Numbered from the whole stretch's first letter, positions 1-61,785 are shown. The stretch is DNA of 61,785 nucleotides, filler included, from Asterionella formosa (GCA_002256025.1; 26 parts of 26 records of this genome joined end to end with filler, not necessarily neighbours in it), one strand, 5' to 3'. The notes: generated by a model from the sequence alone, not told the origin. Numbers and translations are program-made.

Positions 1-810
1 CGGAATACATCTATTCATGGTAAGTGAAAATAGAATGGAACTGCATGTTGTTGCATAAAAATAATATGACTAACATGTATTTGCTTCGCAGTTGGTACAA
101 CATTAACATGAATACTAATAATGAAGGAAAGCTCTGATACGGAGAAGAAGGGAATGAGGAGAGGCAACCCGCCGCTATCAGCAACATCAGTTCATCCTTT
201 GGAATCAGACAAGTACAAGGGAAAGGACGAAGTGGGCAGTTACAGTTGTGTCAGAAACGGGGTAGCAGGGAAGAAGCAGACAAGAGAATGAACAGGAGTG
301 AGACGGTGTGAAATAACTGTTCTATAGATAGATTGAAACAATTCTAAATTTAGCAATTAAATTACAATCCGTTTCCACAGATGATGGAAAAATACTTCAT
401 AGAGATACGATGGTAGTAATATGGCTATAAGATGAACAAATACACAATAGAGGATGTAGCTACTAAGGTAAATCGATGATGGTCTTGTAAGTACAATTAG
501 TAATTCATGGTCATGAGAAGAGCGATTGAAATTCAAAGAGAAGTAGTGATTTCGACTTGAGTTGTTGTTACTCATTTACTGTATTTGTATGATTACTTTG
601 TGGTTACCATTATGAGTCAATATGGATCAATAATAGAACAATATGATCATATCTTATAAGTATAAACATGCTTATCAAATATTCATACATAAAGAATGTA
701 CCTGTAACACAAATAACAAAACGCGTATCATGCACAGAAAAATTCTGTGCCAGTTATCGTACGATACCCCTGATCTTATATGTACAATACTTTTTATTTG
801 CAGACGTGCT

Positions 811-965
811 TGAAGTCAGCAAGTTGAAGTAAGCAGTCAGTAGGCAGCAAATGAAGTCTGTAGTCCGTGAATAACTCAAATTTTCAGCAAATCAAGTCTG
901 CAGATCATAGCAAAATGAGCGAAGTCCGCTGTCAGCAAGCAAGTTGAAGTTGGTAGTCAGCGATT
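811..965 (+). repeat. Degenerate AAGTCAGCAGTCAGCA-type repeat array, dispersed family copy 1
   Basis: Repeated (GA)AGTC(A/T)GCA units. Shares AGTTGAAGTTGGTAGTCAGC and TTTTCAGCAAA-CAAGTC with 30790-30910. Confidence 0.75.
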
Positions 966-2290
966 CTGCTGGGAAAGGCTGCAGCGCTTTTTCAGTTTGA
1001 ATTTTTGTAACGGTTACAGGTAATATAAAAACATGGAAATATTTTGAAAATTTTCATTGAAAATTTTCATCATTTCGGAATTAGTGGGCTGGTCAGGCAA
1101 CCAATGAAGTAGGTTGAAACAAGTAAGTGAAAATTCAAAGTACGCGCAATGCGCTGATTCCCGGACCTTCAAGAATAACGGTAATATACATAGAAATGGT
1201 AAAACAATCGTCAAGCACACAAGAATGATTATATCATGCAAAATCAAAAAAAATTGAACATGATGTTTGGAGCAACCAAAGTATGATATGCAATGTAAAA
1301 AAGAAATAGAAAATATTTTTTTGTTTGGAAACGAAATAAAAAATTTGAGTTTCAGTGGAGACAAATGCATTTTGGTACTTTCGCAGGCAACATTGACTTT
1401 CCATCATACAATCAAAGAGCAAAATAATACATAAAAGAACTTAAAAAAACTGACTTGGAGATTTTAAATTGAATCACCAGAATTGGGGCAAAACAGAAAA
1501 TCTTTAACCCAATCCACACTCACCATCCTACTATTCTCCGGCTGACATGAGAAGTGCAGTCATAAAAAACTGAACCAAGAACAAAGCTACCACAACTTTT
1601 TAAAGTACTTCCACACAAGGAAGTGACTACCAACCAACCCTTTCCACCGCCCCACCTTATATGGGCCATGGAGTGCAATGACGGCAACTCTAGAAATAGA
1701 ATAGTAAGAATGCGCTATAAAAATAATTAATATATATTAAAATTTAACAGCTGATCATATCTGATGAAACTATCGGTTCAATGACAAGATGGAAGCCTAC
1801 TAACTTTGACCTACCATAGTAAAATTTTGTGTTTTGAAACCTAATGACTTATCGAGGTCGCTTTTGAAAGTTCATTAATTGATTATTCACTACACATCAA
1901 ATCATGATATATAACCGCAGTTTCTATCCAGAGGTTAACTCCTGACATTATAGGGTACAGGGCTACCGGTATCTGTTTTAATCTACATGAGCCCTGTAGG
2001 TGTGGAGCAATCCTCCTCCAAAAAGTCGACCTGATCGACTTTTTATCAGTAATCAAAATATTGGAAGCGGAATTTGTACATTCAAAAACGTTCTCGCAGA
2101 CTTAGAGTCTTGCGTAGGTATGTTTTGCTGTGTAATTCTCATTTCGAAAAGACTCCAGGGTAAGTTCCCGCATCACTACACATATTCTGATTGGTTGAAT
2201 TTATTTTATGATTTACTCCCCTGCTCCAGATTGGCTGAAGTATTTGGGTCTTGTAAAGTCACGCCAGCCACATTCGAACCACACGTATTA

Positions 2291-2390
2291 NNNNNNNNNN
2301 NNNNNNNNNNNNNNNNNNNNNNNNNNNNNNNNNNTTAATTAATTAANNNNNNNNNNNNNNNNNNNNNNNNNNNNNNNNNNNNNNNNNNNN
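2291..2390. other. Artificial contig linker (first of 25)
   Basis: N44-TTAATTAATTAA-N44 (stops in all six frames). It recurs starting at 4680, 7069, 9458, 11846, 14233, 16616, 18999, 21387, 23769, 26151, 28531, 30911, 33291, 35670, 38047, 40423, 42799, 45174, 47549, 49923, 52296, 54669, 57042 and 59414. Contig lengths fall from about 2290 to 2272 bp. Confidence 0.99.
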
Positions 2391-2784
2391 ATAGGATCGA
2401 GTGAAATGTTACCAAACAAGGTGCGATGACAGACAGCTGCAGAAATACCTGAATCATCTCGAAGCGAAATGTAATTGGATTCTCGAATGGTGACTGGATT
2501 ATTTGAGTAGTTGCGATTGCGCCAATTGATGCCATTTCGACGAGTCTCAGTAGTAGTTGTGGTAGTAGTAATAGTGGAGAATGCCAAACCACAACAATAG
2601 CCGACAACAATCGGCTTCTGCAATATCATTCTGAGATGTGCACGTCTCAAATGACGACAATGAATGAATAAATGAATGAATGAGCGCAAACAAACTTGAT
2701 TTATTCCATGGATAATCGATGTTGTGGGGAAGGCGCGACAATAGAGTTGCTGTTGATCCTCTCTTTTGCTTTAGACAACAACAA

Positions 2785-2838
2785 AGGCGAGGCGAGGCGA
2801 GGCAAGGTGAGATGAGGTGAGGTGAGGTGAGGTAAGGC
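2785..2838 (+). repeat. Pentanucleotide microsatellite (GAGGC/GAGGT)n
   Basis: Tandem GGCGA/GGTGA units read directly. Confidence 0.85.
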
Positions 2839-3034
2839 AAACAATGAAAGCATCAAAATGATGATTATGATGATGATGATTCACTCTGTGTGTTTTCTAC
2901 ATGTAGAATATATATTGATATACCTATATAAATATATATCAACACATGAACAAATGACGGAAGAAACTGCCGTAGAGAAAGGATGTACCGGTGCACTGCT
3001 CCGAGGAAACTACCGGTAGACTACCGGAACCTGG

Positions 3035-3630
3035 TGAAGTATCTAACTAGAAGTGGTAGTATTTGTTGAATATATGAGCTTATTAATTAATCCTTATGTA
3101 CAACTCATTTCCTGAACTGACATCAAAGTATAGAATGGATGTTGAGTTCTCTCATTATTGAATTCCGATATATTTGATATAACCCTAACCCTATATACAT
3201 CTGTATCGATGTGCAGGATTGCTCACTCTCCCACACTTGAGGGAAAACCTTTTACCTATGAAAAGGTTTGATACGACGAATATTAATTCGTTCTGTAATG
3301 TGCATAGTGCGTTGAAAAGTAACTGTACCATTGGCATGTACTTGAATAATAGTTTAAGGACCTCGTCCACGATTATCCAAAGTAGTAGGATTATCCAATA
3401 ATATTAAATTGATAGAAGGAAATTTTAATGGATGTGTTTGTTGATTGAGAATCAATTGTATATCCAGCAATTGTCTGTCATGTATTAAATTAGAATCCAG
3501 AGGATATTGAATATTGTCTGTCAAGATGGGATGATTCAAGGAAACATGTAAGCAAGGGTTCATCATCTAATTCAATTGAAAAAGTAGATGTGGAAGTTGA
3601 TGTTGGAGATTGCTTTCGGTCAAATATCAA
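3035..3630 (-). mobile_element. Ty3/gypsy 3' remnant with integrase core deleted, PPT and probable 3' LTR
   Basis: 3420-3630 continues the gypsy of contigs 9/18/22 (KSPTSTSTSTFSIELDDEPLLTC, NHPILTDNIQYPLD). It then jumps to the integrase C-terminus GP*TIIQVHANGTVTFQRTMHITERINIRRIKPF. A purine tract GGGAGAG (3226-3232) precedes TGAG...TTCA (about 3225-3035). LTR limits are inferred. Confidence 0.75.
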
Positions 3631-3631
3631 T

Positions 3632-3920
3632 AACATCCCACGGGTTCCTCCCAACTGGAAATTCCCAAAATGCGGCCTCCTTGTTGCATACAAACTATGG
3701 CACACAAAGGATACAGTGTCGGGGCAGTGTGCCATGAAGTTTTTGAAGCCCATGGATGTTGATTTTTTGACAGATGGGAGGCGAAGGCTAGAGGAATTCA
3801 CGCTTCTCATGAGAAGGTTAGATTTGGCTGCACATGAAAAAGGGTTGCTACATCAGGAGATGTCAGATTTGCATTGTAGGAAAGCATTTGATATTGTGGC
3901 TAGTTCATTGGGAGTTCCTA
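3632..3920 (+). mobile_element. Fragment resembling the C-terminal domain of stramenopile Crypton-type element proteins
   Basis: RVPPNWKFPKCGLLVAYKLWH...MKFLKPMDV...RRRLEEFTLLM matches a recalled RVP-x-W/F-x-FP...LW...L-x-P-x-D...R-x-RL...LM pattern. Recognised by eye only. Confidence 0.45.
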
Positions 3921-4679
3921 CATCGCCTGAGAGGGAGGGAAAGGTGAAGCTAGGAGACATATATCCAGGCTCAGGAGTATCTGTAGACCATTTCGAATCA
4001 CGAGTGCTTGGAAGACAATATTCTTCGCGAGGAAAGTCACATGACTCCTGTATGTATAAAGGGGGCTGTATCTTTGTGGACCATGCATCCGGCCTTCTTT
4101 ATGTCCACCACCAGGTGGGATTCTCAGCAACCGAAACACTCACGGGTAAGCAGCAATTCGAAAATTGGGCTTACAACCACGGGGTTCTCATAGGCCGATA
4201 TATGACCGACAATGGTACTTTTGGCGCTAAGGAGTTTGTTGATGCTATCATTGCTCGTGGACAACAGGTTAAATACTGTGGAGTAGGTGCACATCACCAA
4301 AATGGGGCTGCTGAGAGGAGCATACGAACTGTATCTAATATGGCAAGAGTCATGATGCTACATGCATCAATTAGATGGCCTGAAACTGCTGATGCAACGC
4401 TATGGCCCATGGCAGTTGATTATGCTGTACATGTCTATAACCACGTGCCAGGAGCACGGACAGGACAATCGCCAATTGATATATTTACTGGGTCTCTAGT
4501 ACCTCGACATGGACTTAAGGACTTACATGTATGGGGCTGCCCATGCTATGTGCTAGATCCTAAAATGCAAAATGGCATTAAGCTACCTAGATGGGAACCA
4601 AGGTCTAGGAGAGCACTGTTTGTAGGAATGTCTCCTAATCACAGCAGTAATGTGCCATTAGTACTAAACCTAAAGACAG
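3921..4679 (+). mobile_element. pol: Ty1/copia (CoDi-type) integrase, partial
   Basis: PGSGVSVDHF, GGCIFVDHASG, YMTDNGTF, GVGAHHQNGAAERSIRT, LWPMAVDYAVHVYN, HVWGCPCYVLDP, PRWEPRSRR: rve DDE core plus SH3-like region. Open to the contig end. Confidence 0.93.
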
Positions 4680-4779
4680 NNNNNNNNNNNNNNNNNNNNN
4701 NNNNNNNNNNNNNNNNNNNNNNNTTAATTAATTAANNNNNNNNNNNNNNNNNNNNNNNNNNNNNNNNNNNNNNNNNNNN

Positions 4780-6514
4780 CACCGAAATGTGGCAAAACTA
4801 GGTGGGTGGGATAGGATTCTTGATGCTATGGGTGGCATGCACTGGAGTTCTGTCTCCTACCCCACTCCCACCTGAGTATTCACTATCATGACTACTCGCG
4901 GGACCCACCGGAAACGTGGTTAAACTATCTCACCGAAATGTGGCAAAACTAGGTGGGTGGGATAGGACCTCACGTGTGGTCGGTGGCGTGTTCTACGTAC
5001 CGAGCCACACATGGCAGAATTGATCGCGAAAGTTCGGACGTTAGGGCCGAATTTCGCCCTCGGTTTTGACCAACAACGGTTGGCATGGCTCCTCGGAGGG
5101 AGTTGTGACAACCGCTGGGTACATGGATGGATGATGGGTGAACCAACCGGAGTCACAGCACAGCAAAACTGTGACTCTTCGGTTGACAGCTCATCATCCA
5201 ATGGGGACGGTAGCCAGATGGAACGGAACCCGGCAGGGGCCACCACCCTTGCCAGGTTCCTGATGAGCGTTGTTAGCCTTCGTGCTAACATAATCAGGTC
5301 CCGTTGGGGGTCTTACGCAAGTGAGGCATTTGACGGGGTCCCACACACCTCCACGGGCCAACGCCCCGACGGGTAGGGCAGACCGCGTACTGGTCAAGAC
5401 TGGGGCTGCACACAGGTTTTTAGTGAGTGAAAGTCTCACACTACCTCGCCCAGGTGAGAGGGGCGGGGTGCCTCACCGGACACTGGGACATGATTGGATG
5501 ACGGGGTGCCTCAAAAACATTCCTGAACACATGAACTGGTGGGAGGAGTTCGAATCCTCCCATGATGCCCCCCAAGCACCCCACATCGATGGGGCAGGCG
5601 GGCAAAGCGGCCGGATAGGTTTTCTCCTGGCGCCTTGGAACAGCCAAAAAAAAATGGAGGGCAGTGGATATGCCATCAGTAGGCCTGTGGAAGGAGGCAC
5701 GGATGTTGCCAATGTGTGCCTTGCCATACTTCAACTTGGCCCCCCTCTCCTCACGTGGTTAAACTATCTCACCAAAATGTGGCAAAACTAGGTGGGTGCC
5801 TGGGGCGCCAAGCCACCGGAAATGTGGTTCATCAACTTTCTCACCGAAATGTGGTTAAACTAGGTGGAAGCCTAGCCTGGGGCGAAGAAGATTGGGTACA
5901 AATGCAACCCTAACCCTAACCCTAACAATGGGTGCGAAAAGAGTTATAAAAAAATAGGAAAAAAAAAATAAAAATTGAAAAAATAAGTTAAAAAATAAAA
6001 TAAAAAAGAGGGAAGAAAAGGAACCCGGCCCTGGGAGGGAAATGGCAAGTAACAACACAACTTAGTACTGTTTGGTGCTCAACAGTGAAGTGATTGCCAC
6101 TACCTCCCCCACCGAACAACGGAGAGGGGATAGGATTCTTGATGCTATGGGTGGCATGCACTGGAGTTCTGTCTCCTACCCCACTCCCACCTGAGTATTC
6201 ACTATCATGACTACTTGCGGGACCTCTCTCTAAGCCTGGCAGGTCGAGATGCGGTTCCGGGCAAAGGGAGACCAAAAAAGTGCCAAAACAAACACGTGCT
6301 TCGACAAATTATAGGAATCGACGGAGTGTCGTTCCACCTGCAGCTCCTCGGGGGCTGAACCAAGAAATTGGGACAGCTGAATTTGTGCAGGAGACTGGAG
6401 ATTCTGCCAGAAACGCTCACAGCACAGCAAAACTTTGACTCTTCGGTTGAAAGCTCATCATCCGATGGGGACGGTAGCCAGATGGAACGGAACCCGGCAG
6501 GGGCCAGCACCCTT
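4780..6514. repeat. GC-rich mosaic repeat with ~25-bp subrepeats and (CCCTAA)3
   Basis: CACCG(G)AAA(T/C)GTGG(TT/CA)AAACTA units at 4780, 4906, 4931, 5770, 5814 and 5842. 4809-4905 is nearly identical to 6129-6224, and 5153-5250 to 6417-6514. AACCCT repeats at 5906-5926 are followed by an A-rich tract. Confidence 0.8.
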
Positions 6515-6536
6515 CATCTAAGACGCGAAATACGCC

Positions 6537-7068
6537 ACTTTTCGAAATTTCGTCTACGTATGAGTGTTAATTATGTGGTACTTCACATGCATAAATGCCA
6601 CTCTTCACGTAAAAAAGATTACTTTTAACGGTTTCATGTGAAGTTTTAACTGTTTCATGTGAAGTTTTCACAATGAATTTTGAACGCGAGACTGAATTAG
6701 TTGATGTTTCAAATAATTCATTTGACTTTTCGAAATTTCGTTTACGTACGAGTGTTAATTATGTGGTACTTCACATGCATTAATGCCACTCTTCACGTAA
6801 AAAGGTTACTTTTAACGGTTTCATGTGAAGTTTTAACTGTTTCATGTGAAGTTTTCACAATGAATTTTGAACGCGAGACTGAATTAGTTGATGTTTCAAA
6901 TAATTCATTTGAAAGTTCAACTAAGATCCTGCTCTTGAGGCTAATACATTCGCAACACGCATTTTACTTAATGAAATAGTAAGGATATTTGTGGTGTCTA
7001 ATGTCATCCATCTGAGATCAAAGTTTTACGGTTGTACACATCACATGAAGAACTCACACTTACCGGTA
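6537..7068 (+). repeat. Dispersed AT-rich repeat with 21-bp subrepeats and ~187-bp tandem duplication
   Basis: 6537-6724 is duplicated at 6725-6911. Units of GTTTTAAC(G/T)GTTTCATGTGAA. Other copies at 7169-7434 and 11270-11392 (minus). Confidence 0.88.
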
Positions 7069-7168
7069 NNNNNNNNNNNNNNNNNNNNNNNNNNNNNNNN
7101 NNNNNNNNNNNNTTAATTAATTAANNNNNNNNNNNNNNNNNNNNNNNNNNNNNNNNNNNNNNNNNNNN

Positions 7169-7434
7169 AAGTTTTAACGGTTGCATGAGAAGTTTTAACT
7201 GTTTCATGTGAAGTTTTCACAATGAATTTTGAACGCGAGACTGAATTAGTTGATGTTTCAAATAATTCATTTGAAAGTTCAACTAAGATCCTGCTATTGA
7301 GGCTAATTAATACATTCGCAACACGCGTTTTACTTAATGAAATAGTAAGGATATTTGTGGTGTCTAATGTCATCCATCTGAGATCAAAGTTTTACGGTTG
7401 TACACATCACATGAAGAACTCACACTTACCGGTA
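7169..7434 (+). repeat. Second copy of the 21-bp-subrepeat family
   Basis: Nearly identical to about 6810-7068, ending CACTTACCGGTA. Differs by a 4-bp insertion at 7304-7309. Confidence 0.9.
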
Positions 7435-8881
7435 AAAAAGCTCCCTCTTCCTGGTTTTCATGTTATGTAGGTTATTACCGGTACTAGGTAAATGTACTAC
7501 TAGCCAGTGGTAGGCAACCCGTTCATAATCATTCAATTAAGAGTTTACAGGAGAGAAGAAACCATTCGAACTCGTAATGTTTCCGCACACAGCGCACAAA
7601 GTATATCCGTTTCGTCCACTTCAGCATGACAATCTCGCCAATCAACCCGTAAACAAACACATTCTACTTGTTCTCGTTGAAATTTTCAATTCTCACATGA
7701 AACTACATCTACTATTGAGATTCAGCATAGAATGAGATACGAAAATGTGCGTAATAGACTACTGTCCACATAGCTATAGTTATAGAATGATTCTGATTAG
7801 AATGTATTTCATTTTCAGATTGCTCGCTCGTTTCTGCATTTGGCATACTGTACTTGAATTAACTATTGAACTTGTCTGCATCTTTGATACCATCAAGCAA
7901 GAGAGCGAAAGCAAGTGGCTCTTTTCACTGTTGTTTGCTCGTAGGAAGAATTTGATATCTGTATCGTCATTTGCTTGTTGGAATTGTCCGTTGCCTCAAA
8001 CTTGCTTGCCGTGTGCGTGCACACACTGTCGACTGGTTTTCAATGGTATGTTGTTCTTGTATTCACTGTTGAACTTGTCCGCATCTTTGTTACCTTCAAT
8101 AGAGCGACGCAGACGAAATGGGTCTCTTCATTGTTGTTTGCTCCTGGAAAAGTCGGTGTCCGTGTCTGTGTCATCCTCATCAAAAGAGAGACAAGTTGCT
8201 TCTTTCGTTGGAAAAATTGGTACCGTATCATCATTCACTCCTTCGAACCACTGTCCGTTGCCTCAAACCTGATTAGCGTCCAAGTAACGGTATGTGCACT
8301 GTTGACTTTAGTACATTACAGGCGGAGTGACTTGTTAGCTACTAAATTGCGTGATATAATAATATACCCTGTAGCACGTTGCAGAATACATTTGCTTCCC
8401 AATCATCTCATCATGATTGATAAGATGATACTGCGATATCATGATAGGGTTACATCGATGCATACATCACCAAAGTATGATACGTAATATTGAATAAAGC
8501 ACATCACATAGCTATGATTCATTGATCATAAAATTATGATGATTTTATGAAATGTTTATTATATAATTTTGATCATGTTAAAAGAATACAATGACCATAA
8601 AATACGATAAAATATGTACGCAAGTGTTACCAAGACATCATAGAATATAAATCAGGCAATCATAAAGTATGTTAATTATTATATATGTTTGTCGTTTAAT
8701 GTATACACTTAAAGTCAACACTTAATATGATAGTATTATACAGTGGATAGGATCTAAGTATACAGATGCATTGATATGTACATCACTATAATATGATTTG
8801 TGACATGGATTGATGCATATCACATACCGGTATCCTCAACAACCAGCCATCACGTTCATTGTTGTGTCGTCTTTCCTTGTT

Positions 8882-9103
8882 TTAGCTATATATATGCTCA
8901 GATCCGTTCTTCCATTGCAAATCTTCCTTCAATAGGTAAAATTCGTCATCCTTGAGCATTTGCCTTCCAGCTGCATCATAGGACTGAAGCGCGTCCAGAA
9001 AGATACGCTCCTTTTCGGCTACTGTGAGACGAATGAGTTCCCCACTTTCCGGATCGACAACACAGTATTCCTTGTCAGGACTAGTTTCGTTTTTGCTTGA
9101 TTC
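8882..9103 (-). pseudogene. PGRL1: PGR5-like protein 1 (PGRL1) gene fragment, truncated
   Basis: Not in the ORF track. After a CCCCATAG acceptor it reads ...EYCVVDPESGELIRLTVAEKERIFLDALQSYDAAGRQMLKDDEFYLLKEDLQWKNGS, matching the PGRL1 motif E-x-E-x-x-FL-x-AL-x-S-Y...G...(D/N)-x-EF-x-x-LKE-x-L-x-W-x-GS. A stop follows within five codons. Confidence 0.8.
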
Positions 9104-10094
9104 CTATGGGGAAAGATGGAAGTAAGAATTTTTATTTACTCATAAATAGTTACTAACAAAATGGTGTCGTTTCTTTTGCTCCATCGACCGAGTCGGACAG
9201 AAGTGTCATGTTTATGACAAGTCTCTTCGTTCCAACCACTCCTCATATTCGAAACCCGTTTGATTCGTCGTTGTGGCAAGTTTTGTTTTGTTGCGCAGGA
9301 AGTCACAAATAGGCGGGAGACATCCATCAACCAAGTCGGACAGAAGTGTCAGGTCAGTTCTTGTCTCATCTCTTCGTTCCAACTCCTTTTATTCGAAACC
9401 ATTTGATACGGCGGGATACAACCTTCCTCGCTGTTTCCTAAGTCCAATGGTACCACCNNNNNNNNNNNNNNNNNNNNNNNNNNNNNNNNNNNNNNNNNNN
9501 NTTAATTAATTAANNNNNNNNNNNNNNNNNNNNNNNNNNNNNNNNNNNNNNNNNNNNAATCACAGTTGTTGCACTATGCAAAAGCAGCATACCCTGTCTC
9601 ACTAGTTTACAATGTCCATAACTCGAATAAATCTGTATTCAAATATTCCTTGTGAATACCTTCCATACCTTTTGAGGTCAGCCAATTATTAGGTAAATGC
9701 ATCTTGGAGGCCAATTCCATGTGCTCACAGCAGTAAGTTTGTACTTCCTCATCACTTTGTCCTGATCCACTTTTTGGTTAGTTCCACACAGATTCTGTCC
9801 AACTAGTATTCCTCCATTTGTGGATTATGAGTAGCTAGCACAGGACCTTTTCACAGGCGTGTGTCATGCTGGTTTCCCACCTTCTTGATTAGAATACTAA
9901 TGCAGAGTAGACAGGCAACATTCAATTCTGTTTCTGGAAGGTAACAAAATGGATACATGTATCATTTTTCTGTATACATGACATATTCTCCATCATTCAT
10001 ACCTGATCACAGCAATATGGTATCCGGCCGGCTGCAAGGATGATGCTTAACATTTCCTTTTGATCTGCTGGTAGCTCCATTTTCTACAGTTGTT

Positions 10095-10099
10095 ATCTA

Positions 10100-10130
<31 letters not shown>

Positions 10131-10140
10131 ATATATATAT
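10095..10140 (+). repeat. (TC)n-(TA)n microsatellite
   Basis: Read directly. Confidence 0.9.
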
Positions 10141-11269
10141 AAATCTTTTTTAGAGAAAAGTTTTTTTTAATCAGCCCTAAGGAAATGAACCTCAAGATAT
10201 TATTATTCTGATGCCACCAATTTTTAGCTACTACTCTGTCTACTCACGCCACTTTACATACTCTTGACAAAGACTCTCCCTGACATGTCTGTTTTTGACG
10301 GAAACTCTCTTGTCGCAGGCAGCTCCCCTCATCGCCTGCCGATACTTATTTCAGTTTTCGCCTTCCTTTCTCTAGCACTGAATCAACAACAAGAACTTGC
10401 TAATTCATCGAAAAGTGCACTTAAACAGTCGAAAAATAATATTCAACCATCATCCAGTGCATTTTCTAAGCCCACTCCCCTTACCACCACTGATGATAAT
10501 CCCTCCCCATCCCCACCAGACTCTTGCACACTTAATCACCCACAAGGCAAGAGCAAAAAATGCTTTCCTCAACAAATGGCGATAAAGAGGACCAATCAGC
10601 AACATCAGTATCTTCTGCAAATAAAAAGTATCATGCATATAGGATCAAGGGTATTTTACACTAAGTGGCACAGTATTTTCATACTATGTAAAAAAAGTCA
10701 ATTAGCCAAATCATAAATGAAATTATTGAAAGTTCGATTCTAATATGGAACACTTTAACCAAAGAATAGTTATTACTATTCCCCATGATAACATTATTGA
10801 ACTCCGAGAAGGCTTTTAGGCCTAAGAAGGGGAACATCGGACCTTAGCTATTGGAGGTAAAAATCAGCTAAATTTATCGCAACCCTAATCCAAGAAATCG
10901 AAAACGTCTATGGCCAATAAGCTGAAATGACATGATTGGTAAACATCAATGTCCGAAAATTTTGTCAAAATGATCCTCCAATTGGGGGTCAAAAAATTCC
11001 AATAAGGTAAAAATTGGTCCCTGTGTTAACCCATATTATTAATATCAACTACCGGTAGTTCCGTCTTGGAAATCACTGTATGATTGTGAAAAATCACATG
11101 AAAAAAGGAAGAGTAATATTGTTCACTACAATAAGTGCATATGATATGATACTTGAAGAGCACAGCAACCAGAAACTGTAGATTTTCCAGCATGCCTGAA
11201 ATAAGACACCACAAATATCTTTACTATTTCATAAATGAAGATGCATGTCGTAAGTGAAAAATCATCCAT

Positions 11270-11392
11270 GATTTTGAAATGAATTATTTAAAACATCAAG
11301 CAACTGCCTAATACAGTCTTGAGTTCAAAGTTCATTGTGAAAACCTCACATGAACGCGGTAAAACTTCACATAAAACCGTTAAAAGTAACCT
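11270..11392 (-). repeat. Diverged third copy of the 21-bp-subrepeat family
   Basis: Reverse complement of GGTTACTTTTAACGGTTT(C/T)ATGTGAAGTTTT...CACAATGAA...AAATAATTCATTT seen at 6800-6911. Confidence 0.8.
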
Positions 11393-11997
11393 GCTTATTT
11401 ATGGGAAAAAGTTGGTAGATGCTACGTATCTGTAGCTCTCACGCAGTAAAATTTGCTAGAAAAATGTTTCTACACAATTTGTTTGTTTTACTTTGTTTGC
11501 TAATATTTGTTTTTATAAAAGAGTGAGCTTAATGTAAATGTAAATTTGAATGTATGATTTTGAAACTTCCAAGCTCATGCATGTTTCAAAATAGAGGTGA
11601 TCTTCGGAGGCGAGGTTCATTTGTGTTCCCAACTTGAACTGAGAATAAACTACATCCTCTTCCTAAATACACATTTGTCTTAATCTTGGCCTGTCTCAAC
11701 TTAGGCCAGATGCTGTTTGATCGAAGACTGCTTACAGAATGATCCTGTTAATCATAACTAGATCATAGCTAGTTTGCTTCTTTAATGTTCCTTGATGTTA
11801 CGGACATATCTGTAATTGTCTAGTCAATCATTTATTGATTTGGCTNNNNNNNNNNNNNNNNNNNNNNNNNNNNNNNNNNNNNNNNNNNNTTAATTAATTA
11901 ANNNNNNNNNNNNNNNNNNNNNNNNNNNNNNNNNNNNNNNNNNNNCATTGTCATATTTTGACAACACTTGATTTGTTGTAGGCATTGTAAAATGATA

Positions 11998-12240
11998 ATC
12001 TGTTTTATAGCCCATTTGTACTCCCCTTTTTCAAGGCAAATTATTCATTGTACTAACTGCCAACAAGACCTGTGTTCCCCTAGATTTGTTAGCATAGAAG
12101 GTGATTGTCTTTGCTGCAGCATTAGGGGAAACTCTCACAGCCTAGGAGGGTGGCACAAGCTGCTTCTAGGGGGGAACCCACTATTTTTTGCCCACCAGGC
12201 AAGACCATGCAGGACAGTAAGGAGTGTGGAAGTAAACCTG
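11998..12240 (+). repeat. Dispersed repeat, homologous to 29280-29558 (opposite strand)
   Basis: Shared TCTGTTTTATAGCCCATTTGTACTCCC, CAAGACCTGTG, AACCCACTATTT, CACCAGGCAAGACCA and AGTGTGG in the same order. Confidence 0.8.
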
Positions 12241-12584
12241 TAGGCAATGTATTACATAGCTGCAGTCAATGTATAGTATAGTAGTGACAATGGGAATATA
12301 GCAAGCTGTGTACTGGTGCTCATTCATGGTTAAAGTAGCTAGTCAAGGTATATTTTGCATCCTGCTTTGGCACAATCTCATTGCTTGTAGTGATTGGCCT
12401 GCACTAGAGTCACCATGTGTAACTAGTTCACCATCACTGTAATAAGTAACATTGACATTGATTCATCAAGTTCTGCATCATTATAAGCAATACCATCATC
12501 ATGAAGTGATGATCCAAATACAATTCAAACCATAATATCACTGAGAACCATCATCATGTTGTTTTGCCCGCAGTACCTGGTACT

Positions 12585-13058
12585 ATGATGATACGCATGG
12601 AGAGCAATTTGCTAAGTGGATCAACGATATGGGATGAGGATTGGAGAAAATGAGACACTACACCCATGGAAGTGGCAGGTGGACTTCTTGCCATAGCTCA
12701 TGATCAAAGTTCTGCACATGCTGCAGCTTGGTACAGTCCCAAGAGACAAAAGCGTGACATTGGTCGCCATTTCTATTTGGAGGAGTGTCGAGTGTGGATG
12801 AATTTAATTTATTGGGCGTTGCAAGAGTCTGGGTTGGTGGAATCAAATCCTTCTTTTGCCGACTATTACATTCGTTTTATTGATCATTTCGTGAGAGTCT
12901 ATGAAGGGACAGCGCCTATGTTTGCTAAAGAAAGCTTCCGCTGGTACACAGAACCATCTAGTAACACCAAGCTATACTTGAATAATGGATGGAAGATAAA
13001 ACATGTACTCGGCCTTTCGCTTTGGCAAGTGATTGCTCAACTTCGCTCCAGAGCATGA
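12585..13058 (+). pseudogene. Degraded copy of a conserved algal protein, possibly globin-like fold
   Basis: HGEQFAKWI (frameshifted), then HDQSSAHAAAWYSPKR..GRHFYLEECRVWMNLIYWAL..FADYYIRFIDHFVRVYE. The 5' part is missing. The fold call is recollection only. Confidence 0.45.
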
Positions 13059-14332
13059 AGCACATGATTTTGAGTGGAATTCTCCTGAACGTTCTGATCA
13101 GAAATAGTTACATTTTCGATTAGTAATTTTGGAGTGTTATGTGGCTCGAAGTAAAATAAAGGGAAAAATTGAGGAAAAACTCTAAAATACTCTTTTCAGG
13201 AAAAACTAGTAGGTTTCTGTTAAATGGATTGGTGAACATCACTCAACAAAAGATTGATCCAGTTGGAATGAGTTCTGGACCAGGAAAGCTGCGTCCTAAG
13301 GATCTAGCTCATTTAGATTAGAGCGTTCGCTCGTTGCATACTAGCACCAAAGAATAATATTTTTTGGAAGGATCTCCTGCTAGCAAAATTGAAAGTCATT
13401 TTTGTCACATGACTGAACCATCCATGCTGTGCTCCTGTATGGCATGATTTCTTGGTTTCGGCCATTGCTTTTGCTCGATACGCTATGACCTCTTTCTCAA
13501 GCTGTTTTGGAAGGATGTTATTGCCAAATAAGACAATGAACTCCTGCTTGTGTTCTGGCACTAAGTGAAGCAACCAAGCAGTGTCTTGTCAGCATAGGTG
13601 AATCAATACCTCGACTGTGGTGTGTCCATCACCAATCTTGCACAGGCCATGGCTGGCTGGTGATACAGTCTTTCATGCATTGTACCTTGAGGTCCATGCA
13701 CCAACTTTAATTTGACATACTGGTAAAGTCAATATTTTGTTTACCTTTGGTCTCTGACAAGAGCAAGAAGGCATTTCGGGTACTATGAGCAAGCAAGTCA
13801 TCTTGAATTTTCCGGAAAATCATATGTAGACATACTACGCATATAGATATATTTTTATATATTACACTGTTATTTTAAACTTTGTGCTTGTGTTGACCAA
13901 ATTTGGTGGTAAACCAAACACAATTTTGGGGTTATGAGTTTGCTTTAATATACATCACAAATGATGTAATTTTTATTTATTATCAGAGTGCGCCCACTAT
14001 GTGTACCGGTAGTGACACAATACCAGTAGTCGCATGACGGTACCGGTAGTTCCGGTTTCCTGAATTGTACGATGACTATCGTGTAGATGAATTATCGGTA
14101 CCAGGGTACCACCTAAAAACTGAGAGTCATACAAACTTTCAGTTTTGTACTGATAGTCATAACAAAACGGGGTAATCACACGGTTTGAGACGAATATTTG
14201 TAATATTATAAATCTGTATTAGACAAAGTCCTNNNNNNNNNNNNNNNNNNNNNNNNNNNNNNNNNNNNNNNNNNNNTTAATTAATTAANNNNNNNNNNNN
14301 NNNNNNNNNNNNNNNNNNNNNNNNNNNNNNNN

Positions 14333-15438
14333 TCCGGAGCTGGAAGTCCATGCTGGATGGTGCAATGGTTGTGGTTCCGGCGGAGGTGGCGGAGATTCCT
14401 CTGCAGGAAGAAGGTGTGATTCAGAGGCAGGTGTTGATGAAAAAAATCGCTCACCCGGGCCGCTCTCCAAAAAGTGCTGCTGATTTCGAAGGATTGAAGA
14501 CTCTTTTTGACCAGTTGCGGCTTCAAGATAGGGCCTGCACCACCAGGATGCTCAGTGTTGAGCTTAAGAGGCAACCTGGGAACGAAAATGTGTCGCTGAA
14601 GGCACTTGAAAAACGGATCAAGCGCTGGCTTGCCCGTGAGGACATTGTCATTAGGCGTGTGACTCGTGTCGCCCAAAATACAAGGCTGGATCAGGAGACA
14701 ATTCAAGATTTTGTTTCCTACGTCAACAATCAAATTGCTGCGTTCGAATTTCCTGCTGGAAACATTGTCAATATTGATGAGACAAACATCAATTTTGACA
14801 TGTTTGGATCAAAGACTTTGGCAACCCGAGGCGAAAGGACCATTGGGCTTCGAACAACAGGAAATTCGAATCGTTGCACTGTGTTGTTAGGGGTGACAAT
14901 GAGTGGTGAGAAGTTGCCACCATTCATTGTATTTACAGGAACAAGGGATGGACGTATTTCCAGGCAATTGGGATTACTAGACAACAATCAACAACTTTTT
15001 CCGGTCAGTATTAAATACGCTTGTCAACCCAAAGCTTGGGTTGATACAGACATATTTTTACAATGGATCGAAAAAGTTTGGCAACCATTTGCGTTGGGAA
15101 AAGGCGGTGAGCCTACTCACCTTCTTATGGATGATTTTACTGTCCACAAGGTAGGACGTTGTGTTGATGCAATTAAAAATTGCGGCACTGAGATTGATTT
15201 CGTCCTCCCAGGCTACACATCTAGACTTCAAGTGTTGGATGTAGGAGTTAATAAGCCCTTCAAGGACTACATGAGAGGATATTGGGAAGACTACATGGTT
15301 GCCAATGTGGATAATCCCAAGGTGCAAAGGCACCACATTGCACAATGGGTAGAGATGGCATGGGCTAGAGTCTCAATTCAAACAATCACCAATACCTGGA
15401 AGAGCATTGGATATGAGGGCTTTGCTGATGTTGACTAG
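14333..15438 (+). CDS. pogo/Tigger-superfamily DDE_1 transposase (DD35D), 5'-partial
   Basis: NIDETN...GEKLPPFIVF...AWVD...LLMDDFTVH...PGYTSRLQVLDVGVNKPFK. 35 residues lie between catalytic D2 and D3 (hand count). CENP-B-like helix region upstream (RIKRWLAREDIVIRRVTRVAQ). No internal stops. Confidence 0.93.
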
Positions 15439-15677
15439 TCAATAAGGATTGGATTATTTGATAATCTATTTTAACATTTAGTTTTAGTGAAACAATCATT
15501 ATCGTCAATTAGATTCAGGATGGCATTTCCTAATAGGCAAATAAATTAAGCTGATGACTACAAAAAACCCAAAACGGAGTGATTCTAATGCTGAAAATGC
15601 TAATTTCTAATACTATTATTAACATTCTAGTGTAGATTGGTTGAAGTATTCAAAGGCTTGTCCAGTTTTCATAACAT

Positions 15678-16070
15678 CTATTCCTGAATCTGGATGTCCT
15701 CAAGAAGCCGGAATGAACAAACTCCAAGGTTATTGTGGCTTTTTGCCCTTTTGGCAGCATTTTCACTAGAGTCATAGAGTTCAATAACTTGAGCAAACTT
15801 GTTGACAAACTTGTCACTTGTTTTCTTCAAAGCTGCAATATTCTTGCCAAGGAAACCAACCGTGCACAGTTCCGTCCCATCAAGGATCAGAACAGCCTTG
15901 ATACCTGCCTGATCAACTCCATCAATCGGGACCACTGCTGCCTTGAACCGAACACAATCATTCGGCCTCACAATTGCCCCACAGCAGGCATGCTGCTCAC
16001 AGCTTCTTCCATTGGTGGTACCTCTGAGGCCAAGGATTTCGCCATCACGAATGTCGTCCGCAATCATCAT
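15678..16070 (-). CDS. Small Cys/His-containing protein with HIRAN-like C-terminal pattern, convergent with the transposase
   Basis: Intact 130-aa ATG ORF: EILGL..TNGRSCEQHACCG..VRF..AGIKAV..DGTELCTVGFL..IA..FAQVIELY. The IKAV...G...VGFL...A spacing resembles HIRAN (NAIxV...G...GYxP...A). Confidence 0.7.
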   Translation of the reverse strand: MMIADDIRDGEILGLRGTTNGRSCEQHACCGAIVRPNDCVRFKAAVVPIDGVDQAGIKAVLILDGTELCTVGFLGKNIAALKKTSDKFVNKFAQVIELYDSSENAAKRAKSHNNLGVCSFRLLEDIQIQE

Positions 16071-16715
16071 GTTGCCAACCGGTATATGTGACGATATTTT
16101 ACAGGTGATGATACTTTACCGGAAACAGTAGGGTACCGGTAATATACGAAAATACATACTAATAAATAGAATACGTTTATGTTGTGTTATTTTTTCTGTA
16201 CACAGGAAATATTTGGGAGTGTTGCGCCAGATGTACAAAGGGGGGTACAGGTATCTGGGGGGATACGAGACACCAGGTTTTACGGTAAACTAATTTGGTT
16301 TTGTCACTGCCATCGAGAGCAAGGAAATACGGGATTGACAAGAAAAAACCTTCATTTGCTTGCCAATCCTGGTCACATTTTAGACTTTAAAAATGTGTAC
16401 ATGGCAAGCAAGCTAAGGTCTGAAATGTTGTCAGCATGATATTTCATTACATTTTTAGTTCAATGGCGATTTGATTTGATTGTGTAACATGATACCTAGA
16501 AACAAAAGCAACGAAGCTAGTAAGAAATTCTTGTCCCACTGTCCCTAATTTTGTACAGACAAAGCAACTCACCCGATGACTATTACAATTGTACATGGTC
16601 TTCAATGAAGGCAAANNNNNNNNNNNNNNNNNNNNNNNNNNNNNNNNNNNNNNNNNNNNTTAATTAATTAANNNNNNNNNNNNNNNNNNNNNNNNNNNNN
16701 NNNNNNNNNNNNNNN

Positions 16716-18998
16716 TTCTACAAAAGGAAGTTCAAGGATCTAAATACCAACGAGATTGCTTTGTTTGCAAATGGTAAATTCAAGGGACTTTGCAAGAATT
16801 GTGGAAAACAAGGACACAAGGCAGCTGACTGCCGATCCAAGAGCAATACAGCAGGCGCAAACAAAGAAACGAAAGGCAAAGGTGTCAAATGTTTCAATTG
16901 CAACAAGTATGCAGGTCACATTGCTAAGGATTGTCCTGAAGAAAAGAAAACAAAGGAAAAGAAAGAAACTGGAATGTTTGTTGGTATTGTTGAAACGATC
17001 GAAATCCATGATGAAAAGTCTGATACAGATGATGATTTTGAAATAATTGACTTGACTACAAGCAACAAGACGTTTTTTGACTATGAATATCTTGAAGACA
17101 CAATGGTCTACATTACATGCGAAGAAACAGAATATGCATTTATTGGAGTGACGATTGAAATTGAGGATGAAGAGATCAATCAAGCACACCATGCAAGCAT
17201 CAAAAACAGTGAGAGTAAAATTTGTGCATCAATCGAGGAAAATGAACGTTGGTTAGCTGATACAGGCGTAACCAGTCATATTACTATGTGCAATAAGTAT
17301 ATGACAAATGTGAAAGCAGTAAATGTACGCGTTGTTGTAGGCGATGGTAAAGAAGTCATTTGCAAGGAACACGGAGATGTCTGCGTGCGAAACAAAGTGA
17401 CCAATGAGACACTCTTGCTTAAGAATGTCCTATATACACTTACCTTTCATAAAAATATTATCAGCATTGGTACTTTTGTACGTGATGGTAAATACGAAAC
17501 TCGGTATGAAGCACAACAAAATGACTTTGACAAAAGCAGGAAAAACCGAGATGCTAGATTTCAAACATGATCATTCAGATGTTTTGTACTATTTCCAAGG
17601 AACTCGTGGAATTTACCCAGGTGGGAGTGATATCTTATCTGCAGAGGTCATCACAACTAAATTGACTGGTATGAACATTAATGAAGCTCACGCTAAACAT
17701 GGACATATTGGGGAAGCAGCATTGCGGGCTACTATGAAATCGCTTGGTAACAAATTGACAGGTGTGATGTATACATGTAAAGGATGTGCGCCAGCTAAGG
17801 CTAAAGCAAGAAGTGTTCCTAAAATGACTATGAGCAAGGCTACTCAACCGGGCGAACGTTTGTGCACAGATATCAGCGGTCCATATAAAAAGTCGATTTT
17901 AGGAAATGACTATTGGATCCTTGTTGTTGATGATTACACCGGAAAATCTCGGAGTTTCTTTGTCAAGAAGAAGTCACAGCTTGCTTCAAAGATTGAAGAT
18001 TTGTTGACTAAACTCAAAACGGCTGAGTATGTTATTAAGTTTCTCCGTTGTGACAATGCGGGTGAAAACGTCTCAGGTTCGACAAAACTATGCGAAAAAT
18101 TCAATATTCAAATCGAATTTACGGCACCCTACACACCATAACAGAATGGAATTGTTGAGCGAAAGTTTGTAACCATTCGTCAACGAGCATGTGCAGCAAT
18201 GTTTGCTGCAAAATTTAATGATGAATTTCAAGGTTTACTTTGGGCAGAGGCCATCAACACCAACACACGAATCACGAACATTGTGGCCACATCTAATGAT
18301 GTAAAAAGTGCAGATGAGAAGTTTTACAAATAGGTTCCAATGATTTACGATCATCTAATGCATTTTGGCAGGATCGGATGGGTGAAAATTGGTGCTAAGA
18401 AAACAAATAAAGTCGAAGAAAAGGCCATTAAATGTGTGATGGTTGGTTATTCTCATGATCATGCTGGAGACACTTACCGAATGTTTAACCCTCAGACAAG
18501 AAAGATTTTAAATAGTCGAAACATTCGTTGGGCTAATTGGCATGGCCAAACAAGTCCAATCGCAGGTTTGAGGGATTTCAATGTGGAAGGGGACACAGAA
18601 GTGGTTGTTATTCCAATTGATGATGAAAAGCAGGACGAAGATGTTCTTCCTGTTGTGCCACCTATCCAGCAGGATATTGATTTGGAAACACCTGTTCCAG
18701 TTGTGAAACAAACAAGATTTCAGCTATCCGAAGCAGTGGGGAAGTTAGGTGATGAGATCAACAAAGATGCTTCGAAGAAAGCAAAATTGGAACTAGAATT
18801 GACACGCCTTGATGGTTGGAAAGAAGTTACTGGCAAACGCAGTGCTCGGCGCAGCTTACAACTAGATGACAAGGACAAAGGATCAATTGAAGAAATAGAT
18901 TATTCTGAAGCGGCCTATCAAGATGATGATGAACTATTTCAAAGTGAAGAAGGAGTAGAGAGGTTCTATGCATATTCTACAACGCTTGCTTCCGATCC
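16716..18998 (+). mobile_element. pol: Ty1/copia gag-pol, degenerate (zinc knuckles, protease, integrase)
   Basis: CKNCGKQGHKAADC, CFNCNKYAGHIAKDC, WLADTGVTSH, HAKHGH..CKGC, RLCTDISGPY, LRCDNAGEN, YTP*QNGIVER. Frameshift near 17500; stops at 18139 and 18331. Confidence 0.93.
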
Positions 18999-19098
18999 NN
19001 NNNNNNNNNNNNNNNNNNNNNNNNNNNNNNNNNNNNNNNNNNTTAATTAATTAANNNNNNNNNNNNNNNNNNNNNNNNNNNNNNNNNNNNNNNNNNNN

Positions 19099-21386
19099 AA
19101 AAAGTAGAAGTGGAAGTTGATGTTGGAGATTTCGGTCCAATATCAATATCATCCTCCACCAAAGACTCAAGCCTCGGGAGGCGAGAGATGGAATCTGCAA
19201 TAGCATTGTCAGTCCCTTTCACATAATGAAAAGTAGGATGGTATTCTTCAATGTAAAGTCTCCATCGTAGAACATGTTGAGTATGTAATGTATTATAAAT
19301 AAGATTTCGATGATCAGTGTGAACATGTAGAACTGCGCTCAATAACATAGAACGAAATTCTTTGAAAGTTTCTACCACAGAAAATAATTCTTTATCAATT
19401 GTAGTATAATTCTTTTGAATAGCAGATAGTTTGCGCGAATAATAAGCAACTGGGAGATCATTTTGCATAATGACCGACCCTAATTGATAATCAGAGGCAT
19501 CAGTAAAGATATGAAAAGGAAGATTATGGTCAGGATAACGCATGAGTGTATCTGCCACTAACAATGCTTTCATTTCTCCAAAAGATTGTTGATGGATAGG
19601 TAACCAGACAAATGGACTAGTTCCAATTAAATCCGTAAGTGGTCCAAGAACATGCGATCGTCTAGGAAACATGTCTCGATAGTAAGTAACAGCACCGAGA
19701 AATGATCGAACTTTTTTAAGATTGGTAGGTGAAGACACATTAATCAATGCTCGGACCTTTTTAGACCAAGGTTTCAGTCCATTAGGAGTTAACCAATAGC
19801 CTAACCAATCTGTCTCTTGGACGGCCCATTCACACTTAGATGAATTAATTGTAAAATCATTTGTCTGTAAACGATATAAAATAGTGTCCAATAAATGAAG
19901 GTGATCTGAAAAATTCATTGAAAAACAACCCACATCATCAATAAAAATTTCCACATCATCTAAATCACTAAGGATCTGTTCCATGCTTTCTTGTGCAATG
20001 TTAGATGATTGTTTCACCCCCATAAGGAGGCGTAAATATTTATATAAACCAAATGGAGTTGAAATAACACACAAGTTTTGACTCTCCTCATCCAATGCAA
20101 AAGTATAGTATTGCATGGAAACATCCAATTCGGTGAAAAATACATATCCAGCACGTTTAGTGAGAATATTTTGTATTCGAGGCAAAGGATATATTGATGA
20201 CTTTATTAAGTTCACGAAAATCTGATACCCATCGGACACTTCCATCCTTTTTTGGAATAATAAAAGTGGGAGATGACCATTTAGAAGCACCACATTTTTG
20301 TAGGACTCCAATATCACATAATCGTTGTAATTCCGTTTTGAAAAATTTTAAATGAATATGAGCGACCGGATATGCTCGTTGATGACGAGGAACAGCATTT
20401 GATAATAATTCCAAATGTACCTGTTTATGAGGATAGACTTTTAATTTGCCATCAAATAATGTTTGATATTTAACCAATATAGATCGTAAACATGATCGTT
20501 GTATTGTTTTCAAATGTATCTGTTTATCCACCACTGTAGCTATCAATATTTACGTAATTATATTCAGCAGCCTTAATTTTGCAGCGCATATGAAGATTCC
20601 ACAATCATAGGTGCATCGAAATATAATAATATATCTCGTAAACGTTCTTTATCATCAAAGAATGTGAGAGGATGCATAGGAACAATCATATCCATACAGG
20701 ACATGTTGTTATTTACGAAGTCAATGGTTAAACCAATTTGACGTAGGAAATCACGTCCTAAAATAACGTCAAAGGTGCATTGACCATTAAAGACTTGACA
20801 CTTTTGTTGTAAAATATGAGCGGATCGATTAAATTCCGGTAAAATCAGGTCATATAGCATGACACTGGCATGAGATGAATAAGTACCAGCTATGGTATGT
20901 ATTAATTGGGAAGTCTCGTCAGACAAAGAAATACCTTGAGGTATAACCCTTTCATGTATTAAGGATAACGATCCTCCACTATCGAATAATACTCGTAGTA
21001 TTTGATGTATCGGTATATCCACCAATCTTGGCGCTAAAAGGGACATCGGAATCAAATCAATTGATGTTAATATATCCTTAGAAGTAAAACAGGAAACCGG
21101 AATTGGGCCCTGATATGTATATGGAACATCATGTCCATCAATACAGTTATATATATCCCGCGTAACCTTAACCGCGGTATCCATAGTGTATTCAACCTGT
21201 AAATAAACAATATTATTCAGGTGATGACTAACGTGAGATATACTCAACGAGTCATTATAAATAGCATCGCTATTATCGCACATACCTCTGTAATGGCGAT
21301 CAGCAATCTGCTGTTGTATAGTAGGGACAAAAGTCACTATCTGGCCAGCAGGAGGGTTCGTGACCACTGAAATTTCCTGGGCAGAT
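19099..21386 (-). mobile_element. pol: Ty3/gypsy pol (protease-RT-RNase H), frameshifted copy
   Basis: LFDSGG, PTFIIPKKDGSVRWVSDFRELN, FIDD, TDASDYQLG, VHTDHRNL. Highly similar to 40523-42798 but split by indels near 20580, 20540 and 20190. Confidence 0.95.
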
Positions 21387-22971
21387 NNNNNNNNNNNNNN
21401 NNNNNNNNNNNNNNNNNNNNNNNNNNNNNNTTAATTAATTAANNNNNNNNNNNNNNNNNNNNNNNNNNNNNNNNNNNNNNNNNNNNTGTTGAGATCTGGC
21501 GTACCGTAACGAGAGGAGGAACAAAAAGAAATCACATTGATTTACGCCGCACATTTTGCTTCAGCCAACATCAGCTGTAGTTGTCGCATTCTTGTGACTT
21601 CGGAGAAAATATTAGAACACCAGCCATGTTCTTTGATATACCGGCATATCTTGATTATCAGTCCTGAGTCCTCAGCAATTCGCCTGATGGTGCTAGAATG
21701 CAACTTGCTGGTTGAATCTTTATTCAGCAGAATCGACGATGAGTTCTTTGTCTTCAAATGACCCCAAGGGATACCCATTCTGCGACCATCTACCAATCAC
21801 AAATTGTTATTTTAATGACCCACCGGGCGACCTTCACTCACTGCGACTAAAAGTATAAATTTCTTATTTATTTGGGAACCAGGACAACAAGGACTCCAGA
21901 GTGCCTGGTACCAGGATGCCGGTAGAGCACAACATGGTCATCAAGAGAAGAACATTTCATCATCCATAGAGACATCAGAATCGAAGCATCCTAAACATAC
22001 GACGACAAATTAAACGTAGTTTAGGATGTCGATGACAATATCTATCATCACTGGTACCGGCAAAATAGAAGTTTACCAGCAGTCTACCGGTACTGGGACT
22101 ACTGGTGTATGGTATGGTACGGTAACTCCCATGGTTGAAAATAGTGGCTGTGATTCTTAAAAATGTTTCTCCGTGGGCATTTTGACTCCCACGACTTTCT
22201 CCGGTTCAATCACATGCGACCTTCGCCACATGTGGTCAAACGTTTGTATTTTCCGTGGTGTTAAAGTCTGTTTTTCCGATAAATAAATAAATTCTTCTTC
22301 GAGTTTCACCAAAGTTTGTTCAGTAGAGCCTCTCAACAAATGCCTATAGTCCCTTATGTTACTAATCTTATTTTGGAAAATTGGCCATGAAGATGCCCCT
22401 TAAGCACAATATAGCAGGAGACAACCACTAGCAATGTTATGTCAACCAGCTGATTGACAATGGTGAGGGTGCTTTTGGTTGCATTGGTGAACTAATGAAC
22501 ATATATAGTAATGATAACAACCTATAGGCATTAAAGACTTGGCTGATACTATCATATGTTTTGAGGCACTTTGATGCTGATCTGGTGCAGTGAAAGAGGG
22601 AATGGTAGCAAAGGACGACGAGGATAAAGGAAGAGGAGAGTGGTTTGAGTCAATTAACTAACCTGACAAGCTCAAGAGGAGTGTGGAAGGGGGTATCTTA
22701 AAAGAGTGATGAGAGTATATTGAAACTAGTCTTTGTAAAGATAGAGAGTAGAGCGAGAACACGAGACAGGCGCTCACGGACAAACAGACAGACACATGAA
22801 TCGACGTCATGATAGGACAGTGATTCATATCATCTGGCAGATCTGTAAGATATTTGCTAGGCAATTTGCATGCAATGGTGGTTCGAAAACTTAATCTCCA
22901 AACAATCCATCTGACAATCGCAATTTGCCATGACACCTCCATCACTATACCTGTACATTGAAATACCTGTT

Positions 22972-23237
22972 GGTCCCTCCCCTTGTCCTTGATGCTCAGT
23001 TGGTTGTAGTGTTTCTTGAAATCTCCACCATTTGGTGGTTCCTTGACTGATTGCTGATGTCCACCCAGCAGGAGCGATGTTTCTTGGACTTTAAGAACCT
23101 GTTCTTTACTTCCCCTGTCCTGCCCTCCTTGATGCTCCATTGTTTGTAGTGTTTCTTGAAATCTCCGCCAATTGGTTCCTTATTGATTGCTGATGTCCGC
23201 CCTGCAGGAGTGATGTTTCTTGGACTTTCAAGAATAT
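22972..23237. repeat. ~135-bp imperfect tandem duplication
   Basis: CCTTGATGCTC...TGTAGTGTTTCTTGAAATCTCC...GATTGCTGATGTCC...GATGTTTCTTGGACTTT occurs twice. Confidence 0.85.
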
Positions 23238-23868
23238 GCCAGTTTTCTCGTAAGTCAACCCATTCCTTGTACTGTTGTTACAGTTGCTTCCGCAAGATGG
23301 GCGAGGTATGGAAATTGAATGCTGGAGTGAGATTCTGGTAGACAAATACGTGCTTCAATATCTGGTCTGCTGGTTGTCACTTGGGGGAATAGGGGGCGGT
23401 GCCTTGGTTTGTTTGCCACATGAGGGAAAACAGACAATTGCTTCCCTCCCTCACCTCCAAGCTGCTACTAGCTTGTACATAATCCCAACAATCAACTAGT
23501 CTGATGTTGTGAGACATCAAACAATACAAACAAGATATCAGTTGACAAGGATGACAATGACGACAATGACAAAGACGATGATTCAGGTGATGTGTGATGA
23601 TTCAATTTTTATGGTGCGTGATCTAGCAATGTTCCCTGTGCATATGTACAACTGGCTTAACCGTTTTCTTGTGATCTCAGCAGGGAGAACAAAACCTGTG
23701 AAGGTTTCTGCAAACAGGTATGTGAGTGGTGAATCTCCGATATAATGAAATCGCCGAAATTTGCGATTNNNNNNNNNNNNNNNNNNNNNNNNNNNNNNNN
23801 NNNNNNNNNNNNTTAATTAATTAANNNNNNNNNNNNNNNNNNNNNNNNNNNNNNNNNNNNNNNNNNNN

Positions 23869-24640
23869 AGGGTCGTGACTTTAGGTACCGCTTTGGCCTT
23901 TGCCTTAGCTAGTGCGCAGCCTTCACACGACTGAATCTTGCCCGTAGGTTCAATACCGAGGGACTTTAGCGTTGCGCGAAGGGATGCCTCGCTGATGTGG
24001 CCATATTTGTCGTGGGCCTCGTTGATGTCAATTTGCGTTGGTTTCTTGGTAGATTTTGCTGTAGGAAGTTGCGTCACTGTCTTGGTATTCGTTGGAGTAG
24101 GATCAGGTGTACGGTTTGTTGTCGAGTCGTGAATAGACAAGACCGTTTCGGACTGTAGGGCACGTTTTCCCTTGAAGTAGTAGAGGACGCCTTGATCCTC
24201 ACAAGAAAAGGTTAGTTCGTTGTCGTACCCTTCCTTATGTAGACTCAACTCAGACCCCTTCATGCGTGCCTCGCACCCTCCGTTCTTGACAAATTGCCCG
24301 ATGCTGACGATATTCTTGTGGAAGTGAGGAGTGTAGAGTACCTTGCGTAGTAACATGGAACACGTCTTGTTGGTAATCAGAATATCACCTCGTTTCGTGC
24401 ATACCACCTCTTTACCGTCACCGACAATGACCGAGACGTTGACATTTTCGACGTTTGTCATGTATTCGTCAGTCATAGTGATGTGCGTGGTAGCCCCAGT
24501 GTCCGCGAGCCAGCGCTCCGTTCCGTTGCTTGATGCGCAGTATTGGTCTTCGTACCACTCGTCTTCCATTGTAGGGACGAAACACACGCGTAGGAGTTCT
24601 TCAGTAGCTTTCTGCGTCACGTCCATGGTACCAGTCAAAA
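23869..24640 (-). mobile_element. pol: Ty1/copia protease plus GAG-pre-integrase fragment
   Basis: WLADTGATTHIT, VIVGDG, VLYTPHFHKNIVSI, EAHDKYGH..CEGCALAKAK. Same clade as 16716-18998. A matching 79-bp piece lies at 56963-57041. Confidence 0.9.
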
Positions 24641-25715
24641 ACTGCTTAAGACCACTATGAACTGCTTAGACCACTATAACGGGGTAATCTTACATTTTGT
24701 ACTACAAACTTTTTCAATTTTAGCAATACGACAATATTTACTATGAACAAGTCATTTGTTTCACGCATCTACATTTAGGATGGCTTAACGCCCGATCGAT
24801 GTTGTGTTCCAGTTGGTGAGATAAACGACTTCGAAAATGTTGAGTGAGGCACATCGGAAGAAAATAAAATTACCTCGTTTAGCTGGGCCGACATTTTATA
24901 TTCATATACGATATTATATAATGTTTTATACTCCAAATTAATATAGCTTCCTTTAACGCTTTTCTTGAGGTGGATTATAATTACGGCGCGATTGTGTGCG
25001 ACATCCCAATGTAAACATGCACACTACCAGTACCAGGTACCGGTAGTTCGCACCATAGCAATTCAGTGATTTTGTACTGTCAACATAGATGCATCCTGAA
25101 ATGCTCTCGAGACCATCACAATATACCACATTTTCATTTCTCCGGATCTTACAACTTAGTATAATGAACCGAAGAAGTGCCAAACCCCGAGCAAGTACAG
25201 AGTTATTTGTAAGTCTCTAGATAAGGATTTAGTAAAGCTTGTTCTAAACAACAATGTCAGAGAAGTAGATGCTAGAAAGGCTAGCGGTAGAGGAGTTGTT
25301 TTACCAAGTGGCGCTATTGCTATCTAGATTATTAGTAGCAGACAAAGTTGACACAGTAACGTGGCTAACAAAAGACATGGTGAAGTACCCTTTGAAGAAA
25401 TTGAATAATGACAGCAAAGATCTAGTAGTAGGGGGTTTGAATTCTATAGTGCTATTGGATTGTTCCCCAGCAGAACGAATCGAAACTAGCAGTACACTTA
25501 CCTTTGGAACCAGAGCCACCACTACTGCATCGTCCACTTTGACACCAGATACATGTAATGCAGATAAACACAGCAGTGACAGAAACAATAATCTAGCCGA
25601 TAGACCGGAACAGCATGAGACTCAACAAACACAACTTTCCGGTGAGAAGGGGGGAAACAAATACAAACGAAAAAAATGTTCAATTGAGACCATGAAACTT
25701 GCTCCAGCACCATAA

Positions 25716-26150
25716 GCATGTGGTGGGCATCAATCTTGATCAGATGGCTTGCCAGTTGGCGCTATTGGCGATCGCGCAAAATAAGTGGTTCATGTGGTGG
25801 CTGGACGCTTTAAACTGGGAACGGAAGCACTGGACGATATGACTAGGAGAAAAGAAGAGCAGAGTAGAAGGAGAGTGAGAAAGCGAATAAGAAAGTTATG
25901 GATTATAAAGCAACATTGAACGAGGTGCAAGCGATCAGAGCACTCAACAAACGGGCACACAAATGGACGGTGGCGCAAACAAAAACAATCGTGTTGTGGT
26001 ACAAACGAATTGGCGATGCACCATGCATTACCTGCAACGAAACAACTACCGCTTACCGAGTATGTTGATACAATAAGAGGTGGCGATGCACCAGTCCCAG
26101 TTGCCGTAGCAATACTGCCACCATCGGCCTCAGCTGAAGAGGATGACGAG
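25716..26150 (+). pseudogene. Degraded C-terminal region of a probable diatom DNA-transposon protein
   Basis: Across frameshifts: HVVAGRFKLG..., KWTVAQTKTIVLWYKRIGD, ALPATKQL, then an acidic tail. Pattern recalled from transposase-associated diatom proteins. Confidence 0.3.
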
Positions 26151-26250
26151 NNNNNNNNNNNNNNNNNNNNNNNNNNNNNNNNNNNNNNNNNNNNTTAATT
26201 AATTAANNNNNNNNNNNNNNNNNNNNNNNNNNNNNNNNNNNNNNNNNNNN

Positions 26251-26440
26251 AATATACTACCAAAACGAGATAACAAATTCTACCAAAAATTCTACATGGT
26301 AGAATTTTGACCTGTTACATACCTCATACTGACCACGTAAATATTTGCCAATACCTTGGAGGTATTTTCTGTCCTCACTAGAAGACTACCAAGGCCTACG
26401 AGAAAATACTACCTTGGTAGAATTTCGGGACTATTATAGA
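26251..26440 (+). repeat. ~200-bp MITE-like repeat rich in CTACCWWGGTAG palindromes, copy 1
   Basis: Aligns to the reverse complement of 38800-39005 (ACCACGTAAATATTTGCCAATA, CCTTGGAGGTATTTTCTGTCCTCA, GGCCTACGAGAAAATACTA, CCTTGGTAGAATTTCGGGACTA). Confidence 0.88.
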
Positions 26441-26849
26441 CATACTTTAAGGCATTCAACAATAGACTGCTTGTTCTTTACGCGAATAAAAACTTTGCAT
26501 CGCGGAAATGATCACGAACTCCCCTGACTGACGTTTTATGCATTTTCCGACACTTTTATGCAAAAAATGTATTCTTTCTTATTATCGACATCAGAAGCAA
26601 CTCTAGCAACCACTCAGTCTCATGTCAACTGTCTCTCGCTCATATCCACTTCGGCTTCGACAATGCAGGTCTGACAGTATCAGGAAGCCTTGCTCCCAAG
26701 TTTATCTCAACCACTGACCCTGTTCCACAGTCATTTATTCTAAAGCCTCCCCATATACCTTACTCATCCCAGATTGCAGGTATACAGAACCTAATCAGAT
26801 CAAATGTTGAACATTGTCAGGCTTGGAGTCTTCTCTATACAAAGTCCAA

Positions 26850-27090
26850 CTATTATTCTTGGGCTATCCTCAGTAACACAGTTCTCCTTTATTTGGGACA
26901 CAGGAGCCTTATGTACAGTCAGTCACAATATCCAGGTCTTTGTTGATGGGATAACCCCCTTGGCCACACCTGTCACACTGAGAGGACTAGCAGCAGGATT
27001 ATCAATTGAAGGTCAAGGCAAGGTCAGATGGATGGTTCCAGCAGTTGATTGTACTCTCCATTGTCTTGAGCTATCAACAAGAAGCTCTCT
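26850..27090 (+). mobile_element. CoDi-type copia aspartic protease fragment
   Basis: FSFIWDTGALCTVS...FVDGI...LRGLAAGLSIEGQGKVRW. Isolated remnant. Confidence 0.7.
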
Positions 27091-29279
27091 GTAGTACTTC
27101 AGTGTTTCATCATTCCAGCAAAACGTCAACCCATTGACTCAGCATGAACTATTTCCATTAAGGTTATTGCGTCCCTTTGCAGATCCGCCAATCAAAACAA
27201 TTTCTTCATAGTTAGTGGCGTTAAGGAACTGTTCAGGAATATCAGTATCTTCATCCAGATACTGAAAATTTTTCAGGGTGCTGTTAACTAGAAATATACC
27301 GCGAACACTTAGGAAAGTATAGGCCTCCTCTGTGCTGGGATGAATGGAATCACCAACATGGGTGCCATCAAGAAGACACTTTCCTTGCTTGCTGAGCCTG
27401 TGCTTGAAGGATCTTACTGGACCCAGTAAGTAATGATCGTGACTCTTGATTCGCTCCCCCTGTTTGGAAGAAGCTGATTGGAGCTAATAATAGGAGGAAA
27501 GCCCAGTAGTACTCGGAGGAACGATCACAAGTGTCCAGGTGAACAAACTGGTAGCTACAGAGAAGTAACCCAAAAAATAAAATCGGATTTATTATACTCC
27601 GTAAACTTGGTTTCGGTTACACCAACTAACAAAGAGAAGAGAATAAGCAAAAAAATATAATCAAAAAACACACAATAAGGAAAAAATCCAAATAAACTTA
27701 CTCAAAACTGAACGAATGAAATGGTTCAGTGTCAAGAATTGGAAGTGATGAATACGTTTAGTGCACATTCCTCCAAACGTACGGTCAAAGTCAAAGTACT
27801 CTTTTCTTTCCTTAGCACTTCTTACAGATAGGAAATCGGTTCCTCTATGAGAAACTTCTTCAACACCATTCCAGATGCAATCCGCCTATTCAGAATCATC
27901 CTTAACGGCAAGAGCGATTTCGGGATGACGTTTCAACAAGAACGAAATGCACAATCTTGCATACCAATGACTTGTTGGACTTGATATTCCAATATCAGCA
28001 GGATGTTTGTAAGACTGTAAGGACAATGAAAATAAAAATGCTCAGTAACATTATCAAAAACAAGGTGATTCGAGGAGATTTAAATGTGTACATGAACTTA
28101 CCTGCGTGTGACAAAATTTTCTATTATGAAATATTTCACCAACTACTTCGGTTGCATGAGAGGAAGTTATCGATGAAACTATATCCCTTCGTTTTGTATA
28201 AACAGTAGTGGCAAGGCTGGTGGAATCTTTGTATCCACTGATAGAAAAGTTATTTAGGGAAATTTTGCGTTCCAATACTAGGGCAATCTTATCATGAAGT
28301 TGTTGAACATAAACAACAACGGATACTGATGCTCCTGATCAATCACTGTCTCACAACTAAGGCGGAACTGTGATATATATTTGAGATCGTCGCCATTTTC
28401 GAGATGTAAGTCCATAATATTTGTCTTTGGATTATCAGTGACTGGTGAATTGTCACTCCTTCCTTGAATGGGTGGATAAAAAGGCGGAACCTTCTGCTTG
28501 TTACCAGGAGAAAACAGTTCTGACAAAATANNNNNNNNNNNNNNNNNNNNNNNNNNNNNNNNNNNNNNNNNNNNTTAATTAATTAANNNNNNNNNNNNNN
28601 NNNNNNNNNNNNNNNNNNNNNNNNNNNNNNCACAGAGCAATCATAAACCAATGAGTGTACAAATGCATAGTATGTATTGGAATACAACAATAAAAATGTG
28701 CGGGAATAAATATAGCAGTATTTCTATGTAGAATATATGTACTGGTAGCCTCTCCTACATTCCTGAATAAATGTTTATTATAATATGTCTGCTGGTGAAC
28801 TAATCATAGAATGCACTTATTTACTATGTGTTGTTAATTTTTCTACATATAAGTACTGGGGATGTTCTTAAAATATCATGTTTGCTGGTACTTGTAGTAG
28901 TTATAACATCATGACAATGGATGATCCGCCTATTGTAAACAGATAAACACAAATGAAAGATCAATTGTTGTTTTCAGCTACCAATGTTCTACTTTATATC
29001 CACTTGATGTATGAAGGTTTCTTATGTACAAACAATTCCCTTTTTAATCTGGCAATACATCATGGTGATATTGTTGCTGTGGTCAAGCGCCATATTGCTT
29101 CTGCCGATTTTCTATTTTCGCTATTTTGCAATGTATCTCAAAGCTATGTTAACATTTTTTTCACTACTTGCTAAAGATACTGTATTCTATCTAGGAAATG
29201 GCTCAGTGATTTAGCACGTTGTTTTTGATCTGAGGTTGTGAGGTTCATTTCCTGCAATTCTTTTGAGAAGCAATTGTTG

Positions 29280-29558
29280 GGTGCAACTCCCACACTTCTT
29301 ACCATCCCACGTGGTCTTGCCTGGTGTGCAAGAAATAGTGGGTTGCTCCACCCCCTAATACAAGCAGTGTGTGCTGCCTTCCTAGGCGGTCGGAGCTTCC
29401 CTAATGTTGTGGCTAACATGATCACCTTTTGCGAAAGGTGGTTGGGGAATCACTTAGTACACTAACAAAACTACTAGGGAATCACAGGTCTTGTCAGCAG
29501 GTAGCACAATAAAAGACTTGCCTAGGAATATGGGAGTACAAATGGGCTATAAAACAGA
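29280..29558 (-). repeat. Dispersed repeat, homologous to 11998-12240
   Basis: Same ordered shared words as listed for 11998-12240, on the opposite strand. Confidence 0.8.
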
Positions 29559-30400
29559 ATATCCTTTTCCTTGTATTCTATCTAAGAAAGTAATAAAAGG
29601 TTTAAGCAGTTGTTCATAACTAATAGTCATTTGTTTATCATGGTCTGTTATAATGGTAACAATGGGAAATTTCTTTTGGTCAAGTCATTGTGTAAAAATG
29701 TGCACATAGAAAATGCCTGTTACAGTAATATGTATATTCATATGATTTGTACCACAGCTGTTTGCACTTCTGTACTCATTCATAGTATGAAATGCATGTA
29801 AATGAAGAGATTTCTGGAATAAGGAATCTTGACACTCGGAATTGATATTGGAAAAACCCCAATTGTAGCAAAGTTCTTCAGAAACTGGTTTTTCCAGAAA
29901 ATTATTCTTTTAAACAAATAGATTTTGATAAAAATCGAAAGTAGTGGGCCAGTTCAGAAAGATTAGGTAGAAATTTATAAATGTTGAATTAAAATTTCCG
30001 GAGGGGTCGAAAGTCTACTTTTGTACAGTCAATCATGGTATTCTACCCAATTACCATTGCCGCTAGTAAATTGCCTAGACGATAATAGCTACGTTATCAT
30101 ACTAGAGCGAGGTTGGGGTAAAGAAGCACTTAACTATGAGGAAAACAAACCTAAATTTCTTTTTTACCTGGTACCGGTACCCGGTAGCAGGTACCACAAC
30201 TTGCTCTGGAAGGTCCAGTAATCAGCGCACATATTGTGCAGGTTGCTCATTTTCTGTTCATTGATTCACATACAAGAAAAAGGCAGGGGTACACACCCAA
30301 AAATTGTCGAACCCCTGAATTTTGCGCCATTCCATTATATTTTAAATAGTTTTTTACACCGATGTTAAGCTGTTACTCGTTTTATTGTCAAAATGAACTG

Positions 30401-30910
30401 GAAGCCAGCAGTCAGCAGTCAGCAAAAGAAGTGAGCAGTCAGCGATTTTTCAAAATATCAGTGAATCAAGTCAGCAGTGAGCAAAACAAAGTCCGCAATC
30501 ACTAGTTAGCAGATTGAAGTCAGCATTTTTACAATAGTACATCATGGTAGCAATATGAAGAAGTAGATAGCAATGACCTTTTAAGGCATCAATTTCTATT
30601 TCACAGCCTATCATCATGTACAGAGTACCCCTGATAGTATGAATGTAGAAAGCATCGCTTTTAGGATCCCAACAACAAAAAGATGCTTTTCCATCATTAT
30701 TGAAAAATGAAAAGTAAACACGATTTGTACACCGGTACCGGTAGTTGGTCTCTTCCTGTGTACAAAGTAGCTTTCTTGACGTTGGCATGTTGAAGTTAGC
30801 AGTCAGCAAATGAAGTCAGCAGTCAGCAAATATTTCATATTTTCAGCAAAGCAAGTCAGCAGTTAGCAACAAGAAGTCTGCAGTCAACCAGTTGAAGTTG
30901 GTAGTCAGCA
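30401..30910 (+). repeat. AGTCAGCA repeat arrays (30401-30530 and 30790-30910), family copy 2
   Basis: GCAGTCAGCAGTCAGCA units; homologous to 811-965. Confidence 0.78.
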
Positions 30911-31010
30911 NNNNNNNNNNNNNNNNNNNNNNNNNNNNNNNNNNNNNNNNNNNNTTAATTAATTAANNNNNNNNNNNNNNNNNNNNNNNNNNNNNNNNNN
31001 NNNNNNNNNN

Positions 31011-31487
31011 CTTAACACCGAGAAGCGTCCAGAGCTCGATGATGACACCAGCAATTGGATCGTTACCCACATTGTCGTTGTTTGTATCCTCGAGAACCTG
31101 ACCAGAAATGGTACGATTAGTTTCGGCTTGGGGAGGAGCGGTTGGCAATCCAGTTGGTTCATTTGGGCTAACTGGTTCTCCGTTGGGAGGAGAGACAGCC
31201 ACTGGTGCGGGCGAGTCTGGCGGCGGAGGTGGCGTCGGCCACGGAGTTGGTGCGGGCGTCGGCCAGGGGGTCGGCAACGGAGTGGGTTGCGGTAGTGGCC
31301 AGGGGTTCTGAAGATACCTTTGTGCGATACCAAACCAATTCGACTCAGGCTCGGAATCATCCAGTTGAGTACCTGTGTTTTGCTCCTTGGCTTCGTTCAA
31401 AGCGTGTGCAGGAGCAACACAAACACCAAACAGGAACAAAAAAGCAAGCAACCTGGCAGCCCCACGTCTTTTCATCCTGCCCGTCAT
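31011..31487 (-). CDS. Secreted Pro/Thr-rich protein with SdrD-B/Cna-B-like domain, 3'-partial
   Basis: Signal peptide (RLLAFLFLFGVCVAPAHA), RYL propeptide-type RxL motif, PTPW/PTPA repeats, then TISGQVLEDTNNDNVGNDPIAGVIIEL. Confidence 0.82.
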
Positions 31488-31916
31488 TTTTGACAATAAA
31501 TTTTTTTATTTTTCTTTCCTTGCCGATCTCGATAAATTTATTAATTTGAAAAATAATGCGATGAGTATTATGTGCTGGTAAATATCGAAATGATTTCAAT
31601 CAATTTTGTCGTTCATCCGATACAAATTGGTTATGATCCTCTCTGTTCACGAATTGTGTATCAACTACCAGTACGGTATAGTATGAATAAGAATCGTAAA
31701 TAATTTCTATATCGGTTCAATATATGTAGAGCAATTGTTGTACCGGTATATGGGATGGTCGGGAATTGGTTCACGAATAGATCCAGATGCTCGGGAAATA
31801 CAATACTCATCATCACCAGTTAAAGTGGAAATGGCCACTTTAATTAAACGCCATCCATTTATTGATTAAACAATAAACTAGAAGACGATCTCTTTATTAA
31901 AGCTATACTACCGGAA

Positions 31917-32168
31917 CACTTTGGTCACCGTTCTTTCTTGCATGATATTCGTTTAGGCAAACCTCCGGGGACGCAAGCAAAAGAAGGGCTCATTTCGGCT
32001 GCCCGGTCGTGGTCGGTAGTGAATATACCGCTACATACACTCCTCGTCACTTTGGTCACCGTTCTTTCTTGCATGATACTTGTATCGGCAAACCTCCGGG
32101 GACGCAAACAAAAGAAGGGCTCATTTCGGCTGCCCGGTAGTGTTTGTTAGTTAATATATACTCCTCGT
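31917..32168 (+). repeat. ~131-bp tandem duplication
   Basis: CACTTTGGTCACCGTTCTTTCTTGCATGATA...GGCAAACCTCCGGGGACGCAA...GGCTGCCCGGT at 31917 and 32048. Confidence 0.9.
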
Positions 32169-32994
32169 CTTAATATCAATTCGGGAATGCCAGCCATTCT
32201 ATCGGTACGCAGTTTACCGGTACCCCGACAGTAAAATACGGGCTGAGTACAAGAGATGGCTGGTTGCAACCTGAAGATCAATATAGTAGGATACGTAGGC
32301 CTTGGTATAGATTTCTTTTGCACTCAATAACTAGGAGTAAAAAATTGTGACGCATACAAAAATTGAGGCAAATTCTTTGATACATATACCCGTATATATA
32401 TTGCCCTCCGCTCATTTCCCCTCAAAAGTTATGTAACATTGAGCTGTTGTTGTTGTTGTTCATGTTTGTTGATTTTGCTGCTTGCTTCTCTTTTGCTTTG
32501 TTGCTCTGTTGTTCACTATGTTAGATTGTAAAAATAGGTTAGAACCTTGCAGAAAGTTGTGTCGAAATTGAGGGCACAGGCATCCATCCTGTCATCTTGT
32601 TGTTTGTCAAGATCTTTCCAAACTTTGAAGTATGCACATATATATATTGTCTTGCTTGCCTTGAAAACATCTTATCCTTTTTGTTATTAACACTTTGTCT
32701 GTTGACATGCTCTCTTGCACCACAGACCAGAAATTCTCTTTACACTTTTTCCCCTTCAGAGAAACCCAACAGTAAAAATTGTTGGCGCAAGCCCAAGTAT
32801 ACTTGATTCCCTCCGAGGGATGCAGGAGAGTCTCCTGCAAGTTCACAGTGGATTCAATCATAATGAAAATATAAACATTTGATGCATTACGCACAACATG
32901 CAAGAAGGCAGCAATTATTTTCAATAACAATGGAAAGGCAGCGTTCGATATTTTGCCCTTTTATCTTCGTCAGATGCTACCTTGGAAGTGTCTA

Positions 32995-33021
32995 AGGTTA
33001 GGGTTAGGGTTAGGCTTAGGG
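32995..33021 (+). repeat. Interstitial telomere-like (TTAGGG)n
   Basis: GGTTAGGGTTAGGGTTAGGCTTAGGG. Similar tracts at 3180-3193, 5906-5926 and 39028-39039. Confidence 0.8.
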
Positions 33022-33391
33022 GGACGAAATATCGAAATATACCCGGGGGACTAAATATCTTTTTCCTAAAAAAAAAAAACATTCTTACCATGGATCGCGT
33101 ATTCATATACCGTCCAGTATATTATTATAAATTTATGTGATGATGTAAATTATTATGTAGCTATAAATATAATATTGTTTTGTTTCATTTGTTATACATC
33201 TTGTTTGATGAACCAAGACGAGGAGAGTTCGCTGTGACGTTTGGGTGTCCATTGCAAAGAGAGGGTTTGCACTGGAGGAGGTATCGGAAGNNNNNNNNNN
33301 NNNNNNNNNNNNNNNNNNNNNNNNNNNNNNNNNNTTAATTAATTAANNNNNNNNNNNNNNNNNNNNNNNNNNNNNNNNNNNNNNNNNNNNA

Positions 33392-33736
33392 CGAGATGTA
33401 GCCGGCGAATGTGCAATTTGTATTTCATCCTACAAAATTGGTGATGACGTTGTTTGGTCGTCTAATCCACTTTGCGAACATTGTTTTCATACGGCCTGCA
33501 TGGAAAAGTGGCTCATGAAACAACTTGCAGGGTCTCTATGCCCGTGTTGTCGGAGAGACTTTGTCATTGACCCACTCGATAAAGAAGGAAACGAAAATTC
33601 TGATGTTCGTAATGACAATGGCATCGTATTGACGGAGTCTGACAACGAGTTGGAAGGGTTTGCAGGCGAGACAGGGGGCGATGTCACGGAAGGTCCCGAC
33701 GATAACGAGCAGCAGTCAATAGTGCGACCCGGCTAG
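33392..33736 (+). CDS. RING-H2 zinc-finger protein, 3' end
   Basis: CAIC..VVWSSNPLCEHCFHTACMEKW..CPCCR (C3H2C3). The frame is open from the contig start. Confidence 0.88.
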   Translation, partial: RDVAGECAICISSYKIGDDVVWSSNPLCEHCFHTACMEKWLMKQLAGSLCPCCRRDFVIDPLDKEGNENSDVRNDNGIVLTESDNELEGFAGETGGDVTEGPDDNEQQSIVRPG

Positions 33737-33918
33737 ACATGGATTTGAATCATTCCTGACAAATCGTGTTTCAGTGAGAAATAACCTGGAGCTAAGACTA
33801 ATTGCTGGTTTTAAGCAGTTTAAAGATTTTTGTTAATTGGTTCTAGAAAATAGACCTCAAGGAGCCCTCGGTTTCTGGTTTCGCAAAATCCCCGTCTTCA
33901 TTTCTAATGGAATGTCTT

Positions 33919-34069
33919 CTAAGATATTAAACACTGAGATTGCGATGCCTTTAGATTTGCCTTTTGAATGTGGCTTAAACCTTGCTCTGCGTTTGCTTTG
34001 GATTGTTCCATTTGATTTTCAATTTGATCGACTTGCTCTTGCTGTGACCCAACAATGTGAGCTAGATCC
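33919..34069 (-). CDS. Syntaxin-like t-SNARE last exon ending in CaaX
   Basis: After a CACAG acceptor: DLAHIVGSQQEQVDQIENQMEQSKANAEQGLSHIQKAN...QCLIS*. Qa-SNARE heptads. Upstream exons not found. Confidence 0.7.
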
Positions 34070-34436
34070 TGTGAATCCATACAATTTCCAGTCAGAGCGC
34101 ATTCTTCAACAGCCCCCAATCACAATCAGACAGTGATTCCCCACAAACTATATGATGAACAGCAACTCCAACTCCAACTCCCATCGGATACTCCTTATGG
34201 CTTGAATAACGAAGAACCACTCTCCACTCCAGCAAAATCCTCATAAGAAGCAAAGTATAATCCAATGTTGGCACCACACACTTACGATGAACAGCAATAC
34301 TATCATAACGAAAGGAAAAATGCTTATAATAGCTCTCAAACATTGGAAGGATTGGACATCGAACATCAAGTCATCACAGCAGCCAGAGCGCGAAAGTCAG
34401 ACATAGACACAAGGACTTTCATGACCACACAGTACA

Positions 34437-35669
34437 TGTTGTAACAACTACCATATTCGACCGTATCGTAGGCCTTGAACCTAGTACTGTGTTAATCGAA
34501 TACAGTTGATGAAATTGATAGCAACGAGGAAGTTGTCAAACTTAAACTTTCACTTTACTAACTGGATTGTTTCGAGATAATGATCTCGAAACACTCTTAT
34601 TACTCACATTGCTTTTAAACATTTTTTTCTTGACCTCTGATTGCTTTCCCTTGCGTTGTGCCTTTTACCACGTCAGCCCAGGTAAATCTTGGTAGCGGCT
34701 GTACAGTTTTAACTGTTGTACTGTTCTCTCTCGTGTCTACTATGCCCTTCACGCCTGTCCTGTGGCAGTCAGCTCGCATTTTTCCAACACGCTCCTCGGC
34801 TGTTGCCAGGGAACTGGCGGTCAGGGTATCGACGTTCGCAGCTCCTAGAAGCACATTTCGGAATGTTCTTAACAGGTTTCCTTGCAGTGGTTTCGTAAAG
34901 AAATCCCCCAACATTTCCAACGTTGGACAATGGCGAATGGTGATTCCTTCATCTACCGATCGATCCTTAATCCAGAAATAGCGGATGTTGATATGCCGAG
35001 ACTTTGGCCCTGCCGAAATTCGTCCGTTCTTCTCGAGTTTAATTGCGCTCTCGTTGTCTTGTTCGAAGAAACTTTCTTGAATCTTGTATCCCTGTGCTTC
35101 AAGAAACATTTTTACCCACAGCGTGTTCGGGAGATAATCGCTGGCACCCACAAATTCAGCCTCCGTCGAACTCTTTGTGTTCAATTTCTGCTTGGTCGAC
35201 TTGCATATGATGCCTCCAGTTCCAAAAGACATCACGCCACCGGTGTGGCTCTTCATGTCAGGGTGCACGGCAAAGGCCGCATCCACCCACGACCTCATCT
35301 TGCCCATGTCGTCGGCTCCAATGGTGTATTCCACATCCATACTTCCATTTATGTATTCCAACACCCGTCGTAGCTTTTTCTGATCTTGTTTGGTGCTTTT
35401 TGATACCCTGGTGCATAGGAAACTGACCGCCAGTAGCAAATCCGCTCTTGCCCTGATCGAAACGTAAAGCAGTTTCGCCACTACACTATGGAAAATCTCG
35501 GCTTCGTTCTGGCTCAAAAAAGGAGACTCCTCATCCACTTCAAATAAACACTTCTGGGCTGGCGTGGCCACTTCCCGTGTGATTTCCATCCCTGACTCGC
35601 TCAATGCTTCCTTAAGATATTCCTTCATAGTAATGACAGCTGTGCCCTTGCCTGTGTATTGTATGTGCA
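34437..35669 (-). mobile_element. pol: CoDi-type copia 3' end: RT C-terminus/RNase H, PPT and 353-bp 3' LTR (34437-34789)
   Basis: FHSVVAKLLY, SWVDAAFAVH, SSTEAE, EQDNESAI, HINIRYFWIKD, DFFTKPLQG. GAGGAGCG precedes TGTTG...CAACA. The LTR end is fixed by divergence from the 55598 copy. Confidence 0.95.
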
Positions 35670-35769
35670 NNNNNNNNNNNNNNNNNNNNNNNNNNNNNNN
35701 NNNNNNNNNNNNNTTAATTAATTAANNNNNNNNNNNNNNNNNNNNNNNNNNNNNNNNNNNNNNNNNNNN

Positions 35770-37001
35770 TGCACATACAATACACAGGCAAGGGCACAGC
35801 TGTCATTACTATGAAGGAATATCTTAAGGAAGCATTGAGCGAGTCAGGGATGGAAATCACACGGGAAGTGGCCACGCCAGCCCAGAAGTGTTTATTTGAA
35901 GTGGATGAGGAGTCTCCTTTTTGAGCCAGAACGAAGCCGAGATTTTCCATAGTGTAGTGGCGAAACTGCTTTACGTTTCGATCAGGGCAAGAGCGGATTT
36001 GCTACTGGCGGTCAGTTTCCTATGCACCAGGGTATCAAAAAGCACCAAACAAGATCAGCAAAAGCTACGACGGGTTTTGGAATACATAAATGGAAGTATG
36101 GATGTGGAATACACCATTGGAGCCGACGACATGGGCAAGATGAGGTCGTGGGTGGATGCGGCCTTTGCCGTGCACCCTGACATGAAGAGCCACACCGGTG
36201 GCGTGATGTCTTTTGGAACTGGAGGCATCATATGCAAGTCGACCAAGCAGAAATTGAACACAAAGAGTTCGACGGAGGCTGAATTTGTGGGTGCCAGCGA
36301 TTATCTCCCGAACACGCTGTGGGTAAAAATGTTTCTTGAAGCACAGGGATACAAGATTCAAGAAAGTTTTTTCGAACAAGACAACGAGAGCGCAATAAAA
36401 CTCGAGAAGAACGGACGAATTTCGGCAGGGCCAAAGTCTCGGCATATCAACATCCGCTATTTCTGGATTAAGGATCGATCGGTAGATGAAGGAATCACCA
36501 TCCGCCATTGTCCAACGTTGGAAATGTTGGGGGATTTTTTTACGAAACCACTGCAAGGAAACCTGTTCAGAACATTTCGAAATGTGCTTCTAGGAGCTGC
36601 GAACGTCGATACCCTGACTGCCAGTTCCCTGGCAACAGCCGAGGAGCGTGTTGGAAAAATGCGAGCTGACTGCCACAGGACAGGCGTGAAGGGTATAGTA
36701 GACACGAGAGAGAACAGTACAACAGGTAAAACCGTACAGCCACTACCAAGATTTACCTGGGCTGACGTGGTAAAAGGCACAACGCAAGGAAAAGCAATCA
36801 GAGGTCAAGAAAAAAATGTTAAAATGCAATGTGAGTAATAAGAGTGTTTCGAGACCATTATCTCGAAACAATCCAGTTAGTAAAGTGAAAGTTTAAGTTT
36901 GACAACTTCCTCGTTGCTATCAATTTCATCAACTGTATTCGATTAACACAGTACTAGGTTCAAGGCTTACGATACGGTCGAATACGGTAGTTGTTACAAC
37001 A
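35770..37001 (+). mobile_element. pol: Same copia insertion, alternate haplotype (LTR 36649-37001)
   Basis: Contig 35770-38046 is the near-identical reverse complement of 33391-35669, with the same end points. Confidence 0.95.
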
Positions 37002-37368
37002 CGTACTGTGTGGTCATGAAAGTCCTTGTGTCTATGTCTGACTTTCGCGCTCTGGCTTCAGTGATGACTTGAGGTTCGATGTCCAATCCTTCCAATGTTT
37101 GAGAGCTATTATAAGCATTTTTCCTTTCGTTATGATAGTATTGCTGTTCATCGTAAGTGTGTGGTGCCAACATTGGATTGTACTTTGCTTCTTATGAGGA
37201 TTTTGCTGAGTGGAGAGTGGTTCTTCGTTATTCAAGCCATAAGGAGTATCCGATGGGAGTTGGAGTTGGAGTTGCTGTTCATCATATAGTTTGTGGGGAA
37301 TCACTGTCTGATTGTGATTGGGGGCTGTTGAAGAATGCGCTCTGACTGGAAATTGTATGGATTCACAG

Positions 37369-37518
37369 CATCTAGCTCACATTGTTGGGTCACAGCAAGA
37401 GCAAGTCGATCAAATTGAAAATCAAATGGAACAATCCAAAGCAAACGCAGAGCAAGGTTTAAGCCACATTCAAAAGGCAAATCTAAAGGCATCGCAATCT
37501 CAGTGTTTAATATCTTAG
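37369..37518 (+). CDS. Syntaxin-like last exon (allelic copy)
   Basis: As 33919-34069, with the first codon CAT instead of GAT. Confidence 0.68.
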   Translation, partial: HLAHIVGSQQEQVDQIENQMEQSKANAEQGLSHIQKANLKASQSQCLIS

Positions 37519-37700
37519 AAGACATTCCATTAGAAATGAAGACGGGGATTTTGCGAAACCAGAAACCGAGGGCTCCTTGAGGTCTATTTTCTAGAACCAA
37601 TTAACAAAAATCTTTAAACTGCTTAAAACCAGCAATTAGTCTTAGCTCCAGGTTATTTCTCACTGAAACACGATTTGTCAGGAATGATTCAAATCCATGT

Positions 37701-38045
37701 CTAGCCGGGTCGCACTATTGACTGCTGCTCGTTATCGTCGGGACCTTCCGTGACATCGCCCCCTGTCTCGCCTGCAAACCCTTCCAACTCGTTGTCAGAC
37801 TCCGTCAATACGATGCCATTGTCATTACGAACATCAGAATTTTCGTTTCCTTCTTTATCGAGTGGGTCAATGACAAAGTCTCTCCGACAACACGGGCATA
37901 GAGACCCTGCAAGTTGTTTCATGAGCCACTTTTCCATGCAGGCCGTATGAAAACAATGTTCGCAAAGTGGATTAGACGACCAAACAACGTCATCACCAAT
38001 TTTGTAGGATGAAATACAAATTGCACATTCGCCGGCTACATCTCG
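37701..38045 (-). CDS. RING-H2 protein 3' end (allelic copy)
   Basis: Same peptide as 33392-33736. Confidence 0.88.
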   Translation of the reverse strand, partial: RDVAGECAICISSYKIGDDVVWSSNPLCEHCFHTACMEKWLMKQLAGSLCPCCRRDFVIDPLDKEGNENSDVRNDNGIVLTESDNELEGFAGETGGDVTEGPDDNEQQSIVRPG

Positions 38046-38799
38046 TNNNNNNNNNNNNNNNNNNNNNNNNNNNNNNNNNNNNNNNNNNNNTTAATTAATT
38101 AANNNNNNNNNNNNNNNNNNNNNNNNNNNNNNNNNNNNNNNNNNNNTATATACTCAGCAACGTAGATGCTAATAGGCATTGGATCGAAGTATCGTAGTGA
38201 AAGAATTTAGGGGACTGTTGGTAGATAGATTTTACTCTATTGGTATTGGTATTTCCGGACAACATAAAAGAGTACCGGTAGGTAAAGATTGGCTAGATTG
38301 CCAATCAATTGATATCTACTGATCATCACGCTGGTGGTCATACACAGCTAGTCTGTATTTAGGCTATTATTACACAGATGCATGATTTCATGCTAATGTA
38401 GCTACATTATTTTTTTTCACTATTTTTCATTAGCTGTATATTGATTGTTTTCACTTCATTTCGGGTATATGTATATTAGACATATACACTCCTACCAATA
38501 ATAGACTTGGTCCTTTATTTACTGTAATATAGTGCTATAGTATGTGTACTCGTGGTGACTCAATATTAAGTACCAGGTACTCTAAATACATAAAATGGTC
38601 TATTCCCTCTTACACGTACCCTGGTAACCAGTCGATAGGAGCAAATGGGCGCCGGTACTAGGTACTGGCACCTGGTACCAGAACCGGTATTGTCGCTAGC
38701 TTTGTGCACTGTACTCTAGTACTAGTAAAGTACTAGTGCTAGCTTTGACTACGGGTTTAACTGGGAGTTTAATTTTTTACGACTACATTCCCGGTATAC

Positions 38800-39005
38800 C
38801 TATAGTAGTCCCGAAATTCTACCAAGGTAGCTAGTATTTTCTCGTAGGCCTCGGTAGGCTTCTACTGAGGACAGAAAATACCTCCAAGGTACCAATATTG
38901 GCAAATATTTACGTGGTCTAGCATGAGGTATGTCTGTACCAGCTCAAAATTCTACCTTGGAGAATTTTTGGTAGATTTTTTTTCCTCGTTTGGGAAGCAT
39001 ATTCT
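38800..39005 (-). repeat. MITE-like palindromic repeat, copy 2
   Basis: Reverse complement of 26251-26440 with small insertions at TA sites. Confidence 0.88.
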
Positions 39006-39007
39006 AG

Positions 39008-39262
39008 CTAACTCATCATAATAACGAGGTTAGGGTTAACAGTGATATCATCAGTAGCTCCCTCAGGAACCGGCACTTGAGTTCCAGGTGGGTACACACG
39101 GAGCCGCGTTGGAGAAACACCTTGAAGATCGTCACCACATTTAATCTTCACGGCATCGATCAAGTCAGCAACGTCAGCATTCTGATTCAAAGTTACTTTA
39201 AAGGGCGTTTGTGCTGCGTCTCCAAGAAAAAACTGGAACCAAACCTTCATTGTTGTTGACAT
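39008..39262 (-). pseudogene. Crinkler (CRN/CR)-like N-terminal ubiquitin-fold domain, truncated
   Basis: MKVWFQFFLG..PFKV....ADVADLIDAVKIKC...LQGVSPTRLRVYPPGT fits the CR header pattern (VW-x-Q...V-x-DL-x-x-AVK...L-x-VY). No effector domain follows. Confidence 0.62.
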
Positions 39263-39584
39263 GATGGGGTAGACGACTAATTCTCCTATCAAACAGGCGA
39301 TGGGGAGAATACTGAACCTAATGTTGCAATTAGCGCTATCGAAGGGTACCACATAAAAGAAGTAATCACAAAGCAATATCCAACACAACTTGTTGGATGG
39401 GAAAAACTCGACATATTCCAGACAAGGATTACCCACTCAAGGATGACCAAAATACACGCTGGTCCTACAGGCCGCTAGTACCAGGCGCCTGCATGTCACA
39501 AGACAGACCTCGCAGGAATACACCTAACGGTTTCCCCGTTGAGCATACGCCTGAGACACCCTGACGTATACTCAGAATTTACCA

Positions 39585-40422
39585 GTCCCCCCACGGTGGT
39601 AACCATGCCAGATGCCACCGTGAAAACGCTCCTCCATTGCAACAATAACGACCGGTTCTGCCAGTGATCTTCATCACTCAGTCCATTTTGGGCTGTACCA
39701 TGTATTCCGATTCGCAACCCACTGTCTTCCTATTCCGTTTTGGAAAAGAACAGTAGTCATTGAACCTTGTTCTGTATCAAACATCACTTAATATCGCTCT
39801 CAAGCAATGTTCTAATAGATATAACAGAAACAATTTAATATAAAACACTCCTGGCAAAATGATAAAACGGCACCCCAGTGAGTATTTTCGTTAGACCATC
39901 AGAGCAGTTAGCCTTACCAGGTTCATGTGCAACACGCGCCGATCCGCATGCACAAGCCTCATGACACTTGTGATAAGCAATCGCATTATGCCTTTTATTT
40001 AACGTTGACTCAGGCCTAGTCACATTCTTTACCACACTTGCGTTGTCTCCAAACACATTTGCGGCACCATCAATGGGCACTCCCATCATACGTAACTTGT
40101 ATCTGAGGGCGTCATTCATTTCAATAGCAATTTTCATCGCCACGAACTCACTCCCAAAAGTTGACGTTTCGACAGTATTTTGCCTTTTGGAATACCACCT
40201 CACAGCAGCACCATTTAAGAATATCAATACCCCTGTTGTCGATCTACGGGTAGCAAGGCAAGTTGCATGCGCAGCATCACAAAAGATGTTGATTTGTACC
40301 TCATTTCCAAGAGCCTCTGGTGCACCTGGTGGAATCAACTCAACAGCATCAGGGTAGAATTCTTTCCAATCAGCACCGTCATACCAATCGACTGTAGTCC
40401 AATCCCTATATGCTGGATCAAA
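39585..40422 (-). mobile_element. pol: CoDi-type copia RNase H (ORF ends 39835) and 3' UTR with candidate PPT
   Basis: FCDAAHA..TRRSTTG..WYSKRQNTVETSTFGSEFVA..LRYKLRMMG..FGDNASV..KRHNAIAYH..N-x-SDGLTK. GGGGGGAC-TG at about 39592-39583. Confidence 0.9.
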
Positions 40423-40522
40423 NNNNNNNNNNNNNNNNNNNNNNNNNNNNNNNNNNNNNNNNNNNNTTAATTAATTAANNNNNNNNNNNNNNNNNNNNNN
40501 NNNNNNNNNNNNNNNNNNNNNN

Positions 40523-42798
40523 GATTGCTGATCGCCATTACAGAGGTATGTGCGATAATAGCGATGCTATTTATAATGACTCGTTGAGTATATCTCACGT
40601 TAGTCATCACCTGAATAATATTGTTTATTTACAGGTTGAATACACTATGGATACCGCTGTTAATGTAACGCGGGATATATATAACTGTATTGATGGACAT
40701 GATGTTCCACATACATATCAGGGACCAATTCCGGTTTCTTGTTTTACTTTTAAGGATATATTAACATCAATTGATTTGATTCCGATGTCCCTTTTAGCGC
40801 CAAAATTGGTGGATAATATACCGATACATAAAATACTTCGAGTATTATTCGATAGTGGAGGATCATTATCCTTAATACATGAACGGGTTATACCTCAAGG
40901 TATTTCTTTGTCTGACGAGACTTCCCAATTAATACATACCATAGCTGGTACTTATTCATCTCATGCCAGTGTCATGCTATATGACCTGATTTTACCAGAA
41001 TTTAATCGATCCGCTCATATTTTAGTCTTTAATGGTCTATGCACATTTGATGTTATTTTTGGACGTGATTTCCTCCGTCAAGTTGGTTTAACCATTGATT
41101 TCGTAAATAACACCATGTCCTGTATGGATATGATCGTTCCTATGCATCCGCTCACATTCTTTGATGATAGAGAACGTTTACAAGATGTATTATTATATTT
41201 CGATGCACCTATGATTGTGGAATCTTCATATGCGCTGGAAATTAAAGCTGCTGAATATAATTATATAAATATTGATACAGTGGTGGATAAACAAATACAT
41301 TTGACAACAATACAACGATCATGTTTACGGTCTATATTGGTTAAATATCAAACATTATTTGATCGCAAATTAAAAGTCTATCCTCACAAACAGGTACATT
41401 TGGAATTATTATCAAATGCTGTCCCTCGTCATCAACGAGCATATCCGGTCGCTCATATTCATTTAGAAGTTTTCAAAACTGAATTACAACGATTATGTGA
41501 TATTGGAGTCCTACAAAAATGTGGTGCTTCTAAATGGGCATCTCCCACTTTTATTATTCCAAAAAAGGATGGAAGTGTCCGATGGGTATCAGATTTTCGT
41601 GAACTTAATAAAGTCATCAATCGCAATATATATCCTTTGCCTCGAATACAAACTATTCTCACTAAACGTGCTGGATATGTATTTTTCACCAAATTGGATG
41701 TTTCCATGCAATACTATACTTTTGCATTGGATGTGGAGAGTCAAAACTTGTGTGTTATTTCAACTCCATTTGGTTTATATAAATATTTACGCCTGCCTAT
41801 GGGGGTGAAACAATCATCTGACATTGCACAAGAAACTATGGAACAGATCCTTAGTGATTTAGATGATGTGGAAATTTATATTGATGATGTGGGTTGTTTT
41901 TCAATGAATTTTTCAGATCACCTTCATTTATTGGACACTATTTTACATCGTTTACAGATAAATGGTTTTACAATTAATCCATCTAAGTGTGAATGGGCCG
42001 TCCAAGAGACAGATTGGTTAGGCTATTGGTTAACTCCTAATGGACTGAAACCTTGGTCTAAAAAAGTCCGAGCATTGATTAATATGTCTTCACCTACCAA
42101 TCTTAAACAAGTTCGATCATTTCTCGGTGCTGTTACTTACTATCGAGACATGTTTCCTAGACGATCGCATGTTCTTGGACCACTTACGGATTTAATTGGA
42201 ACTAGTCCCTTTGTCTGGTTACCTATCCATCAACAAGCTTTTGAAGAAATGAAAGCATTGTTAGTTGCAGATACACTCATGCGTTATCCTGACCATAATC
42301 TCCCTTTTCATATCTTTACTGATGCCTCTGATTATCAATTAGGGTCGGTCATTATGCAAAATGATCTCCCAGTTGCTTATTATTCTCGCAAATTATCTGC
42401 TGCTCAAAAGAATTATACTACTATTGAAAAAGAATTACTTTCTGTGGTAGAAACTTTCAAAGAATTTCGCTCTATGTTATTGGGCGCAGTTCTACATGTT
42501 CACACTGATCATCGAAATCTTATTTATAATACATTACATACACAACGTGTTCTACGATGGCGACTTTACATTGAAGAATACCATCCTACTTTTCATTATG
42601 TGAAAGGGACTGACAATGCTATTGCAGATTCCATCTCTCGCCTCCCGAGGCTTGAGTCTTTGGTGGAGGATGATATTGATATTGGACCGAAATCTCCAAC
42701 ATCAACTTCCACTTCTACTTTTTCAATTGAATTAGATGATGAACCTCTGCTTACATGTTTCCTTAATCATCCCATCTTGACAGACAATATTCAATATC
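40523..42798 (+). CDS. pol: Ty3/gypsy pol polyprotein (protease-RT-RNase H), open across the contig
   Basis: LFDSGG, WASPTFIIPKKDG, YPLPRI, YIDD, TDASDYQLG, NYTTIEKELL, N-x-IADSISRL. In-frame loss of QQKCQ relative to the other copies. Confidence 0.96.
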
Positions 42799-42983
42799 NN
42801 NNNNNNNNNNNNNNNNNNNNNNNNNNNNNNNNNNNNNNNNNNTTAATTAATTAANNNNNNNNNNNNNNNNNNNNNNNNNNNNNNNNNNNNNNNNNNNNCA
42901 GCAATGAGTGTGACGGGGGGACAAGTGATGGGAGATAACTTTGTGTTAATAGTATTATCGACAGCAACTTGCTCCCCTCCACA

Positions 42984-44072
42984 TCAAGCAAGTGGTGAAG
43001 GTGGCGGTGAAACACGGGGTGGCCGGGTAGGACGGGGACCATCACTGAAAAGACGGACGCTGCCACCGAGACGTCGATCAAGGGTGGCATTGAGTTGATG
43101 GCCAGAAGCTGGATGCTTGCAAGTTGCACTGGTATGGTCAGGGTTTTTGGTAAGACCATGAGTCCAACAATAGCCTAATTGGACATTGTTGTAAGTGTAT
43201 CCAGAAGGGACAGCACGAGCAGCGGCAGCAATAGCTGGCAATGGGGGAGGGCCACTGGTTTGAATGGCAGCATGGGCACCATGATAACCGGCAGTGGTGG
43301 CGGTGGCAAGGCGCAATCGTTCCTTATCAGCATGCAGGAAATGTGGGCAAAAATTAACCCATGTACGGTCCAGCTCAGCGCGATCACGCCAAGTTTGAAT
43401 GCTATGAGAATATACACCAGCCTTTTCTAAAGCAGAAAGAGTCAATCGCATGACAGTACTGTCAGAGAAAGGTTCCCCACCAGCATCAGCAATGGCACGA
43501 AGATGTTTGATGCGGATCCATAAATGCTCAATAGGTTCCTCTGGTGTCCAAGCATCGGCCAAGCGCATGCGATTGAGTTCCAAATCATCTGCACTCAATG
43601 TTGCATATGTAGATTCTAAGTGAGCAAGTAAGGTCAGAACAGTGATGTCTGCATATCCAAATGTACCCCCTTACAGAACGTTGTAGTAGGTTGGGTCAAT
43701 GGCTGTTAGAATTTGTTGTCGGAGAATTTCACGGATTTGGGATTAACGGCGGAATGCGTCAAGGGAGGTGTCAAAGAGACGGTTGGCAGCAGTGATTTGG
43801 GACTGTGTTGCAGTAGCACTGTGTGGCGGCTGGATGCCGGGATGCTCGGGCGGTACAAAGGGTTCACCGGCACATAAGAGATAAGGAGCAGCAGCCATGA
43901 CAATACCAAGGAAACCATTGGGACCACCACCACTGGTACAGTGGACAGAGCGAGCATTGGCAAAGAGTTCCTTGCGAAGGCGGGTTACAGTGAAGGCTGT
44001 AGGTTTGCCCTCGATCGGCGTCAAGAGCGGATGAGGGAATGGGAAAACAGCGGAAACGATTGGAGTCGTCAT
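42984..44072 (-). pseudogene. gag: Diatom CoDi-type copia gag with two in-frame stops
   Basis: FPHPLLTPIEGKPT..ANARSV..GGG..GFLG..W-x-P-x-x-PIE..TW-x-NF..YCWTHG..HTSATC..GH..AT. One frame with TAA at 43743 and 43671. Confidence 0.85.
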
Positions 44073-44132
44073 GGTGGAAGAAGGCCTGAGAGACAGGGAC
44101 AGCGAACGGGCAAGCGGTGCTGGACGGTTGAT

Positions 44133-44386
44133 TGTTGAGACCAGTGCTGGTTTGCACTGTCGACAAGACCCGCAACTTCGCAGGTGCGGACAAGAGAGAA
44201 AGAACAGATATTGTAGTTCTGTTGAGGGGAACCTTATCGTGAATAAAGGTGAACTACAATATTATGACTATTCTATTGCTGTTCCAAGTACATCGTTGTT
44301 AGCACTCACGCATGTACCTAATCTGGTGGCTGCGCCGGTATGGTTTGTACGGCGCATGTATGGAGCATCATATGCAGATATTAACA
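44133..44386 (-). repeat. Candidate 5' LTR of the gag element
   Basis: TGTTAATATC...TCAACA just upstream of gag. An alternative CAACA end lies at 44220. Confidence 0.45.
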
Positions 44387-44569
44387 AAAATATCCAATTT
44401 TCGCAATTTCACGTCGACAGCAACCTTTGGGCGATAATACCTAATTAACAATGTACACAATGCAACAATACAAGTACGGAAGTATTTACTCGCTATATAA
44501 ATCTGAACAATTCGTTCGTGACAATAAATAGCGTATCTTGTAAAATAAGTTCAAACCGTGCGTTTACTC

Positions 44570-44632
44570 CGTTTAGCGGTGGCTTACAGTTCAAAAGTGG
44601 CCGTAGCGGTGGCTTACAGTTTTTAAGTGGTA
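44570..44632. repeat. 30-bp tandem repeat abutting GG-TA, candidate DNA transposon terminus
   Basis: TAGCGGTGGCTTACAGTT...AAGTGG twice, then TA. Confidence 0.5.
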
Positions 44633-45273
44633 CCCGGTACAATAAATTATCCTCTTGCTATGAAATATACTACATAGTACATACGGTACCTGGTAGTATA
44701 TCTTGAGCTTCCGTCCATCATGGTTGCAGGAGGAGATTGGGATGGAGCACATGCAGCGCGTAGATTCGCCATTAGGGATTCGGGCTAACCGTTTGATTCA
44801 TTGGTTCACCACACAATCTGGAGAAAGCACCGGGTACCGGTATTTTTGTACTGGGAGGGGGAAATTGGGTAAATGCAAAACATGCCACCTGCTGCAACTG
44901 CAACTGTTCCAGACTTCTTGTTCTTCCACCACCGCACCTGATGTATTGTATTTTTCATACAGGCAGATTGGAGATTGTGGCATTTCAAATGTACGGGTGC
45001 GGGTAGTAATTTTATATGTATCATAGGTATTACGTATCATTGTACATGGTACCTGGCACAGTACGTAGGCTAAACCATCCGCCTGCGGTAACAAGATCAG
45101 TTGTCCCGAAGGCGAAGATCTTCGTGTCGAACTTGCTTTAGCAAAAGTCACAAACGTTTATATTTTGCTCGTCNNNNNNNNNNNNNNNNNNNNNNNNNNN
45201 NNNNNNNNNNNNNNNNNTTAATTAATTAANNNNNNNNNNNNNNNNNNNNNNNNNNNNNNNNNNNNNNNNNNNN

Positions 45274-47548
45274 ACTGCATTCCTGGTACCACAAATAATT
45301 CCATCATCCACGTAGTTTGCCAACAGCCCTTCAATTTGTCCATCGTTGTTACGGTAGATAAACAACATTGGGTCTATTTCGCTTTTCGTTATACCTGTCT
45401 TGCTGGTGACGCACTTTGCGAATGTCTTGGACCAGCATCTTGGAGCTTGTACAATTCCATACATAGCCTTAATTAATTTGCAGATATGTATATTCTGATC
45501 GATCCCTGTCAATCCTTCTGGGGGCTCAATATAAATGTCTTCGTCGACGTCAGCATTTAAAAACGCTGCTTCAACATCGATTGCTTCCGCTATCCAACCA
45601 TAGTACAAAGTAACAGCCAGAACAGTTTTTATTGTAGCATCACTTGCAACAGGAGCGAATGTTTCAGTAAAATCAACTCCCGGGATCTGTTCATATCCCT
45701 TTACAACCAACCGTGCCTTGTATACTGTCTTTCCGGTTATCACGTCCTCCTTAATACGGAAGACCCATCTTGTCTTAAGAGCTCTCTTGTTCACGTCATT
45801 TCTCTTAACTATTTTCCACACTCCTCTTGCTTTGAAGTTTTCAAATTCTTTCTTTATAGCTTTCATCCACTCTTTACAATCAGGTCTTACCATTGCCTCA
45901 TTATAACTATTTGGTAAACCTGGGTCCGATGCAAGACTTGCATTGAATACGAAATTTACTTCAGTTTCCTTATTCAAAGAAGCTTCCTCCTCAATCACAT
46001 TTGGTAATGAAGTGTCTGGAGGAAATTTAACATTTTTAGTTGGATTGTATGATGAGTCCAACTTCTTCATTTCTCGTTCCAACTTTGCCTGTTGCTTCAA
46101 GACATTTCTCTTTTCTAGGTCAGAAATTTCATCACTCCTTGAGGTAGATTTTCCTTTTTCAGTGTCTGCGGTTGATTTATCGTTGTCGTCGTCATCTTCC
46201 TTGTTGTCTGAAACTTCTGGAGGTAAATCTTCATTGTAGAAATCATCATCTAATCCATCATTATTGACTTCAGCTTCTGGTTGAACTGTTACTTTCTCTT
46301 TGGCATTGTCCTTGTAGATATTTCGCGTAGGGTCCGCTGATGTCCACAAACAGTCTCTCTCCAGGTACCGTCGATTTTTCTTGCGTTGTTTTTGGGACGG
46401 CTCGTGCTTTAGCTTTCGCTGCCGCACAGCCTGCGCACACTGTCATGATGCCGCTCAACTTCCATCCAAATAATTTCGCCGTATCATGCAAACATTTCTC
46501 GCCCACATGACCAAGCATCGCATGCGCTTCATTGATATCGACAATCACATAATTATTTTCAAACTCACCATTTTGATTATTCCATTTGTTCTTTCCTTTG
46601 TTCGTTTTCTTTGCTTCAACTTTCGTCCAATCGTTTTCGTTGTAGTCGTCGATCGATTGTTGTGTCGCGTTCTCTTGTAGTTGATCGACTTCCATCACCG
46701 TTTGCTTGATGATCGGATTACCTTCGACATGATACATTGCTCCGAGTTTTCGAGTTTTATCTCTTTTGCAGGTTAGAAAACCGCTCTTGTTTCGTATCGT
46801 CATCCTATCGTCCTCGAAGATCACTTGATTACCCTTGTCGATCATTCTAGAGACACTGATGATGTTCTGCTTGAACTCCGGTGCATAAAGCACATCGGTG
46901 AGTTTCAAGCATTTTCCTTCGTCCGTAGTCGTCAGGGTTACAGTACCAGAGACAGTTGATACTATCTCAGTTCCATTCCCTACCACGACCGTTTCACTCA
47001 CTTGTTTCTTGTCTTCCATCATGCGCACGTCCGTGCAGATGTGAACAGTAGCACCGCTGTCTAACAACCAGCGATTTCTGACGTCACGAGCGAGGTTGAC
47101 TTCCTCGTTGTAACTAATTTCGACGCACGTGGCGACGAACATTCCTTGCTGGGTAGATGTAGTCGTGTTGTTTTCTTCGTTTCTATTATTCTTAGATGCA
47201 CTGTTACTGGTGCACTCACTTGCGTAGTGTCCCATGCGTTGGCACTTGAAACACTTGATCGTTTTCCTCTTTTCTTTCTGCTCAGGAGTGAGCTCCTTCT
47301 TGTCGGCACTATTGCCCTTGCTGCGACATTCAGCCGCCCTGTGGCCATACTTGCCACACTTACGACAGTCACCTTTGAACTTCCCTTTCGTGTAGAAGGC
47401 CTGTTCACTCTTGTTCTTGTTAGTCGTTTTGACGTCATCCCGGACATATAGATCGTAGTAGTCCCGGATGTCTGTCTTAATCTCTTCGACCGTTAGCGTG
47501 TTGCGCGCCAGGCCGAACCTTCCTACTACCAAACTCTTGTAGCTTTCA
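45274..47548 (-). mobile_element. pol: Ty1/copia gag-pol with integrase core deleted
   Basis: CRKCGKYGHRAAEC, CFKCQRMGHYASEC, WLLDSGATVH, HAMLGH..CAGC, RLFVDISGPY. A jump near 46320 leads into the linker and RT in another frame (KTRWVF, YKARLVVKGYEQIPGVDF, DVEAAFLN, YVDD). Confidence 0.93.
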
Positions 47549-47737
47549 NNNNNNNNNNNNNNNNNNNNNNNNNNNNNNNNNNNNNNNNNNNNTTAATTAA
47601 TTAANNNNNNNNNNNNNNNNNNNNNNNNNNNNNNNNNNNNNNNNNNNNAAAAATGTTTTCAAAATCCTAAATCTCAACCTTTCTACTACTTTGGTACTCA
47701 AATTCGAGTAGGTAAAAAGTCTAGTGTCCATGCTATT

Positions 47738-49102
47738 CTACGATACATGAGCATTGGCCATTCCATTTACGGCCATGACAGCTCCTGCAGTGGTTGTTGC
47801 TTTGTGCGTTTTCCAAACCACTTGACCTTGATCATTGGTCATCAAGTCAGGTGCAACCTTTTCAAACAACTTCTTCTTGGCCACTTTGGTATCTGGTTCA
47901 GGGTCTCCCATCACAATCCCGTCAAACACGACACGTTCTCCAACAACACTATCGGCAGGAGGAACGACAAATTCCACCTTGGTATGATCATTGTTGGATG
48001 CACACAACACCATCCCATGAGACGGGAATCCAGCCAAGGACCGGGACTTCAAATTGCAGACAACAATGACCAACCGTCCTTCCAAGTCCAAGGGTGTGGC
48101 GTAAAATGTTCGTAATCCACTGGCAATGTTCCTTGGTGTCGCTTCTCCCACGTCCACTTCTTCGCAATACAATTTTTCAGAATCCGGATGATTCCATGCC
48201 TTGAGAATCTTTCCAACTCGAAAATCCATGGCAGCGACAGTCACATCATCAGCAACAGTTGGCTTCGGTTTTGGCTTTTCTGCGGTAGATGCTTTTTTCG
48301 AAGCTCGTTTGTCTGCAGCTGCTTTCTTTTGTTCGTCGGTCAAGACAGGCGCCTTGTCACTAGCAGTAGTAGCAGCAGTAGTAGTAGCAATAGTGGCTGT
48401 AGAACCAGCTGCACCTGCAGCAGTTGGAGGGTTCACCGTAAGGGAAGTCATGCCCATAAAGGGTTCAGTCCCATAGAAAAAAGTTGGCATGGGCGCTGGA
48501 GCAATCGACCAGTTTAATTCTGGAATAGTTGCAGCAGAATCTCCCATTAATTCTTGCATCCTTGCATGCGTGGCTTCCATCCACCGTTGGACGTTGGGAG
48601 TTACCGTCGTCGTTGTAGTCATGAGGACGCTACAAAGGTCCATATCTGCCAAAGTAGGAGTGGCTGATGGAATCAAAAAGGCTCGTTCTTTTAAATATGG
48701 TTCCAATTGTTCCAATACGGCGTTGGTGGTGGTAGACTCGTCTCGAACATTGGATGCCGCACTCATCCACGCCGTCAAGGATGACAACGCCATGGCTGAC
48801 ACGGGCGAGGTTCGACTGGTGGAATGCCCTCCCAAAATGGCAGTCTTCAAATCGACAGCATGATGCAAAGCGGGACCACACAGCGCTCGTAAAATGGCGT
48901 TGCGTTCGTTCAACACAGTGCCATTCAGCAAGGTGAGCGAAGTGTTGTTGTTATTGTTGTTGTTGTTACCAATTATGACAGTCTTGATTTGGAGGGACGA
49001 GCACAAATGCAACACGAGCTTCAACACAAGGTCCTTATCGAGAACCGCTTGAGATACATTGACAGTGCCCAGAGCGGCAGAGGAGACTACATCCATCGTC
49101 AT
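47738..49102 (-). CDS. Arc1p/AIMP1-like aminoacyl-tRNA synthetase cofactor (GST-C-like plus EMAPII-like tRNA-binding OB fold)
   Basis: Complete 454-aa ORF. LEPYLKERAFL..PTLADM..PNVQRW, a Lys-rich linker, then DFRVGKI..HPDSEKLYCEEVDVGE..PRNIASGL..VCNLK..GFPSHGMVLCA..PP...VGERV. Confidence 0.9.
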   Translation of the reverse strand: MTMDVVSSAALGTVNVSQAVLDKDLVLKLVLHLCSSLQIKTVIIGNNNNNNNNTSLTLLNGTVLNERNAILRALCGPALHHAVDLKTAILGGHSTSRTSPVSAMALSSLTAWMSAASNVRDESTTTNAVLEQLEPYLKERAFLIPSATPTLADMDLCSVLMTTTTTVTPNVQRWMEATHARMQELMGDSAATIPELNWSIAPAPMPTFFYGTEPFMGMTSLTVNPPTAAGAAGSTATIATTTAATTASDKAPVLTDEQKKAAADKRASKKASTAEKPKPKPTVADDVTVAAMDFRVGKILKAWNHPDSEKLYCEEVDVGEATPRNIASGLRTFYATPLDLEGRLVIVVCNLKSRSLAGFPSHGMVLCASNNDHTKVEFVVPPADSVVGERVVFDGIVMGDPEPDTKVAKKKLFEKVAPDLMTNDQGQVVWKTHKATTTAGAVMAVNGMANAHVS

Positions 49103-50022
49103 GTTGCTGATTTCTTTCCAAGTAACAATACTACAGAGTAATGCAACAACTTAGGACCACAAAATTAAGCGCAACGACTACCGGTACATAATTCATAATA
49201 CCGGTACCTGGTACTACCGTATACAAGCAATTTTTTGATGGCTTGGTGAGAATGCGTGCAAATCAGTGGGTTGATGACGATGCACCATGCACACGGAGAG
49301 GCTATGTAGCGGTATTCGTTACATACTAAAAATATGCAGTATTTCATCACATGGAGCGAATTGCTAATACGGCACGTTTCAGTGATGTGGTATGTAGGCA
49401 AACATTCATCCAAAAGTTGAAAACAACATGCAACAGTCAACTAAGCTGCAAAAAGGTGTTGGTTTTGAAAACATTGAACAAGTGGAAACAAGAATCATAT
49501 TATCACTACGAAATACCTACAGTATGACAACTGAAACTGGATGTGTCACTCCTGGATACCCAATTTGAAATTTTTGGAGAAAATAATCTGCTTTTTGGAG
49601 CATGCAATTTGTTGATATGGATGATGATTACAAGATATTACTCCATATTTACCTAGGTAGGTCAGTAAAGTCATTGAACTAATTCTAAACATGAGCATGT
49701 CTACTAGAGTAATATGTGTTTGCCTAGATTTACCTTTTTATTTTCAAGTGCATTTAAATAAAGATATGTATAATTGTAAATATGAATCAACAGCTCAGCA
49801 ATCAGTGCAACCTTCTCTGTATAGCTACATCAAAGATCCCCCAAGCAGCTCGTTGGACTGCTATTTTTTCTCCACTGCTGTGAGTTCAACTCTACCCAAA
49901 AAACAATAAGATTCCCCATCCTNNNNNNNNNNNNNNNNNNNNNNNNNNNNNNNNNNNNNNNNNNNNTTAATTAATTAANNNNNNNNNNNNNNNNNNNNNN
50001 NNNNNNNNNNNNNNNNNNNNNN

Positions 50023-52295
50023 GATTGCTGATCGCCATTACAGAGGTATGTGCGATAATAGCGATGCTATTTATAATGACTCGTTGAGTATATCTCACGT
50101 TAGTCATCACCTGAATAATATTGTTTATTTACAGGTTGAATACACTATGGATACCGCTGTTAATGTAACGCGGGATATATATAACTGTATTGATGGACAT
50201 GATGTTCCACATACATATCAGGGACCAATTCCGGTTTCTTGTTTTACTTCTAAGGATATATTAACATCAATTGATTTGATTCCGATGTCCCTTTTAGCGC
50301 CAAAATTGGTGGATAATATACCGATACATAAAATACTACGAGTATTATTCGATAGTGGAGGATCATTATCCTTAATACATGAACGGGTTATGCCTCAAGG
50401 TATTTCTTTGTCTGACGAGACTTCCCAATTAATACATACCATAGCTGGTACTTATTCATCTCATGCCAGTGTCATGCTATATGACCTGATTTTACCAGAA
50501 TTTAATCGATCCGCTCATATTTTACAACAAAAGTGTCAAGTCTTTAATGGTCTATGCACATTTGATGTTATTTTTGGACGTGATTTCCTCCGTCAAGTTG
50601 GTTTAACCATTGATTTCGTAAATAAAACCATGTCCTGTAAGAATATGATTGTTCCTACTATGCATCCTCTTACATTCTTTGATGATTGAGAACGTTTTCG
50701 TGATCTATAATTATATTTTGATGCACCTATGATTGTGGAATCTTCATATGCGCTGGAAATTAAGCTGCTGAATAAAATTACGTAAATATTGATACAGTGG
50801 TGGATAAATACAACGATCATGTTTACGATCTATATTGGTTAAATATCAAACATTATTTGATGGCAAATTAAAAGTCTATCCTCACAAACAGGTACATTTG
50901 GAATTATTATCAAATGCTGTCCCTCGTCATCAATGAGCATATCCGGTCGCTCATATTCATTTAGAAGTTTTCAAAACTGAATTACAACGATTATGTGATA
51001 TTGGAGTCCTACAAAAATGTGGTGCTTCTAAATGGGCATCTCCCACTTTTATTATTCCAAAAAAGGATGGAAGTGTCCGATGGGTATCAGATTTTCGTGA
51101 TCTTAATAAAGTCATCAATCGCAATATATATCCTTTGCCTCGAATACAAACTATTCTCACTAAACGTGCTGGATATGTATTTTTCACCAAATTGGATGTT
51201 TCCATGCAATACTATACTTTTGCATTGGATGTGGAGAGTCAAAACTTGTGTGTTATTTCAACTCCATTTGGTTTATATAAAATTTACGCCTGCCTATGGG
51301 GGTGAAACAATCATCTGACATTGCACAAGAAACTATGGAACAGATCCTTAGTGATTTAGATGATGTGGAAATTTATATTGATGATGTGGGTTGTTTTTCA
51401 ATGAATTTTTCAGATCACCTTCATTTATTGGACACTATTTTACATCGTTTACAGATAAATGGTTTTACAATTAATCCATCTAAGTGTGAATGGGCCGTCC
51501 AAGAGACAGATTGGTTAGGCTATTGGTTAACTCCTAATGGACTGAAACCTTGGTCTAAAAAATTCCGAGCATTGATTAATATGTCTTCACCTACCAATCT
51601 TAAACAAGTTCGATCATTTCTCGGTGCTGTTACTTACTATCGAGACATGTTTCCTAGACGATCGCATGTTCTTGGACCACTTACGGATTTAATTGGAACT
51701 AGTCCCTTTGTCTGGTTACCTATCCATCAACAAGCTTTTGAAGAAATGAAAGCATTGTTAGTTGCAGATACACTCATGCGTTATCCTGACCATAATCTCC
51801 CTTTTCATATCTTTACTGATGCCTCTGATTATCAATTAGGGTCGGTCATTATGCAAAATGATCTCCCAGTTGCTTATTATTCTCGCAAATTATCTGCTGC
51901 TCAAAAGAATTATACTACTATTGAAAAAGAATTACTTTCTGTGGTAGAAACTTTCAAAGAATTTCGCTCTATGTTATTGGGCGCAGTTCTACATGTTCAC
52001 ACTGATCATCGAAATCTTATTTATAATACATTACATACACAACGTGTTCTACGATGGCGACTTTACATTGAAGAATACCATCCTACTTTTCATTATGTGA
52101 AAGGGACTGACAATGCTATTGCAGATTCCATCTCTCGCCTCCCGAGGCTTGAGTCTTTGGTGGAGGATGATATTGATATTGGACCGAAATCTCCAACATC
52201 AACTTCCACTTCTACTTTTTCAATTGAATTAGATGATGAACCTCTGCTTACATGTTTCCTTAATCATCCCATCTTGACAGACAATATTCAATATC
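50023..52295 (+). mobile_element. pol: Ty3/gypsy pol, degenerate copy
   Basis: Same end points as 40523-42798. Stops and indels cluster in about 50640-51290; the RT 3' half and RNase H are intact. Confidence 0.95.
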
Positions 52296-53324
52296 NNNNN
52301 NNNNNNNNNNNNNNNNNNNNNNNNNNNNNNNNNNNNNNNTTAATTAATTAANNNNNNNNNNNNNNNNNNNNNNNNNNNNNNNNNNNNNNNNNNNNGATTG
52401 AGAGTATCTAAAATTGGTTGAATGGAAGCCATTCGGTATTGTAGTTCCTGACGAAACAGTCGTCGGTATGATTGCAGCATTCTTTGCTGACGAAATAAAT
52501 GGCATACCAACATTTGTCCTTGTCGCCAATTGTGGGTTCATTTTTGGTTCACATAATGAAGCTCGGCAGGCCCCTCCAAGATGGAAGAGGAATACTGCAA
52601 TCCCAAGCATTTCGTATCAAAAGGTCACTTTATTCTCCTGACGACGTAGTGGTGGAACTGTTTGCATTAAGTTGATGATTGTGAGAAGTACAGTACTCAA
52701 CGAACTGGAGGACGATGAATCAGTGCTTCCATTTAACTTCTAAACAAACCAATGAATGTTTGAGTATTGGGGTTATTGCCTGAGGCATGTTTTCTTCTTC
52801 CTTCGATATCGTTATTATTCCACAACACGAATATTTAGTCAATTTACTTCTAACCATCAACAGCTTACCGTGTGTTGTATTCGGCTGATGAACTTATTCT
52901 TGCTTCCCCCTGATTTTTGCAACAATGCATGGGAAAAATTGAAACGGATAAAAGCAAACAAAGCAAGAAAAAATCATTTTAAAATTAGCGATGATCTAAT
53001 ACCTTGGGTACAGAGTGATGTTTACAAGTGTGCATATATGAATATATGTATACTGTGAATTCAGGTTTGATAAACTATTGACATACCGGTATATTAATTA
53101 ATACTCCACACTCCTCATTCATATCGGGATATCAAATCGCCAGGACGAACACACCGACGCCGTAACAAACAGCAAGTTGCGGTAATTTTGCTGAAGCTAA
53201 AGATTTAGCTATGTTTATCTTAGATGAAAATGTTAGTTTAAGGCCGTTGCTAACGGTGGACCAAAACCAAAACCAAACAGTGTTTAGGTTTCGGTAACCC
53301 TAAAAAACGATGCTAACGGGAGTG

Positions 53325-53440
53325 AAAAACCCAACGCAAACGCATTACGTTTAGGGGATTCCGTGCCCATATCCCAATAAGTTACCCAAACGCATTACGT
53401 TTAGGTTTTTTTTTCCCAAAGTTACCTAAACGTAGGATTC
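53325..53440. repeat. Short direct/inverted repeat cluster
   Basis: CAAACGCATTACGTTTAGG twice, AAGTTACC twice, and inverted CCTAAACGT. Confidence 0.65.
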
Positions 53441-53826
53441 CATGTTGACTACTTTGAATGTAGTCACTAGAAACCCAATAATTATCGTCGTAGAATCACT
53501 ACATATAGGACGGAGCATACCGGTATATATCATATCTATATATACAACAATAGCTATACGGTAAGTACTCTGTACCAGGGTACCACACTGGCGAGAACAA
53601 CAACAACAACAGCAACAGCAACAACAACAAATCATCGCAGCACTTTGGATCTACTTTCGAAGAAGTTACAATGACTATTACTCGACAATCAAATTAGACC
53701 TACTCAATTCACAAGCTAGAGCGTTGTACGATTGAAAAGGTCGCTTCAATTTGCCATCATCACATCCAGTATTGGTATAGCTAGAGATGTAATCATAAAG
53801 ATCAAACTACAAAGCAAACGACATAT

Positions 53827-54668
53827 TTACGCAGTGCTTCCAATAACCTTCCAAGTTTTCTTCATATCCTCCGTATCAATGACAAGATAGCCGTCCACTG
53901 CCCCAGGATTAGTGGGCTTGAACTTGACCGCGAAGTCAATTCCTTCCTTGCTGCTCAATGATCCTTCCGAAGGAACAACAGTGAAATCACCTGGAGTTTC
54001 CGAAGTAAGGCCGCCCGAAAATCAGCGTATCCCATGAACTCATTCTTTAGATTGAATTCGTGAATTCGGATCTGACCAATGCGGGAGACGAGCTCAATAG
54101 TTTGCTATCCGGGACAACAGCACCAAATGCTTTCTCAAAATCGAAATCCTGTAGTTTTGCGAGAGACCTCGAGTTAGATATTGCATAACAACTGATCAAA
54201 AATTAAATAATTCTAAGTCAATCTTTAATGACCATACCTGATTCCTCTGAACTCCAAACTTGGCAAGAGCCCGCCAGTCTTCTTCGGTGGACACGGAGTC
54301 AAAACTTTCAGTCAGTTCCCTGTGCGCATTCTTCTTTCGGCGGAGTTCCTGCTGGTTCATCCAGTTCTACATTTGCTGCGCCCGAACTACTTCTACTCCT
54401 TTTTCAATCAAGTTAGAAGCGTATCCCGTCGAGGTACCCCATGCGTTCTTGGCACTCATCGTCTTGGACTTCGCGAAGGAAGGGGACACGTCACTTCCAA
54501 ACTTCTCGAGACCTTTCTTACCATCTCCAGCCACACCCATTTGGCCATCACCTCCATCGAATTCATCTCCAAAGTCAGCATATTTGTCCCACTTTGCAGG
54601 TCCGAAACGATCAATATCTTCCTTCTTTTGATTGGTAACTTCTTTCTTGGTTCCTTCAATGTGAAGGC
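53827..54668 (-). pseudogene. Two-exon pseudogene of a conserved-looking algal protein
   Basis: EFDGGDGQMGVAGDG..SAKNAWGTSTGYA..RAQQM*NWMNQQE, then an 89-nt GT-AG intron (54149-54237). Exon 2 reads DFDFEKAFG..KNEFMGYADFRAA..VVPSEGSL..YLVIDTED..TW with two frameshifts. Function unknown. Confidence 0.75.
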
Positions 54669-54768
54669 NNNNNNNNNNNNNNNNNNNNNNNNNNNNNNNN
54701 NNNNNNNNNNNNTTAATTAATTAANNNNNNNNNNNNNNNNNNNNNNNNNNNNNNNNNNNNNNNNNNNN

Positions 54769-55598
54769 TTGCCGTGCACCCTGACATGAAGAGCCACACC
54801 GGTGGCGTGATGTCTTTTGGAACTGGAGGCATCATATGCAAGTCGACCAAGCAGAAATTGAACACAAAGAGTTCGACGGAGGCTGAATTTGTGGGCGCCA
54901 GCGATTATCTCCCGAACACGCTGTGGGTAAAAATGTTTCTTGAAGCACAGGGATACAAGATTCAAGAAAGTTTCTTCGAACAAGACAACGAGAGCGCAAT
55001 TAAACTCGAGAAGAACGGACGAATTTCGGCAGGGCCAAAGTCTCGGCATATCAACATCCGCTATTTCTGGATTAAGGATCGATCGGTAGATGAAGGAATC
55101 ACCATTCGCCATTGTCCAACGTTGGAAATGTTGGGGGACTTCTTTACGAAACCACTGCAAGGAAACCTGTTCAGAACATTCCGAAATGTGCTTCTAGGAG
55201 CTGCGCACGTCGATACCCTGACTGCCAGTTCCCTGGCAACAGCCGAGGAGCGTGTTGGAAAAATTCGAGCTGACTGCCACAGGACAGGCGTGAAGGGTAT
55301 AGTAGACACGAGAGAGTACAGTACTACAGTTAAAACCGTACAGCCGCTAACAAGAGTTACCTGGGCTGACGTGGTAAAAGGCACCACACAAGGAAAAGCA
55401 ATCAGAGGTCAAGAAAATATGTTAAAGTGCAGTGTGAGTAATAAGAGTGTTTCGAGACCATTATCTCGAAACAATCCAGTTAGTAAAGTTTAAGTTTGAC
55501 AACTTCCTCGTTGCTATCAATTTCATCAACTGTATTCGATTAACACAGTACTAGGTTCAAGGCCTACGATACGGTCGAATACGGTAGTTGTTACAACA
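54769..55598 (+). mobile_element. pol: Copia RNase H plus 3' LTR (55253-55598), second insertion locus of the 34437 family
   Basis: Near-identical to 36167-37001. The flank diverges right after TTACAACA. Confidence 0.95.
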
Positions 55599-56432
55599 CC
55601 ACCTGCACTGACACGCCGAATTCGGTCGGCATACGCATTTGTTCGCCGTCTACCACAAGGCAAAAATCCTGTCGAGAAACGATTGGTTGTTGTCACTGGT
55701 TCAGAGGCGGAGCTGTATATTGATGAAATTGATGCTGGATTTATGCACACAGTTGGAAGACAGGAGGATGGAAGTGGTGGTGTTGTGGCGCAAGTAGGAC
55801 TCACAGGTGCAAGAGGGACAGAAATTCGCCGAGTTAGTCAGCAGAGGAACGAACTCCTTGGGCTGTACAGTCAACAGAAGGAAACACAAAGGGATGTGAA
55901 GCAGTTGCAGGCACAAGTCGAATTGATGGCAAAGGATATCCGCAAGCTCAGCACGGCTTTTAACAGATTCTCAAGGATACCAGGGCAAAGGTTTAGAGGC
56001 TCCAGTGTTCCTCCAGTTGCGGTGGTTCAATTGGCTGTGACAGCACCAACTACAATTGGAATTGATGCAGATGTAGAGGGACAAATCAACAACGAACAAG
56101 CCGGTGACAATTTGCTAGCTGACCTTGGCTCTTTTATGGTTCCAGCCTATAACAGTAGTCTCAGCAAGACTCCAAAGTCACTGTTTGTTCTATGGCAGGA
56201 GTTTGAAGTCGGAATTGCAGGGAGAAAGGCAGCCAGGCTATTTACAAGGGTTGAGAGGGGGAGGAATAAATTCATTTATTATCGGCGAAAGGTTGTATGG
56301 GATTCAGTTGCAGAGCAGATTAGACGTGGTTACAGTGCTCAGACAGCGATTGACAGAATCTATGAGGTGTATGGTCAAGAACTTTCAGTGATTGATCGAC
56401 GCACAGGTGGAAAGCCACAACTACGTATTTAG
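55599..56432 (+). mobile_element. GCR1_C-domain C-terminus of a Crypton-like element, interrupted by the copia
   Basis: Frame open from the LTR junction: PPALTRRIRSAY..NPVEK..LSKTPKSLFVLWQEFEVGIAGRKAARLF..ERG..YYRRKVVWD..AIDRIYEVYG. Confidence 0.7.
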
Positions 56433-56962
56433 TGAACTACTACCACATTAACTAGCATGCACGTTATATCATTCTCATTGTTTCCATTTAATGTTGTTAT
56501 ACATTTGATTTCATTTACCGATGTGTTAATATGTATTGGACACATACATAGAGTTAATAATCACTGTACACATATGTATGTATATATTGCATTGCACGAC
56601 GAAGTACCAGGTACCAGGGTACGGTACCAGGGTACCTGGTACTCCTACCTGATAGTCGTACTGATGATATGCAAATGTTCATGATCAGGTACCAGGTACT
56701 GGCTTTGTACACGGTGCTAGCAAATTACTAGTGCACTAGCTTCCACTACGGGTAGCATTCTCCGTCGAATAAAAAGTGAATACCTATATAATATATACGT
56801 CCCTGGAACTGGTATGTCTTATTGCTACAGTACCAGCTGTATTGTTACATAGATCATGCGTAGCTCAACATGCCGGCACCTTGTACCTGGTACCAGGTAC
56901 GTGGTACTCGGAGTACCTCTTATCATTAGAATTTTGGAAAGCTAGCTGTATACCTGTACCGG

Positions 56963-57041
56963 TACGCGTGTGTTTCGTCCCTACAATGGAAGACGAGTGG
57001 TACGAAGACCAATACTGCGCATCAAGCAACGGAACGGAGCG
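56963..57041 (+). mobile_element. Copia fragment matching 24515-24591 (minus)
   Basis: TACGCGTGTGTTTCGTCCCTACAATGGAAGACGAGTGG...GGAACGGAGCG. Begins within a TACCGGTA. Confidence 0.88.
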
Positions 57042-57141
57042 NNNNNNNNNNNNNNNNNNNNNNNNNNNNNNNNNNNNNNNNNNNNTTAATTAATTAANNN
57101 NNNNNNNNNNNNNNNNNNNNNNNNNNNNNNNNNNNNNNNNN

Positions 57142-57425
57142 AAATCGAAATGGAAGATGAGCAAAGAACGGAAATGATGCGAATCGCGTCTGAGCGTTTG
57201 AGCTTTGCTGCTACTGAAATTGCCCTCGTTATGGGAAATGCAGATATGGTAGCTGTCTATGGTACTACCCGAACCAATGTGCGAAAGTCTTCTGTTGATT
57301 CCAAGAATGAAAAACTAGGAAAGGAACACATGTACGGAGACGACAAGGCGTCACATGTGAACGGCACCCTCCTTTCACCCTTGCGTTTGCCTACACCCCT
57401 ATTGATCATGAACCGATCTGCTTAG
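57142..57425 (+). CDS. Possible 3' end of an unknown gene
   Basis: Open frame from the contig start with protein-like composition; no motif recognised. Confidence 0.3.
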
Positions 57426-59513
57426 ATACCATGTTAAAATTACGTAATCTATCGCACCTAATTATACCTTAAATGACTCGAGTCCACCATAGCTCATGTT
57501 TTCATTTTTCACGGGAAATCGGCTTGAAACCGTCATGCGTTGATTCGATGTTGGCTTCATGATATTCATGAATCGACATCCATGGCGCCGACAGTGCAGC
57601 AAGAGCGACAGGCTCAATTGTTTATCTGGGCGGTCGACAATCTGCATCATGACCATCGTCCTATTATATAGTGGTTGTGTGACTACTTGGCAGTCGTAAA
57701 TGTCCTGGGGACATACATTGTATGTGAAGGCGATTTGCGAATCGTGAAATTTCCTGAAAATATCATGCATTTCTACAGGAACGATACTACTGGTATCGCT
57801 CTTGTGTTCGAACTTCCTGAGTGCGCTCCAGTCACTAACGAAGCCGACGACGGGAACCAGCCAGTTTGCAGTACTGCGATTGCTCGACGAATATGATGAC
57901 CTTTCGTGCGTGATTGTGGCTTGTGGCGTGTACCGGTAGAGGTCCAAAATAGATTTAAGTAGAACCAGGTACAAGGGTACCAGGTACTACTATTACAATA
58001 GAGTACAAAATTATCCAACTGGTCGGTACAGAGCTCTTGACATATGATTGGACATTTTCAAAAGGGGCATATCATGAAAGGTTCCTATGACTGCTTAAAT
58101 AGATGCCCCGTTTATGAAAAGACGGCAGCAATGTCCAAGGGTAGCCAATAACTATTCATTGGTTTGAACCGAAACCTTTTTGTACGTTTAGTCCAATCAA
58201 AAGTTCAGCTTTTTTTCAGAAATTGACTGTTCCAACCACAAGCAGACCCTCATCATTCCCTGATGACCTATGGTGCTTACCGTAGCATTACATATACATC
58301 AGACTACTATGCATGTGAATACTTTAGCTATATTTATATAAATCTTTAGCATACGACAAACGTTACCTATATAGTCGAGCTCTACTAATGTAAGAATAAA
58401 ATTAGCTCGATGGATCTGACATAAGTAGTGGGAAAGTGGTACCAGGTACTGGTACTGCAACTTTGTACACTAATCCAGTTATATGATTCAGTTATAGACA
58501 TCTAGAACTAATATTTAGGCTAGTGAAAGGCATTACCCTTTCAGACCACTTACTACAATGTCTGATCTTGATGTAGGGACTCATACATTGATTCCCTAAG
58601 AATGGTTAAAGGGTCACCTAGACTAAACTAAGACTTATTCTCTAGTAACTGATAACCCATAAGCAATATTTACTTATTATCAAAGCCAGGACTAGACTTG
58701 GCAAATATAACTGAATGGAATAGATTAGCCTTTAGTCTAAACCAATGGTAACAAGACCTATTAGTATATACAGACTCCAGGGATCTCAAATGACCCTTTC
58801 CAAGAATGGATCAAACAAGCAAGCAAGCAAATATGGTTCTATTTAGGGCACCTGACATTGTTTTGCTCCTGATTGCCAACAGTGTTCCCACCAAGCCAAA
58901 GATACTCCATTTCTAAATGTGTGCCTTCACCATTTCAGTTCAATTCATCAGCCCCTGAAGTAGCAGCCAAGTGAGGGTGTCATGTACCTGAAGATGTTGG
59001 AATGATGATATTATAGCAGAAGAAGCTGAAGTAAATGAGGAAAGCAATCAAAGATCTAGCATTTGAATCATATTTTATATCATTTTGCATTGTTGCATGC
59101 CTTTCAACAATGTATTACATCAAATGCTCAAAACATTCACATTTTTCTGGAATCACTTGATTAACTTCTCATCCTCATCAGATGATGTTCATATAGCATT
59201 ATCTCTTTCAGCAAAATCATCCATATCAATCCATTCCTCTCCTGGGAATTCAATATTGGACTTTCCTTTCTTGTTATTCGCCTTTGAACTACTTAGCTAG
59301 CTAGCCACACAGCTATGGATAGTGAAGTCTATGTGGCGCTTCCTGGCCTAGTATCCAGCCTAGGTTCCAAGGTTGCAAAACCAACCCATGATCAACTCAA
59401 CAGAAGTTGTGATNNNNNNNNNNNNNNNNNNNNNNNNNNNNNNNNNNNNNNNNNNNNTTAATTAATTAANNNNNNNNNNNNNNNNNNNNNNNNNNNNNNN
59501 NNNNNNNNNNNNN

Positions 59514-61785
59514 CTGGCACCTTGAAGTTGATCATGTCTCGATCACTTCCCTTGAGACTAACTGGTTGGGAATAGCTCAAGGATTGTATCGAGGCATGCA
59601 AAAATCACCAAAGATGTTCGAGGTGTCTCAAGCAGGAGGTCTCCAATTCGTCAACGGAATATTCGAATTCGCAGGAGTGATTACAGCTGACGGGTATGCC
59701 CGGTGGTCCCGGAAAGGACCTGACACTGTTTCGTTGTACAATGCGCTCACAGCAAAAATGGTGGTTTCTATCTGAGGCAGACGAAGAGCAACCGGGAACG
59801 GATAGAGACATTGATTATTACCAGTACAAGTCGAAGGAAGATGAGGAGTTGCAACCTCCCCCTCGCGTGGTTGGGTAACATGCCGAAATGCCGGCATTGA
59901 TCCTCCACCGCAGTTGTGGGGCGGAGGTCTTATGGTAGGTACCAAAGGGTGAAGAGTACAATACTCTTGAGCACTTACTAGCAAGATGGGCAATTGAAAA
60001 TAACATTGTTGAAATTGTCTTGGACGCATCGTTGCACCGTGAAGTTGTAAATAGATCAACTCCATTGATTGAGTTTCTTGCCTCCATGTGCGAGCACGAT
60101 GAGCCAGTCAAGGGGGTACCGGATGATGGAGTCGGTCCTAATGCATTTTGCTTGAAAGCAGAGCATTTGCTCCTTGCTTGGAGAACTTGTGCAAGCAAGG
60201 CCGATGCAGCTGTCTCCGATGAGATTTATCACCTGCTTGTATCCATTCTTGTCCATCGCTTCCAAGAAATCTCCATGCAATATCGCTTGTCCGGGCTGTG
60301 GAGGACACTCTGAATGCTGCAAAAGGTAGCTCACTGTAAAAAAAAGTTGCGGAGTTTTGTGGTGCACTTGCAACATGAGCAAACATGGACGCCAAAGCAG
60401 GGCAACTTGGTGTGCACTACTTTCGCTCAGAAGTGGTCCGCGTTGAGGTACTTATGCTTCTCTCGGTTGTGCTGACCCACCCAAATGCGTTCGCTCTGAA
60501 AAAATACGAGATTTTGAAGCAGTATGTTACCAACAAGCTTCGTATTGACCCACTGGGTCGATCGTATCGTGAAACATTCCTTGAATCGTGCACAAAATCG
60601 CTGGCATTAAATGCGGAACAATTGGCAGGAGGTACACCCGTTGACGAGTTTTTAGCTTTGCGAATGGTGCAATTGACCGTTTTTGTGTTGGAAGCATGCC
60701 CACCTGAACAGGCGATGGCCATTTGTCAACGCAAATCAAGGAAGGTTGGCGTCCTTTCTTTTCAACGAATTAACGGCTTACTTATCAAGGCATAAGGCTG
60801 ATGTGAAGTCATCACCTATTCCGAAAAGAGTAAGTGTTGAACCTACTTTGCCTTGCATTTAGATTTTCCTTGTTCATGTTTCACATTTTGGAAGTTGATT
60901 TCAATGCAGAGTTCTGTTTGAAGCGTTGATATAAAGGTGGACAACACTGCCGCTCTCTATGAGCGTTTACGAAATCTTTGTTTATGTTTATGGTGTCTCT
61001 GAAACTGTGAAGTGAAGTATTGTACAACTTCAACATCTGTGGCAATTGTGTGACATTCCTGCTGATAGGGAGGAGGTAATGGTGTTTGTTGCACACGCAT
61101 CATTTATTGGGGACTTCACAGAACTTGAAGCAGCAATAGCGTCTCGCCCTCAGGGTCAGAATGACTCATGCCTATCCTCTGCTTTTTCTGATGAGGTAAG
61201 GACATCCGCTTTCCTTGCCCTTTTCTGCTCACAAGCAGTAAGTTGGGACGAGTTGGGTGAGGGTGCATGCAGGAGTTTCTGTCTCATGTTCAAGAAACTT
61301 TGCCAGTCACCTGCTGCTTCCCTTACAGCCAGCAGTCCCGCTCTTGACGCTCTGTGGCGTATTTGCCTCACGGCCGGCAACGAGAATGTTGCAGCTCAAT
61401 CGATGAAAGATCTCCTTGCTGTGGTATACGCTGCTATGGCCAGTGGCAACAAGTCTCACAACGCTTGGTCATGTGGACCACCGTCTGCCGCTTCTGAACA
61501 GATGCAGATTGACGAAATAGATGAAAACTTTGGAGACGGAGTTTATTGATGCCTTGCGGAAGTCAAAAAGGGTTTTGATGCTAGAGATCCTTCATCAGAG
61601 CGAGTGGCGGAACGATGTTTAAGGATCCTGAATGCAGCTGTTGGTCAAGATGGAAGCAGTGGTAGGTCTACTATCACACGCTCTACTGTGTCTCTTTTCT
61701 CTTCTCTTCCAATTAATTGTACATTGTTTGATGCCGTGCAGCTTTTGCCGCATGGTATGAGAGGGCAATCATCCTATCGCCGCAT
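59514..61785 (+). pseudogene. USP9/24/34-like deubiquitinase N-terminal region, disrupted
   Basis: WAIENNIVEIVL..SLHREVVNRSTPLIEFLA..LKAEHLLLAW, LDALWRICLTAGNENVAAQSMKDLL, ERCLRIL, LPHGMRG. Several frameshifts and stops. The catalytic domain is not in the contig. Confidence 0.68.

Follow-up and report, generated by a model that had tools for sequence, protein, structure and literature searches.

The window analysed here, a stretch of 61,785 nucleotides from the diatom Asterionella formosa with filler included, is made up of 26 contigs of 2272-2290 bases each with N linkers between them. It holds a pogo-like DDE_1 transposase gene, a convergent 130-aa ORF and one end of a dispersed repeat, together with many copies of the palindrome TACCGGTA and its length variants (Table 1). 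At the contig start the transposase gene is missing its first 40 codons; it shows 99.7% identity to full-length forms of 407 aa. It is a multi-copy, near-identical and recently amplified gene, whose 79 variants, intact 407-aa forms among them, make up a single cluster at 90% identity; it is putatively active and, judging by its family, would target TA dinucleotides. The 130-aa ORF appears to travel with the transposase, with three contig sizes matching across both clusters.

Table 1. Positions of motif units and associated features in the window
Position	Strand	Feature	Remarks
1964..1971		TACCGGTA	contig 1; isolated; exact match
3011..3018		TACCGGTA	contig 2; half-copies TACCGGT and TACCGGAA at most 50 bases away
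7061..7068		TACCGGTA	very end of contig 3; repeat copy identical with 7427 of contig 4
7427..7483		TACCGGTA twice (7427, 7476)	contig 4
8825..8832		TACCGGTA	isolated
11050..11057		TACCGGTA	within 14-base palindrome AACTACCGGTAGTT
12574..12582		TACCTGGTA
14004..14108		TACCGGTA at 14004 and 14041; TACCAGGGTA at 14099
14109..14232	+	dispersed-repeat end	starts CCAC right after TA; second copy 44500-44630, opposite strand
14335..15438	+	pogo-like DDE_1 transposase gene	DDE_1 match E = 1e-22
15681..16070	-	130-aa convergent ORF	apparently of the same multi-copy element as the transposase; assigned to no family
16134..16141		TACCGGTA	64 bases past the start of the 130-aa ORF
22085..22092		TACCGGTA	decayed copies TACCAG, TACTGGT and GGTACCGG close by
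25031..25045		chain TACCAGGTA + TACCGGTA	one TA in common
26410..26419		TACCTTGGTA	within repeat common to 38820
30165..30186		three-unit chain CCTGG, CCGG, CCCGG	all unlike; successive units share TA
30736..30743		TACCGGTA
31741..31748		TACCGGTA
32215..32222		TACCGGTA
38273..38829		TACCGGTA 38273; TACCAGGTA 38571; TACCCTGGTA 38617; TACCAAGGTA 38820
44631..44842		TACCCGGTA 44631; TACCTGGTA 44687; TACCGGTA 44835
49179..49213		TACCGGTA 49179; chain TACCGGTA + TACCTGGTA 49199-49213	77-110 bases upstream of the ATG (49102) of a tRNA-binding-domain gene
49650..49659		TACCTAGGTA
53000..53010		TACCTTGGGTA	3-base spacer; marginal family member
53084..53091		TACCGGTA
53518..53582		TACCGGTA 53518; TACCAGGGTA then CCAC 53573
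56605..56964		chain CCAGG, CCAGGG, CGG, CCAGGG, CCTGG 56605-56641; second chain 56884-56899; single units 56690, 56957
57931..57986		TACCGGTA 57931; TACCAGGTA 57978	in unsupported 174-aa ORF
58440..58448		TACCAGGTA

Abundance and distribution of the motif

The initial annotation had called TACCGGTA hyper-abundant on the strength of 24 sites, and each of its coordinates proved exact, with no further site in the window. In 100 dinucleotide-preserving shuffles the palindrome occurred 0.26 times on average and 3 times at most, and none of the 100 reached 24. Markov models predict 0.35, 0.58, 1.6 and 4.7 sites at orders 1 to 4, respectively; the 12 and 21 sites predicted at orders 5 and 6 are a circular result, since the motif itself supplies 48 of the 52 TACCGGT words counted on both strands. 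Among all 256 palindromic 8-mers, TACCGGTA is the sole outlier (24 vs 0.58 expected, the runner-up being ATATATAT with 15). The signal also survives the masking of repeats, which the initial annotation had proposed as a check alongside the higher-order models: two contigs overlap in one repeat, which accounts for both site 7061 and site 7427, and small repeat families include a few further sites. For some 20 exact sites or more, the flanks are unrelated. When 25 site clusters were compared, only a few pairs of flanks were related, and most share nothing beyond the motif. A miniature inverted-repeat element was considered as a class and rejected, as the 25 clusters, with their few related flank pairs, do not share internal or terminal sequence in the way that such an element would.

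The TACC(N0-2)GGTA family has 47 members in the window, with spacers of 0, 1 and 2 bases in 24, 15 and 8 units, respectively. The variants named at the outset are all real (13 TACCWGGTA, 2 TACCCGGTA/TACCGGGTA and 5 TACCAGGGTA/TACCCTGGTA), as is the spread over most contigs, the exact motif being found in 17 and some family member in 18 of the 26. Together with its close length variants, TACCGGTA is the top over-represented word of the sequence, spread through the non-coding DNA of this freshwater diatom.

ORFs with Pfam or homologue support, which cover 16,916 of 59,285 bases, contain 0/24 exact sites (binomial p = 3e-4) and 0/47 family members (p = 1e-7). The earlier observation that no unit falls inside an intact ORF holds for supported ORFs; taken strictly it is only near-true, since the exact site at 57931 and the variant at 57978 both fall in an unsupported 174-aa ORF. 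The pattern recurs in other diatom-like metagenome contigs, where TACCWGGTA predominates, units cluster in the DNA between genes, and 73.4 kb of ORFs contain 0 motifs. Copies per intergenic region reach 16-17 in these loci, whose densities are biased upward because they were found via the motif itself.

Anatomy of the units and their borders

The enrichment is limited to the complete TA-bounded unit. GGTACC alone is not enriched, 17 sites being left without the family members as against 7-19 expected, and the segments between two TAs are enriched 41-fold for CCGG, 24-fold for CCWGG and 51-fold for CCAGGG. The inner bases of this short insert between duplicated TAs are fixed and the outer flanks merely biased, as in a footprint. 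The bias is strong at position -1, where 54 of 93 flanks (58%) have G vs a background of 24%, and where the figure in a second diatom is 70%; the extended consensus reads RG-TACC..GGTA-CY. If the units were footprints, such a G would demand an unusually sharp target preference; it would be just as expected of a longer palindrome bound by a protein.

Where units are neighbours, they most often have one TA in common (7 of 46 pairs), and in no pair (0/46) do they abut. None of the seven TA-sharing pairs in the window consists of identical units, and chained units are of unlike length. One canonical form is accompanied by length variants, as end joining would leave them. The excess of length variants over expectation is 8.2 + 13.7 (21.9) in the window vs 17.2 for substitution variants, and 43.7 + 7.2 (50.9) vs 34.3 in the second diatom; decay by point mutation alone should yield substitutions mostly. 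Among substitution variants, the CpG transition TACTGGTA/TACCAGTA leads (8 sites vs 2.3 expected), a predominance that looks like neutral decay.

Borders of the form TA|CC were found at three places, namely the repeat common to contigs 6 and 19, the end of contig 4 (...GGTACCACC) and a candidate element end at 16134-16141. For the dispersed repeat, the last TA of the unit at 14099 adjoins the repeat opening with CCACCTAAAAACTG, and TACCCGGTA at 44631 adjoins the other copy of this CCAC... repeat; 14109..14232 is a candidate TA|CC transposon terminus. The unit at 16134..16141 is a candidate for the right-hand end of the pogo-like element (...GGGTACCGG) with its TA target duplication, the boundary being inferred; further copies with ACCGG occur near 16077 and 16114, the DNA beyond 16141 is AT-rich, and the left end of the element falls outside the window. 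In addition, the junction between a truncated copia fragment and unrelated DNA falls exactly at TACCGG|TA, the TA at 56963 being the fragment's first base pair. Neither the window nor the fetched loci yielded a complete element with TA-CC...GG-TA ends, and scans for inverted repeats returned low-complexity matches only.

Proposed excision footprints and alternative origins

Two generators had first been proposed for these words, namely excision footprints of TA-targeting Tc1/pogo elements with CC...GG ends and a methylation- or repair-driven process like HIP1. We put at about one half the probability that a TA-inserting Tc1/mariner/pogo cut-and-paste transposon with CC...GG ends left the TACC(N0-2)GGTA words as footprints of its excision. 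Of the two, this origin fits the anatomy best, because enrichment concerns the whole unit, unlike units form TA-sharing chains, length variants occur, the transposase is amplified and TA|CC borders exist; the mostly unrelated flanks, the absence from supported ORFs, the CpG-decay variant and the copia junction lend it further support. The proposal is partly, and indirectly, supported; neither a two-ended element nor an empty allele paired with a scarred one was seen. The pogo-like element or a relative may have CC...GG ends, target TA and have made the scars.

Under such a mechanism, insertion of the element would duplicate a TA, and excision would leave a few end bases on each flank for end joining to seal. 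Two bases from each end would give TA-CC-GG-TA, and uneven trimming or filling would give forms such as TA-CCWGG-TA and TA-CCG-TA. Each scar would add two TAs that have G/C next to them, and later insertion into these, followed by excision, would build chains that share a TA. Scars would last in non-coding DNA, where an extra six or seven bases can be tolerated, and those that persist would decay, CpG fastest.

Several observations count against footprints or give them no help. No TA allele was seen paired with a TACCGGTA allele; no such indel occurs in contigs 15/16, which are allelic, or among retrotransposon copies, and the sole TA-type insertion in the paralogue and allele alignments is TA -> TAGCTA. 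Three DNA runs likewise showed no TA-indel at the 9 units of contig 24, where a multi-copy region is covered by short contigs. CCAGGG cannot be read simply as prefix plus suffix of a CCAC... end, and we know of no 2-4-base stagger that gives CCWGG by simple annealing.

It is unlikely, if less so than the other alternatives, that the words are sites for a dimeric DNA-binding protein, a cis-regulatory or chromatin element of the diatom lineage that selection keeps intergenic, often in upstream arrays. The palindromic extended consensus and the motif-free coding DNA of the window and the other loci would suit such a role, as would the window sites at 49179..49213 and 16134, which lie 64-110 bases upstream of start codons. 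The 5'-leaning clusters of the second diatom also fit it (mean relative position towards the downstream gene 0.65 over 82 motifs and 0.56 over 10 regions), and clusters lie upstream of two related genes, in loci L022 and L075. However, site positions are not conserved or aligned between these two loci, and the median distance to the downstream ATG, about 650 bases, does not correspond to a core-promoter position. One intergenic region can have 16-17 copies, yet 11 of 21 tandem intergenic regions are empty. Half-site spacing is not fixed (0, 1 or 2 bases), length variants exceed substitutions, the commonest variant is the CpG transition that neutral decay predicts, and neighbouring units overlap via their common TA, which would exclude simultaneous binding.

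Next in plausibility, and likewise unlikely, is that the words are remnant transposon ends, i.e., terminal or subterminal transposase-binding repeats of pogo-like elements or their miniature derivatives, left after internal deletion and decay. Three ACCGG-containing copies within 65 bases at the candidate pogo-like end, a similar triplet near 3011 in contig 2, TACCAGGGTACCAC at both 14099 and 53573, and GTT at the opening of 6 of 48 exact-motif flanks are what one might expect of such ends. Against this, most flanks have nothing in common apart from the motif, the clusters of the second diatom are mutually non-homologous past 50-120 bases of low complexity, and TA-sharing chains of unlike units are unexpected from decayed ends.

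We consider it improbable that the words are seeds or fragments of a (GGTACC)n-type simple-sequence repeat growing by replication slippage in low-complexity intergenic DNA, even though GGTACCGGTACC contains TACCGGTA, unit chains exist in the window, the intergenic DNA of the second diatom is rich in TAG/TAC simple sequence, and the read data show many other loci with GGTACC chains. In the window adjacent units are never identical, and most exact sites are single units whose outer GG/CC is incomplete. Of 93 flanks, 28 have GG ahead of the unit (14 of these from shared chains), and the hexamer by itself is not in excess.

Finally, a HIP1-like process in which methylation or mismatch repair raises the frequency of the palindrome is very improbable and not supported, because the motif does not occur in supported coding DNA or in the ORFs of the other loci, instead of being frequent in coding and non-coding DNA alike, and such a process gives no reason for TA boundaries, length variants or TA-sharing chains, although the CCGG and CCWGG cores are classical methylation sites and the common CpG-transition variant is compatible with methylated CpG.

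Comparison with known systems

HIP1 of cyanobacteria (GCGATCGC) is likewise an 8-base palindrome far over expectation genome-wide; HIP1 is frequent inside genes too and is not known to have length variants or chains, whereas the motif described here is TA-bounded and absent from supported coding DNA. Homotypic transcription-factor clusters resemble it in forming intergenic palindrome arrays, with a modest 5' bias in the second diatom, and differ from it in that spacing here is variable, units overlap, up to 17 copies occur per region and positions are not conserved between the two loci compared. Stowaway/mariner-type miniature elements are also TA-flanked, abundant near genes and reliant on a Tc1/mariner-type transposase; in contrast, the units here are 8-10 bases long, with no internal sequence and no common flanks. 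A literature search retrieved no paper on this motif, nor on footprints as a top word or on TA-sharing chains.

The closest parallel is with the footprints of Tc1/mariner elements. According to one report, these consist of 2-4 bases from the start or end of the transposon, enclosed by TA dinucleotides, and the canonical forms for Sleeping Beauty are TACAGTA/TACTGTA, accompanied by deletion variants (PMC6943129). The inner bases here are CC/GG, and a parent with CC...GG ends is at the candidate stage. Footprints of Tc1/mariner/pogo elements are usually studied at single loci; here they would be the top over-represented non-coding word and would form chains that share TAs. Nevertheless, as far as the footprint descriptions in PMC6943129 and PMC4561436 go, TACCWGGTA is like those of Sleeping Beauty in having duplicated TAs around a few symmetric bases, one dominant form with deletion variants and a central W in the odd-length form.

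Abundance and composition of the TA-bounded words

All 24 positions that the initial annotation had listed for TACCGGTA are exact, and the window has no further sites. The excess that it had proposed was upheld as well: shuffled sequence averages 0.26 sites with a maximum of 3, and Markov backgrounds of orders 1-4 expect 0.35-4.7 sites, while orders 5-6 come near the observed count solely through 6- and 7-mers that derive from TACCGGTA itself. Among the 256 palindromic 8-mers it is the sole outlier (24 vs 0.58 expected). The TACC(N0-2)GGTA family as a whole has 47 members in the window, which, named by their inner bases, are CCGG (24), CCWGG (13), CCAGGG/CCCTGG (5), CCCGG (2) and other forms with a 2-base spacer (3); a 48th candidate has a 3-base spacer.

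Exact TACCGGTA is found on 17 of the 26 contigs. One pair of sites is a single repeat seen twice (see table), and a few other sites fall within small repeat families. The flanks of most sites bear no relation to each other, which rules out one repeat family as the source of the signal. An assembly or library artefact was also ruled out, as the organism's sequence is present in the runs of 15 studies, chiefly labelled freshwater or lake metagenomes, in which the last four contigs of the window were found. The initial annotation placed the motif outside intact ORFs, and for Pfam- or homologue-supported ORFs this stands, since these make up 28.5% of the sequence and contain 0 of the 47 units (p about 1e-7), but two units lie inside an unsupported 174-aa ORF. 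The density is 47 units in about 42 kb of non-coding DNA.

It is the TA-bounded word in its entirety that forms the unit. GGTACC was ruled out in this role, with 17 sites vs 7-19 expected once family members are set aside. Among all inter-TA segments, CCAGGG is enriched 51x, CCGG 41x and CCWGG 24x, with a weaker excess of CCAG/CTGG and CCG/CGG. The inner bases are fixed and the outer bases merely biased: G stands at position -1 in 54 of 93 flanks (24% background), and GG precedes the unit in 28 of 93, half of these coming from chains, i.e., neighbouring units that share one TA. Such sharing, seen in 7 of the 46 neighbour pairs, is the modal arrangement; no pair abuts directly, and none of the seven TA-sharing pairs joins identical units. 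The excess over expectation in the window is 21.9 for length variants vs 17.2 for substitution variants, the top substitution variant being a CpG transition.

Positions of features in the window and in two metagenome loci
Feature	Position	Details
Chain of unlike units	30165	CCTGG, then CCGG, then CCCGG
Single repeat seen twice	7061; 7427	each with TACCGGTA
Two-gene pogo-like element	within 14335-16141	contig 7; DDE_1 transposase and convergent 130-aa ORF
Candidate right end of pogo-like element	16134-16141	TACCGGTA, 64 bases beyond 16070
TAGCTA insertion	~20449	contig 9 (gypsy copy), alignment columns 850-854
Host gene	47738-49102	minus strand; tRNA-binding-domain protein
189-base tandem repeat	6537-7068; 7172-7434	contig 3, on into contig 4
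Diverged copy of 189-base repeat	~11200-11390	contig 5
Very high-copy repeat	54769-55604; 34437-35273; 36165-37002	
ORF beside high-copy repeat	55500-56429	weak GCR1_C match (E = 2e-4, under Pfam's cut-off)
CCTAAACGT/ACGTTTAGG repeats	53240-53440	between two TACCGGTA sites; telomere-like CCCTAA/TTAGGG words
Contigs found in runs of 15 studies	52396-61785	four contigs
Type I intergenic region, locus L025		2200-3300 of the locus
Type I intergenic region, locus L078		4700-5800 of the locus

The same words in metagenome loci

Metagenome contigs were scanned with a two-unit chain, giving 120 loci, and adjoining DNA was fetched for 80 of them; most of the matches are due to chance and lie in prokaryote-like contigs with motifs inside ORFs. 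Eukaryotic genes, among them those for endonuclease V, a MutS-Smr protein and a DUF6824 domain, were recognised in nine loci (78.8 kb, 44-46% G+C), where TACCWGGTA occurs 119 times vs 1.5 expected, TACCGGTA being far rarer (13). We refer to this diatom-like organism as the second diatom. CCGG is the main form in a few more eukaryote-like loci.

Across 15 eukaryote-like loci, no motif was found in 73.4 kb of ORFs of at least 170 aa. Tandem intergenic DNA holds 82 motifs in 21.6 kb, divergent intergenic DNA 10 in 5.3 kb, and convergent intergenic DNA 2 in 2.6 kb, both of the latter being the seeding match. Some long intergenic regions are packed with units, up to 16-17 per cluster, and 11 of 21 tandem regions have no motif at all. 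The clusters are not copies of each other and lean modestly to the downstream gene (mean relative position 0.65 over 82 motifs), with a median spacing from motif to ATG of about 650 bases. TA-sharing is again modal: of 136 pairs, 30 show it, with ascertainment behind at least 9 of these, and length variants again exceed substitution variants. A rough extrapolation puts the non-coding DNA of the window at about 1 unit per kb and that of the second diatom at about 4, densities at metagenome loci being biased upward as the motif itself served to find them. When the clusters of contigs 24 and 17 of the window were aligned, likeness was confined to the motif level; the alignments of two pairs of metagenome loci (L107/L114 and L022/L075) spanned coding parts only.

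In what we call type I loci of the second diatom (L025, L078 and others), long intergenic regions consist mostly of TAC/TAG-based words, which beside TACCWGGTA include TACTAGTA (15x), TAGTAGTA (19x) and TAGCTAGTA, and almost all inter-TA segments begin with C or finish with G. On two other eukaryote-like metagenome contigs, L047 and L017, TACCGGTA chains accompany dense simple repeats of GGTACC/TAGGTA and CCGGATCC, which may be low-complexity DNA of another, unrelated sort.

Repeats of the window and a pogo-like element

The window is not a single locus, its 26 contigs (each 2272-2290 bases) being sorted by falling size and joined by N44-TTAATTAATTAA-N44 linkers. Several contigs are overlaps, or alleles or paralogues of each other; contigs 15 and 16 match at 98.8% identity with one of them in reverse orientation, and the gypsy copies on contigs 9, 18 and 22 share 95-97% identity. 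The sole clear host gene encodes a protein whose best named relatives are from diatoms (Cyclotella, Thalassiosira, Nitzschia and others; 40-50% identity), other relatives reaching 65%; a search of metagenome contigs for relatives of this gene gave 593 pattern matches, none confirmed. Ty3/gypsy, Ty1/copia and pogo-like DDE_1 transposase sequences make up a large share of the remainder. We take the source to be a freshwater diatom that lacks a close reference genome and whose assembly is fragmentary. TTAGGG-type words are over-represented in the window, CTAAACGT is enriched 9.5x, and contig 3, which carries part of the 189-base tandem repeat, terminates precisely at the end of a TACCGGTA. In one run, 7300 short contigs map to contig 24, where single positions reach about 90 distinct contigs. 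Contigs from poly(A) RNA cover the ORF next to the very high-copy repeat, and together the two may form a Crypton-like element or some other unclassified one.

The transposase of contig 7 loses its first 40 codons to the contig edge. It matches intact 407-aa forms at 99.7% identity, and its cluster, drawn at 90% identity or more, numbers 79 variants. The convergent 130-aa ORF has its own cluster of 37 variants. Both clusters include contigs of 10,432, 2,631 and 2,855 bases, and judging from these equal sizes the two genes probably travel together, which would carry the element past 16070. In the ESM Atlas the 130-aa ORF matched no family (top score 0.78); a HIRAN-carrying cluster, at 0.77, is a lead only. 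Beyond 16070 stands a TACCGGTA preceded by two further ACCGG-containing copies and followed by AT-rich DNA, and we infer that it is a candidate right end of the element (...TACCGG) with its TA duplication. Two other borders likewise read TA followed by CC, namely the start of a repeat common to contigs 6 and 19, which begins CCAC(C/T)TAAAAACTG directly after the final TA of a family unit, and the end of contig 4, which stops at ...GGTACCACC. Additionally, a truncated copia fragment meets unrelated DNA exactly between TACCGG and TA.

Inverted-repeat scans of the window and 20 loci yielded low-complexity matches only and no TA-CC...GG-TA element with both ends. The candidate repeat terminus had 8 chance matches in prokaryote bins and no related ones among genome contigs, and neither the transposase nor the candidate element end matched viral contigs.

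Proposed excision footprints and the alternatives

Of the two generators raised in the initial annotation, excision footprints of the Tc1/mariner/pogo type keep a probability of roughly 0.5 as the origin of the family. According to passages of one source (PMC6943129), excised Tc1/mariner elements leave transposon sequence on the flanks as 3' overhangs, and the footprints after end joining are the transposon's first or last 2-4 bases between TA dinucleotides, with TACAGTA/TACTGTA as the canonical footprints of Sleeping Beauty, accompanied by deletion variants. An element ending in CC...GG would thus leave TA-CC-GG-TA, other family members would be trimmed or filled forms, and reinsertion into a scar's own TA would produce TA-sharing chains of unlike units. 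By rough arithmetic, the observed density would call for around 1e-4 excisions reaching fixation per genome and generation during the time in which scars decay, a rate that is not extreme.

Counting against footprints, the scans turned up no element with both ends, and neither CCAGGG nor the strong G at -1 finds a neat explanation. No pair of TA and TACCGGTA alleles was seen. A read comparison on multi-copy contig 24 showed no indel at its motifs among mapped contigs of about 100 bases, which do not resolve the identity of sites. The sole TA-type insertion among retrotransposon copies turns TA, as found in the other two gypsy copies, into TAGCTA, and does not belong to the CC/GG type. With 25 sites vs 9.2 expected, TAGCTA has a 2.7x excess of its own and could be a second TA-bounded palindrome marking another kind of scar.

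A regulatory element would show the upstream lean of the clusters just as well, and a protein-binding element is the alternative that we regard as unlikely but worth weighing; against it, the family does not behave as factor sites when tested for fixed spacing. That the words are decayed transposon ends or binding repeats seems to us doubtful. A more speculative proposal is that pogo-born ends or scars were co-opted into a binding array spanning the genome; a host or domesticated pogo/CENP-B-like protein would occupy it, and its sites would mark or insulate upstream regions of many diatom genes, with spacing fixed per lineage (CCGG here, CCWGG in the other diatom); in a milder form, self-seeding scars would each remake a preferred G/C-TA-G/C target, one transposon family thereby writing the commonest non-coding word.

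Excision footprints are of an already known kind. Full-text literature searches on the motif and its variants and on transposon footprints in diatoms, with subscription journals and supplements outside their coverage, returned nothing relevant, the matches being primers, barcodes and unrelated work. New, if true, would be footprints as the dominant non-coding word, chained, and with a canonical form differing between diatom lineages. As excision scars, the words would document past transposon jumps by the tens of thousands (a rough extrapolation) in a major algal group, directly gauge cut-and-paste activity and diatom double-strand break repair, supply lineage-specific markers (CCGG vs CCWGG), and partly explain why diatom intergenic DNA has an odd composition; motif discovery on diatom promoters might also mistake them for regulatory elements. 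If functional instead, they would amount to a regulatory element of unusual abundance, with no description found in the literature searched.

Set beside known systems, the family works like Tc1/mariner excision footprints, three of whose five tested defining features it shows; the remaining two would be identity with the ends of a resident element, for which the three borders reading TA followed by CC are candidates, and empty-vs-scarred alleles, of which no pair was seen. The family does not pass for a microsatellite, a HIP1-like palindrome or a miniature element. Slippage-driven simple sequence is an improbable source, and the HIP1-like process, the other generator of the initial annotation, has hardly any credence.
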